DNA of 59,961 nt, counting the filler. It is 4 parts of 4 records of this genome, joined end to end, with 100 filler letters (N's around TTAATTAATTAA, not from the genome) between each part and the next. Parts side by side here need not be neighbours in the genome. Positions count along the whole stretch, not along the records: positions 1 to 31,472 come from SRR31156797_2833; 3 more parts are not named here. One strand, given 5' to 3'. A program made the translations under genes and the position numbers. The notes beneath the pieces are model-generated. The model saw only the letters and a list, made by a program, of their open reading frames with translations. It ran no database searches and had not been told where the DNA came from. The first letter of the stretch is position 1. The number at the start of each line of letters is the position of its first letter. This document shows, in pieces, positions 1 to 59,961 of this stretch.

Positions 1-909
1 CATTTTGGCGATTTCCATGAAGTAATTCATACCCTGGGCCCAGAAAAAAGAGAGCCGTGGGGCAAAGGTGTCGATATCCATTCCTGCATTTACACCGGCG
101 CGGGCATAGTCCCAGCCATCGGCGAGGGTATAGGCCATCTCAATATCTGAGGTTGCACCTGCCTCTTCCATATGATACCCGGAAATACTGATACTGTTGT
201 ATTTGGGCATGTTTTCTGACGTGTAAGCAAAAATGTCAGAGATGATTTTCATGGAATTTGCAGGCGGATAAATATAGGTATTACGCACCATGTATTCTTT
301 GAGAATGTCGTTCTGGATAGTTCCGCCAAGCTGACTTTGTTTGACTCCCTGTTCCTCGGCGGCCACGATATAAAAAGCCATGATTGGCAGTACTGCACCG
401 TTCATGGTCATGGAAACTGTCATCTCGTCGAGGGGAATACCGTCAAAAAGAACGTTCATGTCCAGGATAGAGTCTACCGCAACCCCGGCCTTACCAACAT
501 CACCAACAACTCTTTCATGATCAGAGTCGTACCCGCGGTGGGTCGCCAGGTCAAAGGCAATGGAAAGACCTTTCTGTCCGGCTGCCAGGTTACGACGGTA
601 GAATGCATTACTTTCCTCAGCTGTTGAGAAACCAGCATACTGCCGTACTGTCCACGGGCGCATGACAAACATGGTCGCATACGGCCCCCTCATGTAAGGT
701 GCAATGCCGGCCTGATAGGAAAGGTGGTCAAGGCCCTGGTAATCATCGCGCATATACATGGGTTTGACATCGATCTGTTCCACTGTTTTCCAGGCCAGGT
801 CTTCAGCGGACATACCTGTTTCTTTTTGAATAGCAGCCGCCCAGGTGGAGTAATCCATGCGCGACTTGGTCGGATCAAAGGCTATATTTGTAAAATTAGG
901 ATTGCTCAT
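1..909 (-). CDS. mutB: Methylmalonyl-CoA mutase large (catalytic) subunit, 5' part; runs off the window start
   Basis: Not in the ORF track. Manual translation from ATG at 909 (ATGA overlap with the upstream stop) gives [11 protein letters not shown]...[57 protein letters not shown], the MCM signature. Confidence 0.96.
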
Positions 910-3044
910 GCTGTCACCCCCAAATGTTTTTGCACTGTTCCTAAAAGTTCCAGAGCGTTTGAACGCATATGTAGGAATTCATCGACACCGGCCTCTTTGA
1001 AGGACTCAATATGATCTTTAGGGTATCCTGCTAAGATGATGAGGGTGTCTGGCTGGGCAGATTTAATTTTGTTTACTAAAGGTGGTACTACCTCTGGGTA
1101 GTCTGCATCTGTAGAACAGATGACAACTGCTTTGGCTCCTGAATCCAACGCTGCTTGGCCTGCTTCATCAGCCGAACTGAACCCGTCGTTGCCAATTGTT
1201 TCAAAAGCTCCAACATTGAAGAAAGCTGTGGAGAAATCTGCACGTGCTTTGTGTTGTGGGATAGGCCCCATATTTGCCAGGAACAGCTTGGGAGTCGCGC
1301 CCGTTTGGGCTGTAAAGGCCTCTGTTGCCCGCCGGAGGTGCTCAAACGGCTCCGGACCCCGGTGGATATTAAGCGGGGAAACAGTTTCTGTTGCTGTAGA
1401 ATCACCGCGGATGGCTTGGGACACATCTCCGAGAGTGGCGCCAATTGATACTGCAGCCGCGGCTCTTTCAACAACCTCGGCATTGATACTCTTTTGGCTT
1501 TCAACCACCTGTGCCAAAGCTGCATCACAAGCAGCCTGATCTGTCTGAGCTTCAAATTGGATAACCTGGTCCGCCCGGTCAGTCTGAAATGCAACAGCAT
1601 CCAGCTCATCGGTTGATTCGGGTTTTTCCAACAAATTAGGATACATATTGGTGCCGACAAAGCGATCTTTACGGATGGCAATATTTTTGGCACGTTGAGC
1701 AGCAACTTCAGCAACTTGTTTTTGTGGGATTCCTGCGTTCAGGACGGCGAACATGCCTTCCTGCTTTTCAATTTCCTGGAACTGTTCCCAGGCTTTTTTT
1801 GCTATCTCACCGGTGATAGTTTCTACATACCAGCAGCCGCCAGCTGGATCGACAACCTTGTCAAAATGGCCTTCATCCCTGAGCACAATCTGAACATTTC
1901 GTGCAATACGTCTGGAAAAGTCATTGGGTTGTCTGAAAATTTCGTCAAAAGGACTGACATGCATGGAGTCCACACCGCCTGCGACCCCTGAAAATGCCTC
2001 GGTAGAGACCCGCAGCATGTTAACCCAGGGATCAACATGGGTTTTATTCCAGGTTGAGGTGCGGGCATGGATTTTCATTTTTCTGGATTCTTCATTGCCA
2101 CCGAAAGACTCCACTACTTGGCACCAGGCCATTCTTGCTGCGCGAAATTTTGCAATTTCCATGAAGAAATCAGCACCAATGGAAAAAGCGAACATTATTT
2201 TTGGAGCTATTTCATCAATGGTGAGCCCACGTTCCTGCATCGCACGGACGTATTCAACTGCCGTTGCCATTGCATAGGCCACTTCCTGTACCGCATTGCC
2301 TCCGCTGCACTGATAAGGGTCAACATGAACAGCAATCGTTTGTAACTCAGGAGCGTTGGCCAGGGCCCAATGGGTTACCTGTGCCATCTCATTGTAGGCC
2401 TGGGAAAGTGAAAGAGGCAGTGAGCCCTGCACAGCAAGATAACCTAACGGATCAACAGCAATACAGCCTGTGAGTTTTTGTGAATCTGTACCTTGTTTTT
2501 TGAGATGTGCTGCCAGCAGGGCGGTCAGCCCAACTCCTGAAAATCCACAGTGCAGTTGCACCGGTATGGCTGTGAAATCAATATCTTTGAAAGCCTGCTC
2601 AATATCTGCCATTGTTGCAATGGAAAGGCCGCCTTTACCTACATCTTCAGCAGTTGCCTTGTCTGGATTGATCCCCTTGCAGGTGGCATTGTCAAAGATT
2701 ACGTTGAGTGCATTCTGTCCGCGACCGAGGTCGTTAATGGCTGCTGCGTTAAATTCTTCAGGGTCTGAGTCGGTAATTTCCTGCGCAATCTCCCAGGGAT
2801 TGACAACGTTTGCTGATGCAGAGGTTCCTCGCACATATGGTAATTGGCCAGGTAAGGTGCCTACAAAATCGAGTTTGTCCAAATCATGTTCGAAGTACAT
2901 CGGTTGGATATCAATCCCTTCGTAGGTCTTTTTTACCAGGACCTTTTCAAAAGGTTTACCCTTGAGCTGTTTATCAACCGCCTCTAGCCAGTCCGCATGG
3001 GTGTGAGCAGGGAAAGCCTGTAAGATCTCTAGAGCCTCACTCAT
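906..3044 (-). CDS. mutA: Methylmalonyl-CoA mutase small subunit
   Basis: Motifs [30 protein letters not shown]. The C-terminal B12-binding-like domain lacks DxHxxG (has QHKARADF). RBS AGGAG; coupled to the large subunit. Confidence 0.93.
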
Positions 3045-3074
3045 TTCTATCTCCTATTCCATTGTTGGATGGTC

Positions 3075-3127
3075 AAAAAAAAACCAAAAAAAAATCCCCC
3101 AGCTCTTTTCAAAAGAGCTGGGGGATT
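3075..3127 (-). terminator. Intrinsic terminator in the mutA leader (riboswitch expression platform)
   Basis: Perfect 17-bp inverted repeat (3093-3109/3111-3127) followed by a long U-tract on the minus strand, between the aptamer and the mutA RBS. Confidence 0.85.
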
Positions 3128-3227
3128 GCGCCCGGTTTACTTCATCACCCCAATAAACTGCTACGTGCTTCAACAGTTTACATCATGCGTCCAATACGGT
3201 ACCTCGCCGCTTGCGCTGATAGAAAAG

Positions 3228-3393
3228 TCAATGGTAGGTCTTCTGGCTTCCGGATTATCCTACTCGCTGCGTCTTCCCAACCTCAATGGTCAGTGACATT
3301 TTACAGCTTTCGTCCCCGGTTACAGCGGCGGGACCACAACGGATTTACACCGTTTTCCCTTTTACGCCCAATAGTTACATCAAGCACCATTAC
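3228..3393 (-). ncRNA. Cobalamin riboswitch upstream of mutA
   Basis: Minus strand reads GGTGC...AAAAGGGAAAACGGTGTAAATCCGT...CCCGCCGCTGTAA...GTCACTG...GGGAAG...GCCAGAAGACCTACC, the conserved core and B12 box. Confidence 0.93.
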
Positions 3394-3655
3394 TTTGTAT
3401 GTATGCTATGTTTCTTAGAGTAAAATTTATAAGGTGTCAAGTAAGTTCGCTTGATTGGAAATAGTAATTTCCGTTTATGCTTTGAGGTAAGGGGCTGATA
3501 CAGTTCACATTCCGAGACGTATCAAATATCATTTGATGCTTTCTTTTTTTGTTTTATTTAAACGCATTGTTCGTGCTTCAAATTCAGTTCTGAAGAATTA
3601 ACAGCTGTATTTTGTGTTGACATAGCTGCCCGGTACCATATAGAGTATGTCGCAG

Positions 3656-3829
3656 CCTGGTGCTTCTCATAGGGAGGAGCGGCAAGAGGGAATCCGGTGT
3701 GAATCCGGAACTGTCCCGCAGCGGTGAATGGAAACGACCGCCGTCATTAAGCACTGATTCGTGTCGGATTGGGAAGCGACGGCCAGTAGGTAAGCATAAT
3801 CATGTCCATGAGTCCGAAGACCTGCCAGG
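3656..3829 (+). ncRNA. Cobalamin riboswitch upstream of nrdD
   Basis: GGTGC...AGAGGGAATCCGGTGTGAATCCGGAACTGTCCCGCAGCGGTGA...GCACTG...GGGAAG...GAGTCCGAAGACCTGCC; a TTGACA -35 lies at 3617-3622. Confidence 0.95.
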
Positions 3830-3884
3830 TTTATGCATGTTTGCTTATTTGGTGCAAGCATACCTTCGCGGAAAGGAGAGAAAA

Positions 3885-6026
3885 ATGTATGATGGTTCCC
3901 CGGCAGCAGCAGCTGTCTCCCCTGAGTTGTTTTTTCAAAATATCCGTAAACGAAACGGTAAAGTAACCCCCTTTCAGGCCGAAAAAATTACTGGTGCCAT
4001 TTTAAAAGCTGCCCAGGCAACCGGTGAATTCGAGCAGCCGGAAGCAAGGCGGCTGACCGTTTGGGTGTTGGGACTAGCCAAAGCTTTTTGGGAGCACGAC
4101 ATTCCCGAGGTCGAGTCCATTCAGGATTTGGTGGAAGAGGTCCTGTTGAGTTCCCCTCATAAAAAAACTGCAAAAGCGTATATTTTATACCGGGAGCAGC
4201 GTAGTCTGGCTCGTAAGCTCGCAGAGGAGGCAGATGTAAGGATTATTGATCAATACCTGGAGCGCATGGACTGGAAAATAGAGGAAAACTCTAATATGAG
4301 CTATTCTCTCCAGGGAATGAATCATTATATATCCAGTGAAATCAGTAAAACATACTGGCTCAACGCTCTTTATCCACCAGAGGTTCGCGCTGCACATGAA
4401 GCAGGCGATCTCCACTTGCATGATCTCGGTTTATTATCAACGTACTGTGTAGGATGGGATCTACAGGATTTGCTTCTTCAGGGATTCTGCGGAGTTAGCG
4501 GTAAGGCTGTTTCCATGCCTGCCAAGCATTTTCGTTCAGCTCTTGGCCAGGTGGTGAACTTTTTTTATACCCTCCAGGGGGAAGCCGCCGGTGCCCAGGC
4601 CTTTTCCAGTTTTGACACCCTCCTAGCGCCCTTTGTCCGTTACGACGGTCTGCAGTACTCTGATATCAAGCAGGCTATTCAGGAATTTGTTTTTAACCTG
4701 AATGTTCCCACCAGAGTCGGCTTTCAAACACCATTTACGAACCTGACCATGGATCTGCAGCCTCCGGCAACCCTTGCAGCTCAGCCTGTTATCATCGGCG
4801 GAGAGCAGAAGGAAGCAATGTATGGTGATTTCCAGATGGAAATGACCATGATTAACCAAGCCTTCCTGGAGGTGATGGGAGAGGGAGATGCCCAAGGTCG
4901 GGTATTTACCTTTCCTATTCCAACCTACAATATTGCTGCTGATTTTGATTGGCAAAACAGGGAACTGGATGTCTTATGGGAGGCAACTGCAAAATATGGT
5001 ATTCCCTATTTCGCTAATTATGTAAATTCTGATCTTTCCCCGGAAGACGCCCGCTCCATGTGTTGTCGGCTGCGGCTCGATATACGTGAGTTGGGCAAGC
5101 GCGGTGGTGGCTTGTTCGGTGCCAATCCTCTGACCGGAAGTATTGGAGTGGTGACGATCAATCTAGCTGCCTTGGGCTACCAGGCAGACTGGGAAGGAGA
5201 CTTTTTTACTCGGCTGGATCGTTTATTGGATATTGCCAAGACAAGCCTTGAGGTAAAGCGAAAGGTACTTGAAGATTTGACCAGCAAGGGGTTGTACCCT
5301 TATACCCGATTTTATTTACGCCAAGTATATGAGCAGTCTTCCTTATTCTGGAACAACCATTTTTCTACCATCGGTATTATCGGAGGCAACGAGGCCTGTC
5401 TTAACTTGTTTGAAGAGGATATTGGTACTGATAAAGGGAGAGCATTTGCCGGGCGGATACTGGATCATATCCGCGATCGTTTACTCGCCTTTCAGGAAGA
5501 GACGGGTAACTTATATAACCTTGAGGCCACGCCGGCCGAAGGTACAGGTTACCGGTTGGCTAGAATCGACCAGAAACGGTTTCCGGACATGCGGAGTACT
5601 CTTGCCGATGAAAGTGACCAGGTAGCACTGTATACCAATTCAACCCAGTTGCCGATAAACTATAGTGAAGATGTGTTTAAGGTCTTTGATCTTCAGGATA
5701 AACTGCAGACAAAGTATACCGGTGGGACGGTACTGCATGTTTTCCTCGGAGAGGCTGTGGCAGACAAGGAGGCGTTGAAAACTTTTGTTCGTACTGTTTG
5801 CTCCAGATACCAGCTTCCTTATTTCACCATCTCGCCCTCTTTTTCTATCTGCCCTACCCATGGCTACCTGAATGGTGAGCAGGACAAGTGTGAAAAGTGC
5901 GGTGCCAAGACAGAGATTTATTCGAGGGTTGTCGGTTATATGCGCCCCATTGGTCAATGGAATAAAGGCAAGCGTGCTGAATTTGGCAAAAGACGTCACT
6001 TCCAACTGGAGGTGCAGCCATGTTAA
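3885..6026 (+). CDS. nrdD: Anaerobic (class III) ribonucleoside-triphosphate reductase with ATP cone
   Basis: ATP cone (IRKRNG), SMCCRL, YNLEATPAEG, Zn site CPTH/CEKC, glycyl-radical loop YSRVVGY. Start moved from 3660 to the ATG at 3885, which follows RBS AAGGAG, because the upstream part of the ORF is the riboswitch. Confidence 0.96.
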   Translation: MYDGSPAAAAVSPELFFQNIRKRNGKVTPFQAEKITGAILKAAQATGEFEQPEARRLTVWVLGLAKAFWEHDIPEVESIQDLVEEVLLSSPHKKTAKAYILYREQRSLARKLAEEADVRIIDQYLERMDWKIEENSNMSYSLQGMNHYISSEISKTYWLNALYPPEVRAAHEAGDLHLHDLGLLSTYCVGWDLQDLLLQGFCGVSGKAVSMPAKHFRSALGQVVNFFYTLQGEAAGAQAFSSFDTLLAPFVRYDGLQYSDIKQAIQEFVFNLNVPTRVGFQTPFTNLTMDLQPPATLAAQPVIIGGEQKEAMYGDFQMEMTMINQAFLEVMGEGDAQGRVFTFPIPTYNIAADFDWQNRELDVLWEATAKYGIPYFANYVNSDLSPEDARSMCCRLRLDIRELGKRGGGLFGANPLTGSIGVVTINLAALGYQADWEGDFFTRLDRLLDIAKTSLEVKRKVLEDLTSKGLYPYTRFYLRQVYEQSSLFWNNHFSTIGIIGGNEACLNLFEEDIGTDKGRAFAGRILDHIRDRLLAFQEETGNLYNLEATPAEGTGYRLARIDQKRFPDMRSTLADESDQVALYTNSTQLPINYSEDVFKVFDLQDKLQTKYTGGTVLHVFLGEAVADKEALKTFVRTVCSRYQLPYFTISPSFSICPTHGYLNGEQDKCEKCGAKTEIYSRVVGYMRPIGQWNKGKRAEFGKRRHFQLEVQPC

Positions 6027-6604
6027 TCGGTGGATTTCAGTCGTTTACCCTCAGTGATTTTCCAGGGAAACCAGCCGCAATAGTTTTTACCCAGGGATGC
6101 AACTTTAATTGCCCCTATTGCCATAACCAACATCTGTTGAGGAACTCGGTAAAACCTTCTTCCTTTATGGAAGAAAGTGTCCTTAGTTTTATGGAAAAGT
6201 ATACCGGGATGCTGGAAGGATTGGTTGTTACGGGTGGTGAACCTACTCTGCAGCCGGATTTAATGCGCTTTGTGTCGGAAATTAAATCACTTGGGTTTGC
6301 TGTGAAGTTGGACACCAATGGGAGTGCCCCGCAATGCCTTCTGGAATTGTTGGAAAATAACCTGATCGATTATATCGCCATGGATGTTAAAGCGCCCTGT
6401 GAAAAATATAATCAGTTATGTGGTACAGCGGTTGATGTCGCGTGTATCCGTGATTCCATGGATCTTATTGCTTCCAGTGGAATACCTCACCATTTTAGAA
6501 CAACCTATTATCCAGCTTTGCTTGGAGAAGAAGATATTGAGGATGTCAAAAAGTTGGTTCCAGAAGGCTCGCAATATGTTGTTCAGCAGTACATACCTGT
6601 ATAA
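6020..6604 (+). CDS. nrdG: Anaerobic RNR activating radical SAM protein
   Basis: GCNFNCPYCHN, TGGEPTLQ and KLDTNGS motifs; overlaps the end of nrdD. Confidence 0.95.
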   Translation: MLIGGFQSFTLSDFPGKPAAIVFTQGCNFNCPYCHNQHLLRNSVKPSSFMEESVLSFMEKYTGMLEGLVVTGGEPTLQPDLMRFVSEIKSLGFAVKLDTNGSAPQCLLELLENNLIDYIAMDVKAPCEKYNQLCGTAVDVACIRDSMDLIASSGIPHHFRTTYYPALLGEEDIEDVKKLVPEGSQYVVQQYIPV

Positions 6605-6684
6605 GGCGTAGTCGGTGGATAATGTACATTGGAAGATACTTATCGGTGTACATTGTCGTTTCGTGAGATGGAAAAAACTATTTA

Positions 6685-6724
6685 GTCAGATGATTCGTAA
6701 ACTGCAGTGTACGAATCATCTGAC
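6685..6724. terminator. 15-bp perfect hairpin downstream of nrdG
   Basis: GTCAGATGATTCGTA-N10-TACGAATCATCTGAC; no clear U-tract. Confidence 0.5.
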
Positions 6725-7428
6725 AGGTGCACCAACTAGGCTGTGACAATATTGAACCAGCGTTCAAACGTATCAGGCATGCCTTGAGTTTCTTTGAAAT
6801 TTCCCTGTGTTCCTTCCGCGTTAATTCCTCCATCTGTCAGCTGGTCATCAACAGTTGCCTTTCTATAAATACATCCCGTTTCAGAGACAATTTTACGTTT
6901 CTCCTTTTAATCTTGCCAGAATTTGTGCCTCATTTTAGCATAGTTTCACTCAAGGACTGTATGCACCCCCCTGCTATAGAGCATCTGTATCATTGGATAA
7001 ACGTGGCAGCAGAAAAGTAGGACTTACAAATCTTAGAGAGGACTCCATTTTTTTTAAACAAGATTTTTGTATAAAGTGGAATCGTCACCGATGCACAGGC
7101 TTCCTATGCCATTATCGGCAGCAATAGGGCTTATCACGTACATCAGCTAGGTTGGTCGAGCTGATACCCACCACTTTGCCCTGTTTCGTCAAGGTAAGGG
7201 AATGATTACAATCTATTAAAATACGTTCGTTAATGTAAAAGGTACGAAGGTTCTTGAATTTGCGTTGATACTATATTTGAATACTAATGGAATTAATGAA
7301 CTAATTGGCGATGTTGACACTTTTGTTATCAAAGGGACAAACAATGAGTGCATGTGATTCATTTTGCCTCGGTTGATTGTTATAATTTTTTCAAGATGAA
7401 AAATGGATAAGGACAGGGTGCTTTCAAG

Positions 7429-9855
7429 ATGAAACTGTTATTTAAAATTTTTGGATGGATATGTCTTGCCCTTGTAGGAATCATTACAATTGCTGTTGTT
7501 GGCTTGCATTTCATAAGCGATCAACAGTACAAGGAATGGATTGTCTCAGCTGCAAAGTCTGCCACAGGGCGAGAGGTAAAGATTGACGGTGAGTTCATTT
7601 TTCAATTTGGATCCCAATTAAAAATCTCAGCGGAGAAAGTCAGCTTTCCTAATGCTCAATGGGGAAAACGAGCTGAAATGATTTCTGTTGAACGCCTTTT
7701 TTTGAACCTGAAGCTATTGCCGCTTTTAAGAGGGGTCGTTGATGTAAGCTTGGAAATAGATAAGCCCGATATTCTTTTGGAAAAAGATAAAGAGGGCAAC
7801 GGTAATTGGGTCTTTGCAGCTTCTCCATCATCATCGCAACAGGTGCCTGAACCAGAAGTCGAAGGTGAATCAGGCACAGCAGGACTTCCCTTTAAACCCT
7901 TTATCCGTAACTTCGAAATCAACGATCTTAAATTAGCCTTCCAACCCGGTCCCGAAGGGAAGGATATAGTAGCAGAAATTAAGTACTTGAAAATTTATAC
8001 CGATGATAAAGGTATTCCTTTGTCCCTGCTCGGCACATACCAGGGTGTCCCCATTGAGTTAAACGGCGATTTGGGGCAGCTTGAAGATTGGCATGAAAAC
8101 CGGCTGACACAGGTTTCCCTGCAAGGAAGTTTTAATAAGGCACAACTGGCTGTCAACGGTTCGGTGGGACCACTCTTTCCCCAACCAAATGCCAAGGTTA
8201 AGCTTTCTTTTACTGCTGAAGACCTTTCCTCAATTGGTGCATTTACAGGTACGTCTTTAGCACACCTGAAAAAGCTGGGGGCCTTGCAGCTTGATGGCAA
8301 TATTGTTGTTTCGAACCAAGCGCTTAAACTCGATGCAGTCAATATTACGTTAGAAAAACTTGGTCTTGCGGCTCAAACAGATGGGGCAATCAAGGATTTG
8401 GGCTCATTATCAGGTGCTGAGGCGAAGATCGCAGTACGTCTCGACTCTCTCGCGCACCTGACTCCGTTTATAGAGAGTGAACTGCCGATGACAGGCCCGT
8501 GGAAACTTGATGTTCAAGCAGAAAGCAAAGAATTACAAGCAGGACCTGCAACGATATCCGCCAAGCTTATGGGGGAAGGGATAACAACTCAGGTGGATGC
8601 AACCATTCCTGATATCGTAGCACCAGGTAATATTAACGCAAAATTTTCAATGGACACAGATTCGTTATCCAAATTTGGAGTTTTGCTGAACAAAGACTTA
8701 TCCGATAACGGCCCATTAAAAGTAACTGCCGATATCTCCGCACGGTCGGGTGAATACCGTGTTGACTCGTTTCTTGCTTCTTTAAAACAGGCCAAGATAC
8801 TTGCAGATCTAAGCTATACATTGCCAAAGAAAAGCGAATCTGGGCGTACTCAACTTGTCGGGAAAATGGACATCCATGATCTCGACCTTGATAAGTTGTT
8901 TCCACCAACTCAAAAAGCTCCTGAGGTGGTAGCGGAAGAAGTTGGAGGTACTGTGAAACCTGAGATTGAGGACGAAAGAGAGACAGAACCGACTGGAAAA
9001 AAATTGTTCTCCAATGAACCCTTGGCCGTGGGTTGGCTGCAGGACTACAATATTGACCTGAAACTGGAGGCTGATAATTTAACCCTCCACACAGGATTTA
9101 CTGCCCATGGCACCTTTGCCGTTACCCTTGATGATGCATTACTTACATTGGGGCCGCTTGATTTTAAGGGTGGGAAAGGTGGGACAGGGAAAGGGTTAAT
9201 TGTTCTTAATGCTGGCAATCCGGAAGCCAGAATTGATATCTTTGCGGATTTTACGGATTTTGTTTCACCACGATACGGAGGTGATTTTGATCTTGATATA
9301 GATCTTGTTGGAAGCGGTGAATCAATGGCTGATCTGATGGGCAGCCTGAACGGTCAGCTTATAGCAGTACTAAGTGATGTCGAGCTTCAGGAATCAAGTA
9401 TGACCAAATTTGGTGCTGGTATGCTTCAAAATATGAACCCTCTCGGCAACAAAACTGTCATGCTCGAGTGTGGCATTGTTCGGCTTGATGTTGTTGATGG
9501 GCTGGTGGACTTCACAAAGAAAATTGCTGCTCAAACAACTGAAGTAACATGGTATGGTACTGGAAAGATCAATTTGAAGACTGAAAAAATTAATCTTGAT
9601 ATACATCCCAAACCAAGAAAAACAATAAGTTCTCTTACCAACGTTGGTCTCGCCGAGCTGATTCATATTGGTGGTACCCTTGCAGAACCCAAGGTTGGTA
9701 TTGATATCAAAGATGTCGCTGTCAAATATGCTGCCTTCGGAGCTCATTTTGCTACCGGAGGCTTATCTTTTTTTGCAGAAAAAATATTCGAAAATCGCAA
9801 GGCAAATATGGATCATTGTCTACGGATTATATCTGATGCAGACAAAGAAGAGTAG
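7429..9855 (+). CDS. AsmA family protein
   Basis: N-terminal TM anchor, ATGREVKIDG, NAQWG, GNGNW, beta-rich body and C-terminal IGGTLAEP. Confidence 0.88.
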   Translation: MKLLFKIFGWICLALVGIITIAVVGLHFISDQQYKEWIVSAAKSATGREVKIDGEFIFQFGSQLKISAEKVSFPNAQWGKRAEMISVERLFLNLKLLPLLRGVVDVSLEIDKPDILLEKDKEGNGNWVFAASPSSSQQVPEPEVEGESGTAGLPFKPFIRNFEINDLKLAFQPGPEGKDIVAEIKYLKIYTDDKGIPLSLLGTYQGVPIELNGDLGQLEDWHENRLTQVSLQGSFNKAQLAVNGSVGPLFPQPNAKVKLSFTAEDLSSIGAFTGTSLAHLKKLGALQLDGNIVVSNQALKLDAVNITLEKLGLAAQTDGAIKDLGSLSGAEAKIAVRLDSLAHLTPFIESELPMTGPWKLDVQAESKELQAGPATISAKLMGEGITTQVDATIPDIVAPGNINAKFSMDTDSLSKFGVLLNKDLSDNGPLKVTADISARSGEYRVDSFLASLKQAKILADLSYTLPKKSESGRTQLVGKMDIHDLDLDKLFPPTQKAPEVVAEEVGGTVKPEIEDERETEPTGKKLFSNEPLAVGWLQDYNIDLKLEADNLTLHTGFTAHGTFAVTLDDALLTLGPLDFKGGKGGTGKGLIVLNAGNPEARIDIFADFTDFVSPRYGGDFDLDIDLVGSGESMADLMGSLNGQLIAVLSDVELQESSMTKFGAGMLQNMNPLGNKTVMLECGIVRLDVVDGLVDFTKKIAAQTTEVTWYGTGKINLKTEKINLDIHPKPRKTISSLTNVGLAELIHIGGTLAEPKVGIDIKDVAVKYAAFGAHFATGGLSFFAEKIFENRKANMDHCLRIISDADKEE

Positions 9856-10000
9856 TAACTATTGGGCCGGACTGCTCAACAGTTACAGATCGAAGTTAGA
9901 TGTTTTCGCTGCATAATGGTCAATAGTATTTGATTATTATCGGGCTTTCACAAGCCAGAAACGGACATGATTTGAAGGAGACGGTTGAAAATGCTGCCCT

Positions 10001-10726
10001 CTAGTGTATTTGAAAATGGACAGGCACAATGACTTCGCCTACCGTGGGGATGCCATCTTTTGTTGCCGGAATGAAATGCCATTTTTGCACAGCCTTGAGC
10101 GCAGCCTTGTCTAATAGCTGGTAGCCACTGCCTTGGCTGAGTTGAATGTGCTTGGGAGAACCGTCCTCAAGGACGAGGACACTGATCATGACGATTCCCT
10201 GCCAGCCCCTGCGGCGGGCAAGTGGAGGGTAGGTTGGCTTGGGGTTGCTCTGGTACAGGGGGCTTGCCTGAGATGTCACCGTTGCTGCCGCTGCTTGTTG
10301 GGCCGCGGGTGACGGATTTTGGGTGGTGGAGCTTGGTCTTCCTGCAGAGGTATTCTGTACATTTTGAGCTGGCTTTTTCCCAGTTTGCAGCTGTTTTTTT
10401 CTGGTTGGAGGTCGGATGTGCTTTACTTCTTTTGCTGTTGTCGGTTGAAGCGGGGCGGGTTCATCCGCTGTAACTTTATTTAGCTTTGGCAGGGGGGCAG
10501 CTGGTACGGCCATCTGCTGTTGAGGGGGTCGCTGTGGCGGAGTTTGGGACGTTTGTACTTGCTGTGCCGCGTGCTGTTGTGCAACTGCACAGTCATCAAA
10601 GCTGACGGTAATGCTTTCTGCTCCAGGGAGCTGCGGAGCAAGCTGTGCATGTTCAGGCCAAGGGAGAAGCAGTATTCCTCCGTGAGAGATGAGCGCGCAG
10701 AAGAGAGCAAAGAGTATTCTTTGCAT
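10001..10726 (-). CDS. tonB: Energy transducer TonB
   Basis: TM with SHG, Pro/Gln-rich linker, C-terminal YPPLARRRGWQG...SGYQLLDKAAL...WHFIPA. Confidence 0.93.
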   Translation of the reverse strand: MQRILFALFCALISHGGILLLPWPEHAQLAPQLPGAESITVSFDDCAVAQQHAAQQVQTSQTPPQRPPQQQMAVPAAPLPKLNKVTADEPAPLQPTTAKEVKHIRPPTRKKQLQTGKKPAQNVQNTSAGRPSSTTQNPSPAAQQAAAATVTSQASPLYQSNPKPTYPPLARRRGWQGIVMISVLVLEDGSPKHIQLSQGSGYQLLDKAALKAVQKWHFIPATKDGIPTVGEVIVPVHFQIH

Positions 10727-10742
10727 GATTAACCTAGTTTCA

Positions 10743-11153
10743 TCATTCCCTGCTTGCCTGCAGGGATATTTTTGTCAGACCACAGGCCTTTAGCTCGTCA
10801 AGTGCCAGGTAGAGTTGCTGGTATGTGACTGTTTTTTCAGCAAAAACGAGTAGTTGCGGCTTTTCTTTGCCCCCTGCAATGGCGGTCAGCCGTTCATGCA
10901 GCTCCGCAGGCGTGAGAGGTTGTTCATTGAGAAAAAACTCAATGCCTGTTTGGCCATTTTTGATGGAAAGTGATACAGGACTTTCTTCCGTTTTTGTTGC
11001 TTGAGTCGATTGGGGGAGATCAAGCTGCAGCCCATGATGAACAGCCATGGAAAGCATGGCATAGATAAAAAAGACCAGCAACAGAAACACGATATCAATC
11101 AGCGGCAGCATCTCTATCCGTGCCGGTTTGGTTCGGATATGCTTGAGTTTCAT
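10743..11153 (-). CDS. exbD: Biopolymer transport protein ExbD
   Basis: IEMLPLIDIVFLLLVFF TM motif with the conserved Asp. Confidence 0.93.
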   Translation of the reverse strand: MKLKHIRTKPARIEMLPLIDIVFLLLVFFIYAMLSMAVHHGLQLDLPQSTQATKTEESPVSLSIKNGQTGIEFFLNEQPLTPAELHERLTAIAGGKEKPQLLVFAEKTVTYQQLYLALDELKACGLTKISLQASRE

Positions 11154-11863
11154 TGGATGCTTCCTTCATTTTCGATGTGGCTGTGTATGTCTTTTTTTGC
11201 TCCATTGCTTTTAGAGGGGATGCTGAATTCCTCTGGTTCCGCCGTCATCCTCCGTACCTTGCAATAGACTACCTCGAGATTGGAGGCGTATTTCTCCATG
11301 ACATGGATGGCCTTGTTTATTCGGTTGTTGAAATAATTATAAGGGATGACCGCTATGATGGCGATGCCGAGTCCTGCTGCTGTGGTGATGAGGGCCTGGG
11401 CAATACCGGCGGTAACCAGTTTGGGGTCTGCTATACCACCAGCACCAAGCATTTTAAAGGAACTGATAATGCCAAGTACTGTGCCGAAGATGCCGAGGAG
11501 CGGGGCAATGGTAATCATGGTGTCTAAAATCGGCATGCGGCGGCTCATTTTCTGCACCATGTGGTTGGCTTCGGCTTCCATGGCTTTAACCATGTCAAAC
11601 TCCCGGTGCAGTATGCCTACCGCAAGCACGCGTACCACATAATCTTTGCAGGGTTCTGTTTTTGTTTTACACGTTTGCCAATCACCCTCCTGGGCCAGGA
11701 AAAGCAGTTCATCCATCAGGGGACGATTACGCTTGCGGTCAAGCGATGCCCAGAAAAGAAGGCGTTCCAGCACTACCGTCATCACTGCGATGGAGCAGAG
11801 GAGCAGTGGCCACATTACCGGACCACCGCTTAAAAATATTTCGTATAATCTCATAAGAACCAT
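11150..11863 (-). CDS. exbB: MotA/TolQ/ExbB proton channel protein
   Basis: GGPVMWPL, APLLGIFGTVLGII and GIAQALITTAAGL motifs. Start placed at ATG 11863 (TGATG overlap); 11854 is an alternative. Confidence 0.92.
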   Translation of the reverse strand: MVLMRLYEIFLSGGPVMWPLLLCSIAVMTVVLERLLFWASLDRKRNRPLMDELLFLAQEGDWQTCKTKTEPCKDYVVRVLAVGILHREFDMVKAMEAEANHMVQKMSRRMPILDTMITIAPLLGIFGTVLGIISSFKMLGAGGIADPKLVTAGIAQALITTAAGLGIAIIAVIPYNYFNNRINKAIHVMEKYASNLEVVYCKVRRMTAEPEEFSIPSKSNGAKKDIHSHIENEGSIQ

Positions 11864-12747
11864 CAGGTGGAAGATGCCGGGTGAATGAGCAGGGCTATCT
11901 GCTCTAGTGCGTCGGCAAAGGTGGTTGGTGAAGGACTGCACACCAAGTCAGGATTAATGACGTGTATGCGGTCATTATGGACGGCTTTCATCCTGGAAAA
12001 TTTGTACCATTTTTTTCTTTCAGTGGCAGCTATACCACTTTCTGTGCCCATGATGGCAATGATTATCACATCTGGGTCATGGGCAAGGATCCGTTCGTAA
12101 TTCATGGTACCGTTTTTTTGGTTGCCTGCGATGTTACTGCCATTGCTGTAGACGATGTAGTCGTTGGTAAAGGATCCTTTAACCGAAGAAAAAAGAGGGT
12201 GTGATCCTATTTGCAGAAAAACTGTTTGTCGAGGTAGATCTGCATAGTGGCGTGCAACAGCTTGTACCCTGTGTCGAGCCTGTGCTACGATCTTTTGTGC
12301 TTTTTTATCAACCCCAAGCAGTTGGCCCAGCTGCAGAAACTGGGTGCAGATTGCATCAAAAGAGGAGGGTTGTTGAAACTGCACCACCCGTAGGCCCAGA
12401 TTTTTCATCTGCTGCAGTTGCTGCTGTTGGGTAAGCCCCGTAGCCAATACCAGATCGGGCTTGAGGCTGACAATTTTTTCCAGGGAGACCTGCATCACAG
12501 AACCGATTTTGTCTTTGTCTTTTGCCGCTGCCGGGCGGACGCAATAGCTGGTATTGGCAATAAGCCGGTCATCAGCTCCAAGCAGATAGACGTTTTCTGT
12601 ATTGATCGGTCCCAGGGATATAATGCGTTGTGGAGCTGTATAAAGTGATTGGTCAGCTCTGCCTTCTCCTGCTGATACTGGAGATTGAAGGGTAAGCAGG
12701 CAAAACATGAGTAAGGCAAATGTTGATAGGGCGATAGTGTGTTTCAT
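11863..12747 (-). CDS. Class III periplasmic binding protein (BtuF-like, corrinoid/metal complex)
   Basis: Signal peptide MKHTIALSTFALLMFCLL; PQRIISLGP...TE, EKIVSLKPDLVL, DPDVII. Start moved to 12747, just after the upstream stop. Confidence 0.85.
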   Translation of the reverse strand: MKHTIALSTFALLMFCLLTLQSPVSAGEGRADQSLYTAPQRIISLGPINTENVYLLGADDRLIANTSYCVRPAAAKDKDKIGSVMQVSLEKIVSLKPDLVLATGLTQQQQLQQMKNLGLRVVQFQQPSSFDAICTQFLQLGQLLGVDKKAQKIVAQARHRVQAVARHYADLPRQTVFLQIGSHPLFSSVKGSFTNDYIVYSNGSNIAGNQKNGTMNYERILAHDPDVIIIAIMGTESGIAATERKKWYKFSRMKAVHNDRIHVINPDLVCSPSPTTFADALEQIALLIHPASST

Positions 12748-12749
12748 GG

Positions 12750-13601
12750 CTAGTAGTAGCTGAGTATGGTCAATGCTCTTGTTAACCTGTCTGTAAAAAA
12801 ATCTATACATTTATCCCTAAACGCCAATCCTTTGTAATAGGTTGTGCTATTATATTCGATTGTGGGACAATCCACATCAATTCCCACCTCCTCAAGCATT
12901 GTCCGCCAGCTGTCGTCTGCGCCCATCAGGTCGTCTTCCACATGAATTCCGGCGAGAAACATTATCGGGATGATCCTGGTTTTTCTTATCATCCTGTCCT
13001 GGTTATTTTTGCGGATTTGGTTGATGACCGCCTCGTGATCAGGAACCCCTTCGATTGACGCTGCATGGACATTTGAATAGAGTCCGGTAACCAGCCGTTC
13101 AATACCGAGGTAGGTGGAATTAACCGGATCGGCGGCAAGGGGGGTGCCATGCAGAGCAAGCAGGTTGAGGGAGTCTTCACCAATAAGGAAATCACTGGAA
13201 ACAACCTCGAGCACCTCTTTGATAAAATCCCAGCGATGGCAGAGCGTCTCACCTACAATTGTTCTGAGACCGGGAAAGTAATTGCAGGTTTCAAGTAGCT
13301 GCTGGTATTCGGTGCCTGGGAAAATATGGAGCGGTTGGACGATAGCCTTACGATAACCAGCGCTCTCTATCTGGGCTAACGTTTCCTGAAGGCTGGGCAG
13401 TTGTTCTTTTTTTCTGATTATCTCAGAAGTGTATGCCCAGTAGATTTCATACTCTGAAAAGGACTGATTGAGTTTTTGTTTAAAATGTTCTATTGCCACC
13501 TTGCCCTGACTGGAACTGCCAAAGGTCGTGATAACGATAGCTGGTTTTTCTTTGAGTTTGGGAAGGCGCATCTTGCGCCCGATGTATCCTTGTTGATGCA
13601 A
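12750..13601 (-). CDS. cbiK: Sirohydrochlorin cobaltochelatase (CbiK family), cytoplasmic
   Basis: TFGSS, AYTSEII, QPLHIFPGTEY, HGT and PIMFLAGIHVEDDL (both catalytic His present); no signal peptide. Confidence 0.88.
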   Translation of the reverse strand: MHQQGYIGRKMRLPKLKEKPAIVITTFGSSSQGKVAIEHFKQKLNQSFSEYEIYWAYTSEIIRKKEQLPSLQETLAQIESAGYRKAIVQPLHIFPGTEYQQLLETCNYFPGLRTIVGETLCHRWDFIKEVLEVVSSDFLIGEDSLNLLALHGTPLAADPVNSTYLGIERLVTGLYSNVHAASIEGVPDHEAVINQIRKNNQDRMIRKTRIIPIMFLAGIHVEDDLMGADDSWRTMLEEVGIDVDCPTIEYNSTTYYKGLAFRDKCIDFFTDRLTRALTILSYY

Positions 13602-13615
13602 ACTGTACTCCTTCC

Positions 13616-16600
13616 TTATATATTTTTCCGTTTAGCACCTAGCACGGCCAGGCTGATAAGGGCAAGAACAACCAGACCTGCCAACCATTCGACCCCGGAT
13701 GAAGTCATCTCTGTGGCTTCATCCGGAGTGTTCATTTTTTCCATCTTATATCCTTCTATCTCTGTAGTATTCTCAGCTTCTGGCGCTGTCGTGTTTTTTT
13801 TTGCTGCCTGGTCAGCAGATTTGCGTCCTGGAGTGGTCAGCTGTTGCTGGAGATGCTGTCGTTTTTCCACCTGTTCTGCAAGCGATGTACCAGCCATTTT
13901 TTCAATTGCTAATTTGAATGCAGCCACCATGTCCGGACTCAAAACACCGGGCAGGGAGATAATAGAAACCACCATCTGGTTGAGCAGTGGATTGTTGCAG
14001 GTATGTTCGCAACAGGCAACCCCTTTTTCGACCACGGAAACCGCATAGTCGACAGCAAGTTTCTTTTTAACCGCTTCCTCAGGATCCCAATATGCTTTGC
14101 GAATGCTCTCCAGCATGCGGGAAGTGATAGATTGATGTGCCCAGGGGGAAGCCTGCTTGAAAAATTGCTGAAGGTTGAGATTGTACTTGTCCTCCACATA
14201 TACTTCATAGCTCTGCTGCCATTTTGCCGCATCGATTTTATCCGGCGTGGTCACCTGCCAACCCCACAGATATTCGACATAATTGGCCATTTCCCTGGCG
14301 CCTGCATAGCCTTCCTTTTTCATGCCTTCAATCCAGTGTGGATTAAGATATCTGCTGCGTATTTCTCGTCCCAGGCTTTTAGCAACATCCTCCACCTCTA
14401 CTTGGCCTGGGTGTTGCTGTCTGGTTACTACTGTTTTTGGAGCGCGGCCTGAGAGGTGACGGATTGCCATGGATAATCCACCGAGGTATTGGTAAAAATC
14501 ATCGTTATCAAGCAGGCCGTACAGGTTGGAGGAACGGGAGTGGAGCGCTATGTCAACGCCTTTGAGCTGCTCCTTCAGCAGCTGCGGGGCAGAAAGGCCC
14601 CAGTGGTTTTTACCAAAGGTGAAACTGGTTCGTCGTGTAAAGACATTCACAATTTCCTGCTCGCTTTCCCATATTCCTGAAGCTGCAGCCATTTCAGAGA
14701 TACCGTTGCCGTAGCTTCCAGGGGCTTCTGAAAAAATGCGTAGGCGACTGTATTCCTCCGCTGTCTGTTCATCCATTCCCTGTGCTTGGAGTATCTGTTT
14801 TAGTTTCTGGGTGTTTTGTTGAACCAGGTTGTCCAGATCGGTTTGGCGGATGGCAAGTTGGACTCCCTGGTCGATTAATAGCATCTTGTCCGGAAAGAGG
14901 TCTCGATAGAGGCCTGAAGCATTCACCATGACATCAATCCGGGGCCGTCCCAGTTCTCTGGCTGGGATAACTTCCACCCCTGTTACTCTTCCGCCACTGG
15001 ACCAGGTGGGTTTGATGCCCATTAGGTAGAGGACGGTCGATTCGTTTACGCCTTCATTGCGCAGGGTCTCGGTGGCCCATAACACCACTGCCACCTTGTT
15101 GGGATAGGTGTTAGTGGTCCGTACATGTTCTGCTATAAGCTCTTCAGCGGCTTTTTTGCCTAGTTCCCATGCAGCAGGAGTAGGAAGTTTTTGCGGACTA
15201 TGGCCGTAAAAATTGTTCCCTGTAGGGAGGGCATTTGGGTTGCGGATGGGATCGTTCCCTTCGCCAGGGGAGACGTATCGTCCTCCAAGGCCTTTGAGCA
15301 GGGTTGCGATTTCAGCCGTGCCTGAAGATTGGAGTCTGGCCGCTATCTCGTTGCTTTGTTCGCCGGGGTGATACTTGATGATGCTTTTGGCTGTTTCTGC
15401 AGCGGCCTCGGCATTGAGGCCTCTACCAAAGTGATGCATGCCGTAGGGCATGAGGTTTGCTTTGATTTCTTCCAGGTAGTGGCCTAACAGGTGAACCTGT
15501 TCATCTTGCTCATCTTGTTGCTGGTGATGAGGGGGCGCTGCGCTAGAGTCATGATCATGTTGTTGGTAACTGTCTGTCGCAAGGTCCGTAATGATCCCCG
15601 TGCTGTCGACCAGATCCATCAGTTCGGCATATATTACCTGAACTGTATCGCTTGTTCTTGCCCTTGCTCGTTCATAATTGTTTATCAATTCTCCCATACG
15701 CCTGTATTCCTGGTGTAGGCCGGCTTCTTTCAAGGGCGGCGTGAGATGAGAGATAATCACCCCCCGTCCCCTGCGTTTTGCCTGGATACCCTCTCCAAGG
15801 TTATCGACGATATAGGGGTACAGGTTAGGGATGTCAGCAATCAATATTTCCGGGGAGCAGGCGGGTGACAGTCCGGCCTGTTTGCCTGGAGTCCATTCAT
15901 AGGTAGCATGGGTGCCGAGGTGGACCATGGCATCTGCCTTGAAACCATTGGCCAGCCAAAGATAGACAGCCAGGTACTGATGGTGCGGGAAAATGGTGGT
16001 GTCGTGATAGAGCTTCATCGGGTCATCGTTGAGACCTCGTACCGGCTCCGGCAGCAGCACCGTATTACCCAATTGTACTGCCGGAATGAGAAAATTGTTA
16101 CCATCAACCATGAGCGGTGTGTCTTCGGGTTGACCCCATTGGCTGGTAACCTTTTCCTGAAACTCTTGGGGCAGTTGTTTAAACCAGTTTTTGTATTGCT
16201 GTATGGGAAGCCTGACGACCTGTGATGATTGCAGCAGTTTTTCTAATTCGCCCGGAGCCCAGGAACCAATATTTCGAGCTGAGGTCATAATCAGCTGTTT
16301 GATTGCTGCTTCCTCCGGCACTTTGCCTACCATGTAGCCTTCTGCAGCTAGAGCAAAAAGGATGTTTTCCAGGCTGGAAAAAACATTGAGATAGGAGGCA
16401 CCGATATTTTGTTTACCCTGGTGGTGGTTATAAAAGAGTATGGCGACTTTTTTTTGATGGTTTGCCATTTGTTGGAGGGTGAGCCAGTTGTTTATTCGGG
16501 GTATGAGTCGGGCAATGTTTTCTTTAATCGGGCGGCTAAGGTAATACGATTTACTGGTGTCTGGATCATGGACTTGTTCTTTGGCGGCCAGCGGAGTCGG

Positions 16601-17557
16601 CTCAATTAATCCTGAGATTTCCGGGGTGGCAATAGTCCAGGTAACTTCACTGCCGCCTATACCTATGGGGCTTTGTCGCCACTGCTCCAGTGTATCCTGA
16701 TAAAGGCTGATCCCGTTGATAATTGGGACGTTGAGTTGGTCTAGTAACTCGGCAAGTGTATTGGTGAGAGCAGAGTAAAATTTGAGAGATAAGGCCACAA
16801 TCAGGTCAACCTGGATTTTGTCCTGGTCATCAATGAGAAATTTTTTAATCACCTCCTGGTCCTTGCCAAAGCAGGGCACTGGGGTAAAACCGGCTGCCTC
16901 GAGTTGTTTGATCAGAAAACGTATTGGTTGTTCCTGTCCAGGGGTGAGCGATGAAGAGAAAAAGAGTAAACCGACCCTGGGTTTTTTAGGGGAATATCCT
17001 GCGCGTTTCTCCTGCCACTTAAGGTATTGCTGCAAAGATGTAAAGGGTGCCGGGGCATCGGGATGATAGATACCCAGCTGGACCTGCTTGTGCACCGGAG
17101 CAAAAGTAATGGAGGTGTCAATGTGACGATGGGCCGCCAGCAACAGCATGTTGCGCAGGTTATGTATGCTGAGATGGCTGAAGTACTCAGCAAGTTGTTT
17201 GTCAAAAAGAAAACCCCGCTTTTTAAGGGACTCATCGTCTATGGAACTTCGCAGGGCGTAGATGGTTTTTCCTTTGAACTTTATATGGTTTTTTACATAT
17301 TCTTCCAGCTCCCTGCCCATGACGTCGACGATGATTACCTTTGATTGGTTTACAGCTGTCTCCAGTGTTTTGTCGTCGGGCTGTAATTCTCCGGCAGACA
17401 TTACCAGGATATTCACTTTAGTGTCCAGCCCCTTTACTGCCTGGTTGGCGATATAGGAATCACCGTCAATGACCATCAGGGTCAGGTCTGCTGCCATCAG
17501 CAGACCTGGGGAAAAGAGTACAACCAGAAGAGCGGTCAGGGCTTTCAGGGATGTCAT
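13616..17557 (-). CDS. CobN/Mg-chelatase H family protein with signal peptide and C-terminal membrane anchor (HmuS/BtuS-like)
   Basis: HLGTHATYEWTPGK, EGIQAKRRG, LPTGNNFY, RPRIDV, SGLYRD, NPHWIEGM and GYAGA motifs. N-terminal signal peptide; C-terminal TM followed by KRK. Confidence 0.92.
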   Translation of the reverse strand: MTSLKALTALLVVLFSPGLLMAADLTLMVIDGDSYIANQAVKGLDTKVNILVMSAGELQPDDKTLETAVNQSKVIIVDVMGRELEEYVKNHIKFKGKTIYALRSSIDDESLKKRGFLFDKQLAEYFSHLSIHNLRNMLLLAAHRHIDTSITFAPVHKQVQLGIYHPDAPAPFTSLQQYLKWQEKRAGYSPKKPRVGLLFFSSSLTPGQEQPIRFLIKQLEAAGFTPVPCFGKDQEVIKKFLIDDQDKIQVDLIVALSLKFYSALTNTLAELLDQLNVPIINGISLYQDTLEQWRQSPIGIGGSEVTWTIATPEISGLIEPTPLAAKEQVHDPDTSKSYYLSRPIKENIARLIPRINNWLTLQQMANHQKKVAILFYNHHQGKQNIGASYLNVFSSLENILFALAAEGYMVGKVPEEAAIKQLIMTSARNIGSWAPGELEKLLQSSQVVRLPIQQYKNWFKQLPQEFQEKVTSQWGQPEDTPLMVDGNNFLIPAVQLGNTVLLPEPVRGLNDDPMKLYHDTTIFPHHQYLAVYLWLANGFKADAMVHLGTHATYEWTPGKQAGLSPACSPEILIADIPNLYPYIVDNLGEGIQAKRRGRGVIISHLTPPLKEAGLHQEYRRMGELINNYERARARTSDTVQVIYAELMDLVDSTGIITDLATDSYQQHDHDSSAAPPHHQQQDEQDEQVHLLGHYLEEIKANLMPYGMHHFGRGLNAEAAAETAKSIIKYHPGEQSNEIAARLQSSGTAEIATLLKGLGGRYVSPGEGNDPIRNPNALPTGNNFYGHSPQKLPTPAAWELGKKAAEELIAEHVRTTNTYPNKVAVVLWATETLRNEGVNESTVLYLMGIKPTWSSGGRVTGVEVIPARELGRPRIDVMVNASGLYRDLFPDKMLLIDQGVQLAIRQTDLDNLVQQNTQKLKQILQAQGMDEQTAEEYSRLRIFSEAPGSYGNGISEMAAASGIWESEQEIVNVFTRRTSFTFGKNHWGLSAPQLLKEQLKGVDIALHSRSSNLYGLLDNDDFYQYLGGLSMAIRHLSGRAPKTVVTRQQHPGQVEVEDVAKSLGREIRSRYLNPHWIEGMKKEGYAGAREMANYVEYLWGWQVTTPDKIDAAKWQQSYEVYVEDKYNLNLQQFFKQASPWAHQSITSRMLESIRKAYWDPEEAVKKKLAVDYAVSVVEKGVACCEHTCNNPLLNQMVVSIISLPGVLSPDMVAAFKLAIEKMAGTSLAEQVEKRQHLQQQLTTPGRKSADQAAKKNTTAPEAENTTEIEGYKMEKMNTPDEATEMTSSGVEWLAGLVVLALISLAVLGAKRKNI

Positions 17558-19569
17558 TTTGCTATCTTAGCCTGGGCACCTGCCAGGAGTGCTGCCAGGC
17601 CTTTGGCTGTAATCTGCGGGAGGGTATCTTGGATAAATGGGTTGAGCTCTACGTCCGTTTTTCCGGCAAGTTCAGAAGCTGTCATCTCTATCCATGTGTC
17701 AATGGTGCCGGTATCTTGAAGTATTCCCCTTTCTGCATCATCACTGATGACCAGGATGGCTTTCAGGAAATCAGCATACCTGGGCTGGAGCAGGATACGT
17801 TCCAGCTCTGCTCGCAGAAGAGAGGTTTGGTCTGGTTTGACTGCTTTATTGCAAAGATTATGCAAGCTTATTCTTCGTTCTTTTAATCGTTGAAAAATGG
17901 AGCGCCCTGCAGTCAGGCCGTTTTGCAGATGTATTGCATCCCGTACCCCAGCATACACGGTTCGAGCGATCAGTTCGCCCATTTTGGTATGGCCCCCGGT
18001 GGAATCAATGTGATAGCCTGCACCCTGGACCACTATAATATTATCGGTCCCCGTTCCGGTTGCCTGGTTCACCTGGGGTGAGTAGCTTGAGCGAATGTCC
18101 AGATCCTGCAGAGCTGCTGATTTGGCTTCGGTTGCACTGAGAAGAGCCCTGGTCATGGCTCTTGGAGAGAGCTGCATGTTGGTGAGGAGCAGGATGTTAA
18201 TTGTTCCCGGCTTGTTTTTTTCTGCTTGTCCCGGCTCATAAAAAGAACCGCTATCTTTACTCATCCGGACACTGTTGCTGCTGACACCTGCGGTGACTAG
18301 GGCTGTGACTTCCATTTCTTTGAAGCGTTGTGTTGCTACAGAGAGGTTGTCCATGTTGGCACCGGTAAAAAGGATGGATGTGTTATTTTCATCCAGGTGC
18401 AGTGTCTGTAAGGAATCTTCGCGCAGCGCCTCTAACCCCTGTTTATGGCCTAATCCCCAGGAAGGCGGCGGAAAATAGTGGTTGGCAACAGTGGTGACCC
18501 CTTCTCTTTGTCCTTCTAAAGTGGACACGACGGTCATTGGGTGCGTAAAAGTAATAGCAAGCGTTTTATTCCGAAAGTCCTTGATATCTGTCTCAATGAT
18601 TTCCGCCTTTTCTACATAATCAAGATCCAGTGTAAGTGCTCTGGTGCTGACGACTTCCTGCGGCAGAACAAAATTTTGTTCGTCACTGAACTCTTTATTG
18701 TAGATACGAGCAGCTAACCAGGAAACAAAGTATCCTGTGTGGGTGGCGGCTCTGCAGGTCAGGTCGCAGGGGAAGAAAAAAACCTTATTATTTTTTACCG
18801 CATCCACTTCGTTCCATCCGGGACTGTCAAGGATGCCCATAGTAGAGCGATCGCCACCGCATCCATAAAGGACCTGTGGGTTAAACTCTTGCCACTGCTC
18901 CAAGGAGATCGGAACAATACTGCCGTTTTGGTTCCACGTAGGCGCGATGCCTCCTGCTGCTGTGATAAATTCATTTTGAAATGAGTCATCTCCTGGGGCC
19001 GTGACAGTTTCCCTGCCCATGAGCCGCATCACCCGCTGTCTTTTTTTCTGTGGGATTTTGTCAATTTTATCAGCGATAACCTGTAATTGTTCCTTTTGCC
19101 GTGCGATGATTTTTTCAGCCTCTTTTTCTTTGTCAAACAGACGGCCAAGGAGTCGGATCTGGGCAAAACTTTCATCAATGGAGGCGGGAAAGAGCTGGAC
19201 CAAGGTGGCTTTGCCGGTAAATTGTTTACGGACTCCTTGTTGGAGGTCTGCGTAAAAAATGAGGTCTGGCTCAAGGGAGGCAACCTTGTTTAGATCTGGA
19301 TTGAAAAAGCCGCCGACAGCAGGTATAGCACTGTTTTGGGAGGGCAGCACTGAGTGGTAGGTTCTGCCGCGTACCACATTTTCAGCACCAAGGCGCAGCA
19401 GAATTTCGGTTATCGAAGGTACCAGGGAGACCACTCGCTGTGGTGGTACCTTTATGGAAATTGTATTGCCGCCTGAATCAGTAAAAGAAAAGGGAAACGC
19501 CGCTGTCTGGGCACTTCCAGGGAAAAGGAGAAACATCATAATGAGTATGCCGACAGTGTTTTTCATCAT
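17554..19569 (-). CDS. Fusion of a periplasmic binding domain and adenosylcobinamide amidohydrolase CbiZ
   Basis: Signal peptide; N-half PQRVVSLVPSITE...PDLIF (BtuF-like); C-half VTAGV, GTINI, TEAKSAAL, ATGTGTDNI, GGHTKMGELIA (CbiZ). Confidence 0.88.
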   Translation of the reverse strand: MMKNTVGILIMMFLLFPGSAQTAAFPFSFTDSGGNTISIKVPPQRVVSLVPSITEILLRLGAENVVRGRTYHSVLPSQNSAIPAVGGFFNPDLNKVASLEPDLIFYADLQQGVRKQFTGKATLVQLFPASIDESFAQIRLLGRLFDKEKEAEKIIARQKEQLQVIADKIDKIPQKKRQRVMRLMGRETVTAPGDDSFQNEFITAAGGIAPTWNQNGSIVPISLEQWQEFNPQVLYGCGGDRSTMGILDSPGWNEVDAVKNNKVFFFPCDLTCRAATHTGYFVSWLAARIYNKEFSDEQNFVLPQEVVSTRALTLDLDYVEKAEIIETDIKDFRNKTLAITFTHPMTVVSTLEGQREGVTTVANHYFPPPSWGLGHKQGLEALREDSLQTLHLDENNTSILFTGANMDNLSVATQRFKEMEVTALVTAGVSSNSVRMSKDSGSFYEPGQAEKNKPGTINILLLTNMQLSPRAMTRALLSATEAKSAALQDLDIRSSYSPQVNQATGTGTDNIIVVQGAGYHIDSTGGHTKMGELIARTVYAGVRDAIHLQNGLTAGRSIFQRLKERRISLHNLCNKAVKPDQTSLLRAELERILLQPRYADFLKAILVISDDAERGILQDTGTIDTWIEMTASELAGKTDVELNPFIQDTLPQITAKGLAALLAGAQAKIAK

Positions 19570-19632
19570 TTATTGGTGGTTCGGGTTATTCTTTTATCAC
19601 GGATGCAATCTGTTACTGTATGTCAGGCGGAT

Positions 19633-20001
19633 TTATGGACGGCTGTTGTCAGTGGCGGGCCTTTTTTTTTCAGGGATATATACCATGGAGCCATTTGTTA
19701 GTCGGTAAGCGACGCCAAGGCGCTGCCCTTTACCTTTAGCCGTGTCCTTAGTCACTTTTATAGCTTCAATTTGTGTCCCTTTTTTGGTGATGATTTCCAT
19801 TTCACCATTGCTGGACTCTTTGGTTATGGTTACTTGGGAATCCTGACGAAGCAGGTCCTCGAGGTGGTAGGTGCCAAAGAGAGCAAGGAGGAGGCCGACA
19901 ATAAATACCAGGCCCAGGTCAAAAAGGTTGGCTACTCCTGTCAAAGGGTCGTTATCAGAGAGTCCTGACCCCCTATTTTGTGTCCGCTGAAAATATTTCA
20001 T
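19633..20001 (-). CDS. DUF2149 protein (HmuV-like)
   Basis: DPLTGVANLFD TM motif and G-x-RLGVAYRL...YIPE C-terminus. Confidence 0.88.
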   Translation of the reverse strand: MKYFQRTQNRGSGLSDNDPLTGVANLFDLGLVFIVGLLLALFGTYHLEDLLRQDSQVTITKESSNGEMEIITKKGTQIEAIKVTKDTAKGKGQRLGVAYRLTNGSMVYIPEKKRPATDNSRP

Positions 20002-20606
20002 ACTCTTTCATTCGGCTTTTTTTCGTAGTCGCCCATGATGATTTCAGCTGCCAGTTCCATATTCTTCACGTCTTCTTCTGCCCAGCGTCGCTGCACAGTG
20101 AAAAAAAAGTAGCTCACCAAGCCCAATGTGAGCCCAACCACTGTAGTAGTAAAGGCAATCACCAGGTCTCCGGAAAGACGGGTCAGGTCACCTTGGCTAA
20201 GTGCAGCAAGTCCGGTACCCATGGGAATGAGGGTGCCTATCAAACCCAGTCCTGGGCCGATCCTGATCAGCATTTTTAGTTGGTCCAGTGATTTCCACAG
20301 TTGGTGTTCTTTTTCACGAAGCAGATGCACCACGGTTAGTTCTGCATGGGGTTGTCTGGGGAGTTCTATAAGCTGTTGACAGCATTGGCAGACAGCCGGT
20401 GGGAAGTTGGAGAAGTTTTGGTTGGTCAGGGAAAACAGGGGATCTGTGTTTTTATCCAACCGTTTGCGGGTCAGCCACAGTCCGAAAAAACTGCCGCTGT
20501 ACATGATTATCCACAGGATAAGGGCTGACAAAAGGAAGAGGACAGGAGTGAGCAGGGATGAGGAGACAAGATAGATAAACGACTTAAAGAGTGCTGTTAT
20601 TTCCAT
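19998..20606 (-). CDS. MotA/TolQ/ExbB family protein (HmuU-like)
   Basis: GPGLGLIGTLIPMG and AFTTTVVGL motifs; sits between DUF2162 and DUF2149. Confidence 0.9.
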   Translation of the reverse strand: MEITALFKSFIYLVSSSLLTPVLFLLSALILWIIMYSGSFFGLWLTRKRLDKNTDPLFSLTNQNFSNFPPAVCQCCQQLIELPRQPHAELTVVHLLREKEHQLWKSLDQLKMLIRIGPGLGLIGTLIPMGTGLAALSQGDLTRLSGDLVIAFTTTVVGLTLGLVSYFFFTVQRRWAEEDVKNMELAAEIIMGDYEKKPNERV

Positions 20607-21352
20607 GTTCTTACCTGCAGTCGTGTTGCCCCCTTGTTTGTTTTTGAGAAGTAGCTGCTGAATAACCCTCCTGAAAAGGCTATTCCAATCACCACCGGCA
20701 ACCAGAGGGGAATTTGATGATTGAGCGGAGCTGCACCGGATTTACTGAGCCTGTAGATTCTATCGATGTCACTGAACTGGGGGACAACAAGGATGGTCAG
20801 CAGAAAATAGAGTGCTGTTAATACCATCAGGGTCCCAAGGCCATAAACTGGCTCATTGTTTTTCATCCAACTGACAACAACTGCACTGATACAACTGACA
20901 ACCAAAAAAACGAGGTAAAGCCAAGTGAAAAGCCAGGGCATGTCAGGGTATAAAGCGTGCATAAAACCGCCGCTGAAAAGAATCACTGAAAAACAGACAG
21001 GGCAAGGCAGGGAGAGCAGTACCCAGCCTGAACTATTTGTGCGGTTTTGGGGCGGTCGTTTTAAAAGTGCCGGCCCCCAGAGGAGAAGGAGGGCGGCAAG
21101 GAGACAGTGGAGGGCCATTCCGTTTTGGATAAACAGCATGAAATCCTCCAGGTGCTCCATCAGGTCGCCCTGACGGAGCAGGAACCCGGCAAGCAGGAAG
21201 GACAGAAGATAGCTTGCCTGGCAACAGCAGAAAAGTACCCATCGTTTGGGGCCTGTTTCCTGCTGGATAAGATAGGAGAGCCCGGCCCCGCTTTTAACGG
21301 CAAAAATGCCCAGTGAAAATGCGAGGCCAAGCAGTAGTGATTTTAACTCCAC
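20597..21352 (-). CDS. DUF2162 putative membrane permease (HmuT-like)
   Basis: Multi-TM protein with IFAVKSG, PCPVC and LYFLL motifs; GTG start overlaps the receptor stop. Confidence 0.82.
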   Translation of the reverse strand: MELKSLLLGLAFSLGIFAVKSGAGLSYLIQQETGPKRWVLFCCCQASYLLSFLLAGFLLRQGDLMEHLEDFMLFIQNGMALHCLLAALLLLWGPALLKRPPQNRTNSSGWVLLSLPCPVCFSVILFSGGFMHALYPDMPWLFTWLYLVFLVVSCISAVVVSWMKNNEPVYGLGTLMVLTALYFLLTILVVPQFSDIDRIYRLSKSGAAPLNHQIPLWLPVVIGIAFSGGLFSSYFSKTNKGATRLQVRTWK

Positions 21353-23334
21353 TAATAATCCCAGCGGAGTCCGAGATACCAGTTGATACCAGGCATGGGA
21401 TACCCTTTAACATAGGCATATTCTTCGTCAAAAAGGTTACGAATTTCGCCGCGCAGGGTGAATGCCCCATAGGTATCCGACTCCAGAAAACGATAGGAGG
21501 CCACGAGATCGGCAACAGTGGATGAATCAAGTTCTACAACCGGTGTCGGGTAATCCCCAGACTCATAGTCATTAACATCCTGCTTGCCGGCGTAAGCAAC
21601 GTTAAACCGGACAAACGTACCCGCACCATTGCTGACAACAAGGCCTGCAGAGAGGTTGGTACCACTTACATAGAGGAGGTCTTCACCCGTTTGGTCATCC
21701 TCATACTTGGTGAGAAGAGTCACGCCGAGATATGGCTTGACTTCCCAGGCCCAACCCATAGGGTCACCAATGTCGTAGCTGATTTCGCCCTCAAAGCCAG
21801 CTATGGTCGCATCGCCAAGATTTTGCCAGGTAGCAGAACCGTCCGTAAGGTAATCAGTGGTAATTTTATCTTCAAAGTCGGTATAAAAATAGGTCAGGGA
21901 TGCCTTAAGACTGTTGCGCGCAAAGTCTAAACCACCCTCATAGGTGTTACTCTTTTCAGGATCGAGGTCAGGGTTACCCACTGTTCTTGTGCCATAGCTG
22001 GAGAAATCAGCTGCCAATTGGTCGGCAGAGGGCATGGTAAAAGCCTCTGCATACTGGGCACGGAGCTTAAGTTCATCGGTAATCATCCAGGCAAGCCCGA
22101 TCTGCGGTGTCAGCCGGGTTTGGTCTTCGTCTCTGCCCGCTGGTTCCTTAACCTCAACATCATACCAGTCGTAACGCAGTCCAATATTTGCGGTGATCGC
22201 ATCATCGGCAAAGCTGGTTTTCCCTAACAAAAATAAAGCAGGATTGGTGTAGGTGGTTTTTGTTGGAGTCCACGTATTTTCCACATCATAATCAAGCCAG
22301 TCAAAGCCTGCAGTAAGGGTAGCGATATCAAATGTGCCGGTTACCTGCGCCTGGGCACCCTGTTGATCTGTTTTGTTGGAAGAATCAATACCATCATCCC
22401 AACCGGATGCATTTGAAGCGGTGGGGTCCTTCCATGTGTTTTCATCCTTTCCGAAAAAATAACGAACCATCCATTGATACTGACTATTATCAGTCCCTCC
22501 GTCATACCTGGTGTCGATGGAGTAATTGTCCTTGTCAGTAGTGTTATCAAGGTCTGGATTGCTGTAATAACCTGGGTTACCAGCATCATCTGCTTCAAAA
22601 CCTGTGAAAATTACTCCCAGCCGATTGGTATCAGAGAAGGAGTAACCTAGATTTGCGCTTATTCCCGTTTCGTAGTTATTGCCTGTGTTTTTAAATCGGT
22701 CACCGCTCCCTGTGTCATAATCGCCTTCGGTTCTGTAGGTATAACTACCTGCAAAATCAAAACCGTTTTGATTAACAGTCCCACCAATGGAGCCTTCTCC
22801 TGTATCAAAACCGCCACCACCAGCTTCCACAAATGCACTGTTAATCTCACCTTGTCGGGTGATGATATTCACCACTCCGCCCATACCTGCAGACCCATAC
22901 TGTACTGCCCCTGGGCCACGGATTATCTCGATCCGTTCAACATTTTTGGTCATGAGTTTGGCAACATTACCCGTACCGGCACGTCGACCGTCCAGGAGAA
23001 TAAGGACATGGCCCTGTAAGTCGTTACCATGCGTATCTGTACGAAATCCTCTGAGGCCTATGGATGTGAGGTTACCCGGATATTTCTGGACGTGGCCAAG
23101 CCCTTTTTCCGCAAGTAGGTCGGCGACATTACGACTTGGAGATTGCTCGATTTCTTCTCGGTTAACGACGGTGAGATTTACACTGACTTGTTTTTTTGTT
23201 TCGGCGCTACGGCTGGCTGTAACAACAACCTCATCCATTATGGTGGGTTGGGAGGGGGCCTCTTCGCATATACCAGCTTGAGCATGCAGGCAGGAAAGGA
23301 CGGGAATCAGTAGAGCGGAATAATACTTTTTCAT
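21352..23334 (-). CDS. TonB-dependent outer membrane receptor (BtuB/HmuR-like)
   Basis: Signal peptide, TonB box DEVVVTASR, plug ERIEIIRGPGAVQYG...GGVVNIIT, NPDLDPE, NLFDEEY, terminal aromatic residue. Start moved to 23334 after RBS AAGGAG. Confidence 0.93.
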   Translation of the reverse strand: MKKYYSALLIPVLSCLHAQAGICEEAPSQPTIMDEVVVTASRSAETKKQVSVNLTVVNREEIEQSPSRNVADLLAEKGLGHVQKYPGNLTSIGLRGFRTDTHGNDLQGHVLILLDGRRAGTGNVAKLMTKNVERIEIIRGPGAVQYGSAGMGGVVNIITRQGEINSAFVEAGGGGFDTGEGSIGGTVNQNGFDFAGSYTYRTEGDYDTGSGDRFKNTGNNYETGISANLGYSFSDTNRLGVIFTGFEADDAGNPGYYSNPDLDNTTDKDNYSIDTRYDGGTDNSQYQWMVRYFFGKDENTWKDPTASNASGWDDGIDSSNKTDQQGAQAQVTGTFDIATLTAGFDWLDYDVENTWTPTKTTYTNPALFLLGKTSFADDAITANIGLRYDWYDVEVKEPAGRDEDQTRLTPQIGLAWMITDELKLRAQYAEAFTMPSADQLAADFSSYGTRTVGNPDLDPEKSNTYEGGLDFARNSLKASLTYFYTDFEDKITTDYLTDGSATWQNLGDATIAGFEGEISYDIGDPMGWAWEVKPYLGVTLLTKYEDDQTGEDLLYVSGTNLSAGLVVSNGAGTFVRFNVAYAGKQDVNDYESGDYPTPVVELDSSTVADLVASYRFLESDTYGAFTLRGEIRNLFDEEYAYVKGYPMPGINWYLGLRWDY

Positions 23335-23377
23335 TGTTATTTCTTCTCCTTTTAAGAACGAATGCCCGGAGAGAAAT

Positions 23378-23421
23378 AAAAAAAATCCCCGGACCAATTA
23401 TCTTTCAATTGATCCGGGGAT
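23378..23421 (-). terminator. Intrinsic terminator in the receptor leader (riboswitch expression platform)
   Basis: ATCCCCGGATCAATT...AATTGGTCCGGGGAT followed by a U-tract on the minus strand. Confidence 0.82.
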
Positions 23422-23548
23422 GCCCTGATTTAAATCCGCAGATGCCTTTGAATCTCTTGTCCACGGAGATCCAGGAAACATGGAAGCCATATAAATAATG
23501 ACTGAGTATGAAGTGCTTCCATGCGGTACGTTTATTTTTGGTACCTTT

Positions 23549-23723
23549 GTTCAGGTAGGTCTTCTGACTATCCTCACTTACAACGGCCTTCCCACTTTGC
23601 AGCAGTGGCGCACTTGGTTGAAAGTATTTTTCCTTAACTGTTTTAAGGAGAGGTTTACAGCGGCGGGCCCGTCCCGGATTTCCACCGGATTCCCTTTTTA
23701 CGCTTGCTTACAAGCACCTGAAA
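23549..23723 (-). ncRNA. Cobalamin riboswitch upstream of the TonB-receptor operon
   Basis: Minus strand reads CAGGTGC...AAAAGGGAATCCGGTGGAAATCCGGGACGGGCCCGCCGCTGTAA...GCCACTG...GGGAAGG...AGTCAGAAGACCTACCTG. Confidence 0.95.
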
Positions 23724-23911
23724 CAGGATCAAAGAAACAATAAAATGTGAAATATGGCAAGCTTTTTATGTCGTAAAATCATAGTCCTATATAGTGGCCC
23801 TCTCGGTGTGAGGCTTTTGTTGCTTGCAACTCCATGTGATAGAAAATATAAATGGTGTGGATCTCCATCCCAATATTAATCAACTGAGCATAACTATTAT
23901 GCTGGAAAAGA

Positions 23912-23957
23912 TTGACAAATATAATTGTTTGGTTAATATAAATCGCTTAATGGCGAT
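23912..23957 (+). promoter_or_regulatory. Sigma70-type promoter with probable ArsR operator
   Basis: TTGACA (23912) and TAATAT (23934), then ATCGC-N6-GCGAT (23942-23957) just upstream of the ArsR gene. Confidence 0.55.
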
Positions 23958-23981
23958 ATGTGAATAAAGTGATATGGGGCA

Positions 23982-24344
23982 TTGATGAAATCATTTATCA
24001 AGGTAATGAAGGCGTTGTCCGACCCTAACAGGGTACGGGTGCTTAAGCTGTTGAAAGGTAAAGAACTTTGTGTTTGTGAAATTCAGGCAGTTCTCGAGCT
24101 TGCTCAATCGACAGTTTCCAAGCATATGAAACTGCTTGAAGATGCCGGTCTGGTGGACAGATCTCGCCAGGGAACCTGGATTATTTACAGTTTAGCAGAC
24201 GGAAGTGAGTCGGTTTATGCACAGACCATGCTTTCACAAATAGAGCATTGGCTGGACGATGACAAGGAACTTAAAAGAATGTACGCTGCTATGCCTGATG
24301 CGCTGGTATTGCGGGATTGCAGCGCAAAAGATGGAATACAGTGA
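23982..24344 (+). CDS. ArsR/SmtB family transcriptional repressor
   Basis: KALSDPNRVRVL, ELCVCEI metal-binding motif, QSTVSKHMKLL. Confidence 0.92.
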   Translation: MMKSFIKVMKALSDPNRVRVLKLLKGKELCVCEIQAVLELAQSTVSKHMKLLEDAGLVDRSRQGTWIIYSLADGSESVYAQTMLSQIEHWLDDDKELKRMYAAMPDALVLRDCSAKDGIQ

Positions 24345-24354
24345 CAGGAAAATC

Positions 24355-25419
24355 ATGAAACCAATAAACCTAACTACTAAAGTTAATGACACTCCCAATA
24401 CTCAGATGGGAAAACTGCTTGCTGGCGGGGCTCTGGGCCTTGTCACCTGGTATTTGATCTACAAGCAACTGGAACCGTTTTCGTTCTTTTTTGCCTATTC
24501 TCTTCTCGGTCTTGAAAGGGGCAGCCATTTGGGCGAAGCGATCCAGTTTTTTGTTTATGATACGCCCAAGGTAATGCTGCTGCTCACACTGATTGTTTTT
24601 GTGATTGGTATGGTTCGTTCTTTTTTCACCCAGGAACGAACCCGGAAATACCTAGCAGGTAAAAGAGAATCCAGCGGGAATGTTATGGCCTCACTGCTTG
24701 GTATTGTAACACCTTTTTGCTCCTGTTCGGCAGTGCCTCTTTTTATCGGTTTTGTTCAGGCAGGAGTGCCTCTAGGGGTGACTTTTTCATTTCTAATCGC
24801 GGCTCCAATGGTCAACGAGATTGCCCTGGTGTTGCTTTACGGGTTGCTTGGTTGGAAAGTCGCAGCCATCTACCTCGGTACTGGGCTCATGATTGCCATT
24901 GTTGCTGGTTGGGTGATAGGACGCCTGAAGCTCGAGCACTGGATTGAAGACTGGGTCCAGGAGCTAAGAGCTGGAGAGGCAGTTGTGATTGAAGAAAAAT
25001 TGACATGGACTGATAGGGTTACACGTGGACGAGAGGCGGTCAGAGATATTGTCGGTAAAGTGTGGATATACGTGGTTGCTGGTATAGGTGTTGGTGCCGC
25101 CATTCATGGCTATGTACCGGAAGACTTTATGGCGACGATTATGGGCAAAGATGCTTGGTGGTCGGTGCCTGCGGCTGTTATCGTTGGCATTCCAATGTAC
25201 TCAAATGCTGCAGGCATTGTACCTGTGGTGGAGGCACTGCTTGGAAAAGGTGCTGCTCTAGGCACAGTACTCGCCTTTATGATGAGCGTTATTGCCTTGT
25301 CGCTGCCAGAAATGGTGATTTTGCGCAAGGTGCTGAAACCGAAACTGATAGTTGTATTTATTGCTGTTGTCGGCCTGGGGATACTTTTTACCGGTTATCT
25401 GTTTAACCTGGTTATCTGA
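24355..25419 (+). CDS. DUF318/ArsP family permease
   Basis: TPFCSCSAVP, FLIAAPMVNE, GIPMYSNA and LSLPE motifs. Start moved to 24355 to avoid overlap with ArsR. Confidence 0.9.
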   Translation: MKPINLTTKVNDTPNTQMGKLLAGGALGLVTWYLIYKQLEPFSFFFAYSLLGLERGSHLGEAIQFFVYDTPKVMLLLTLIVFVIGMVRSFFTQERTRKYLAGKRESSGNVMASLLGIVTPFCSCSAVPLFIGFVQAGVPLGVTFSFLIAAPMVNEIALVLLYGLLGWKVAAIYLGTGLMIAIVAGWVIGRLKLEHWIEDWVQELRAGEAVVIEEKLTWTDRVTRGREAVRDIVGKVWIYVVAGIGVGAAIHGYVPEDFMATIMGKDAWWSVPAAVIVGIPMYSNAAGIVPVVEALLGKGAALGTVLAFMMSVIALSLPEMVILRKVLKPKLIVVFIAVVGLGILFTGYLFNLVI

Positions 25420-25538
25420 TGCCGAGCTGTTACAGATCAAGGGAAAGGCGAGGTTGATTGTTATTCGCCGAATGGTTCGTTTTTTATAGTTGAAGCATTG
25501 CTTCAACGATTGTTGAGTATAATTATGAGGAGGAAATC

Positions 25539-25769
25539 ATGGAAATAAAGGTATGTGGACCAGGGTGTGCGTCCTGTGAACAGGCACAAAAAACCGTTGA
25601 GGCGGCTCTTGCGGGCAAGGGTATTGAGGCGACGGTTATTAAGGTGACAGATTTTCAAGAAATAGCCCAGTTGGGAATTTTTTCAACCCCGGCGGTCGTC
25701 ATAGATGGTGAGGTCAAGTGTGTCGGCAGGGCTCCGCAGCAGCAGGAAGTGGAAGATTGGTTGGGATAA
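25539..25769 (+). CDS. Small thioredoxin-like redox-active disulfide protein (MTH895/Thioredoxin_3 type)
   Basis: GPGCASC and STPAVVIDG motifs; RBS GAGGAGG. Confidence 0.9.
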   Translation: MEIKVCGPGCASCEQAQKTVEAALAGKGIEATVIKVTDFQEIAQLGIFSTPAVVIDGEVKCVGRAPQQQEVEDWLG

Positions 25770-25786
25770 AAGATAAAACATGAAAG

Positions 25787-25823
25787 AAAAAGGCTGGTGT
25801 GGGCAACCACTTACCAGCCTTTT
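25787..25823. terminator. Bidirectional-type intrinsic terminator
   Basis: AAAAGGCTGGT...ACCAGCCTTTT between convergent genes. Confidence 0.75.
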
Positions 25824-25922
25824 GGGGGTTTGCCTGTCAGTGTTTATTTTAGTCCGGATTTCTCATCTGGTCAGGCGGTCCCAGGTTCAAAGTTTTTGGT
25901 AGTAAATAAGAGTAGACTTTTT

Positions 25923-26936
25923 TTATTCGTACCCTTGTGGGTTGGCAGATTGCCAACGCCAAGTGTCTTCGCACATTTCAACCACTCCACGTTGGGCCTG
26001 CCACTTCAACTCTTCACGGGCAAGGGTAGGATCTGCCCAACACTGAGCAATATCACCTGACCGCCGAGGAGCGATCTTGTATGGAACTTTTTTGCCACTG
26101 GCTTTTTCAAAGGCATTGACCATCTCCAGTACTGAGTAGCCTTGGCCTGTACCTAAGTTGTAAGTGACTACTCCTGGGTTTTCCGTGAGTTTTTCCAAAG
26201 CACGCAGGTGGCCAATGGCCAGGTCAACCACATGAATGTAATCACGAACGCCGGTACCGTCTGGTGTCGAATAGTCATCGCCAAAGACAGATAGTTCGGC
26301 GAGTTTCCCCACCGCAACCTGAGAGATGTAGGGCATGAGATTATTAGGGATGCCGTTAGGATCTTCTCCTATTTGCCCGCTTTTATGTGCACCAACAGGA
26401 TTGAAGTAGCGTAGCAGCCCAATATTCCATGCTGGATCCGGTACGGCCAGGTCCCGTAGGATCTCCTCGACCATAAGTTTGGTTCGCCCATAAGGGTTGG
26501 TACAGGAAAGTGGGAAATCCTCAACAATAGGAACCGTCGCAGGATCGCCATAGACAGTGGCAGAAGAGCTGAATACAATATTTTTAACCCCAAACTCCTG
26601 CATCACTTTGCAGAGGTTGAGCGTACCTGTGATGTTATTGTGGTAATAAGCAAGCGGTTTTTCCACTGACTCACCAACAGCCTTGAGGCCCGCAAAGTGG
26701 ATGACAGCATCTGTATCCGCTGCATTGGCAAAAACTTCTCGTGTTCCCTGTTCATCAAGCAGATCTGCTTGAAAGAAATTGATGGATGCGCCGGCCAACT
26801 TTTCTACCCGACGGATGGATTCTTTGGAGGAATTACTGAGGTTGTCTAATATGGTAACCCTGTGGCCGGCTTCGAGTAGTTCTAAACAAGTATGGCTACC
26901 GATGTAACCGGCACCGCCAGTGACTAAAATATGCAT
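25923..26936 (-). CDS. galE: UDP-glucose 4-epimerase
   Basis: [29 protein letters not shown] and [10 protein letters not shown] motifs. Confidence 0.97.
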
Positions 26937-27027
26937 TATATACTCCTGTGGGTGGAATAAAGGTTTAGCGCAAATTGTAATAGTGCCAAGTATATTAATG
27001 GGTTTGTAAAAAAAATAAAGTAACTAT

Positions 27028-27144
27028 TCAGTAGCAGCCTACTTGGTCTGCGCCTATCTCTGCGCATGATCATACGGCTCAGGCTGGAGAATGCAGTGTT
27101 ACTAAGTGCTCCAGCCTGAGCGTACGATTTTGAAGCACTACTGA
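27028..27144. repeat. 117-bp structured element with short terminal inverted repeats (MITE/REP-like candidate)
   Basis: Ends TCAGTAG...CTACTGA; internal 13-bp perfect stem GCTCAGGCTGGAG/CTCCAGCCTGAGC. Only one copy in the window. Confidence 0.45.
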
Positions 27145-27347
27145 CTGGTTGCAGAGAAAGACTTAGGCGAGTTTTTTCTATTTGTAAAATGGTTACAAAG
27201 TAAATGGGCTTTTATGGTCAGGACAACGGGAGATCTTTAAATAGGTTATGACGCTTCACGCCTTGGTTGTTGTGGTTTTCTATGCATAAAGTAGTATACC
27301 TTGGTGGATGGAATCCTTTTCATTTTATTATTCAATAGTTAGTTATT

Positions 27348-27947
27348 ATGATGCTACCTAAACTCACCCTTGCTGACCTCGCCCGGTCCGGTCATGTGAC
27401 GCGATGGCACAGTGTTCGTACGTCCAGGGATCAGACCCTGGCTGAACATCACTATATGGTCACTCGTATCTCAAACAAGCTTGCTAAAGATATCATTGGG
27501 CCAGACTTGACCGATACTGATTTGCTTCAGATTATGGAATACGCATCCCTCCACGACACACCGGAACTGCTCACTGGTGATCTGCCTAGTCCGCTTAAAC
27601 AGCATATCGAATGTTTAAGTGGAGAAAATAATCCCATTGAAGCCATAGAAAGAGAAATTGCGCCCTGGTTGTTCGAGATGAAGGAAGCCATTCGTCGTGA
27701 GCACCCTGAGCATTTGTTGATTGTGAAGCTTGCCGATATTATTGATGCCCTTGTTTTCATAACAGATGAAGGCATTGGGATACATGCAAAAAAGGTTATA
27801 GATCTTCTTTACGAGATGCTGGAAAATAAGCTCAAACTAGGGATTTCGACTTTTCCCCAATATAATTGGCGGCGAACGGTAGATTTACTGAACGAGCTGT
27901 TGCAGAATGCAGACGAATCCAAGGTGGCTTTTGAGTTGGCCCCGTAG
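27348..27947 (+). CDS. HD-domain nucleotide hydrolase (YfbR/DatZ family)
   Basis: RW...AEH, HD..E..TGDLPSPLK and KLAD motifs. Confidence 0.85.
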   Translation: MMLPKLTLADLARSGHVTRWHSVRTSRDQTLAEHHYMVTRISNKLAKDIIGPDLTDTDLLQIMEYASLHDTPELLTGDLPSPLKQHIECLSGENNPIEAIEREIAPWLFEMKEAIRREHPEHLLIVKLADIIDALVFITDEGIGIHAKKVIDLLYEMLENKLKLGISTFPQYNWRRTVDLLNELLQNADESKVAFELAP

Positions 27948-27980
27948 TTAATGTGCTGTTTTTTCGTTATTGTGTGAGTT

Positions 27981-28754
27981 TTAAAGTGAAGGGTAATATG
28001 GAGGCGCCGTTATTTCAACGGGGGCGTTGAGTTCCTTGTTCACAGTATCCCACCACCTTTGCTGCATTGCTGGCGAATAGTAAAGCGATGTATCTTCATC
28101 GAATTCTGTATGTTTTTCCAATATCTCTTCATTATAGCTATTAATAATGCCTTGAATCCAGACAATGGCAAGCTTTTGCGCCTCCAGTGCCGTATTGCCG
28201 ATGATGGGTAGGTCTTGGCGGTAATATTTTTTTTCTTTGTTTATTTTTTGTGCAGTAATTTCCAGCAACGCAAAGTGAATTTGTTCGTGTTGGAGGACGT
28301 AGCCTTTTCTCTCAGCTGGTATTTTACTGTTCCACCAGGAGTTTTCAGGTATAAAAACAGCCTCAAACACGAGGTTGTCGATGTCTGCAAAGTACAAAGG
28401 CTACCTGTTGAAATCACTCTTTCGTACAATGATTTTGGTGGAACTTTTTGGACGTATTTGAATACTTGAACGGGCATTGAAATGTTGTTCCATTCCCTTT
28501 GCGACATTTTGCAGTGAGGGTGCACGGAAATCATTTTGCTGCAGTTGTCTGTATTTGAAAAAAGTTTCTGGCTGTTTTGATACTGGCTGAAATTGTGGGG
28601 CAGCATAGCCTGGAAGTTGTCCGCAGCAGGGTAAAATTGCCACAACAAAAAGCAAAGAGAAAAAACAAGCTTGCAATCTAGTAATGGAAAACAAACGTAG
28701 TCGAACAGTATAATTATTAGCAGAATGAATTGATGCTTCTGGCGATAGGAGCAT
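27981..28754 (-). pseudogene. DUF922-like (HExxH) putative lipoprotein interrupted by one in-frame TAG at 28401-28403
   Basis: ORFs 28401-28754 and 27981-28397 share a frame (...F N R TAG P L Y F...). N-half has a hydrophobic stretch ending ILPCC; C-half has SWWN and LQHEQIHF. Confidence 0.7.
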
Positions 28755-28823
28755 TAGCTCTATACGGTACGCAGTGGATGAGGACGGCTAATGTTATTGC
28801 TGGGCAGAAGATGTGTGGGGAAG

Positions 28824-28864
28824 TGATTAACCAGACAGGTGTTAAGCGCCAGTCTGGTTAATCA
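28824..28864. terminator. 13-bp hairpin downstream of the OmpA gene
   Basis: TGATTAACCAGAC...GTCTGGTTAATCA. Confidence 0.55.
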
Positions 28865-28886
28865 TTGGAACTGGTAAATTGTAGTA

Positions 28887-29939
28887 CTACATACCGGTTA
28901 TAATGCTTTCTACACGGCGGTTCTTAGCACGTCCAGCTTCAGTATCGTTACTGTCTGCAGGATCAGCCTTTCCGAACCAGCTCAAGGTAATTCTTTTGTT
29001 GTCAATGCCACCCTTTTCCACCAAGTATGTGCGTACACTTGCAGCACGTCGCTGGGAAAGTTTAAGGTTGTACTCTTCTGAACCTACATTGTCAGTATGC
29101 CCAGCCAGGGTAACTTGGGCTTTGGGGTTTTCCTGAAGGAGAATTGCAAGTTCGTTCAGTGCTACATAATTTTCAGGTTTTACAACGTCTTTGTCAAAGT
29201 CAAAAAGGGTGTTGCTGACACTGGTGCCAACAACCTGTGCTGGCATGTCTGCCTCTTTAACCATGAAAAGAGGGTTGGTCAGCCATTCAGGGTGACCAAG
29301 AAGCTTGGAGAATTGAATAACTTTTCCACAATCATTGGCGCTGGCAACAGCATTGACCGCTTTGTCACCGTTAGTATCGTCATCGGTATCAATAACGTAA
29401 AAGCAGACTTTATATTTTTCTGCGAGTTGTTTGGCGATGGTTCCAGGAGCAGGAAGTCCACGGTTGGCTGTGTACTGTCCATCGGTAAAGAGAAAGACAA
29501 CTGTTTCGCCCTGAAGTTTGGCAAGGATAGGATCCAGTGAAACTAGCCCGTTCTGGAGTAAGGTGTTTCCTGACGGCTTGGAAGGGAGAGAGTCGATTGT
29601 AGAGGTGAATGCACCTTTATCGAATGTTTGCATGGGTAAATAGCTCTTGAATGCTTCTTTGCCAAACCCAGGAGTGAAGGTGTAGATGCCAGCTTGCCAA
29701 TCAAGTGCGGGCAAGGTAGAAGTTTTTTCGGTCAGTATCTGTCGTTCAATATCCAGTCTCATCAGATCGCCGCTTTTAGCTTTCATAGAGCTGGAAGAGT
29801 CGTATAATATGATAAAATTGTCTGCCAGTTTAACAAAGACTACCTTTTTGGGGGTCTCTTTTGCTAGTACCGAACTGGCAAAACATAACGCAAGCAACAG
29901 GGTCAGGCCAAGAATAAAACTCTTGTGGGTCATTCTCAT
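28887..29939 (-). CDS. OmpA-domain protein with N-terminal vWA-like domain
   Basis: Signal peptide; MIDAS-like DSSSSM and FTDG; C-terminal FDFDK, GHTD, LSQRRA and NRRVE. Confidence 0.9.
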   Translation of the reverse strand: MRMTHKSFILGLTLLLALCFASSVLAKETPKKVVFVKLADNFIILYDSSSSMKAKSGDLMRLDIERQILTEKTSTLPALDWQAGIYTFTPGFGKEAFKSYLPMQTFDKGAFTSTIDSLPSKPSGNTLLQNGLVSLDPILAKLQGETVVFLFTDGQYTANRGLPAPGTIAKQLAEKYKVCFYVIDTDDDTNGDKAVNAVASANDCGKVIQFSKLLGHPEWLTNPLFMVKEADMPAQVVGTSVSNTLFDFDKDVVKPENYVALNELAILLQENPKAQVTLAGHTDNVGSEEYNLKLSQRRAASVRTYLVEKGGIDNKRITLSWFGKADPADSNDTEAGRAKNRRVESIITGM

Positions 29940-30263
29940 TGTGTTCTCCTTTGCAGATTTTGTAAAAAGTAAGATAACGGATTGACAATAAAAGCATAAT
30001 GCAGGAATGGTAAGAGGTCAATTGTCAATACAAATAAAATAACTCGCTGGCCTTGGGAGATATCGATGTGAAAATGTTTGGCAAAGAATTGACATATTTC
30101 CAGTCATTGAATGTTCTTTGCAACTGGAACGGACTGGTATCAGAAAGGAAGATGTGGCGAGAGGTATTTCGGCCGCGTTTTACTTTTGCGTTCTCTGTTA
30201 ACTGATCGCTGAATTATTGGACTTAGACGCGCGTCTTTCAATATTAATTGAGCCCTAAAAAAA

Positions 30264-31445
30264 ATGATCTATCGACGATTCGGAAAAACTGAACTGGAAA
30301 TGCCGGTCTTTTCTGCTGGTGGAATGCGATTTATGCAATCCTGGCAAGACGTTGCAAAAGATGACATAGAGCAAGTGCAGCAACGGAAACTACAGAAAAT
30401 AATTGCCAGGGCTTTGGCTCTGGGGATTAACCATATAGAGACTGCAAGGGGATACGGATCTTCAGAACGGCAACTTGGTCTTGTCTTGAAAGAGTACAAC
30501 AGGAAAGATTTTATCCTTCAGACAAAAGTTCCACCTTCCCCCGATCCTTTGCTCTTTCGAGAGCATGTGCTCGACTCGCTGCGTAGGTTGCAGGTGGAAA
30601 GAGTCGACCTGTTGGCCTTACACGGCATTAATTCATATAAACAACTTTGGAATGTTTGCAGGCCGGGCGGTTGTCTTCAGGCTGCAAGAGTTTTGCAGAA
30701 ACAGGGGAAGATCGGTTGGGTAGGATTTTCTGGGCACGGTTCAACCAATGTATTACTGCAGGCAGTCAACCATCAGCAGGATGGTGGGTTTGATTATATC
30801 AATCTGCATTGGTACACTATTCTTCAACGTCATGAAAAGGTGCTTCAGGCAGCACAGGCAAGAGACATGGGGACGTTTATTATCAGTCCTACTGATAAAG
30901 GCGGGATGCTGCACACACCGCCACCTCAGCTTGCAGAGCTTTCGGCGCCACTTACTCCTTTACAGTTCAATGACCTCTTCTGCCTGCAGCATAAGGCAAT
31001 ACACACCCTTAGTATTGGAGCTGCAACACCTGATGACTTCACTGACCATGTTTTGGCTTTACAATATTTAGGAGACTTTGAGCTCGTTAGAAATATATAT
31101 CAGCGGTGGCAAACCCGCATGTCAGAAGAGACAGGGAGTAACAAGCCGGACAACCATTGGGATCTGTATCCTTGTTTCGAGGAAACGCCCGGGTGTATGA
31201 ATATAGCTATGATTCTGTGGTTGTATAATCTCGCGACAGGATGGGATCTTTTGCCATATGCCCGGGGAAGGTATGCCATGTTGGGTAAAGGGAGTGAATG
31301 GGTATCTGGTAATAGTGCAGCCTGTGCTATAAAATACGATATGCAAGAATTTTCAAAAAAGATTGGTATGCTTTCCTCTGATCTCATCAGAAAACTACAG
31401 AAGGCGCATGAGTTGCTCTCTAGCGAGCAGGATGAAGAATTGTAA
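30264..31445 (+). CDS. Aldo/keto reductase family protein
   Basis: YRRFGKT, GINHIETARGYG, QTKV, LHGIN and GFSGHG motifs. Confidence 0.9.
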   Translation: MIYRRFGKTELEMPVFSAGGMRFMQSWQDVAKDDIEQVQQRKLQKIIARALALGINHIETARGYGSSERQLGLVLKEYNRKDFILQTKVPPSPDPLLFREHVLDSLRRLQVERVDLLALHGINSYKQLWNVCRPGGCLQAARVLQKQGKIGWVGFSGHGSTNVLLQAVNHQQDGGFDYINLHWYTILQRHEKVLQAAQARDMGTFIISPTDKGGMLHTPPPQLAELSAPLTPLQFNDLFCLQHKAIHTLSIGAATPDDFTDHVLALQYLGDFELVRNIYQRWQTRMSEETGSNKPDNHWDLYPCFEETPGCMNIAMILWLYNLATGWDLLPYARGRYAMLGKGSEWVSGNSAACAIKYDMQEFSKKIGMLSSDLIRKLQKAHELLSSEQDEEL

Positions 31446-31472
31446 ATGCACTGTCTTTTCGCATGCGAAAAG

Positions 31473-31572
31473 NNNNNNNNNNNNNNNNNNNNNNNNNNNN
31501 NNNNNNNNNNNNNNNNTTAATTAATTAANNNNNNNNNNNNNNNNNNNNNNNNNNNNNNNNNNNNNNNNNNNN
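31473..31572. other. Artificial contig spacer
   Basis: N44-TTAATTAATTAA-N44 (stops in all six frames). Confidence 0.98.
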
Positions 31573-31718
31573 GGCAGGGTCAGCTTCATGATCAGCTGGC
31601 TGACTGCCGAAAAGATATCCTGCTTCCATTTGATAAAGCGCCTGAGGACAAAGCCTATGCCCGCCAAAATGAGAATCTGCAAAAGAGAATAGAGCACCGG
31701 AAAGAAATACTGAGTCAC
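31573..31718 (-). CDS. AEC (auxin efflux carrier) family transporter, 5' fragment
   Basis: Hydrophobic N-terminus SLLQILILAGIGFVLRR...LIMKLTL; GTG start; truncated by the spacer. Confidence 0.65.
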
Positions 31719-31866
31719 TGGATATCCGCCTTTTTGAAATTGGGACAAAATGTCTCAGTTAATTGTTTCCCCTATGCCTTTGAGAAGCAATGTGCACGAT
31801 TCATAAAAAACCGATCCCCTGTTGTGAGAACGATACAGCGCGGGAGAGATCGGGAAGAGGGGCGCA

Positions 31867-33012
31867 TCAGTATTTGTCCAGATAGTGGGCCAGCTCATTG
31901 AGAAGCTCCCTGTCCGAACCGATGACCAGGGGATCGATGTTCAGGGTGCTTTTCAGTTTGTTCAGGCGGAAGGTGATCGTGTTGCGGTGAACATGAAGGT
32001 CCTTGCTCGTGTTCACCAGGTTGTAGTTGTTGGCATTGAGGGCTTTGATGGTTTCAACCATCACATTCTTCTCATCCCCCTGGAACAGGGCATGGAATGC
32101 GGAGAAGATATCGTTGTACAGCTTCATGGTTACCGAGTTCCGGATATAGTCCTGGATATGATCCATAAAGAAGGTGACCTTGCCGTTCTGGCCCATCCTC
32201 GGATTCAGAGAGATCTGCTGCGCATGATGATAGGAGGTGCGGAACATATCGATCTGGGACTGGAGGCTGCCGACGAAGTACTTTAAGTCGTCTTCCCCCA
32301 CATCTATGGGAAGCTGCTCCTCCAGATCCCAGATATATTCAAAGATCTGGTCCTTATAGTTCTGTATCCCTTCGTTGATATCATCATCCAGGTTTTTCAG
32401 GATAACAATATCGTCGTTCCGCCCTTTGATGAATATGCCCTTCCTGAAGGATTCGTTACCCGCGGCCATAGTCCGCAGGACGATATCCCTGTCCACCCTG
32501 GTCGAGCAGCGCATGATGATGATGGCTATCAGCTTGGAACACTCTATCCCGTATCGCTCGCAGAGCCTGGTGGCCTCCACAAAATTATACTCCTCTTCAA
32601 AAAGGACGTAATGAAGAAACTTCTCGGCACTTCCCATGGCCCTCTGGTTCTGAGCCATCTTGATTTCATAGGCGAGCATGGTTTCCATGGACGTTTTCAC
32701 AAAGCCGGCGAAGGTCTGGACGTTCTCAGGATCGCCGGTCACGCAGATGACGCCGATGTGCTTTCCCTTATAGTCGATAAACATATTGATGCCCGGCTTG
32801 GTTCCGATGTAGTTATCCTTTTCCGTAACCACACCCGAATCCAGTTTGCCCGACAGAAGGCCGTAAGCGACCTCGTGAAAGTCCCCGATTCTGGTACTGT
32901 CCTTGCTGGCGATGATAACCCCTTCATGGTTCATGATGTTTACATTGTAGGGGAGGTTTTTTACAGTTTTCTGGATGAACTGCTGTGCGAATTCAGGGGT
33001 CAGGATGGCCAT
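31867..33012 (-). CDS. CdaR family sugar-diacid transcriptional regulator
   Basis: NVNIMN..GVIIAS..RIG.FHE.A and KPGIN recognition domain; C-terminal HTH LHVHRNTITFRL. Confidence 0.9.
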   Translation of the reverse strand: MAILTPEFAQQFIQKTVKNLPYNVNIMNHEGVIIASKDSTRIGDFHEVAYGLLSGKLDSGVVTEKDNYIGTKPGINMFIDYKGKHIGVICVTGDPENVQTFAGFVKTSMETMLAYEIKMAQNQRAMGSAEKFLHYVLFEEEYNFVEATRLCERYGIECSKLIAIIIMRCSTRVDRDIVLRTMAAGNESFRKGIFIKGRNDDIVILKNLDDDINEGIQNYKDQIFEYIWDLEEQLPIDVGEDDLKYFVGSLQSQIDMFRTSYHHAQQISLNPRMGQNGKVTFFMDHIQDYIRNSVTMKLYNDIFSAFHALFQGDEKNVMVETIKALNANNYNLVNTSKDLHVHRNTITFRLNKLKSTLNIDPLVIGSDRELLNELAHYLDKY

Positions 33013-33153
33013 GTATGCTCCATAGAAGATACGTCTTGGGTAATTATATATCACGAAGTCAGGACTTGCCCAAGCCGATAAAAGCCATTCTGCTGTTGAA
33101 ACATGGAAATACTGATCAGATCCACCGACAAAGAAAATCTAGTAAAACCAACG

Positions 33154-33181
33154 TTGACGTAACACGTATGACGTGTTACGT
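33154..33181 (+). promoter_or_regulatory. Perfect palindromic operator overlapping a -35 element
   Basis: ACGTAACACGT-ATG-ACGTGTTACGT (33157-33181) overlaps TTGACG (33154), between the divergent CdaR and GntR genes. Confidence 0.65.
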
Positions 33182-33222
33182 TTCATATACTCTTATCTGA
33201 AATCACGAACAGGGAAGGCTGA

Positions 33223-33939
33223 ATGAAAACGACGCATCGCAACAAAAAGACTCTGGCCGAGCAGACCGCCGATCAGTTGAAAGAGATGATCATCAACGGT
33301 GGAATCGAAAACGGCTCTCAGCTGCCCAGTGAATTTCAGCTCGCCGAGCAGCTTGATGTGGGCAGAGGCACGATCAGGGAGGCCGTTAAGATACTGGCAT
33401 CAAAACGCATCGTTGAGATCCGGAGGGGGTATGGTACTTTTGTTGCCGAAAATCCCGGCAAGGCCGAGGATCCCCTGGGTCTGGAGTTTATCAGGAACAA
33501 AAAAAAGCTGACCGTAGATCTCTACGAGATGCGCCTGCTGATCGAACCTCAGATCGCAGCGCTCGCCGCCCAGCGCGCGACCGAAGACGGTCTTGAAAGA
33601 ATCATTCAGGCCTCCCGGGCCATAGAGGACAATATCGCCGCTGGTCAGCCGTGGACAGAGGAGGATATAGCCTTTCACGAAAGGATCGCCGAGGCCTCCC
33701 AGAACCAGCTGGCTTCGAACATCGTCCCGATCATCCACTCTGCCGTAAAGGTCTTTGCCCAGCTATACGGCAAACCCCTGAAGGGTACGACTGTGGAAAG
33801 CCATCAGGAGATCATAGAGGCCATAGCATCCCATGATGCCGAAAAGGCAAGGGAGACGATGACCAGGCATCTGATGCGGAACAAGGAATACATTGAGAGC
33901 CTGATGGGCGAGAAGGATTCTGAACGCCCGACGGAATGA
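33223..33939 (+). CDS. GntR/FadR family regulator
   Basis: LPSEFQLAEQLDVGRGTIREA HTH; FCD domain with FH...ASQN. Confidence 0.93.
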   Translation: MKTTHRNKKTLAEQTADQLKEMIINGGIENGSQLPSEFQLAEQLDVGRGTIREAVKILASKRIVEIRRGYGTFVAENPGKAEDPLGLEFIRNKKKLTVDLYEMRLLIEPQIAALAAQRATEDGLERIIQASRAIEDNIAAGQPWTEEDIAFHERIAEASQNQLASNIVPIIHSAVKVFAQLYGKPLKGTTVESHQEIIEAIASHDAEKARETMTRHLMRNKEYIESLMGEKDSERPTE

Positions 33940-33999
33940 AGAGTGCATAGAGAGCTGTTCAGGAATCAGTATGAACAGGACAAGGGGGAGAGGGGACAG

Positions 34000-35472
34000 A
34001 TGAAGGAACAGGAATATGATGTCATTATCATCGGCGGCGGTGTAATCGGATCCGCTGTGGCGCGCGAACTCTCCAGATACGACCTCAGGATAGGCCTGGT
34101 CGAGAAAGAACCTGATGTGGCCTGCGGGAATTCAAGCCGGAACACCGGCGTACTCCATGCCGGTTTCACCTACAAACCGGGCTCTCTGAAAGCCGAATGC
34201 GCGGTGGAAGGGAATCGTGAATTCGATCAGGTCTCCAAGGAACTTGATGTTCCTTTCAGACGCTCCGGAAAAGTGGTCGTCGGCTTCAGCCCTGAGGAGA
34301 GGGAGCGCATACTCAAATACAAAAAGATAGGAGAAGTCAACGGGGTACGGGGGCTTGAGATGATCGACAAGGAGCGTCTGAACGGCATCGATTCGAGCGC
34401 CGGCGGTGAATTTGCCATGTACAGTCCCGATTCTGGGATACTCAATCCGATGCAGTACACTATAGCTCTGGCGGAAAATGCCCATGAGAATGGTGTCGAT
34501 TTCTTCTTTGACAGCGAGGTAAGGGCAATTACCAGAAAGGGAGATCGCTTTGCCATTGAGGCGGGGGATTCCTTATTCAGCAGCCGCTGGATCATCAACT
34601 GCGCCGGGATGAACTGTGTCGTCATATCGGAAATGCTGGGGATCCACGGTCACCACGTAAAAGGATTCAAGGGCGAGTACATCGTGCTGGACAAGAAAGC
34701 CGGACAGTATCTCAATATCCCTGTCTACCCAGCGCCCAATGCCAAAGGGGGATTCTCAACCCACGCCACCCCGACGGTTGACGGAAATGTTCTGATAGGG
34801 CCGGATTCCTATATTACCGAAGATCCGGATGATTACGCGTCGACCCGGGAGCACATACAAGGCCTGATCGAAGAGGGCTCAAAGATGTTCGGCCATATCA
34901 GGCGTGATTTCTTTATCCGGAACTTCGCAGGGACGCGCTGGAAGAGGATTGATCCTGAAACGGGGGAAGTCCTTGATTTCCTGATCGAATCCCGCAAGGA
35001 TCATCCCGGGATTGTGAATCTCATAGGGATAGAATCCCCCGGTTTGACCTGTGCCCTTCCCATCGCCCGCCGCGTCATCGCCAGGATAGGGGACAATGAA
35101 GAGCTGCGCCCCAGACCTGACTTCAATCCGTATCGCAAGGGGATCGTGCCATTCTCCGGGCAGCCCAAAGAGAAACAAAGGCAGATGATCGCGGCCGATC
35201 CCGACTACGGAGAGATCGTCTGCCGCTGCGAAACAGTGACCCGCGCTGAGATTGTTCAAGCTATCGACAATCCCCTGGGAGTCCATACGGTTACGGGCAT
35301 AAAGAACCGTGCCCGGGCTACCATGGGCCGATGCCAGGGAGGCTACTGCGAAACCCGTATGACCGCTCTGATCCGGGAACTGTGCGATGAGAAAGAGGAT
35401 CAAGTGGTCTATCAGCATAGGGGGTCCTACATGTTCAGCGGTCAGGTCAGGGAGGAGAGGAATGGAGAATAA
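34000..35472 (+). CDS. FAD-dependent oxidoreductase with BFD-like [2Fe-2S] domain (GlpA/LhgO-like)
   Basis: GGGVIG, SSRNTGVLHAG, GIESPGLT, CRCE and GRCQGGYC motifs. Confidence 0.88.
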   Translation: MKEQEYDVIIIGGGVIGSAVARELSRYDLRIGLVEKEPDVACGNSSRNTGVLHAGFTYKPGSLKAECAVEGNREFDQVSKELDVPFRRSGKVVVGFSPEERERILKYKKIGEVNGVRGLEMIDKERLNGIDSSAGGEFAMYSPDSGILNPMQYTIALAENAHENGVDFFFDSEVRAITRKGDRFAIEAGDSLFSSRWIINCAGMNCVVISEMLGIHGHHVKGFKGEYIVLDKKAGQYLNIPVYPAPNAKGGFSTHATPTVDGNVLIGPDSYITEDPDDYASTREHIQGLIEEGSKMFGHIRRDFFIRNFAGTRWKRIDPETGEVLDFLIESRKDHPGIVNLIGIESPGLTCALPIARRVIARIGDNEELRPRPDFNPYRKGIVPFSGQPKEKQRQMIAADPDYGEIVCRCETVTRAEIVQAIDNPLGVHTVTGIKNRARATMGRCQGGYCETRMTALIRELCDEKEDQVVYQHRGSYMFSGQVREERNGE

Positions 35473-36697
35473 GGATGTCATCATCATAGGAGGCGGTCCC
35501 GCCGGTCTGGCGGCGGCCCTCGAGCTTTACGATTCAGGAGTCACCGACATCCTGATCCTGGAACGGGAAAAACATCTGGGAGGAATACTGAGGCAGTGCA
35601 TACATGACGGCTTCGGTCTGAATCGATTCAATGAATCCCTGAGCGGCCCCGAATACGCCCAGCGCTTTATCGATCGGATAGAAGAGCTCGGCATTCCCTA
35701 TCTGACGAATGTCACTGTGACGGAGCTGACCCGGGACAAACAGGTCGTCGCCGTATCAGGGGACGGTCTGTTTGAGTTTCGGGCTAAGGCGGTCGCCCTA
35801 ACCATGGGCTGCCGGGAACGAACGCGCGGAGCCATTTCCATTCCCGGGACACGGCCCGCCGGTATCTATACGGCAGGGGTGGCGCAAGCCTATATGAACC
35901 TGTCGAATGTCATGCCGGGGAAGGAGGTTGTGATCCTCGGTTCCGGCGACATAGGCCTGATCATGGCCCGCCGTCTGACATTGGAGGGCGCCAGGGTCAA
36001 GGCGGTTTTCGAACTGCAATCCTATCCGAGCGGGCTGCCGCGCAATATTGAGCAGTGTCTGAACGACTACGATATCCCGCTCCTCTTAAGCCATACCATT
36101 GTCGATATCCTGGGGCATTCCCGCCTTGAGGGGGTAAGGGTCGCCCGGGTTGATGGGCAGGGGAAGCCCATCCCCGGGACAGAGGAAGAATACAGCTGCG
36201 ACACCCTGATTCTGTCGGTAGGATTAATCCCTGAAAACGAACTGTCCCTCGGAGCCGGCGTCCGGCTTGACGAGAGGACGAAAGGGGCCGTTGTTGACGA
36301 GCGCTATCAGACGAGTCAGAACGGGATTTTCGTATCCGGAAACGTTCTGCACGTCCACGATCTTGTGGATTGCGTCTCCATCGAAGCGGAAAGAATGGCC
36401 CGATCCATTAATTCATACCTGTCGGGCTCTCCCCCTCCTCCGGCGGAGATTCCCATTCTTGCGGATCATTCGATAGGACATACGGTTCCTCAAAGGACGA
36501 GCGGGACGGAGGACTTCACCCTCTCCCTGAGGCCGGCCAAACCTGTTCGCGATTGTGAGCTGATCGTGACTCAGAATAACAAAGTCATTACGAGGAAGAG
36601 TTTTGCCAGGGTTCTTCCTGCGGAGATGGTTCAACTCGATGTCCCGGCGGACCGGCTCATCCCATCAGAGGCTCTGGAGGTAAGAATCTCATGCTGA
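35462..36697 (+). CDS. FAD/NAD(P)-dependent oxidoreductase (pyridine nucleotide-disulfide family)
   Basis: GGGPAG, QCIHDGFG, MGCRERTRG, GSGDIG and GNVLHVHDLVD motifs. Confidence 0.9.
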   Translation: MENKDVIIIGGGPAGLAAALELYDSGVTDILILEREKHLGGILRQCIHDGFGLNRFNESLSGPEYAQRFIDRIEELGIPYLTNVTVTELTRDKQVVAVSGDGLFEFRAKAVALTMGCRERTRGAISIPGTRPAGIYTAGVAQAYMNLSNVMPGKEVVILGSGDIGLIMARRLTLEGARVKAVFELQSYPSGLPRNIEQCLNDYDIPLLLSHTIVDILGHSRLEGVRVARVDGQGKPIPGTEEEYSCDTLILSVGLIPENELSLGAGVRLDERTKGAVVDERYQTSQNGIFVSGNVLHVHDLVDCVSIEAERMARSINSYLSGSPPPPAEIPILADHSIGHTVPQRTSGTEDFTLSLRPAKPVRDCELIVTQNNKVITRKSFARVLPAEMVQLDVPADRLIPSEALEVRISC

Positions 36698-37053
36698 AAA
36701 GGTATACCTGCATCATCTGTCCCATCGGTTGCGACATAACGGCAGCCATCGATAACAGCACATCAATCGCAATAGAGGGGAACAGATGCTCCAGAGGGTC
36801 AGATTATGTGAAACAGGAAATGACTCATCCCCTGCGCACTATCGCCTCCTCCGTGACCGTGCGCAACGGCGAATTGCCGATAGCCAGCGTCAGGCTGGAC
36901 AAAGCGATCCCCAAGGCCAGTATTACTGAGGTTATGAAAGAGATAGACAGGGTGGTCCTCACTGCACCCGTCAGGATGGGGCAGGTGGCCCGGAAAAACA
37001 TAGCCGGGACAGAGAGCGATCTGATTGTCACTAAGAATGTAGAATGCGGATAA
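36691..37053 (+). CDS. DUF1667 protein
   Basis: CIICPIGC...GNRCSRG; the usual third gene of this oxidoreductase trio. Confidence 0.88.
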   Translation: MLKRYTCIICPIGCDITAAIDNSTSIAIEGNRCSRGSDYVKQEMTHPLRTIASSVTVRNGELPIASVRLDKAIPKASITEVMKEIDRVVLTAPVRMGQVARKNIAGTESDLIVTKNVECG

Positions 37054-37108
37054 CAGCCTCATATCCGGCCGATAGCCCCCCGGGGAAGAACGTCCTTCCC
37101 GGAACCTG

Positions 37109-37339
37109 TCAGCCCTCCGATTCCCTTCCTGTAATCATCTCCAGAATGCCCCGGTAGTCCTCGTCCTGCAGTACAGACTCCTCCCTGATCGTCTCTTGGA
37201 TGAGGCGGATCAGGCTGTTGCGGGTTTCCTCTCCCTTTTCGGTCAAGGCGACCTCGACGGCCCTCCTGTCGCCCTTCATCCGTGACCTGACCAGAAGCCC
37301 CGATTTCTCGAACTTATCAACCAGCACGGTCACATTGGA
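37109..37339 (-). CDS. MarR family regulator, 3' fragment
   Basis: VDKFEKSGLLVR...DRRAVEVALTEKG wing motif; 5' end lost in the spacer. Confidence 0.8.
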   Translation of the reverse strand, partial: SNVTVLVDKFEKSGLLVRSRMKGDRRAVEVALTEKGEETRNSLIRLIQETIREESVLQDEDYRGILEMITGRESEG

Positions 37340-37439
37340 NNNNNNNNNNNNNNNNNNNNNNNNNNNNNNNNNNNNNNNNNNNNTTAATTAATTAANNNNN
37401 NNNNNNNNNNNNNNNNNNNNNNNNNNNNNNNNNNNNNNN
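37340..37439. other. Artificial contig spacer
   Basis: N44-TTAATTAATTAA-N44. Confidence 0.98.
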
Positions 37440-39026
<1,587 letters not shown>

Positions 39027-39076
39027 TGCAAAAAGTCTCCCTGTGATTAATTATTATTCCAATATAAATGTATTTT

Positions 39077-39114
39077 GTTCGAAAACGAAACCAATTTTAG
39101 TTCGAAAACGAAAC
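39077..39114. promoter_or_regulatory. Tandem GlpR-like operators
   Basis: Exact 15-bp direct repeat GTTCGAAAACGAAAC at 39077 and 39100, each with a TTCG-N3-CGAA-like dyad, upstream of the glycerol SBP. Confidence 0.7.
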
Positions 39115-39218
39115 TTTAATAAAAAAAGCCCAAGCAGGACGAACGGGGTTTCCCGTTCGAACCGGCGATTGCCGCGACCGAAGGATCCGGATCGGAAAGT
39201 TCGAAACCTGTTCGGAGA

Positions 39219-39953
39219 TCAGATGGCCGAGGTCACGACGATCGAGACCCCGGACAGAAGCAGCAGGACCAGGACGATCTGGTTGAAGCGGCCGTCGCCC
39301 AACCGGTCGTAGGTTTTGCGCCCCATCCAGGCCCCCAGCAGGGTTCCCGGCAGGGCGACCAGCGTCAAGCGGCCGACTTCGGTCGTCATAAAGCCGCCGA
39401 CTGCCTGGGACACCGCCGCAAACAGCAGGATCGACAGATTGAAGGTCTGAAATACACCGCGTTTTTCATCCTTGCCCCAACCCCGCAGGCCAGCCCAAAT
39501 CGTCGGCAACGGCCCGGACAGGCCAGCCAGGCCGCCGAGAACGCCACCGCCCAGCCCGACGACGCCATCGGCACATCTACCCCCCCTTGAAACGACGGGG
39601 GTCGACCGGCTGAGCAACATGAACGTGCAATAGACGATCAGCAACCCGCCGATCAGCGTTTTGAACACCGGCACCGGAACGATGGCCAACAGCGCCGTTC
39701 CCACCGGCACGCCGACAAGCCCGCCGGCAATGAACGGCAGGACCCGGGACCAGACGATGGCGTGCCAGATCGCCGGCAGGGTCTGCACCTGGGCAATGAT
39801 CGAACAGATGACGACCAGCGGCGCCGCGATCACCGGCTGAACCGCCTGCAGCCAAAAGGCAAGGGCAGTCAGCCCGGTGCCGAAACCGGTCAGCCCGTTG
39901 ACGTAGCCGCCGGCAAGGGCGCCGGCCAGGACAAGGATTTCGGTGCTTCCCAT
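39219..39953 (-). CDS. Sulfite exporter TauE/SafE family protein
   Basis: GLTGFG, GVPVG, GGLAGLSGP and GTLLGAWMG TM motifs. Confidence 0.88.
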   Translation of the reverse strand: MGSTEILVLAGALAGGYVNGLTGFGTGLTALAFWLQAVQPVIAAPLVVICSIIAQVQTLPAIWHAIVWSRVLPFIAGGLVGVPVGTALLAIVPVPVFKTLIGGLLIVYCTFMLLSRSTPVVSRGGRCADGVVGLGGGVLGGLAGLSGPLPTIWAGLRGWGKDEKRGVFQTFNLSILLFAAVSQAVGGFMTTEVGRLTLVALPGTLLGAWMGRKTYDRLGDGRFNQIVLVLLLLSGVSIVVTSAI

Positions 39954-40023
39954 GGGGCGATCTTAGGCACTGCCGGGGATTAGGCCAGACGATTTTGCGG
40001 TCCCCGGGGAGATTGGGGTTCCG

Positions 40024-41316
40024 CTAACGGATCAGGCCGAGTTCGCGCGGGATCCACAGCGACAGATCCGGCCAGTAGCCGACCAGCAGGACGATCAGGA
40101 AGTTGAGCACCAGGAAGGGCATCATCTCGCGCGAAAGCTCGGCTACGCTGACCCTGGTTATGGCCGTTATCGCGAATAGCACGTTTCCGACCGGCGGCGT
40201 GCACAGCCCGATATTGCTGTTGATGATCAGCATGATTCCGAATTGAACCGGGTGCAGCCCGACCTCGTAGGCCAGCGGCGCCATCACCGGCGCGAACAGC
40301 AGGATCGAGGCGCCGGGGTCCATCCAGGTTCCCATGATCACGAAGAACAGATTGATGATGAGAACCAGAATGAGCGGATTTTCGGTGATCCCGTAAACCA
40401 CCGAGCGGACCAGGGCGGGGACGTTCTCGATGGCGAATATCCAGCCGATGATGGCGGCGCCGGCGATGATGAAAAACAACCGGGCGCTGTCCAGCGTCGC
40501 GGTTTTCAGGATGCCGCCGAACTGACCGACCCGCAGGGTGCGGAAGATGAACAGGCCGATGATCAGCGAATAGACGACGGCAATGGCTGCCGCCTCGGTC
40601 GGGGTGAAGATGCCGCCGAGGATGCCGCCGACGATGATGATCGGCATGATCAGCGCCAAAACCGCGTCGCGGCCGCTTCGCATGAATTGCTTCGGGGTAA
40701 CGCTGACCTCCTGCTTCGGGTAGTTCCGACGCTTCGCCAGATAGGCGACCAGCGCCATGTCGATGAGGCCGATGACCAATCCCGGTATGATCGCTCCGGC
40801 GAACATGGCGCCGACCGATACGCTCATGACGGCACCGTAAAAAACGATGATCGTCGACGGCGGAATGACCGGGCCGATGAGGGACGAGGCGGCCGTCACC
40901 GCACTGGCGAAAGCACGGCTGTAACCCTGGCGTTCCATCTGCGGGATGAAGATTTTTCCGAGCGCCGCGACGTCGCCCAAGGCGACGCCGGTAATGCCGG
41001 CGAACAGGATGCTGGCCAGCACATTGACCTGCGCCAGACCGCCGCGGATGCGGCCGACGACCAGGTTGGAAAATTCGACCAGCCGGTCGGACATGCCGGC
41101 CCGGTTCATGATCTCGCCCGACAGCATGAAAAATGGGATCGACATCAGGATGAAAACGTCGAGGCCGGCGAAAATGCGCTCGGGAATCATCAGGAAATAG
41201 ATCGGGTTGTCGGCGAACAGGAAATACAGCGCCGCACTGACCGCCATGACGAATCCGACCGGCAAACCGGACAACAGCAGAACGAAGAAAATGAGGACGA
41301 AAACGCCAAACGACAT
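40024..41316 (-). CDS. dctM: TRAP transporter large permease
   Basis: IPFFMLSGEIM, GGLAQVNV, IPPS, FTPTEA and TPPVG motifs. Confidence 0.95.
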   Translation of the reverse strand: MSFGVFVLIFFVLLLSGLPVGFVMAVSAALYFLFADNPIYFLMIPERIFAGLDVFILMSIPFFMLSGEIMNRAGMSDRLVEFSNLVVGRIRGGLAQVNVLASILFAGITGVALGDVAALGKIFIPQMERQGYSRAFASAVTAASSLIGPVIPPSTIIVFYGAVMSVSVGAMFAGAIIPGLVIGLIDMALVAYLAKRRNYPKQEVSVTPKQFMRSGRDAVLALIMPIIIVGGILGGIFTPTEAAAIAVVYSLIIGLFIFRTLRVGQFGGILKTATLDSARLFFIIAGAAIIGWIFAIENVPALVRSVVYGITENPLILVLIINLFFVIMGTWMDPGASILLFAPVMAPLAYEVGLHPVQFGIMLIINSNIGLCTPPVGNVLFAITAITRVSVAELSREMMPFLVLNFLIVLLVGYWPDLSLWIPRELGLIR

Positions 41317-41319
41317 GGC

Positions 41320-41844
41320 TCAGCCCTCTGCCCGGCCGATTTGCAGCGGTCGTTTGCCGCGCATTTCGCGAATGTCGTCGATCAGGTTGGCAACCGAAAA
41401 CAGCGCCATCAGCACGGCGCCGGCCGGAATCGCCAGATAGGGAATGCGCATCGACAGGCCGAGGGCCGCCGAGTGCGTGATCGTCATGTTCTGCGCCATC
41501 GTCCAGCCGTAGTAGATGAGGACGAACGAGAACCAGATGATGAGGATACGGTGAATTAGGAAGATCAGCGCCCGCGGGCGCTCCGGTGCCTTGGCGACGA
41601 TGAAATCGACCCGGATATTGTCGTTGCGGTATTGATTGATCGCGGCCGCCAGCATGACCATCCAGACCAGGAGATAACGGGTCAATTCCTCGGCCCAGGG
41701 AAACGAGTAGTTCAGCACGTAGCGGGTAAAGACCAGGGCGGAAATCGTCACGGTCATGATGCCCAGCATCGTGCAGCAAATTGCCACAAGACCGCGAACG
41801 AGAAGCTCGGCCAGGCGGAATAGGCCGGAAAGCATTTGGTCCAT
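41320..41844 (-). CDS. dctQ: TRAP transporter small permease
   Basis: RYVLN...WAEELTRY, NIRVD; four TMs. Confidence 0.93.
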   Translation of the reverse strand: MDQMLSGLFRLAELLVRGLVAICCTMLGIMTVTISALVFTRYVLNYSFPWAEELTRYLLVWMVMLAAAINQYRNDNIRVDFIVAKAPERPRALIFLIHRILIIWFSFVLIYYGWTMAQNMTITHSAALGLSMRIPYLAIPAGAVLMALFSVANLIDDIREMRGKRPLQIGRAEG

Positions 41845-41857
41845 CCCCCGCAGGAAG

Positions 41858-41891
41858 AAACGGAAAAGCCCCGCGCCAGGCGGCGCGGGGC
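41858..41891 (-). terminator. Hairpin/attenuator between dctP and dctQ
   Basis: 10-bp GC stem GCCCCGCGCC/GGCGCGGGGC followed by UUUUCCGUUUCUU. Confidence 0.65.
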
Positions 41892-41905
41892 CCCTGTCTC
41901 GTCAA

Positions 41906-42952
41906 TTAATAGCCGAGTTCCTTCTCGGCCGCATCCGTTGCGGCCAGGATTTCGTCGACCCACTTCGGATCGATTTTTTCGCGCAGCCAGGCGATCGCAT
42001 TATCCCGCGTCGCATCCCGGAACTGGCGCTTCTCCTGGTTCGTCGGCGCGTAGATTTCGACGCCTCTTTCCTTGAGGTATTCCATGCCCATGATCTCGTT
42101 CGCCAGAACGAGACCGCGGTTGACCGCCAGCGCCACTTCAGCCGCCTGATGGATCACCGGTTTCAGATCGTCGGGCAGCGACTGATAGAAGGCTTCGCTG
42201 ATGATGACGCTGTTCACCGAATAGACGTGGCCGTCGAGTACGATGTATTTTTGCACTTCCTCGAGCTTCGGCACCAGGAAGGTCGAGATCGCGTTCTCCT
42301 GGCCGTCGACCACACCGGTCTGCAGCGAGGTGTAAAGCTCCGCCCACGGAATCGGCGTCGGCGAGGCGCCGAGGCTTTTGACGATTTCCATGTGCAGCGG
42401 GCTGCTCATGGTCCGGATCTTCAGACCTTTCATGTCGGCCGGCGAGTGGATCACCTTCTTGCTGTTCGAATAATGCCTGAAGCCGCCGTTCTCGCTCCAC
42501 ATGACCGGACGGATGCCGGTCTTGGCGGCCATGTCGTCCATGATTTTCCTGCCGAACGGTCCGTCCAGCACGCGCCAGGCGACTTCGCGATTCAGGAACT
42601 GATAGGGGATCGAGAAGACCTGAATCGGCGGATAGGTGGTGGCCAGATGCCCTTCGCTGGGATCGGATGCCTGGATGATGTTCTGGCGGATCATGTTGAC
42701 GGTCGATTCGATGCCGCCAAGCTGTCCGCCCGGATAGAGCTCAACCTTGATTCGTCCGCTCGAACGCTGCTCGATCTCGCGCGCGAACACAAGGTGGGTC
42801 GTCCAGCCCGGCGTCATGTCGTCGGCCGGGTTGCCGATGGCGTACTTCATCGTGAATTGGGGATCCTGCGCATTTGCGGTCAACGCGCAGGAGACGGATG
42901 CCGCCGCGAGGCCGAGCATCGTCAGACCCTTTGCAAATCCATGAAATGTCAC
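41906..42952 (-). CDS. dctP: TRAP transporter substrate-binding protein
   Basis: YPGGQLG, GFRH, GLKIRTM and LQTGVVDGQEN motifs. GTG start at 42952 after RBS AGGGAG gives a signal peptide. Confidence 0.93.
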   Translation of the reverse strand: MTFHGFAKGLTMLGLAAASVSCALTANAQDPQFTMKYAIGNPADDMTPGWTTHLVFAREIEQRSSGRIKVELYPGGQLGGIESTVNMIRQNIIQASDPSEGHLATTYPPIQVFSIPYQFLNREVAWRVLDGPFGRKIMDDMAAKTGIRPVMWSENGGFRHYSNSKKVIHSPADMKGLKIRTMSSPLHMEIVKSLGASPTPIPWAELYTSLQTGVVDGQENAISTFLVPKLEEVQKYIVLDGHVYSVNSVIISEAFYQSLPDDLKPVIHQAAEVALAVNRGLVLANEIMGMEYLKERGVEIYAPTNQEKRQFRDATRDNAIAWLREKIDPKWVDEILAATDAAEKELGY

Positions 42953-43035
42953 TGTCTGGCACTCCCTGCAACGGTACGGCGGTGCTTTTCCGCAGGCCGC
43001 ACAATTAAAAAAGATTACTTTTTTTGTTCGGTATG

Positions 43036-43076
43036 TTGTATGTAACGTCTTGCATCTTGTATGTAAAGTGCATCTT
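43036..43076. promoter_or_regulatory. Repeated GntR-type operator motifs
   Basis: TTGTATGTAA at 43036 and 43057 (21-bp period) and TGCATCTT twice, in the AT-rich divergent promoter region. Confidence 0.5.
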
Positions 43077-43197
43077 TGCAATAAAGGACACAGCACAGCG
43101 ATCCCGCCACATGGTAGGACTGCTGCACGGGATGACGACGGCAGGCCGCGCAATCGGCGGCGTGCCGGGCGAAGGCAGCGGATCAGGAGATCAACCA

Positions 43198-43908
43198 ATG
43201 ACCGCATGGGCGGGAGTGCATAGCAATATTGAGGAACTCAAACGGCCGCCGTCGCTGACCGCGATGGTGACGGACCAGTTGCGCGACATGATCATCAGCA
43301 ATGCCTTCAGGATGGGCGAGGTGCTTTCCGAAAACCTTCTGTCCTCGCGGCTCGGCGTCAGCCGGACGCCGGTACGCGAAGCGTGCCTGGCCTTGCAGAA
43401 CGAGCGCCTTCTGGAGATCCGGCCGAAGCGGGGCATGGTCGTCTTCACCTGTACGGTCGACCAGATTCACGACATTTGCGAGCTGCGCGAGATCATCGAG
43501 GTTTCGGCGTTGCGCCTCGGCATGAAGCGGGCGCCGGAAAAACTGCTCAGGGACTATCAGTCGGCTTTGAACGCCTGCAATGCCGCGATCGATGCACCTG
43601 GACATTTCCAGTCGGCCGATCACGACCTGCATGCGGTCATCGTCAGGTCATCGGGAAACCCCGAGCTGATCGACGCCTATCACATGGCCTCGGGCCGGGC
43701 CCGAGCATTGCGCTACCGGTATGCCAGGACGACCGAGGAATTCCGCAACTCCCAGGCCGACCACGAGGAGATCTACAGGCTGCTTGTCGCCGACGACTTC
43801 GACAGCGCCGTCAAGGTATTGAGCCATCACGTCTACGGCAGCCTGGAGAAGGTCAAAAAGATCATGGCGGCGGGCGGGCTGGACGACACCGGCACACAGG
43901 TCCAATGA
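43198..43908 (+). CDS. GntR family regulator (FCD)
   Basis: LGVSRTPVREA HTH; RBS AGGAG before ATG 43198. Confidence 0.92.
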   Translation: MTAWAGVHSNIEELKRPPSLTAMVTDQLRDMIISNAFRMGEVLSENLLSSRLGVSRTPVREACLALQNERLLEIRPKRGMVVFTCTVDQIHDICELREIIEVSALRLGMKRAPEKLLRDYQSALNACNAAIDAPGHFQSADHDLHAVIVRSSGNPELIDAYHMASGRARALRYRYARTTEEFRNSQADHEEIYRLLVADDFDSAVKVLSHHVYGSLEKVKKIMAAGGLDDTGTQVQ

Positions 43909-43939
43909 AAATGAAAAAGGCAAGCAGGGGGGGGCGGGC

Positions 43940-44083
43940 GTGAAGATTACGGCTGTACGCATTCGCGAGGTCGAAGGCCGGATGCAGACGGATGGGACGT
44001 TCTGGGAGGAACGCCTTGTCCGCCCGATCGATATCTATCCCGAATTCCGCACGGCGGGAGTCCCGGATTGGGGCGGGGTTCAA
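43940..44083 (+). CDS. Probable enolase-superfamily (mandelate racemase/rhamnonate dehydratase-like) enzyme, 5' fragment
   Basis: MKITAVRIRE...WEERLVRPIDIYPEF N-terminus; only 48 codons visible. Confidence 0.55.
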
Positions 44084-44183
44084 NNNNNNNNNNNNNNNNN
44101 NNNNNNNNNNNNNNNNNNNNNNNNNNNTTAATTAATTAANNNNNNNNNNNNNNNNNNNNNNNNNNNNNNNNNNNNNNNNNNNN
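44084..44183. other. Artificial contig spacer
   Basis: N44-TTAATTAATTAA-N44. Confidence 0.98.
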
Positions 44184-44814
44184 CCAGACCTGGAGAGCCA
44201 GAGACTACTACCTGCAGGGTAAGATGGCCATGTTCTACTACTCAACCTACATCATGGACGACCTGTCCATCGCCGAGGTGGCCGCTTCATCCCTCTCTTC
44301 CGAAAACTTCGCCGACCTGGAAGGCGCCGAGTTTGACGCGGACCTGGTCAACAAGACCGGATTCGTCTCCACCATCACCAACACCGAGTCCACCGGTTAC
44401 GGCGAGATCATGACCCTCAGCGTTCTGAACTCCGACGATGCCGCCAGAACCGCGGCCGCCCAGAGGCTGGCCGCCTACTTCATGGACGCGGACAACTATG
44501 TGAAGTACCTCCATATCCAGCCCGGCGGACTGCTCGCCACCAAGACCGCTACCCTGGAAAGCCCCGAGTTCATGGACGATCCCAAGGGCGTTTACGGCCG
44601 CTACGGAAAGGACAAGATCATGGAGATCGCCGGCGGTCTCGGAAACATCCAGGACTTCCTGAAGAAAGACGGCGTCGTATTCGCCGACTCTTCCACCATC
44701 CTGTCCAAGAACATCCTGGCCCAGATGCTCTACAACGTAACCATCGAGGACAAGGATGTGGATGCGGAAATCGCAGCCGCTGAGAAGGAGATAGAAAGGC
44801 TTCTCGGAAACTAG
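44184..44814 (+). CDS. Sugar ABC transporter SBP (YcjN-like), 3' fragment
   Basis: GKMAMFYYSTYIM, YLHIQPGG and C-terminal helix; upstream of two CUT1 permeases. Confidence 0.78.
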
Positions 44815-44842
44815 CCGCGCCTCCCCCCGACGAGAGGATAGG

Positions 44843-44869
44843 GAATGCCGCCTGGGGCGGCATTCTTCC
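44843..44869 (+). terminator. Hairpin after the SBP gene
   Basis: GAATGCCGCC-TGG-GGCGGCATTC followed by pyrimidines. Confidence 0.55.
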
Positions 44870-45024
44870 TTCCAAGCCCCTGCGGAACGAGCGCTTTGAA
44901 GCCGCCGCCCCAGGGAGGGGGCAGCGCCCCCCGGAAAGACCCATACCCCTGAAACCGGGCCCTGCCCGGTCAGGAGAAGAGCACCGTGGCTCCGTTCGAG
45001 ATACGGTGGACAAGGAGATATCAC

Positions 45025-45894
45025 ATGAGCATTGGGTTGGCCAAAAGACAGGATGAGAGAATGGCATGGGCCCTGGTCGCCCCCGCCGTGCTGGTCGTAG
45101 GAGTTCTGATCGCCTACCCGACCATACTGAACTTCATCCTCAGCTTTTTCGACGTAAACCTGGACGGAAGCAAAGAATTCGTCGGCGCTTCCAACTATAA
45201 AAACCTTCTTACGAATCCCGCGTACTACAGCTCCATCTGGACGACCTTCCTTTTCCTGGTCGGTTCCGTGGCGGGTTCAACATTGCTGGGGCTGGGCACG
45301 GCCCTCCTGATGAACAGGGAGTTCCCCTTCCGTTCCATCGTGAGAACCCTGATCATCCTGCCCTACTTCGCCCCGGTTATCTCCATGGTGTTCGGCTGGC
45401 AGTTTATCTTCGATCCCGTCAACGGTATATTCAACTTCGTGTTTGCCGATCAGCTTCATCTGATCAGCCCCGACACCAACCTGATAGGCGATCCCGGCTC
45501 GGTGCTCTGGGTGCTGATCGCCTTTACCACCTGGAAGTACTTTCCCATTACCTACCTGCTGATCCTCTCCCGGCTTCAGCTGATAGACAAGAGCATGTAC
45601 GAGGCGGCCAGAATCGACGGCGCCAACGCCTGGCACTGCTTCTGGAACATCACCCTGCCCGAGATAGAGTTCGTACTGGGGACCACCATCCTCCTGAGGA
45701 TCATCTGGAACCTGAACCGCTTCGAGGACATCTACCTCCTCTCCCCCCAGATCAAGACCCTCTCCGTATTCACCTACGAACAGGCCTTTACGGGGGTGAT
45801 CGACCAGGGGCTCGCGGCCTCGGCGGCCTTTATCCAGCTCTTCCTGGCCGGCATCGGCATCATCTACTACATAAAGAAAGTACTGAAGTGGTAG
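45025..45894 (+). CDS. Carbohydrate ABC transporter permease (YcjO-like)
   Basis: EAA loop MYEAARIDGA...ITLP; RBS AAGGAG. Confidence 0.93.
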   Translation: MSIGLAKRQDERMAWALVAPAVLVVGVLIAYPTILNFILSFFDVNLDGSKEFVGASNYKNLLTNPAYYSSIWTTFLFLVGSVAGSTLLGLGTALLMNREFPFRSIVRTLIILPYFAPVISMVFGWQFIFDPVNGIFNFVFADQLHLISPDTNLIGDPGSVLWVLIAFTTWKYFPITYLLILSRLQLIDKSMYEAARIDGANAWHCFWNITLPEIEFVLGTTILLRIIWNLNRFEDIYLLSPQIKTLSVFTYEQAFTGVIDQGLAASAAFIQLFLAGIGIIYYIKKVLKW

Positions 45895-45907
45895 GAGGAG
45901 AGAAGAA

Positions 45908-46870
45908 ATGAATAACAATGCTGTGAAAAGAGTAATAGGAAAGGCATTCTTCGGCCTGGCGGTGGTCGCCATCGTCACCTTCTGCCTCTTCCCTTTCCTG
46001 CAGATCCTCTCGGTATCGGTCAAGGATATCCATGACATGGCCAACCCCTCCCTGATCCCCAGGAAGATCCACCTGGACTCCTACAAGGAACTGCTGGGAA
46101 TGAAGCCCATCAACGCCGTGCAGAACGAAGCGATACAGGCCATCGTGGACAACCCCAAACTGACGGAAGAGCAGAAGAACATGCTTCTGGAGAAGTACCA
46201 GAACAAGAACCCCTTCCCCTTCCCCCGCTACATGCTGAACTCCTTCCTCCTGTCCATCGGGGCGACCCTGTTTTCCATGACCCTGGCCGTCTTCGCCGCC
46301 TACGCCCTGGCCAGGCTGGAGTTCAGAGGACAGACCATACTGAGAAGGGGCACCCTCTTCGTCTACCTGCTGGGCGGCGTTATCCTTATGGTCCCCCTCT
46401 ACCAGATGGGAACGGCCCTGGGGCTGACCGGCTCCCCCGTGGGCGTCTTCTTCTTCATGGTGCTGATCTACATCATGCAGACCCTGCCCCTGGCCCTCTA
46501 TATGCTGGGCAACTACTTCCGCGGCATATCCACATCCATAGAGGAGGCGGCCCTGATCGACGGCTACGGAAGAGTCAGCATCATCCTAAGGATCATCGTG
46601 CCCCTCTCGCGGCCCGTCCTGATCACCGTATTCGTCTACTGCTTTATCATCGCCTGGAACGAATACCTCTACGCGTCGGTATTCCTGAAGCCCTTTAACG
46701 ATATGCGGACCCTGTCCGTCGCCATCCAGGCCCTGTTCCATTCCAAGAACAGTATCTGGGACAGGATCATGGCCGCCTCCACCCTGACCCTGGCGCCGGT
46801 CATCCTGTTCTTCTTTATGCTTGCCAGGAACATGGTTTCCGGACTGTCCGACGGCGGTGTGAAGGGCTGA
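45908..46870 (+). CDS. Carbohydrate ABC transporter permease (YcjP-like)
   Basis: IEEAALIDG, FVYCFIIAWNEYLYAS and terminal GGVKG. Confidence 0.93.
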   Translation: MNNNAVKRVIGKAFFGLAVVAIVTFCLFPFLQILSVSVKDIHDMANPSLIPRKIHLDSYKELLGMKPINAVQNEAIQAIVDNPKLTEEQKNMLLEKYQNKNPFPFPRYMLNSFLLSIGATLFSMTLAVFAAYALARLEFRGQTILRRGTLFVYLLGGVILMVPLYQMGTALGLTGSPVGVFFFMVLIYIMQTLPLALYMLGNYFRGISTSIEEAALIDGYGRVSIILRIIVPLSRPVLITVFVYCFIIAWNEYLYASVFLKPFNDMRTLSVAIQALFHSKNSIWDRIMAASTLTLAPVILFFFMLARNMVSGLSDGGVKG

Positions 46871-46981
46871 TAAAAAAAACGCTCCTCCCGGCTCATCACC
46901 GGAGGACGGCCTGTATAATTAAAAAAGGGGATAAAAGGAGATGACCTCAGTTTAGGTAAAATCTCAAGGAGAATCATTTCT

Positions 46982-49816
46982 ATGGAAAAGAAATTCACAG
47001 CCCATATTCTTTCGCATACCCACTGGGACAGAGAGTGGTATCTGAACAGTCCCTATACCAACGAATGGCTGATTCCCTTCTTTGACGGCCTGTTCGCCAT
47101 GCTGGAGGAGGAACCCGACTACAAGTTCATCCTGGACGGCCAGATGTCCATGATCGAAGACTACTTGGAAGAGCTGTCCAAAAAAGGCATGTCCGTATCC
47201 GACGCCAGGCGCCGGATCAGGGGACATGTGGAGAGAAAGGCCCTCTCCATCGGGCCCTACTACCTGCAGCCCGACTGGCAGCTCCTGAGCGAGGAGTCTC
47301 TGGTCAGGAACCTCCTGATAGGAGGGAAGCTGGCGGAAGGGCTCGGGGGCGGCATGAAATCGGGATGGCTCCTGGACAACTTCGGCCAGATATCCCAGAC
47401 CGCCCAGATCCACAAACTGGCGGGAATCACCGGTCTCTTCGTCTGGAGGGGCGTGGCCATGGACCCGGAGGAGGTGAAGCACGAGTTCATCTGGGAGGCT
47501 CCCGACGGAACCCGGCTCCTGTCCATCTACCTGCTCAACAGCTATCGGAACGTCATGCGTCTGGCGGAGTACAGCGATCTGATGAACGACAGGATGGACG
47601 CCGAGGTGGAGAAGCTCAAACCATTCCTGAGCACCAGCAACATCCCGATGATGAACGGATACGATCAGGAGATGGTTCCCGACGACATCCAGCCCTATAT
47701 CCGGAGCGGAAAACTGGACGGAAGGGATTACAGAACCATCCAGAACGACCCGGACAGCTTTGTCAAGGCGGTCGCCCATGAGAATCCCGACCTTCCCGTC
47801 CTGAAGGGAGCCCTCTATAACGGCCGCTTTATCTCGGTCTTCCCCGGGGTCATGTCCGCCCGCATGTACCTGAAGATCCAGAACGATCAGATGCAGAAGC
47901 TGATGGAACAGCGGGTGGAGCCCATCTCCCTGATGGCCAGCCAGCTGGGAGACGACTACGGCAGGAGCCAGATCGACTCGGCCTGGAAGCTGCTGCTGAA
48001 GAACCATCCCCACGACAGCATATGCGGCGTGTCCATAGACGATGTCCACAAGGATATGGAAAACCGGACCCGCCAGGTCCATCAGCTGGGCACAGCCCTG
48101 CTGGAGGACAGGCTCTCCGTTCTGGCCGGCGCCGCCGACAGCTCGTCCTGCGAGGGAGACGAGGCTCTTGTGGTCTTTAACTCGCTGATGAAGAGAAGGG
48201 ACGCTGTGGTCGAATACAAGGGGCGGACCCGATTCGTAAGGAATATACCCGCCATGGGCTTCAAGGTCGTCAGCGAAATAGAGACCCCCGCCGATACGGT
48301 GACCGCCGATACGGCCGGCGCCGAAAACGGCCTGATAAAGATCAGCATGAACGCCAACGGCTCCTTCGACCTGACCTTCAGGGAAACGGGAAAGGTCTAC
48401 AGAAACCAGGGGCTTCTGGAGGACATGGGAGACTCGGGAGACGAGTATAACTACTCCTACCCCCATAAGGACAGGCGCTTCACCACTGAGAACACGAAGG
48501 CCGAGATAAGGCTGATCCGAAACAGCCCCTGGGAGGCCTGCTACCGCGTCTCCTATACCATGGAGCTGCCCGTTTCCGATGTGAACGGACACAGAGAAAG
48601 AAGCGGCGAGACCCTGCCCCTGCCCGTGGTCAGTCATATCACCGTAGAGGCCGGCTCTCCCGTCGTGAAGTGCCGCACCAGCCTGAAGAACACTGTGCGG
48701 GACCACAGGATCCGGGTGCTCTTCCCCAGCGGCATCGACGCGGAGACCTGCTACGCCGCCAGCCCCTTCGACATCACAGAGCGTCCCGTCCATATCGCCG
48801 ACTACGACGAAAGCGAGATCCCCGAACACGTCCGCAGGGTCATCGTGGGCGCCCGGGAGGCCAGGCCCTCTACCTACTTCCACACCCGGGAGTACCTGGA
48901 CCTGAACACGGGAGACCAGGGCCTGGCCGTTTTCAACAAGGGCCTGCCCGAGTACCAGATCATCGAAACCGGCACGGTCGCCCTGACCCTCTTCCGCTCG
49001 GTGGGATGGATCGCCAAGAAGATCAACACCAGGCTGGGAGACGCCGGCCCCGAGATCTACACCCCCGACGCCCAGTGCCTCAGGGAGATGAGCTTCGAAT
49101 ACGCCGTATGCCCCCACAGCGGAGACGCCTACTCCGGCGTCAGCGCCCTGGCGGACGACTACAACAACGACGTGATCGCCGTGACCACGGACATCCACAG
49201 GGGTTCGCTGGGTACCGAGAAGTCCTGGCTCTCCCTGGACCGGGACAGCGCCGGCTGCGTGAAGATCACCGGCATCAAGCGCAGCGAGGACGGCGGGGCT
49301 CTGATCGTCCGGGGAGCCAACCTCTCCGACAGGGCCAGCGACCTGACCATCAGCACCGCCTGGCAAAGCGGCGGGGCCTCCCTGGTGAATCTACTGGAAG
49401 AGGAGACGAGCCCTCTGCCAATAGAAAACGGAAGGGTAGGCTTTCCCGTAAAGTCCGGGGAGATCTTCACCCTGAAGATCGAAGTGGAAAAAGAAGGGGC
49501 CCCTGCGGTACGCCCCGCGCCCGTAATCCTTGAGGTCCCTGAACGAAGGGAAGACTTCGACGCCTATGAAACGGCCTTCTATGTCACCGATGAGGATATA
49601 TCCTCCGAGAGGGAGAGAGCCGACGCTCTGAAAGAGAAGATCGAAGATCCCATGTGGAGGCGGACGGCCCTGGAGGCCCAGCTGTCGGTGATCCTGTCGC
49701 GCCACAGAAAGGACGAGGTGAAGATCCGCGAACTGGGATACGGACTCAACGAGGCCCGTGTCCACCGGCGGATCCACGACTATCTCAATGCGAATTTTCC
49801 CACAGGCAAGGACTGA
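46982..49816 (+). CDS. GH38 alpha-mannosidase (MngB-like), cytoplasmic
   Basis: HTHWDREWY, LDGQ, IGPYY.QPD, DNFGQ, HDSICG.S.D and GDEYNYS motifs. Confidence 0.92.
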   Translation: MEKKFTAHILSHTHWDREWYLNSPYTNEWLIPFFDGLFAMLEEEPDYKFILDGQMSMIEDYLEELSKKGMSVSDARRRIRGHVERKALSIGPYYLQPDWQLLSEESLVRNLLIGGKLAEGLGGGMKSGWLLDNFGQISQTAQIHKLAGITGLFVWRGVAMDPEEVKHEFIWEAPDGTRLLSIYLLNSYRNVMRLAEYSDLMNDRMDAEVEKLKPFLSTSNIPMMNGYDQEMVPDDIQPYIRSGKLDGRDYRTIQNDPDSFVKAVAHENPDLPVLKGALYNGRFISVFPGVMSARMYLKIQNDQMQKLMEQRVEPISLMASQLGDDYGRSQIDSAWKLLLKNHPHDSICGVSIDDVHKDMENRTRQVHQLGTALLEDRLSVLAGAADSSSCEGDEALVVFNSLMKRRDAVVEYKGRTRFVRNIPAMGFKVVSEIETPADTVTADTAGAENGLIKISMNANGSFDLTFRETGKVYRNQGLLEDMGDSGDEYNYSYPHKDRRFTTENTKAEIRLIRNSPWEACYRVSYTMELPVSDVNGHRERSGETLPLPVVSHITVEAGSPVVKCRTSLKNTVRDHRIRVLFPSGIDAETCYAASPFDITERPVHIADYDESEIPEHVRRVIVGAREARPSTYFHTREYLDLNTGDQGLAVFNKGLPEYQIIETGTVALTLFRSVGWIAKKINTRLGDAGPEIYTPDAQCLREMSFEYAVCPHSGDAYSGVSALADDYNNDVIAVTTDIHRGSLGTEKSWLSLDRDSAGCVKITGIKRSEDGGALIVRGANLSDRASDLTISTAWQSGGASLVNLLEEETSPLPIENGRVGFPVKSGEIFTLKIEVEKEGAPAVRPAPVILEVPERREDFDAYETAFYVTDEDISSERERADALKEKIEDPMWRRTALEAQLSVILSRHRKDEVKIRELGYGLNEARVHRRIHDYLNANFPTGKD

Positions 49817-49986
49817 CGATCAGGCTGAGAGGCTGTGGGAATTTCTCCTTTGTTCCGGCCGGGGGCTCCGTTGGGGTCTCCGGCTCTCTCTATGAATTCA
49901 TGTTTTATAAAAAAGTCGGGCAGCCTCCCTGTCGGTCAGACTGCCCTTCATCATTTTTTAAATGGGAAATAATTACATAGCTTATA

Positions 49987-50670
49987 TCAAGACAGTTTCA
50001 TACGCTCCAGCATGTCCCCCAGATAGTCCAGAGAGACATGCACCCGCTCTTTCAGAGCCTCCGGCAGAAGCTCCCTGACCCGGGCCATGGAAATCTGAGA
50101 GTAGATAAGGACGTCATGGGTATCCAGAAGGCGCTCCGTCTCGGCAATGACCTCACGGTCATGGGCCTTCGCATCACCGGCCTGGAGCGCTTCAAAGGCC
50201 CCGCGACAGATATGGATGGGCGTTTTGACGGACAGGCCCAGGCCCTCCTCCGTCTCCCTGGCGATCAGATCGGCGGGAGATTCGTTTGTGGGATTGGTCA
50301 TGAGAACGGCCGGCCTGGAACAGCCGCCCAGCACCCTCCGGTACATCATCTCGTCTACCCGCAATACGGGAATAGAACTTTCCCTGTTCACACTCACTGC
50401 GGCGGGCGACCAGGAGCTGCAGGTAACGATAGCCGCTCCGGCCTCGGCCCTGACGACCTTATCGACCACATCCTTCAGCCAGGGAACAGAGAGCTCATCG
50501 CTGTTCCCGTCCTTCATCATCCGGTAAAGGAATGCCTCGTCCAGCATATGGAAAAAATCATACCTCCTTTTCAGAGGCTCAAGTGCCTTCTCCACAGCAG
50601 GCAGTACCAGGGGGGTCGTATGGATAAGCGCTATCCTTGCTTTAGGGTCACTCATCCGGAGCATCTCCAT
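49987..50670 (-). CDS. Asp/Glu/hydantoin racemase superfamily protein
   Basis: LIHT, TCSS, LRVDE, GAFEAL..GD...HD and SQISMA motifs; start uncertain (50685/50670/50655). Confidence 0.72.
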   Translation of the reverse strand: MEMLRMSDPKARIALIHTTPLVLPAVEKALEPLKRRYDFFHMLDEAFLYRMMKDGNSDELSVPWLKDVVDKVVRAEAGAAIVTCSSWSPAAVSVNRESSIPVLRVDEMMYRRVLGGCSRPAVLMTNPTNESPADLIARETEEGLGLSVKTPIHICRGAFEALQAGDAKAHDREVIAETERLLDTHDVLIYSQISMARVRELLPEALKERVHVSLDYLGDMLERMKLS

Positions 50671-50727
50671 AAGAACCGGCAACAAACTGCATACTATCCA
50701 TTATACTCCCCCTTCGCCCATAAGGCA

Positions 50728-51663
50728 TCAGCCCTTAGCGGCCTTCAATTCTTCAGCGGCTGCCACGATGGCCGCCGCGGAGATTCCGTACTTCTCCAGC
50801 AGCGGTTCATAGGGACCGGATTCGGTAAAACAGTCGGCCACCCCTACGAAGCCCATGGGCACGGGTCTCTTCCTAATCAGAACTTCGGCGACCGCTCCGC
50901 CCAGGCCGCCCTTTACGGAGTGCTCCTCAACTGAGAGAAAGCAGCCGGTTTTTCCGACCGAAGCCAGTACGGCTTCCTCATCCATAGGCTTGATGCTGCC
51001 CATATCGAGGACCTCCGCCCTGACACCCTTTCCGGCCAGGGCTTCCGCAGCCTCCGCAGCCATGGGCAGGGTGATGCCGCAGGCGCCGATGGTCACATCC
51101 TCGCCCTCCCGGACAACCGAAGCCTTTCCGATCCTCAGGGGAGCCTTGCCCTCCATCAGGGGACTGGGATTCCGGCACATCCGGATATAAACGGGACCGT
51201 CGATGCTCAGGGCCTCTTCCAGAACGGCGGCCACATCATTGGCGTCGGCAGGAGCCAGAACCGTCAGGTTGGGAAAGGCCCTCATAATGGCCAGGTCCGT
51301 GAGGGACTGATGGCTGGCTCCGTCGAAGGAATCGGACAGCCCTGAATACCCCCCGGCGATGATGACATTCAGCTTGTTGTAGCAGACCACGTTCCGCACC
51401 TGGTCGGTCGCCTTGAGGGCCAGAAAGATAGCGAAGGCGCTGACCACGGGACGGTATCCGCAGGTCGCCATTCCGGCGGCCACATCCACCATATTGGCTT
51501 CTGCCACGCCCATATTGAAGAAACGGTCGGGATAGGCCTTCCCGAACAGGCCGCTTCGGGTGCTGGAGGACACATCCGCGTCCAGCACCATCAGTTTGTC
51601 ATTGGTCTTGCCTATCTCCACCAGCGCGGCGCCGAAGGCATCTCTCATTCCTTTGTATTCCAT
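50728..51663 (-). CDS. Transketolase, C-terminal (pyrimidine-binding) subunit
   Basis: GVAEANM, DGASHQ, GPVYIR and EEHS...GGLG motifs. Confidence 0.93.
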   Translation of the reverse strand: MEYKGMRDAFGAALVEIGKTNDKLMVLDADVSSSTRSGLFGKAYPDRFFNMGVAEANMVDVAAGMATCGYRPVVSAFAIFLALKATDQVRNVVCYNKLNVIIAGGYSGLSDSFDGASHQSLTDLAIMRAFPNLTVLAPADANDVAAVLEEALSIDGPVYIRMCRNPSPLMEGKAPLRIGKASVVREGEDVTIGACGITLPMAAEAAEALAGKGVRAEVLDMGSIKPMDEEAVLASVGKTGCFLSVEEHSVKGGLGGAVAEVLIRKRPVPMGFVGVADCFTESGPYEPLLEKYGISAAAIVAAAEELKAAKG

Positions 51664-52508
51664 TACTCATCCTCCCACTTGGACAGGACTTCCTTCAGCT
51701 GGGGAAGCGCGCTCTTAAGATGATCGTCGCTCACAGGAGCGCCGTGCCAGGTATGGGTGTCTTCTGTGAAGTCCACACCCTTTCCTTTCGTCGTATCGTA
51801 GATGATGACGGAAGGGCCTTCGTTCTGCTTCGCAAGCCACTTGAACGATTTTTCAATCTCATCCACGTCATGGCCGTCGTAGGTCCTGCTCGGCGTCTTC
51901 CAGTTAAAGGAGCGGAACTTGTCGCCCAGGGGATCCAGGGGCATAATGTCTTTGGCATGCCCGTCCAGCTGAACCTTGTTGTAGTCCACCAGAAGGACGA
52001 GATCCCTGGGAGCGAACTTGCCGGCCGCCATGATGGCCTCCCAGCTCTGTCCCTCGTTCAGACAGCCCTCCCCCACGACCACATAGGTCTTGAAGGGAAG
52101 CTCCTGCCGCGCGGCCATAAGGCTCATGCCCAGTCCCACGGACAGCCCGTGCCCCAGGGCGCCGGTTGACATCTCAACGCCGGGAGTCTTGTTCATACAG
52201 GGGTGTCCCTGAAGCTCCGAGTTCAGCTCTCTGAAGGACGAAAGCATTCCCTCCTTCAGGAACCCGCGCTCCTCCAGGACAGCATACAGCATGGGGGACG
52301 CATGCCCCTTGCTGAGGATAAGCCTGTCGCGGCTCTCCCAGTCCGGTTCCTCAGGACGGATATTCATCTGCCTGAAGTAGAGGTAGGTCAGAATCTCAGC
52401 GACCGAGGAGGATCCTCCCCAGTGGCCGGTTCCCTTATCGTTCAGGGTTTCAAGGACATCAATCCTGAAACGCTGGGCCAGAGCCTGAAGCTCTTTATTC
52501 GTTTTCAT
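51663..52508 (-). CDS. Transketolase, N-terminal (ThDP-binding) subunit
   Basis: GHWGGS, DRLILSKGH, LQGHP, STGALGHG and KGKG...WHG motifs. Confidence 0.93.
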   Translation of the reverse strand: MKTNKELQALAQRFRIDVLETLNDKGTGHWGGSSSVAEILTYLYFRQMNIRPEEPDWESRDRLILSKGHASPMLYAVLEERGFLKEGMLSSFRELNSELQGHPCMNKTPGVEMSTGALGHGLSVGLGMSLMAARQELPFKTYVVVGEGCLNEGQSWEAIMAAGKFAPRDLVLLVDYNKVQLDGHAKDIMPLDPLGDKFRSFNWKTPSRTYDGHDVDEIEKSFKWLAKQNEGPSVIIYDTTKGKGVDFTEDTHTWHGAPVSDDHLKSALPQLKEVLSKWEDE

Positions 52509-52537
52509 TATTCTTGTTCCTTTGTACGGTTCCCGGA

Positions 52538-52927
52538 TTATGACCAGGGAAGCTCGGTTCTATATACAAGGTGGATCCAGTTCCCTTCAGCGTCCTGAAA
52601 GAAACGGACCTTCCCGTCTCCAAATATGGAAAAGCCCTCTTCCGGAAAGACGACGCCCTTAGACTCCAGATCCGCCACGGCCTTATCGAAATCGGCTACC
52701 CCGAGGCAGAGGTGCTGGGCCTTCCTTATGCCGTCCTCGGGATGGCGAAAGCCCTCGGGCATGGCGAAAAACTCTATAACGCATCCGCTCTCATCCCTGA
52801 CGAACACGGGGTGCTCCGCCCCGGGAGGCGTGAAGATGTGATCAAAACCCAGGACCTCACCGTACCAGGCGGCCAGGGCCTGGGGATCGCGGGCCATTAT
52901 TCCCAGATGCTCTATTGCGTACTTCAT
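52538..52927 (-). CDS. VOC/glyoxalase family protein
   Basis: IEHLGI, WYGEVLGF, HLCLGV and FFQDAEGNWIHL motifs. Confidence 0.88.
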   Translation of the reverse strand: MKYAIEHLGIMARDPQALAAWYGEVLGFDHIFTPPGAEHPVFVRDESGCVIEFFAMPEGFRHPEDGIRKAQHLCLGVADFDKAVADLESKGVVFPEEGFSIFGDGKVRFFQDAEGNWIHLVYRTELPWS

Positions 52928-53002
52928 CGTTTTCTCCTTGCGTCCTGCCGGGACTCCGACGGAGCCCCGGACACTCTTTCGGATCGGGCCTTACGGCCTT
53001 GA

Positions 53003-53809
53003 TCAGATGTATTTCCGGATAGTCGTGACCGCCTCCGCAGCCGCCTGTTCGGGATCGGGAAAGGGCAGGATCTCAAGGGAGACATAGCCCTCATAGCGGA
53101 TGCTCTTCAGACAGGAGACGATGCTCTGGAAATCCAGATGCCCCCTCCCCGGAGCCCAGCGGTTGGAGTCCGCGAAGTGGACATAGGACACATGCTCCGC
53201 ATGCTTCCAGAGAGAGCCCTCTATGGAGGGGTCTTCGATATTCATATGAAAGACGTCGGGCATCATCTTCAACCGGGGATGGCCCAGTTCGCTGATGACC
53301 GCTGCGGTATCGTCGCAGTTGTTCAGGAAATTGATCTCATAGCGGTTCACCGGTTCAAGGGCGATGGTCAGGTCCAGCTCGTCCGCCCGTTTCAGAGCCT
53401 GAAGCATGGCTTCCCTGAAGTAGTCCAGCGAGGGCTGTCCCTCCGCAAGGCTCCCCCGGAGACGTCCGATATTGATCTGGCTACCCAGCTCGGCCGCCGC
53501 CTCCATAAGACCGTAGAAATCCGCCAGCGCCTTCTCCCGCTTTTCCTTCTCGGGATGCATGAAGTTCACCCCCGTATCGGCGAAGACCTGACCAGTGGAC
53601 ACCATGGGAATCTCGAGACCCGTATCGGCCAAAAGCTTTTTGACAGCCTTCAGATCCACCTGGTCCTTGTGCAGAAGGGCAAGCTCCACGCCGTCGTAAC
53701 CGAGGCGGGCGGCCTTCTCTATGCTGAGCTCCAGCTTATCCCGGAACACGACGAAAGCGGACATCAGTGCGTTTTCAGGAGCAACGGCCAATGCCAGTTT
53801 GATGGCCAT
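53003..53809 (-). CDS. Sugar phosphate isomerase/epimerase, TIM barrel (IolO/5-keto-L-gluconate epimerase-like)
   Basis: GYDGVEL, EPVNRYE, DVFHMNIE and HFADSNRWAPGRGH motifs. Confidence 0.85.
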   Translation of the reverse strand: MAIKLALAVAPENALMSAFVVFRDKLELSIEKAARLGYDGVELALLHKDQVDLKAVKKLLADTGLEIPMVSTGQVFADTGVNFMHPEKEKREKALADFYGLMEAAAELGSQINIGRLRGSLAEGQPSLDYFREAMLQALKRADELDLTIALEPVNRYEINFLNNCDDTAAVISELGHPRLKMMPDVFHMNIEDPSIEGSLWKHAEHVSYVHFADSNRWAPGRGHLDFQSIVSCLKSIRYEGYVSLEILPFPDPEQAAAEAVTTIRKYI

Positions 53810-53812
53810 GGA

Positions 53813-54799
53813 TTACTCCTTTCCCTTCAGGGACAGCAGAACGACCTTCAGCGCCTGCTTCAGGGCCTCGGGTCTGGCCTTTCCCGTTCCGGCGATATCA
53901 AAGGCCGTCCCGTGGGCGCATGTGGCGATGGCGACGGGCATCCCGCCGTGTATGCTCACGCCCCTGTCGAATCCCAGCAGCTTGGTGGCCACCTGCCCCT
54001 GGTCGTGGTACATGGAAACGATGGCGTCAAACTCGCCCTTCTGAACGCGAAGGAAGATCGTATCGGCTGAAAAGGGCCCTGAGGCGTCTATTCCCTCGGC
54101 CCGGGCGGCTTCCACGGCGGGCTCGATCACATCCCCCTCTTCGGTACCGAACATCCCTTTCTCCCCGCAGTGGGGATTCAGGGCGGCGACCGCGATCCTG
54201 CGCTTCCCTATGCCGAAGCGCTTCATCTCCGCATCCAGGATCCTGATGGAGTTCAGGATCCTGTCCTTCTTCATATAAAGGTGAATATCCTTCACGGCGA
54301 TATGGCTTGTCACCCTGTTGGTCCACATGGGTTCCAGGTAACTGATCTCCCCGGTGACGTCGGGACGATCGAAGTGATCCTTGAACATATCCAGCTCGCT
54401 GGGAAAGGGGCATCCGCCCATCTTCATGGCTTCCTTATTAAAGGGAGCGAAAACGAAACCCTGGACAAGTTTTCTATCTATAAGGGAAAGTACCGTCTTG
54501 ATGGAACGGTATACGGCGGCGCCTGCCGCCTTCGAAAGCTCTCCGAAGGGGACTTCTCCGCCTTCCACGGGAACATCGAGGAAGAGGAGATCCCCTTCGG
54601 ACGATGCCAGCTCATCTTCGGAAACCTTCGTCACATCCAGGCGGATCCCCGTAAGGTCCATGGCTCTGTCAAAACTGGCGCGATCTCCCACCAGGACCAG
54701 AGAGACATCCCCTCTTTCTTTGTACTCTTCAATACAGCGGACTGTGATCTCAGGTCCGATACCGGCAGGATCGCCTATCATAAAGGCTATTTTCTGCAT
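53813..54799 (-). CDS. PdxA-family oxidative decarboxylase/dehydrogenase (atypical)
   Basis: GDPAGIGPE, TSH, NPHCGE, MYHDQG and HGTAFDIAG motifs. Start at ATG 54799 after RBS AAGGAG. Confidence 0.88.
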   Translation of the reverse strand: MQKIAFMIGDPAGIGPEITVRCIEEYKERGDVSLVLVGDRASFDRAMDLTGIRLDVTKVSEDELASSEGDLLFLDVPVEGGEVPFGELSKAAGAAVYRSIKTVLSLIDRKLVQGFVFAPFNKEAMKMGGCPFPSELDMFKDHFDRPDVTGEISYLEPMWTNRVTSHIAVKDIHLYMKKDRILNSIRILDAEMKRFGIGKRRIAVAALNPHCGEKGMFGTEEGDVIEPAVEAARAEGIDASGPFSADTIFLRVQKGEFDAIVSMYHDQGQVATKLLGFDRGVSIHGGMPVAIATCAHGTAFDIAGTGKARPEALKQALKVVLLSLKGKE

Positions 54800-54859
54800 T
54801 ACAGGACTCCTTTTATATATAAACATGATTTTTATATCTCTCACTCAATTTACGTTGTA

Positions 54860-55084
54860 CATTGTATACCATTTTAGGCTGATGTCAATAGTTTTTTACA
54901 TCCCCAAAGGTTTTTCATCGTAATTACGGGAATCACAAACTTAACATTTCCTTATTTTAAAACATTTTAACAAAGTTAAAAATATTCATTACCCGATTCA
55001 TAATAAAAAAAATCTTAAATTTCAGTTGACAGTATCAGGAACTATGTTATCCTGAAATAGTTCATGGTGCATTGTATACCATTT
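54860..55084. promoter_or_regulatory. Divergent promoters, each with a copy of a GntR-type operator
   Basis: CATTGTATACCATTT exactly repeated at 54860 and 55070. Minus strand has TTGACA (54883-54888) and TACAAT; plus strand has TTGACA (55026) and TGn-TATCCT (55048). Confidence 0.72.
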
Positions 55085-55118
55085 AAAAAATCAAAGATAA
55101 ACCTATTCTGGAGGTTTA

Positions 55119-55571
55119 ATGAAAAAGCTAAGGATCAATACAAGAGCCGTCATACCCGGCGCGACCTTTTTCCTGGGTCTTCTCTGGGTGTTCTACGGAT
55201 TAAGTAACTACGGATGGTGGGACGAAGGACCGGGAAGCGGATTCTTCCCCTCCATAATAGGCATTATGCTGGCAGGCATCAGCGTTATCGCCTTCCTCGA
55301 AGGAGTTAAGCTGGAGCCCCCTGAGTACTTCAAAACCAGCTACTACCCCTTCGCCGCGGCAGCCCTGACAGTAGGAGCCGCCATGGTAATCGGATTCTTT
55401 CCGGCCATGTTTCTCTTCCTGCAGGGATGGATGAAGCTCTATGAAAAGTTCAGCTGGAAGAAATCGCTGCCCATTTCAATCATCACGACGGGAATCCTCT
55501 ACGGAGTATTCGCCATGTGGCTGATGGTCCCCTTCCCCGCGGGACTCATCTTCGACGCTATAAGAGGTTAA
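55119..55571 (+). CDS. tctB: Tripartite tricarboxylate transporter small subunit
   Basis: GPGSGFFP, multiple TMs and terminal VPFPAG. Confidence 0.88.
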   Translation: MKKLRINTRAVIPGATFFLGLLWVFYGLSNYGWWDEGPGSGFFPSIIGIMLAGISVIAFLEGVKLEPPEYFKTSYYPFAAAALTVGAAMVIGFFPAMFLFLQGWMKLYEKFSWKKSLPISIITTGILYGVFAMWLMVPFPAGLIFDAIRG

Positions 55572-55574
55572 GCC

Positions 55575-57083
55575 ATGGAAACATTAACATTACTCCTTCA
55601 GGGCTTCGGAACGGCCCTGACCATACAGAACTTTCTGGCCGCCGCAGCGGGTGCCCTTCTGGGACTGATTGTCGGCGCCATGCCCGGGATAGGATCTCTG
55701 GCGGGGGTCGCCCTGCTTCTGCCCCTGACTTTCAAGTTCAATCCCGTAACCGGAATCATCATGCTCTCGGCCATCTACTATGCCAATATGTACGGAGGTT
55801 CCTACAGCTCTATTCTCATCAACATCCCCGGTGACGGCCCCGCGGTCATGACGGCCATCGACGGCCATCCCATGGCCAAGAAGGGGGAGCCCGGCAAGGC
55901 CCTGTTCACCTCCAATCTCTCTTCCTTTATAGGAGGGACCATAGGGATCATCATCCTGACCATCACCGGTCCCGCCATCGCCCGCCTGGGTCTCAAATTC
56001 GGTCCGGTGGAAATGGCGGCCCTCCTGATGGTAGCCATGACCTCCCTGGGCTGGCTGCTGGGAGACAATCCCACAAAGGGCGTCGTCTCCACACTGCTGG
56101 GCGTCATTCTGGCCACCATAGGATTCGATATCGTCGTCGGCACCCCCCGCTATGACTTCGGTTCCCTCCATCTTCTGGGCGGCATCTCCTTTATCCCCCT
56201 GGTCATCGGGATGTTCGGTTTCTCCCAGGTTATGGAGATGATGGAACCCCGGAAGAAGGGCGACGCCGTCGATATGAAGCTGACCCTGAAGGACAGCCTT
56301 CTGAACAAGAGCGAAACGAGAAGGCTTCTGGGGCCCGCTATACGCTCCAGTTTTCTGGGAACCGTCATCGGTATCCTTCCCGGCGCCGGAGCCACGACAG
56401 GTTCCTTCCTGGGATATATAACCGAGAAGAAGATCGGAAAAAACCGGGACAAGATGGGAACCGGCGTCCTCGAGGGCGTCGCCGCCGCAGAGGCAGCCAA
56501 TAATTCCGCGGCAGCCGGAGCCTTCGCCCCCCTGCTTTCCCTGGGAATCCCCGGTTCCGGTACGGGCGCCGTACTCCTGGGAGGCCTGCTGATGTACGGC
56601 CTGACCCCCGGTCCCCGTCTGTTCCAGAACGAGCCGGAGTTCACCTGGGGCCTGATAGCCTCCCTCTATGTGGCCAATGTCATTACCCTGATCGTGGCCC
56701 TGTCGATCATCCCCTTCCTGATCAAGATCCTGAAGGTGCCCGTAAAGATCATGGTCCCCATCATCACCGCCGTGTGCATCATGGGTTCCTACAGCGCCAG
56801 CAACTCCCTCTACGGGGTCATGCTGATGCTCGTATCCGGCTTCGTCGGCTTCAACCTGAAGAAGAACAAGTACCCCATCGCGCCTCTGCTTCTGGCCTTT
56901 GTTCTGGCCCCCACGCTGGAGAGAGACTTCCGGAGGGCCTTCCTGATCTCAGACGGTAGCCCCTGGATCTTCTTCCAGAAGCCCATCGCGGCCGGCCTGA
57001 TCGTATTCCTGCTGCTGACCATCCTTTCGCCGGTGATCAGGAAGCTGATAGCCGTGATCAAAGACAGAAAGTCCAGAGTGTGA
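55575..57083 (+). CDS. tctA: Tripartite tricarboxylate transporter large subunit
   Basis: GAMPGIG, YGGS...NIPG, DGHPMA, EAANN, LGIPG and PGP motifs. Confidence 0.95.
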   Translation: METLTLLLQGFGTALTIQNFLAAAAGALLGLIVGAMPGIGSLAGVALLLPLTFKFNPVTGIIMLSAIYYANMYGGSYSSILINIPGDGPAVMTAIDGHPMAKKGEPGKALFTSNLSSFIGGTIGIIILTITGPAIARLGLKFGPVEMAALLMVAMTSLGWLLGDNPTKGVVSTLLGVILATIGFDIVVGTPRYDFGSLHLLGGISFIPLVIGMFGFSQVMEMMEPRKKGDAVDMKLTLKDSLLNKSETRRLLGPAIRSSFLGTVIGILPGAGATTGSFLGYITEKKIGKNRDKMGTGVLEGVAAAEAANNSAAAGAFAPLLSLGIPGSGTGAVLLGGLLMYGLTPGPRLFQNEPEFTWGLIASLYVANVITLIVALSIIPFLIKILKVPVKIMVPIITAVCIMGSYSASNSLYGVMLMLVSGFVGFNLKKNKYPIAPLLLAFVLAPTLERDFRRAFLISDGSPWIFFQKPIAAGLIVFLLLTILSPVIRKLIAVIKDRKSRV

Positions 57084-57110
57084 GCCTCTGGTTAACAGGA
57101 GCCAACAGAG

Positions 57111-58592
57111 ATGAAAGCCATAATGGTGATGTTTGATTCGCTGAACAGGGATATGCTCTCTTCCTACGGATGCGACTGGACAAGCACCCCCCATTTCAGC
57201 CGCCTCAGCGAAAAGACCGTAACATTTACCAATAGCTTCGCCGGCAGCCTGCCCTGCATGCCCGCGAGAAGGGAGCTCCATACGGGGCGCTACAACTTCC
57301 TGCACCGCTGCTGGGGACCTGTCGAGCCCTTTGACGACTCCATGCCCGCCATCCTGAGCGAGAACGGGATCTATACCCACCTGGTGAGCGATCACGCCCA
57401 CTACTGGGAGGACGGCGGGGCCACCTATCACAACCGCTACAACAGCTGGGAAGCTTCCCGTGGCCAGGAAGGCGATTCCTGGAAGGGAGAGGTGGCCGAT
57501 CCGGATATCCCCGGCGATGCGATAGGCAGGATGAAACACTCCTGGAGACAGGACTGGGTCAACAGAAAGTACATCCCCCGGGAAGAGGACATGCCCATGG
57601 TCAGGACCTTCCGCTCGGGAATGGAATTCATAGAGAAGAACAAGGATGAGGACAACTGGTTTCTGCAGCTGGAGACCTTCGACCCCCATGAGCCCTTCTT
57701 CGTCCCCGACTCCTACCTGCAGGACTACGGCGACGACTATGAGGGGGCCCATTTCGACTGGCCGGCCTACCAGCCCTCTGAGAACTATACGGAGGAGCAG
57801 ATCGTTCACATCCGGAAGAAGTACGGAGCCCTCCTCTCCATGTGCGATGCCTACCTGGGCAGGGTTCTGGATATGATGGACGAATATGACATGTGGAAGG
57901 ACACCATGCTGGTGGTCAATACGGACCACGGCTTCCTTCTGGGAGAGCACGGCTGGTTCGGCAAGAACAGGATGCCCACCTATACGGAGATAGCGAGAAC
58001 CCCCTTCTTCGTATGGGATCCCCGTTCCGCGAAAAAGGGAGAGAAGAGCGACAAGCTGGTGCAGACCATAGACATCGCCCCCACCCTGCTGGATTTCTTC
58101 GGAATCAAAATCCCCGGCGATATGCAGGGACAGAGCCTCGCGGGCCTGATGAAAGACGGCGGGGAGATCAGAGGGGGAGCCCTCTTCGGACTCCACGGAG
58201 GGCATGTAAACTATACGGACGGACGCTATGTCTATATGAGAGCCCCCGTGACTCCGGATGACAGGAATCTGTTCAACTACACCCTGCTCCCGACCCATAT
58301 CTACAGCCTCTTCTCCCCCGAAGAGCTCCAGGATATGAGTCTTGAAGCTCCCCTGTCTTTCAGCAAGGGCTGTCAGGTATTGAAGATCCGGGCGCTCAAG
58401 CCCTCGCACAACACCTACCAGCACACCCTGGGAGACTTCGTCTTCGACCTGCAAAGCGATCCGGAGCAGAAAAATCCGCTCAACGATCCCGAACTGGAGA
58501 AGCGTCTCAGGCGGAAGATGGCTGAACTGATGAAGGAATCGGATGCCCCCGGGGAAGCCTATGTACGATACGGGCTCGAAGAGCCCGCCTGA
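57111..58592 (+). CDS. Cys-type formylglycine sulfatase, cytoplasmic
   Basis: DS, CMPARRELHTG (CxPxR), DPHEP and TDHG..LGEH motifs; no signal peptide. Confidence 0.92.
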   Translation: MKAIMVMFDSLNRDMLSSYGCDWTSTPHFSRLSEKTVTFTNSFAGSLPCMPARRELHTGRYNFLHRCWGPVEPFDDSMPAILSENGIYTHLVSDHAHYWEDGGATYHNRYNSWEASRGQEGDSWKGEVADPDIPGDAIGRMKHSWRQDWVNRKYIPREEDMPMVRTFRSGMEFIEKNKDEDNWFLQLETFDPHEPFFVPDSYLQDYGDDYEGAHFDWPAYQPSENYTEEQIVHIRKKYGALLSMCDAYLGRVLDMMDEYDMWKDTMLVVNTDHGFLLGEHGWFGKNRMPTYTEIARTPFFVWDPRSAKKGEKSDKLVQTIDIAPTLLDFFGIKIPGDMQGQSLAGLMKDGGEIRGGALFGLHGGHVNYTDGRYVYMRAPVTPDDRNLFNYTLLPTHIYSLFSPEELQDMSLEAPLSFSKGCQVLKIRALKPSHNTYQHTLGDFVFDLQSDPEQKNPLNDPELEKRLRRKMAELMKESDAPGEAYVRYGLEEPA

Positions 58593-58684
58593 AGATGACC
58601 CGGCATAGTCTGTTATGCCAGAGAGAATGGTTTTCATCCGGAAGTATCCGGAAAAAAATAAAAAAGCGAATGAAGGAGCTTTAA

Positions 58685-59632
58685 ATGAAGAAACTGTTAA
58701 GTGCAATTTTAATGATCGCCCTTACCGCAACCGTCGTTTTTGCTGAAGGACAGCAGGAAGCCGAAGGTCCCTGGACCCCCACAAAGGGAGTGGAATGGGT
58801 TGTCACCTCCAGCGCCGGAGGCGGATCATCCATCTTTACCCAGAACATCGTTGAGATCATCAAGAACGAAGGTCTTGTGGACAAGAATATCATCATCAAC
58901 TACAAAACAGACGGCGGCGGAGCCGTAGGAAGAAGAGCCGTCTCCATGATGAAGAACGAGGCCCATACCCTTCTGACCTTCAACTCCGGCGACCTGAAGC
59001 CCCTGGTACAGAGAGAAGGCGGAGACCTGGACGGTCTGACTCCCCTGGCCGTAATGGCACTGGACGGACAGATCCTTCTGGTGAACCACGACTCTCCCTA
59101 CCAGAACATGGAAGAGGTCATCGCAGCCCTCAAGGGCGGAGAAAGACTGATCATCGGCGGTTCCAAGTCTGACGACGAAGCGATCTATGACGCCATGGCC
59201 TCCGAGATCGGAGGAGACATGGAGTACCTGAGATCCGACTCTACCGGCGAGGCCCTGACCCAGCTTCTGGGCGGACACGTGGACATGGCCATTGCCAAGC
59301 CCGCCGCATCCTTTGACCTGGTTTCCAGCGGAGAGCTGAAACCCATGGTAACCGCAAGCGCCTCCCGCTTCGGCGCCCCCTTCGACGCTCCCACCTTCGG
59401 CGAGCTCGGTTACGATATCGAGTTCCAGATCTACAGAGGAGTCGTAGGTCCCGCCGATATGCCCGAAGAAGCCGTAGCGTTCTGGTCCGACGTTTTCGCC
59501 AAGGTGGCTCAGACCTCCACATGGAAGGAAAACTATATCAACAAATTCCTGCTTGTACCCAATCACCTGCCTGCAGCGGAAGCGAAAGTGTACATGCAGA
59601 AATTCGAAGATATATATACAGCAAGCAAATAA
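58685..59632 (+). CDS. tctC: Tripartite tricarboxylate transporter substrate-binding protein
   Basis: AGGGS, GGGAVG, LLGGHVD, PTFGELG and RGVVGP motifs; spirochaete-style signal VFAEGQQE. Confidence 0.92.
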   Translation: MKKLLSAILMIALTATVVFAEGQQEAEGPWTPTKGVEWVVTSSAGGGSSIFTQNIVEIIKNEGLVDKNIIINYKTDGGGAVGRRAVSMMKNEAHTLLTFNSGDLKPLVQREGGDLDGLTPLAVMALDGQILLVNHDSPYQNMEEVIAALKGGERLIIGGSKSDDEAIYDAMASEIGGDMEYLRSDSTGEALTQLLGGHVDMAIAKPAASFDLVSSGELKPMVTASASRFGAPFDAPTFGELGYDIEFQIYRGVVGPADMPEEAVAFWSDVFAKVAQTSTWKENYINKFLLVPNHLPAAEAKVYMQKFEDIYTASK

Positions 59633-59654
59633 TAACCGTTTAGATGCGGTTCTG

Positions 59655-59689
59655 TCAAAAGGAGGGCTCTTCGGAGTCCTTCCTTTTGA
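59655..59689 (+). terminator. Intrinsic terminator after tctC
   Basis: TCAAAAGGAGGGCTC-TTCG-GAGTCCTTCCTTTTGA. Confidence 0.8.
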
Positions 59690-59770
59690 TTCTTTAAAAA
59701 AAGATTAAGGAGGCAAAGGCGATTGAAAGATTTCTGTTTCCTTTCAATGGTTCTTTGTATAAAATAGCCT

Positions 59771-59961
59771 ATGGAAAAATTGATATCCAGAAAGAATCTG
59801 TCGGATCAAGTCCATGACCATATCAAAAGGATGATACTCTCAGGCGAACTGAAGGGGGGGGAACGGGTTCCCGAGGCCTCCCTGAGCAAGCTTTTCGGCG
59901 TCAGCAGAACCCCTCTGCGGGAAGCGCTGAAAAAGCTCAGCGACTACGGCCTGATCTACCT
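59771..59961 (+). CDS. GntR family regulator, 5' fragment
   Basis: Manual translation MEKLISRKNLSDQVHDHIKRMILSGELKGGERVPEASLSKLFGVSRTPLREAL; runs off the window end. Confidence 0.9.
   Translation, partial: MEKLISRKNLSDQVHDHIKRMILSGELKGGERVPEASLSKLFGVSRTPLREALKKLSDYGLIY

What the first reader, a model, noticed from the sequence alone, without database searches (positions are those of the whole stretch)
10001..23723. B12-riboswitch operon that looks like a periplasmic corrinoid dismantling and cobalt-recycling system
Seen: 11 co-oriented, mostly abutting genes behind one cobalamin riboswitch: TonB receptor, DUF2162, ExbB-like, DUF2149, exported SBP-CbiZ, exported membrane-anchored CobN-like, cytoplasmic CbiK, BtuF-like, ExbB, ExbD, TonB. 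There are no CobST/ChlID ATPase genes and no BtuCD permease/ATPase. Known: receptor + CobN-like + DUF2162 + ExbB-like + DUF2149 mirrors the Bacteroidetes hmuRSTUV heme operon, whose CobN-like HmuS is implicated in removing metal from heme. Inference: this is a corrinoid counterpart that imports cobamides, trims them (CbiZ), removes or exchanges cobalt outside the cytoplasm, and re-chelates Co via CbiK. I know of no characterised system with this composition.
Basis: partly seen in the sequence, partly recalled or inferred. Interest (0 to 1): 0.85.

Follow-up and report, generated by a model that had tools for sequence, protein, structure and literature searches.

The report
B12-controlled periplasmic CobN-like corrinoid/cobalt operon
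A vitamin-B12-sensing RNA switch controls an 11-gene uptake operon whose core is an exported relative of the metal-inserting enzyme CobN, most likely used to harvest cobalt or corrinoids outside the cytoplasm; the gene family has been annotated since 2003, but what it does is untested.

Summary
A cobalamin riboswitch (23537-23736, minus strand, 93 bits) with a strong terminator precedes 11 co-oriented genes, in this order:
- TonB receptor
- DUF2162
- MotA/ExbB-like
- DUF2149
- exported SBP-CbiZ
- exported, C-terminally anchored CobN-like protein
- cytoplasmic CbiK paralogue
- BtuF-like protein
- ExbB, ExbD, TonB

The core is conserved. Of 36 related loci with full flanks, 35-36 keep DUF2162/MotA-like/DUF2149, 24 keep CbiZ, and 12 keep a same-strand CbiK. 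Of 51 loci with enough upstream DNA, 44 keep the riboswitch. SBP-CbiZ-CobN and DUF2149-SBP-CbiZ fusions exist.

It is not new as a gene family. This is the 'BtuS' type of CobN-like protein (Rodionov 2003, as cited by Rocha 2019). The same core was noted on T. lovleyi pSZ77, and its relative HmuS was shown in 2025 to be a heme de-chelatase.

The window protein lacks the HmuS-specific His/Glu motif, the heme ligand His-254 and the Met-rich insertion. Its active-site motif is of the CobN type.

Related modules sit in nickel (Runella) and zinc (PA1922-25) contexts, which favours a 'metal harvested from an imported chelate' reading. Cobalt removal from corrinoids remains inference (about 0.4).

The closest named relative encodes BtuCDF and de novo B12 synthesis elsewhere, and 43 of 50 host genomes have CbiM.

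The parts
23537..23736 (-). Cobalamin riboswitch aptamer
   Evidence: Rfam RF00174, 93.4 bits, E 6.2e-22, full model 1-189. Own model R1 finds a same-strand homologue upstream of the CobN-like gene in 44 of 51 related loci with at least 6.5 kb upstream.
23385..23421 (-). Intrinsic-terminator-like hairpin plus T-run. Probable expression platform of the riboswitch.
   Evidence: 16 pairs, 7 G-C, followed by TTTTTTTATT. Top terminator-like site of the scan. Its function is inferred.
21352..23397 (-). TonB-dependent outer-membrane receptor. Likely true start is ATG 23334.
   Evidence: Pfam Plug + TonB_dep_Rec_b-barrel. NCBIfam best hits are the heme-receptor subfamily (206 bits, cut-off 317) and the B12 receptor (175 bits, cut-off 600), both below cut-off.
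20597..21352 (-). DUF2162 polytopic membrane protein, the slot held by HmuT in hmu operons. Putative inner-membrane permease.
   Evidence: Pfam PF09930, 115 bits. Seven hydrophobic segments. The P116-C117-P118-x-C120 motif and H82 are kept in at least 95% of 68 aligned rows and are invariant in 24 of 24. AF2 mean pLDDT 83.8. No clear fold match.
19998..20606 (-). MotA/ExbB-like proton-channel subunit (HmuU family)
   Evidence: Pfam PF01618, E 8e-12. Conserved GxGLxGTLxPMGTG and FTTTVVG blocks. Present in 36 of 36 full-context loci.
19633..20001 (-). DUF2149, an ExbD-like single-pass subunit (HmuV family)
   Evidence: Pfam PF09919, 103 bits. One TM segment at 23-41. Asp28 in the TM is kept in at least 90% of 73 rows. 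Present in 36 of 36 loci. Fused in frame to SBP-CbiZ in L078.
17554..19569 (-). Exported fusion of a periplasmic binding protein and CbiZ (cobinamide amidohydrolase family)
   Evidence: Pfam Peripla_BP_2 46-267 and CbiZ 341-542, 183 bits. N-terminal signal-like segment. The best 120 homologues all carry both domains. Fused in frame to the CobN-like protein in L042 and L071.
13616..17557 (-). Exported, C-terminally membrane-anchored CobN-like protein (BtuS/HmuS-type class I chelatase homologue)
   Evidence: Pfam PF02514, 1080 bits. PDB matches: HmuS 508 bits, CobN 460, ChlH 431. Signal-like N-terminus and TM 1288-1306. H546/H550 and D1017-N-D-D1020...Q1023 are invariant in 15 of 15. C1182-C-x-H-x-C1187-N-N is invariant.
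12750..13601 (-). Cytoplasmic CbiK-family (class II) chelatase, a divergent operon-linked paralogue
   Evidence: Pfam CbiK, 119 bits. NCBIfam SiroCoChCbiK scores 83 bits against a cut-off of 400. The His/Glu/His positions aligned to S. enterica CbiK are kept. No hydrophobic segment. A conserved N-terminal GYIGRK motif marks a subfamily in 14 related loci plus the window.
11863..12810 (-). BtuF-like periplasmic binding protein. Likely start is Met22, at 12747.
   Evidence: Pfam Peripla_BP_2. Best NCBIfam hit is BtuF at 113 bits, below the cut-off of 234. Signal-like segment.
11150..11941 (-). ExbB
   Evidence: Pfam MotA_ExbB, 108 bits. NCBIfam TolQ/ExbB hits below cut-off.
10743..11153 (-). ExbD
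   Evidence: Pfam ExbD, 92 bits.
10001..10726 (-). TonB
   Evidence: Pfam TonB_C, 85 bits. NCBIfam tonB_Cterm scores 69 bits, above the cut-off of 27.

Best explanation
This is a B12-repressed, TonB-dependent system that acquires cobalt-tetrapyrroles and processes them in the periplasm. It is the cobalt/corrinoid-linked variant of a widespread module made of a TonB receptor, an exported CobN-like protein and a MotA-like/DUF2149 stator.

Proposed mechanism, with each step marked shown or inferred:
1. When AdoCbl is scarce, the riboswitch terminator does not form and the operon is transcribed. The aptamer and terminator are shown in the sequence; the response is inferred.
2. The receptor, energised by the operon's own ExbB-ExbD-TonB, imports corrinoids (inferred).
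3. The exported SBP-CbiZ binds them and cuts off the aminopropanol/nucleotide loop, giving cobyric-acid-type corrinoids without a lower ligand. The family and the exported location are shown; the activity is inferred.
4. The membrane-anchored CobN-like protein has no AAA+ partner and no ATP on its side of the membrane. It is driven by the second, proton-powered MotA-like/DUF2149 unit and removes or exchanges the cobalt (inferred).
5. DUF2162, with its invariant PCPxC motif, carries the product, most likely Co2+, across the inner membrane (inferred).
6. The dedicated cytoplasmic CbiK paralogue inserts the cobalt into sirohydrochlorin for de novo B12 synthesis (inferred).

The BtuF-like protein probably hands intact or trimmed corrinoids to a BtuCD encoded elsewhere, so salvage and cobalt harvest may run side by side.
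For: Riboswitch:
- Riboswitch plus terminator in the window.
- A same-strand riboswitch upstream of the CobN-like gene in 44 of 51 loci.

Conserved core in 36 full-context loci:
- DUF2162 in 35, MotA-like in 36, DUF2149 in 36, TBDR in 27, CbiZ domain in 24.
- CbiK in 12 (same strand, within 8 kb) or 17 (any strand, within 10 kb).

In-frame fusions: SBP-CbiZ-CobN in L042 and L071; DUF2149-SBP-CbiZ in L078.

Relationship to HmuS:
- HmuS, a proven heme de-chelatase (PMC12583661; abstract and sections 13, 14, 22, 23 read), is the best solved match.
- It shares the C-terminal Cys motif and anchor.
- His-538, essential in HmuS, is conserved as H550.

Compartment and energy source:
- The exported topology is conserved.
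- No ChlI-type ATPase in 4 of 5 related genomes. The nearest relatives have only this one CobN-family gene.
- Two separate motor sets sit in one operon, here and in T. lovleyi. The MotA-like/DUF2149 pair is therefore unlikely to be only the receptor's energiser.

Same module in other metal contexts:
- In Runella it sits among hypABF-hypCDE and a [NiFe] hydrogenase, with a NicO/DsbD_2-like membrane protein in the DUF2162 slot.
- P. aeruginosa PA1922-25 is Zur-regulated (PMC4542158, passages read).

Operon-linked CbiK:
- It is a distinct cytoplasmic subfamily. It also occurs in loci where no CbiZ was found (L005, L011, L031).
- It keeps its catalytic residues.

Other:
- The CC[DE]HTCNN motif is found in the window protein and the T. 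lovleyi protein. My pattern search did not find it in the Runella, Pseudoalteromonas or Cupriavidus homologues.
- 44 of 50 host genomes have CbiD, a marker of the de novo anaerobic pathway.
Against: - At the HmuS-defining LSLDHxxEFMGG motif the protein has the CobN-type LLDNDDFYQYLGG. HmuS His-1209 is Asp here and Glu-1212 is Gln. The chemistry may therefore not be HmuS-like.
- HmuS His-254 is Tyr here. The stretch that holds the 120-residue Met-rich insertion in HmuS is only 77 residues with 2 Met.
- No enzymatic removal of cobalt from a corrin turned up in my searches. From recall, cobalt is held very tightly in corrins.
- The nearest named relative has a riboswitch-led BtuCDF next to de novo genes, so intact salvage is available and cheaper.
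- 43 of 50 host genomes have a CbiM-family transporter.
- 12 of 36 full-context loci lack CbiZ.
- The receptor scores slightly better against heme-receptor models than against BtuB models, both below cut-off.
- No fold or profile evidence shows that DUF2162 is a metal permease.
- No experiment on this clade was found.
Confidence: 0.4

Rival explanations
1. Corrinoid salvage and remodelling without demetallation. The receptor imports cobamides or cobinamide and periplasmic SBP-CbiZ trims them to cobyric acid. The CobN-like protein, with MotA-like/DUF2149/DUF2162, binds, unloads or translocates the intact corrinoid. It would act as a proton-driven importer or chaperone working alongside or instead of BtuCD. 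The cell then rebuilds its preferred cobamide.
For: - The known role of CbiZ is cobinamide and pseudo-B12 salvage (cited in PMC8620254, passages read).
- CbiZ is adjacent in 24 of 36 loci and is fused to the CobN-like protein.
- Two B12-type binding proteins are in the operon.
- No BtuCD is in the operon.
- The HmuS de-chelatase residues are missing.
- DUF2162 gives only weak, generic similarity to MFS-type organic-solute carriers (best Z 10.1, inconclusive).
- Salvage is cheaper than destroying a corrin (inference).
Against: - The chelatase-superfamily catalytic His (H550) and the CobN-type acidic motif are invariant, which suggests catalysis at the metal site.
- The same module occurs in nickel and zinc contexts where no corrinoid is expected.
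- The CbiK paralogue linkage persists in loci without CbiZ.
- BtuCDF already exists in the relative.
Confidence: 0.25
2. Cobalt piracy from non-corrinoid chelates. The receptor imports some other cobalt complex (a metallophore or a cobalt porphyrinoid), the CobN-like protein strips the metal, and CbiZ is merely co-regulated for parallel salvage.
For: - B12 riboswitches commonly control cobalt transporters (recalled from Rodionov's comparative work; PMC545781 passages read for the delta-proteobacterial regulon).
- 12 of 36 full-context loci lack CbiZ but keep the riboswitch-linked core.
- The T. lovleyi cluster has no CbiZ.
- Homologous modules exist in nickel and zinc contexts.
Against: - In-frame SBP-CbiZ-CobN and DUF2149-SBP-CbiZ fusions tie CbiZ physically to the machine.
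- The CobN family acts on tetrapyrroles in every characterised case (PMC12583661).
- No candidate cobalt metallophore genes were seen in the loci.
Confidence: 0.15
3. A forward, periplasmic chelatase or transmetallase. The CobN-like protein inserts cobalt into imported metal-free or wrongly metallated corrinoids, with the proton-driven stator replacing the CobST/ChlID ATPase.
For: - The active-site motif is of the CobN/ChlH type, not the HmuS type.
- The absence of an AAA+ partner fits replacement by another energy source.
Against: - Metal-free corrinoids are rare in nature (recall).
- The exported homologues from Pseudoalteromonas, Cupriavidus and T. lovleyi carry the same motif in uptake-type contexts.
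- This reading gives no role to a cytoplasmic CbiK or a DUF2162 permease.
Confidence: 0.1
4. Heme/iron harvesting as in hmu, with the riboswitch as a secondary control.
For: - HmuS is the closest solved relative.
- The receptor's best NCBIfam hit is the heme-receptor subfamily, below cut-off.
- The P. gingivalis hmu operon is reported to contain B12-box elements (PMC11681262, passage read).
- The closest solved match of the operon CbiK is a heme-binding protein, FetB.
Against: - His-1209, Glu-1212 and His-254 of HmuS are replaced, and the Met-rich insertion is absent.
- No HmuY-like gene is in the operon.
- CbiZ and CbiK are linked to the module and the riboswitch is conserved in 44 of 51 loci.
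- Some loci are embedded in B12 biosynthesis genes.
Confidence: 0.05

Closest known systems
HmuS and the hmuYRSTUV operon of Bacteroidota (heme de-chelatase; Nath et al. 2025, PMC12583661)
   Same: - Class I chelatase homologue and the best solved match (508 bits).
- Predicted to be exported and membrane anchored.
- Shares the C-terminal Cys motif and anchor.
- The catalytic His-538 equivalent is present.
- Encoded with a TonB receptor, a MotA/ExbB-like gene and a DUF2149 gene.
   Different: - Asp and Gln replace HmuS His-1209 and Glu-1212, and Tyr replaces His-254.
- No Met-rich insertion.
- No HmuY gene.
- Extra SBP-CbiZ, CbiK, BtuF-like and ExbBD-TonB genes.
- A clade-specific CCxHTCNN motif.
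- Hosts are Desulfobacterota that synthesise B12.
'BtuS' class of CobN-like proteins (Rodionov et al. 2003, as cited by Rocha et al. 2019, PMC6460266); B. fragilis BtuS1/BtuS2
   Same: - A CobN-related protein distinct from CobN and ChlH.
- Found in receptor-containing clusters linked to B12 regulation.
- Predicted to be periplasmic and membrane anchored.
- Proposed role is salvage of metallo-tetrapyrroles.
   Different: - The 2003 paper was not held, so its exact definition is second-hand.
- The B. fragilis proteins were tested only for heme-iron use.
- I found no text linking BtuS to an exported SBP-CbiZ or to a dedicated CbiK.
Trichlorobacter (Geobacter) lovleyi SZ plasmid pSZ77 cobN-exbB-exbD-tonB cluster (PMC3403914)
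   Same: - TBDR-DUF2162-MotA-DUF2149-CobN-ExbB-ExbD-TonB-TBDR, lying between B12 biosynthesis genes.
- 39.5% identity over 92% of the protein.
- Same CCDHTCNN motif and C-terminal anchor.
- The authors noted the absence of CobS/CobT and called the function unknown.
   Different: - No SBP-CbiZ, CbiK or BtuF-like gene in the cluster.
- It falls outside the 29-row clade that contains the window in the quick tree.
P. aeruginosa PA1922-PA1925 (Zur-regulated TonB receptor, CobN-like, ExbD-like, hypothetical; PMC4542158, PMC11761036)
   Same: A receptor plus a CobN-like protein plus ExbD/MotA-type partners, induced when a metal is scarce. Its function is also unknown.
   Different: - Controlled by zinc rather than B12.
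- No CbiZ, CbiK or DUF2162 is reported.
- I did not have its sequence. The Pseudoalteromonas and Cupriavidus homologues stood in for it.
CobN of the aerobic cobaltochelatase CobNST, and ChlH/BchH
   Same: Same superfamily, with the HxGxH and LDxDDxxQxxGG motifs.
   Different: - Those proteins are cytoplasmic and work with AAA+ partners.
- Here there is a signal-like N-terminus, a C-terminal anchor and no ChlI in relatives.
- All NCBIfam equivalog cut-offs are missed.
- Separated at 100% support from cytoplasmic paralogues in the quick tree.
CbiZ (adenosylcobinamide amidohydrolase) and CbiK / periplasmic CbiK(P) of Desulfovibrio
   Same: - The CbiZ domain scores 183 bits.
- The CbiK fold keeps the His/Glu/His positions, and D. 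vulgaris CbiK(P) 2xvx is the second-best solved match.
   Different: - CbiZ here is exported and fused to a binding protein.
- The CbiK here is cytoplasmic, is the most divergent of three paralogues in the relative (114 against 233 and 200 bits), and falls below the NCBIfam equivalog cut-off.

Membership tests
HmuS heme de-chelatase family (as defined in PMC12583661) | Superfamily HFG(T/A)HG motif with the catalytic His-538 | tested here: met
   The window has HLGTHA (546-551). H546 and H550 are invariant in 15 of 15 clade members.
HmuS heme de-chelatase family (as defined in PMC12583661) | HmuS-specific LSLDHxxEFMGG motif (His-1209, Glu-1212) | tested here: not met
   The aligned window residues are LLDNDDFYQYLGG, with Asp at His-1209 and Gln at Glu-1212. 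This matches CobN's LLDSDDYYQFEGG and is invariant in the clade.
HmuS heme de-chelatase family (as defined in PMC12583661) | Site-1 heme ligands Met-79 and His-254 | tested here: not met
   His-254 aligns with Tyr261, which is invariant in the clade. Met-79 lies in a stretch that did not align, so it is inconclusive.
HmuS heme de-chelatase family (as defined in PMC12583661) | Methionine-rich insertion in domain IV | tested here: not met
   HmuS residues 651-927, which contain the insertion at 780-898, correspond to only 77 window residues with 2 Met and 9 His.
HmuS heme de-chelatase family (as defined in PMC12583661) | Complete six-gene hmu operon including the HmuY hemophore | tested here: not met
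   No operon gene gave any Pfam hit other than those listed. There is no HmuY-like gene, but the receptor, MotA-like and DUF2149 genes are present.
BtuS-type CobN-like proteins (Rodionov 2003, via PMC6460266) | CobN-related protein, distinct from CobN and ChlH, in a B12-element-linked cluster with a TonB-dependent receptor | tested here: met
   Riboswitch, receptor and CobN-like gene lie in one operon, conserved in 44 of 51 loci. The definition is second-hand because the original paper was not held.
BtuS-type CobN-like proteins (Rodionov 2003, via PMC6460266) | Exported, with membrane attachment on the periplasmic side | tested here: met
   Hydropathy shows an N-terminal signal-like segment and a C-terminal TM at 1288-1306, conserved in 15 clade members and 4 distant homologues. 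This is a prediction only.
CobN subunit of the aerobic cobaltochelatase | Scores above the NCBIfam equivalog cut-off | tested here: not met
   Best scores are 961 against a cut-off of 1619 (NF004645), 894 against 1248 (NF004644) and 669 against 822 (TIGR02257).
CobN subunit of the aerobic cobaltochelatase | Cytoplasmic, acting with CobS/CobT or ChlI/ChlD AAA+ partners | tested here: not met
   The predicted topology is exported. TIGR02030 gave no hit better than E 6.6e-5 in 4 of 5 related genomes. CobS/CobT models were not searched. The window's own genome is not held.
CbiZ (adenosylcobinamide amidohydrolase) | Pfam PF01955 above the gathering score | tested here: met
   183.2 bits against a cut-off of 27, over residues 341-542. 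Catalytic residues could not be checked because no solved CbiZ matched.
CbiK (sirohydrochlorin cobaltochelatase) | Pfam family membership and catalytic His/Glu/His | tested here: met
   PF06180 scores 119 bits against a cut-off of 26.2. The HG, E and GxH positions align with S. enterica CbiK 1qgo. Residue numbers of the reference are recalled, not taken from a call.
CbiK (sirohydrochlorin cobaltochelatase) | NCBIfam equivalog NF047852 cut-off | tested here: not met
   83 bits against a cut-off of 400.
BtuB / BtuF (B12 receptor and binding protein) | NCBIfam equivalog cut-offs | tested here: not met
   Receptor: TIGR01779 scores 175 against 600. BtuF-like protein: NF002894 scores 113 against 234. 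SBP of the CbiZ fusion: 26 against 234.

The most novel reading that the evidence does not exclude
The exported CobN-like protein is a proton-motive-force-driven corrin de-cobaltase. A MotA/ExbB-like plus ExbD-like stator replaces the AAA+ motor of class I chelatases and works on the periplasmic side. It pulls cobalt out of corrinoids that CbiZ has trimmed. The metal then passes through DUF2162 to a dedicated CbiK.

More generally, receptor plus exported CobN-like protein plus stator modules would be a family of 'metal extractors' tuned to Fe (hmu), Co (this clade), Ni (Runella) and Zn (PA1922-25).
Probability: 0.3. Interest if true: 0.85.

Novelty: new variant of a known kind. Interest (0 to 1): 0.62.

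Why it matters
- Relatives of this CobN-like protein were confirmed at 289 places among the 185,579 species genomes scanned. They are mostly sulfate reducers and their kin, which are major B12 producers in anoxic sediments. What the module does remains unknown.
- If the module extracts cobalt from corrinoids, it would be the first enzymatic demetallation of a corrin, and a new route by which cobalt and B12 analogues are recycled in sulfidic habitats.
- If the stator drives the chelatase-family protein, it would be a new use of ExbB/ExbD-type motors. It would also explain the unexplained HmuTUV and PA1924-25 partners of medically relevant heme and zinc systems.
- If it only salvages corrinoids, it is still a BtuCD-independent processing route with an unusual periplasmic CbiZ.

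Tried and rejected
- Whole-genome checks on the window's own genome were impossible, because no genome is held. Five related genomes were used instead.
- The Rodionov 2003 JBC paper was not held.
- A tree including HmuS, P. denitrificans CobN and ChlH could not be built, because solved-structure sequences are not returned as usable sequences. I used residue-level alignments to PDB chains. I also built a quick tree with plasmid-borne and paralogous CobN proteins. Its careful search did not finish, and several rows have long branches.
- I could not test whether HmuT is DUF2162. The papers annotate it as 'hypothetical protein'.
- hhalign of DUF2162 against the Runella membrane protein gave no relation (probability 0.13).
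- Foldseek on the DUF2162 model gave no match at E <= 0.001. VIA-align gave a best Z of 10.1 to an MFS-type carrier, within the range quoted as generic for helical bundles.
- Complex prediction on DUF2162 plus the operon CbiK returned 'no answer' (score 0.00). This is neither for nor against binding.
- The look-up of sequencing runs listed no RNA holder, only one DNA run that may be the source sample.
- The idea that host genomes lack any known cobalt transporter was rejected, because CbiM is present in 43 of 50.
- The idea that the operon's CbiK is the housekeeping enzyme was rejected, because the relative has two better-scoring CbiK genes under their own riboswitches.
- Supplementary files of the papers were not available. 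These include Rocha 2019 Figs S3-S5, which hold operon maps and the BtuS tree, and the Nath 2025 datasets. They may hold operon and tree data that bear on where this clade sits.

Full report
**What is there**

The minus strand of 10001-23736 carries one transcription unit. Rfam places a full-length cobalamin riboswitch at 23537-23736 (93.4 bits, E 6.2e-22). Between the aptamer and the first gene lies the best terminator-like site of the region, a 16-pair hairpin at 23421-23385 followed by a T-run. A promoter-like site at 23964-23935 lies upstream of the aptamer. The hairpin overlaps the listed TTG start of the first ORF, so the receptor more likely starts at ATG 23334.

- TonB receptor
- DUF2162
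- MotA/ExbB-like
- DUF2149
- Peripla_BP_2 + CbiZ
- CobN-Mg_chel (1313 aa)
- CbiK
- Peripla_BP_2
- ExbB, ExbD, TonB

The genes overlap by 1-10 nt or are 14-63 nt apart.

Hydropathy and the N-termini give these topologies:
- Signal-like segments in SBP-CbiZ, the CobN-like protein and the BtuF-like protein.
- One C-terminal transmembrane helix (1288-1306) with a KRKNI tail in the CobN-like protein.
- Seven hydrophobic segments in DUF2162, and one in DUF2149.
- None in CbiK.

No SignalP-type tool was available, so export is a prediction. None of the other ORFs I scanned in the 60-kb window is a FecCD permease, a B12-type ABC ATPase or a ChlI/ChlD protein.

**Whose DNA this is**

No genome is held for the window. 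The CobN-like protein is 88% identical to one from a Desulfobulbus MAG and 83% identical to that of Desulfogranum marinum DSM 2058. The organism is therefore a member of the Desulfobulbales (Desulfobacterota).

**How conserved the arrangement is**

A scan of one genome per species found 289 places that encode a relative, and the best 80 loci were kept (47-88% identity). I searched their six-frame ORFs with the eleven window proteins.

In the 36 loci with at least 6.5 kb upstream and 4 kb downstream, the counts are:

| Feature | Loci of 36 |
|---|---|
| MotA-like | 36 |
| DUF2149 | 36 |
| DUF2162 | 35 |
| TonB receptor | 27 |
| CbiZ domain | 24 |
| CbiK, same strand within 8 kb | 12 |
| CbiK, either strand within 10 kb | 17 |
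| Separate BtuF-like gene | 5 |
| ExbB | 6 |
| ExbD | 5 |
| TonB | 6 |

The full eleven-gene layout recurs in L001, L002, L008 and L025.

A covariance model was built from ten riboswitches. It finds a same-strand cobalamin riboswitch upstream of the CobN-like gene in 44 of 51 loci with at least 6.5 kb upstream. The seven without are L011, L016, L028, L031, L034, L036 and L050.

Pfam confirms the in-frame fusions:
- SBP-CbiZ-CobN in L071 (1982 aa) and L042
- DUF2149-SBP-CbiZ in L078
- SBP-CbiZ-SBP in P0182

The conserved core is therefore riboswitch + receptor + DUF2162/MotA-like/DUF2149 + exported CobN-like protein. SBP-CbiZ is a frequent and physically coupled accessory. The rest is variable.

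**What the CobN-like protein is, and is not**

The best solved match is the heme de-chelatase HmuS (9d26, 508 bits), ahead of CobN (460, 439) and ChlH (431).

Residue by residue:
- The superfamily HxGxH motif, with the His that is essential in HmuS, is kept (H546/H550, invariant in 15 of 15 clade members).
- At the motif that PMC12583661 (section 14) gives as HmuS-specific, LSLDHxxEFMGG, the window has LLDNDDFYQYLGG. That is the CobN pattern: Asp for His-1209 and Gln for Glu-1212.
- The HmuS heme ligand His-254 aligns with an invariant Tyr.
- The stretch that holds the 120-residue Met-rich insertion in HmuS is 77 residues here, with 2 Met.

The C-terminal extension beyond the CobN alignment does align with HmuS, including two Cys, and it ends in a membrane anchor. 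The published predictions for HmuS and BtuS1/2 describe the same arrangement (PMC13227078 and PMC6460266, passages read).

The motif CC[DE]HTCNN is invariant in the clade and present in the T. lovleyi protein. My pattern search did not find it in the Runella, Pseudoalteromonas or Cupriavidus homologues.

No NCBIfam equivalog cut-off is reached.

A quick tree separates cytoplasmic CobN paralogues from all exported ones with 100% support. It places the window in a 29-row clade (99%), with T. lovleyi, Runella, Pseudoalteromonas and Cupriavidus outside. This tree comes from an unfinished careful search, has long branches, and contains no HmuS row.

**Partners**

DUF2149 has an Asp in its single helix (D28) that is kept in at least 90% of 73 rows, as in ExbD-type proteins (the comparison is recalled). 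The MotA-like protein keeps ExbB/TolQ-like helices. Together they look like a proton-driven stator.

The window and T. lovleyi also encode a canonical ExbB-ExbD-TonB set in the same operon. The second motor is therefore unlikely to serve only the receptor. My inference is that it acts on the CobN-like protein or on SBP-CbiZ. The DUF2149-SBP-CbiZ fusion fits this reading.

DUF2162 keeps P-C-P-x-C and His82 almost invariantly. Its AF2 model is confident (pLDDT 83.8), but it has no clear structural relative.

The operon CbiK keeps the catalytic positions. It is nevertheless the most divergent of three paralogues in D. marinum (114 against 233 and 200 bits). It misses the NCBIfam equivalog cut-off (83 against 400).

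This CbiK belongs to a subfamily with a conserved N-terminal GYIGRK motif and no signal peptide. The subfamily is seen in 14 related loci plus the window, including loci in which no CbiZ was found (L005, L011, L031).

**Genome context in relatives**

- D. marinum has one CobN-family gene and no ChlI homologue (best E 9e-5).
- It has eight cobalamin riboswitches.
- It has a separate riboswitch-led operon cbiK-btuC-btuD-btuF-cbiA-cbiC-cbiD-methylases.
- A third CbiK, with a roughly 67-residue N-terminal extension, sits under another riboswitch.

'No BtuCD' therefore holds for the operon, but probably not for the organism.

Among 50 host genomes, 44 have CbiD and 43 have a CbiM-family transporter. 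The genomes without are small MAGs.

**The same module elsewhere**

- T. lovleyi pSZ77 carries TBDR-DUF2162-MotA-DUF2149-CobN-ExbB-ExbD-TonB-TBDR between B12 genes. Its authors noted the lack of CobS/CobT and left the function open (PMC3403914).
- A Runella plasmid carries TBDR, a membrane protein with weak NicO/DsbD_2 hits, MotA-like, DUF2149 and CobN-like genes. These lie inside a hypABF-hypCDE/[NiFe]-hydrogenase cluster.
- Pseudoalteromonas has the core without DUF2162.
- P. aeruginosa PA1922-25 is strongly induced by zinc starvation (PMC4542158, PMC11761036).
- HmuS removes iron from heme (PMC12583661).

Taken together, these cases suggest that the module extracts a needed metal from an imported chelate. 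This is my inference.

**Most likely mechanism and rivals**

I favour (0.4) B12-repressed uptake of corrinoids, followed by periplasmic trimming by SBP-CbiZ. A stator-driven CobN-like protein then removes or exchanges the cobalt, the metal passes through DUF2162, and the dedicated CbiK inserts it. Intact salvage through BtuF and a distant BtuCD could run in parallel.

Points against this reading:
- The active site is of the CobN type rather than the HmuS type.
- I found no precedent for corrin demetallation.
- BtuCDF and CbiM are available in relatives.
- 12 of 36 loci lack CbiZ.
- The P. gingivalis heme operon is itself reported to carry B12-box elements (PMC11681262).

Rivals:
- Salvage or translocation without demetallation (0.25)
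- Cobalt piracy from non-corrinoid chelates (0.15)
- A forward periplasmic chelatase (0.10)
- Heme harvesting (0.05)

**Novelty**

The gene class is known by annotation. It is 'BtuS', Rodionov 2003, as cited in PMC6460266, and I could not read the original. The core cluster has been described without a function.

I did not find the following in print:
- The conserved coupling to an exported SBP-CbiZ, including the fusions.
- The dedicated CbiK subfamily.
- The two-motor layout.
- The clade-specific Cys/His motif.
- The nickel-context homologue.

I rate the finding a new variant of a known kind, with no tested function.

Noticed in passing
window 3216-3406 (-), with ORFs 906-3044 (-) and 1-909 (-): A second cobalamin riboswitch (119 bits) lies upstream of two methylmalonyl-CoA-mutase-family genes. 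That is a B12-dependent enzyme family, which is an unusual target for a B12 off-switch. No B12-binding domain was reported for the 712-aa protein at E <= 0.001. D. marinum has a similar divergent riboswitch pair on contig C11.
   Followed up: no
window 3641-3843 (+), with ORFs 3660-6026 and 6020-6604 (+): A third cobalamin riboswitch precedes nrdD/nrdG, the B12-independent anaerobic ribonucleotide reductase. This is the pattern already described for delta-proteobacteria in PMC545781.
   Followed up: partly
window, about 33000 onward: G+C rises from about 0.43-0.51 to 0.55-0.60. The gene content changes to sugar, sulfatase and tripartite-transporter functions. This may be an acquired island or an assembly join.
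   Followed up: no
L014 13958-18237 (+), and likewise L016 and L018 (6-8 loci per gene cluster): In CbiZ-less Desulfobacteraceae loci, the CobN-like gene is followed by five genes: DUF4019, an unknown 289-aa protein, a 4Fe-4S membrane protein, a 2-hydroxyglutaryl-CoA-dehydratase-D-like protein and a BcrAD/BadFG-type ATPase. Together these could form a low-potential electron-delivery set that reduces the cobalt centre.
   Followed up: partly
L099 4929-12963 (Runella slithyformis plasmid pRUNSL01): TBDR, a NicO/DsbD_2-like membrane protein, MotA-like, DUF2149 and an exported CobN-like gene are embedded between hypA-hypB-hypF and hypC-hypD-hypE/[NiFe] hydrogenase genes. This looks like a nickel-context version of the module.
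   Followed up: partly
G005 (Desulfosarcina variabilis chromosome), several places: At least 11 full-length CobN-family genes and four ChlI-like genes (405-429 bits, below the BchI cut-off) lie in one genome. Several sit in two regions around 7.35-7.40 Mb and 8.40-8.48 Mb.
   Followed up: no
L078 7641-9974; P0182; P0107; P0118: Further fusions exist: DUF2149-SBP-CbiZ in L078, SBP-CbiZ-SBP in P0182 (934 aa), and, by precomputed Pfam, receptor-CobN in P0107 (1926 aa) and PF03843-CobN in P0118.
   Followed up: partly
window 24259-25419 (+): An ArsP_1-family predicted permease (264 bits) is transcribed divergently from the riboswitch promoter region. No link to the operon was tested.
   Followed up: no
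L094 10406-11488 (-) in D. marinum, and L018, L044, L046, L068: CbiK paralogues with N-terminal signal-like segments and His-rich stretches resemble periplasmic CbiK(P). They lie under riboswitches or next to the CobN-like module in some loci.
   Followed up: partly
L008, L071, L073: Close relatives of the module occur in MAGs labelled Mariprofundaceae, Synergistaceae and Planctomycetaceae. This suggests horizontal transfer or binning errors.
   Followed up: no
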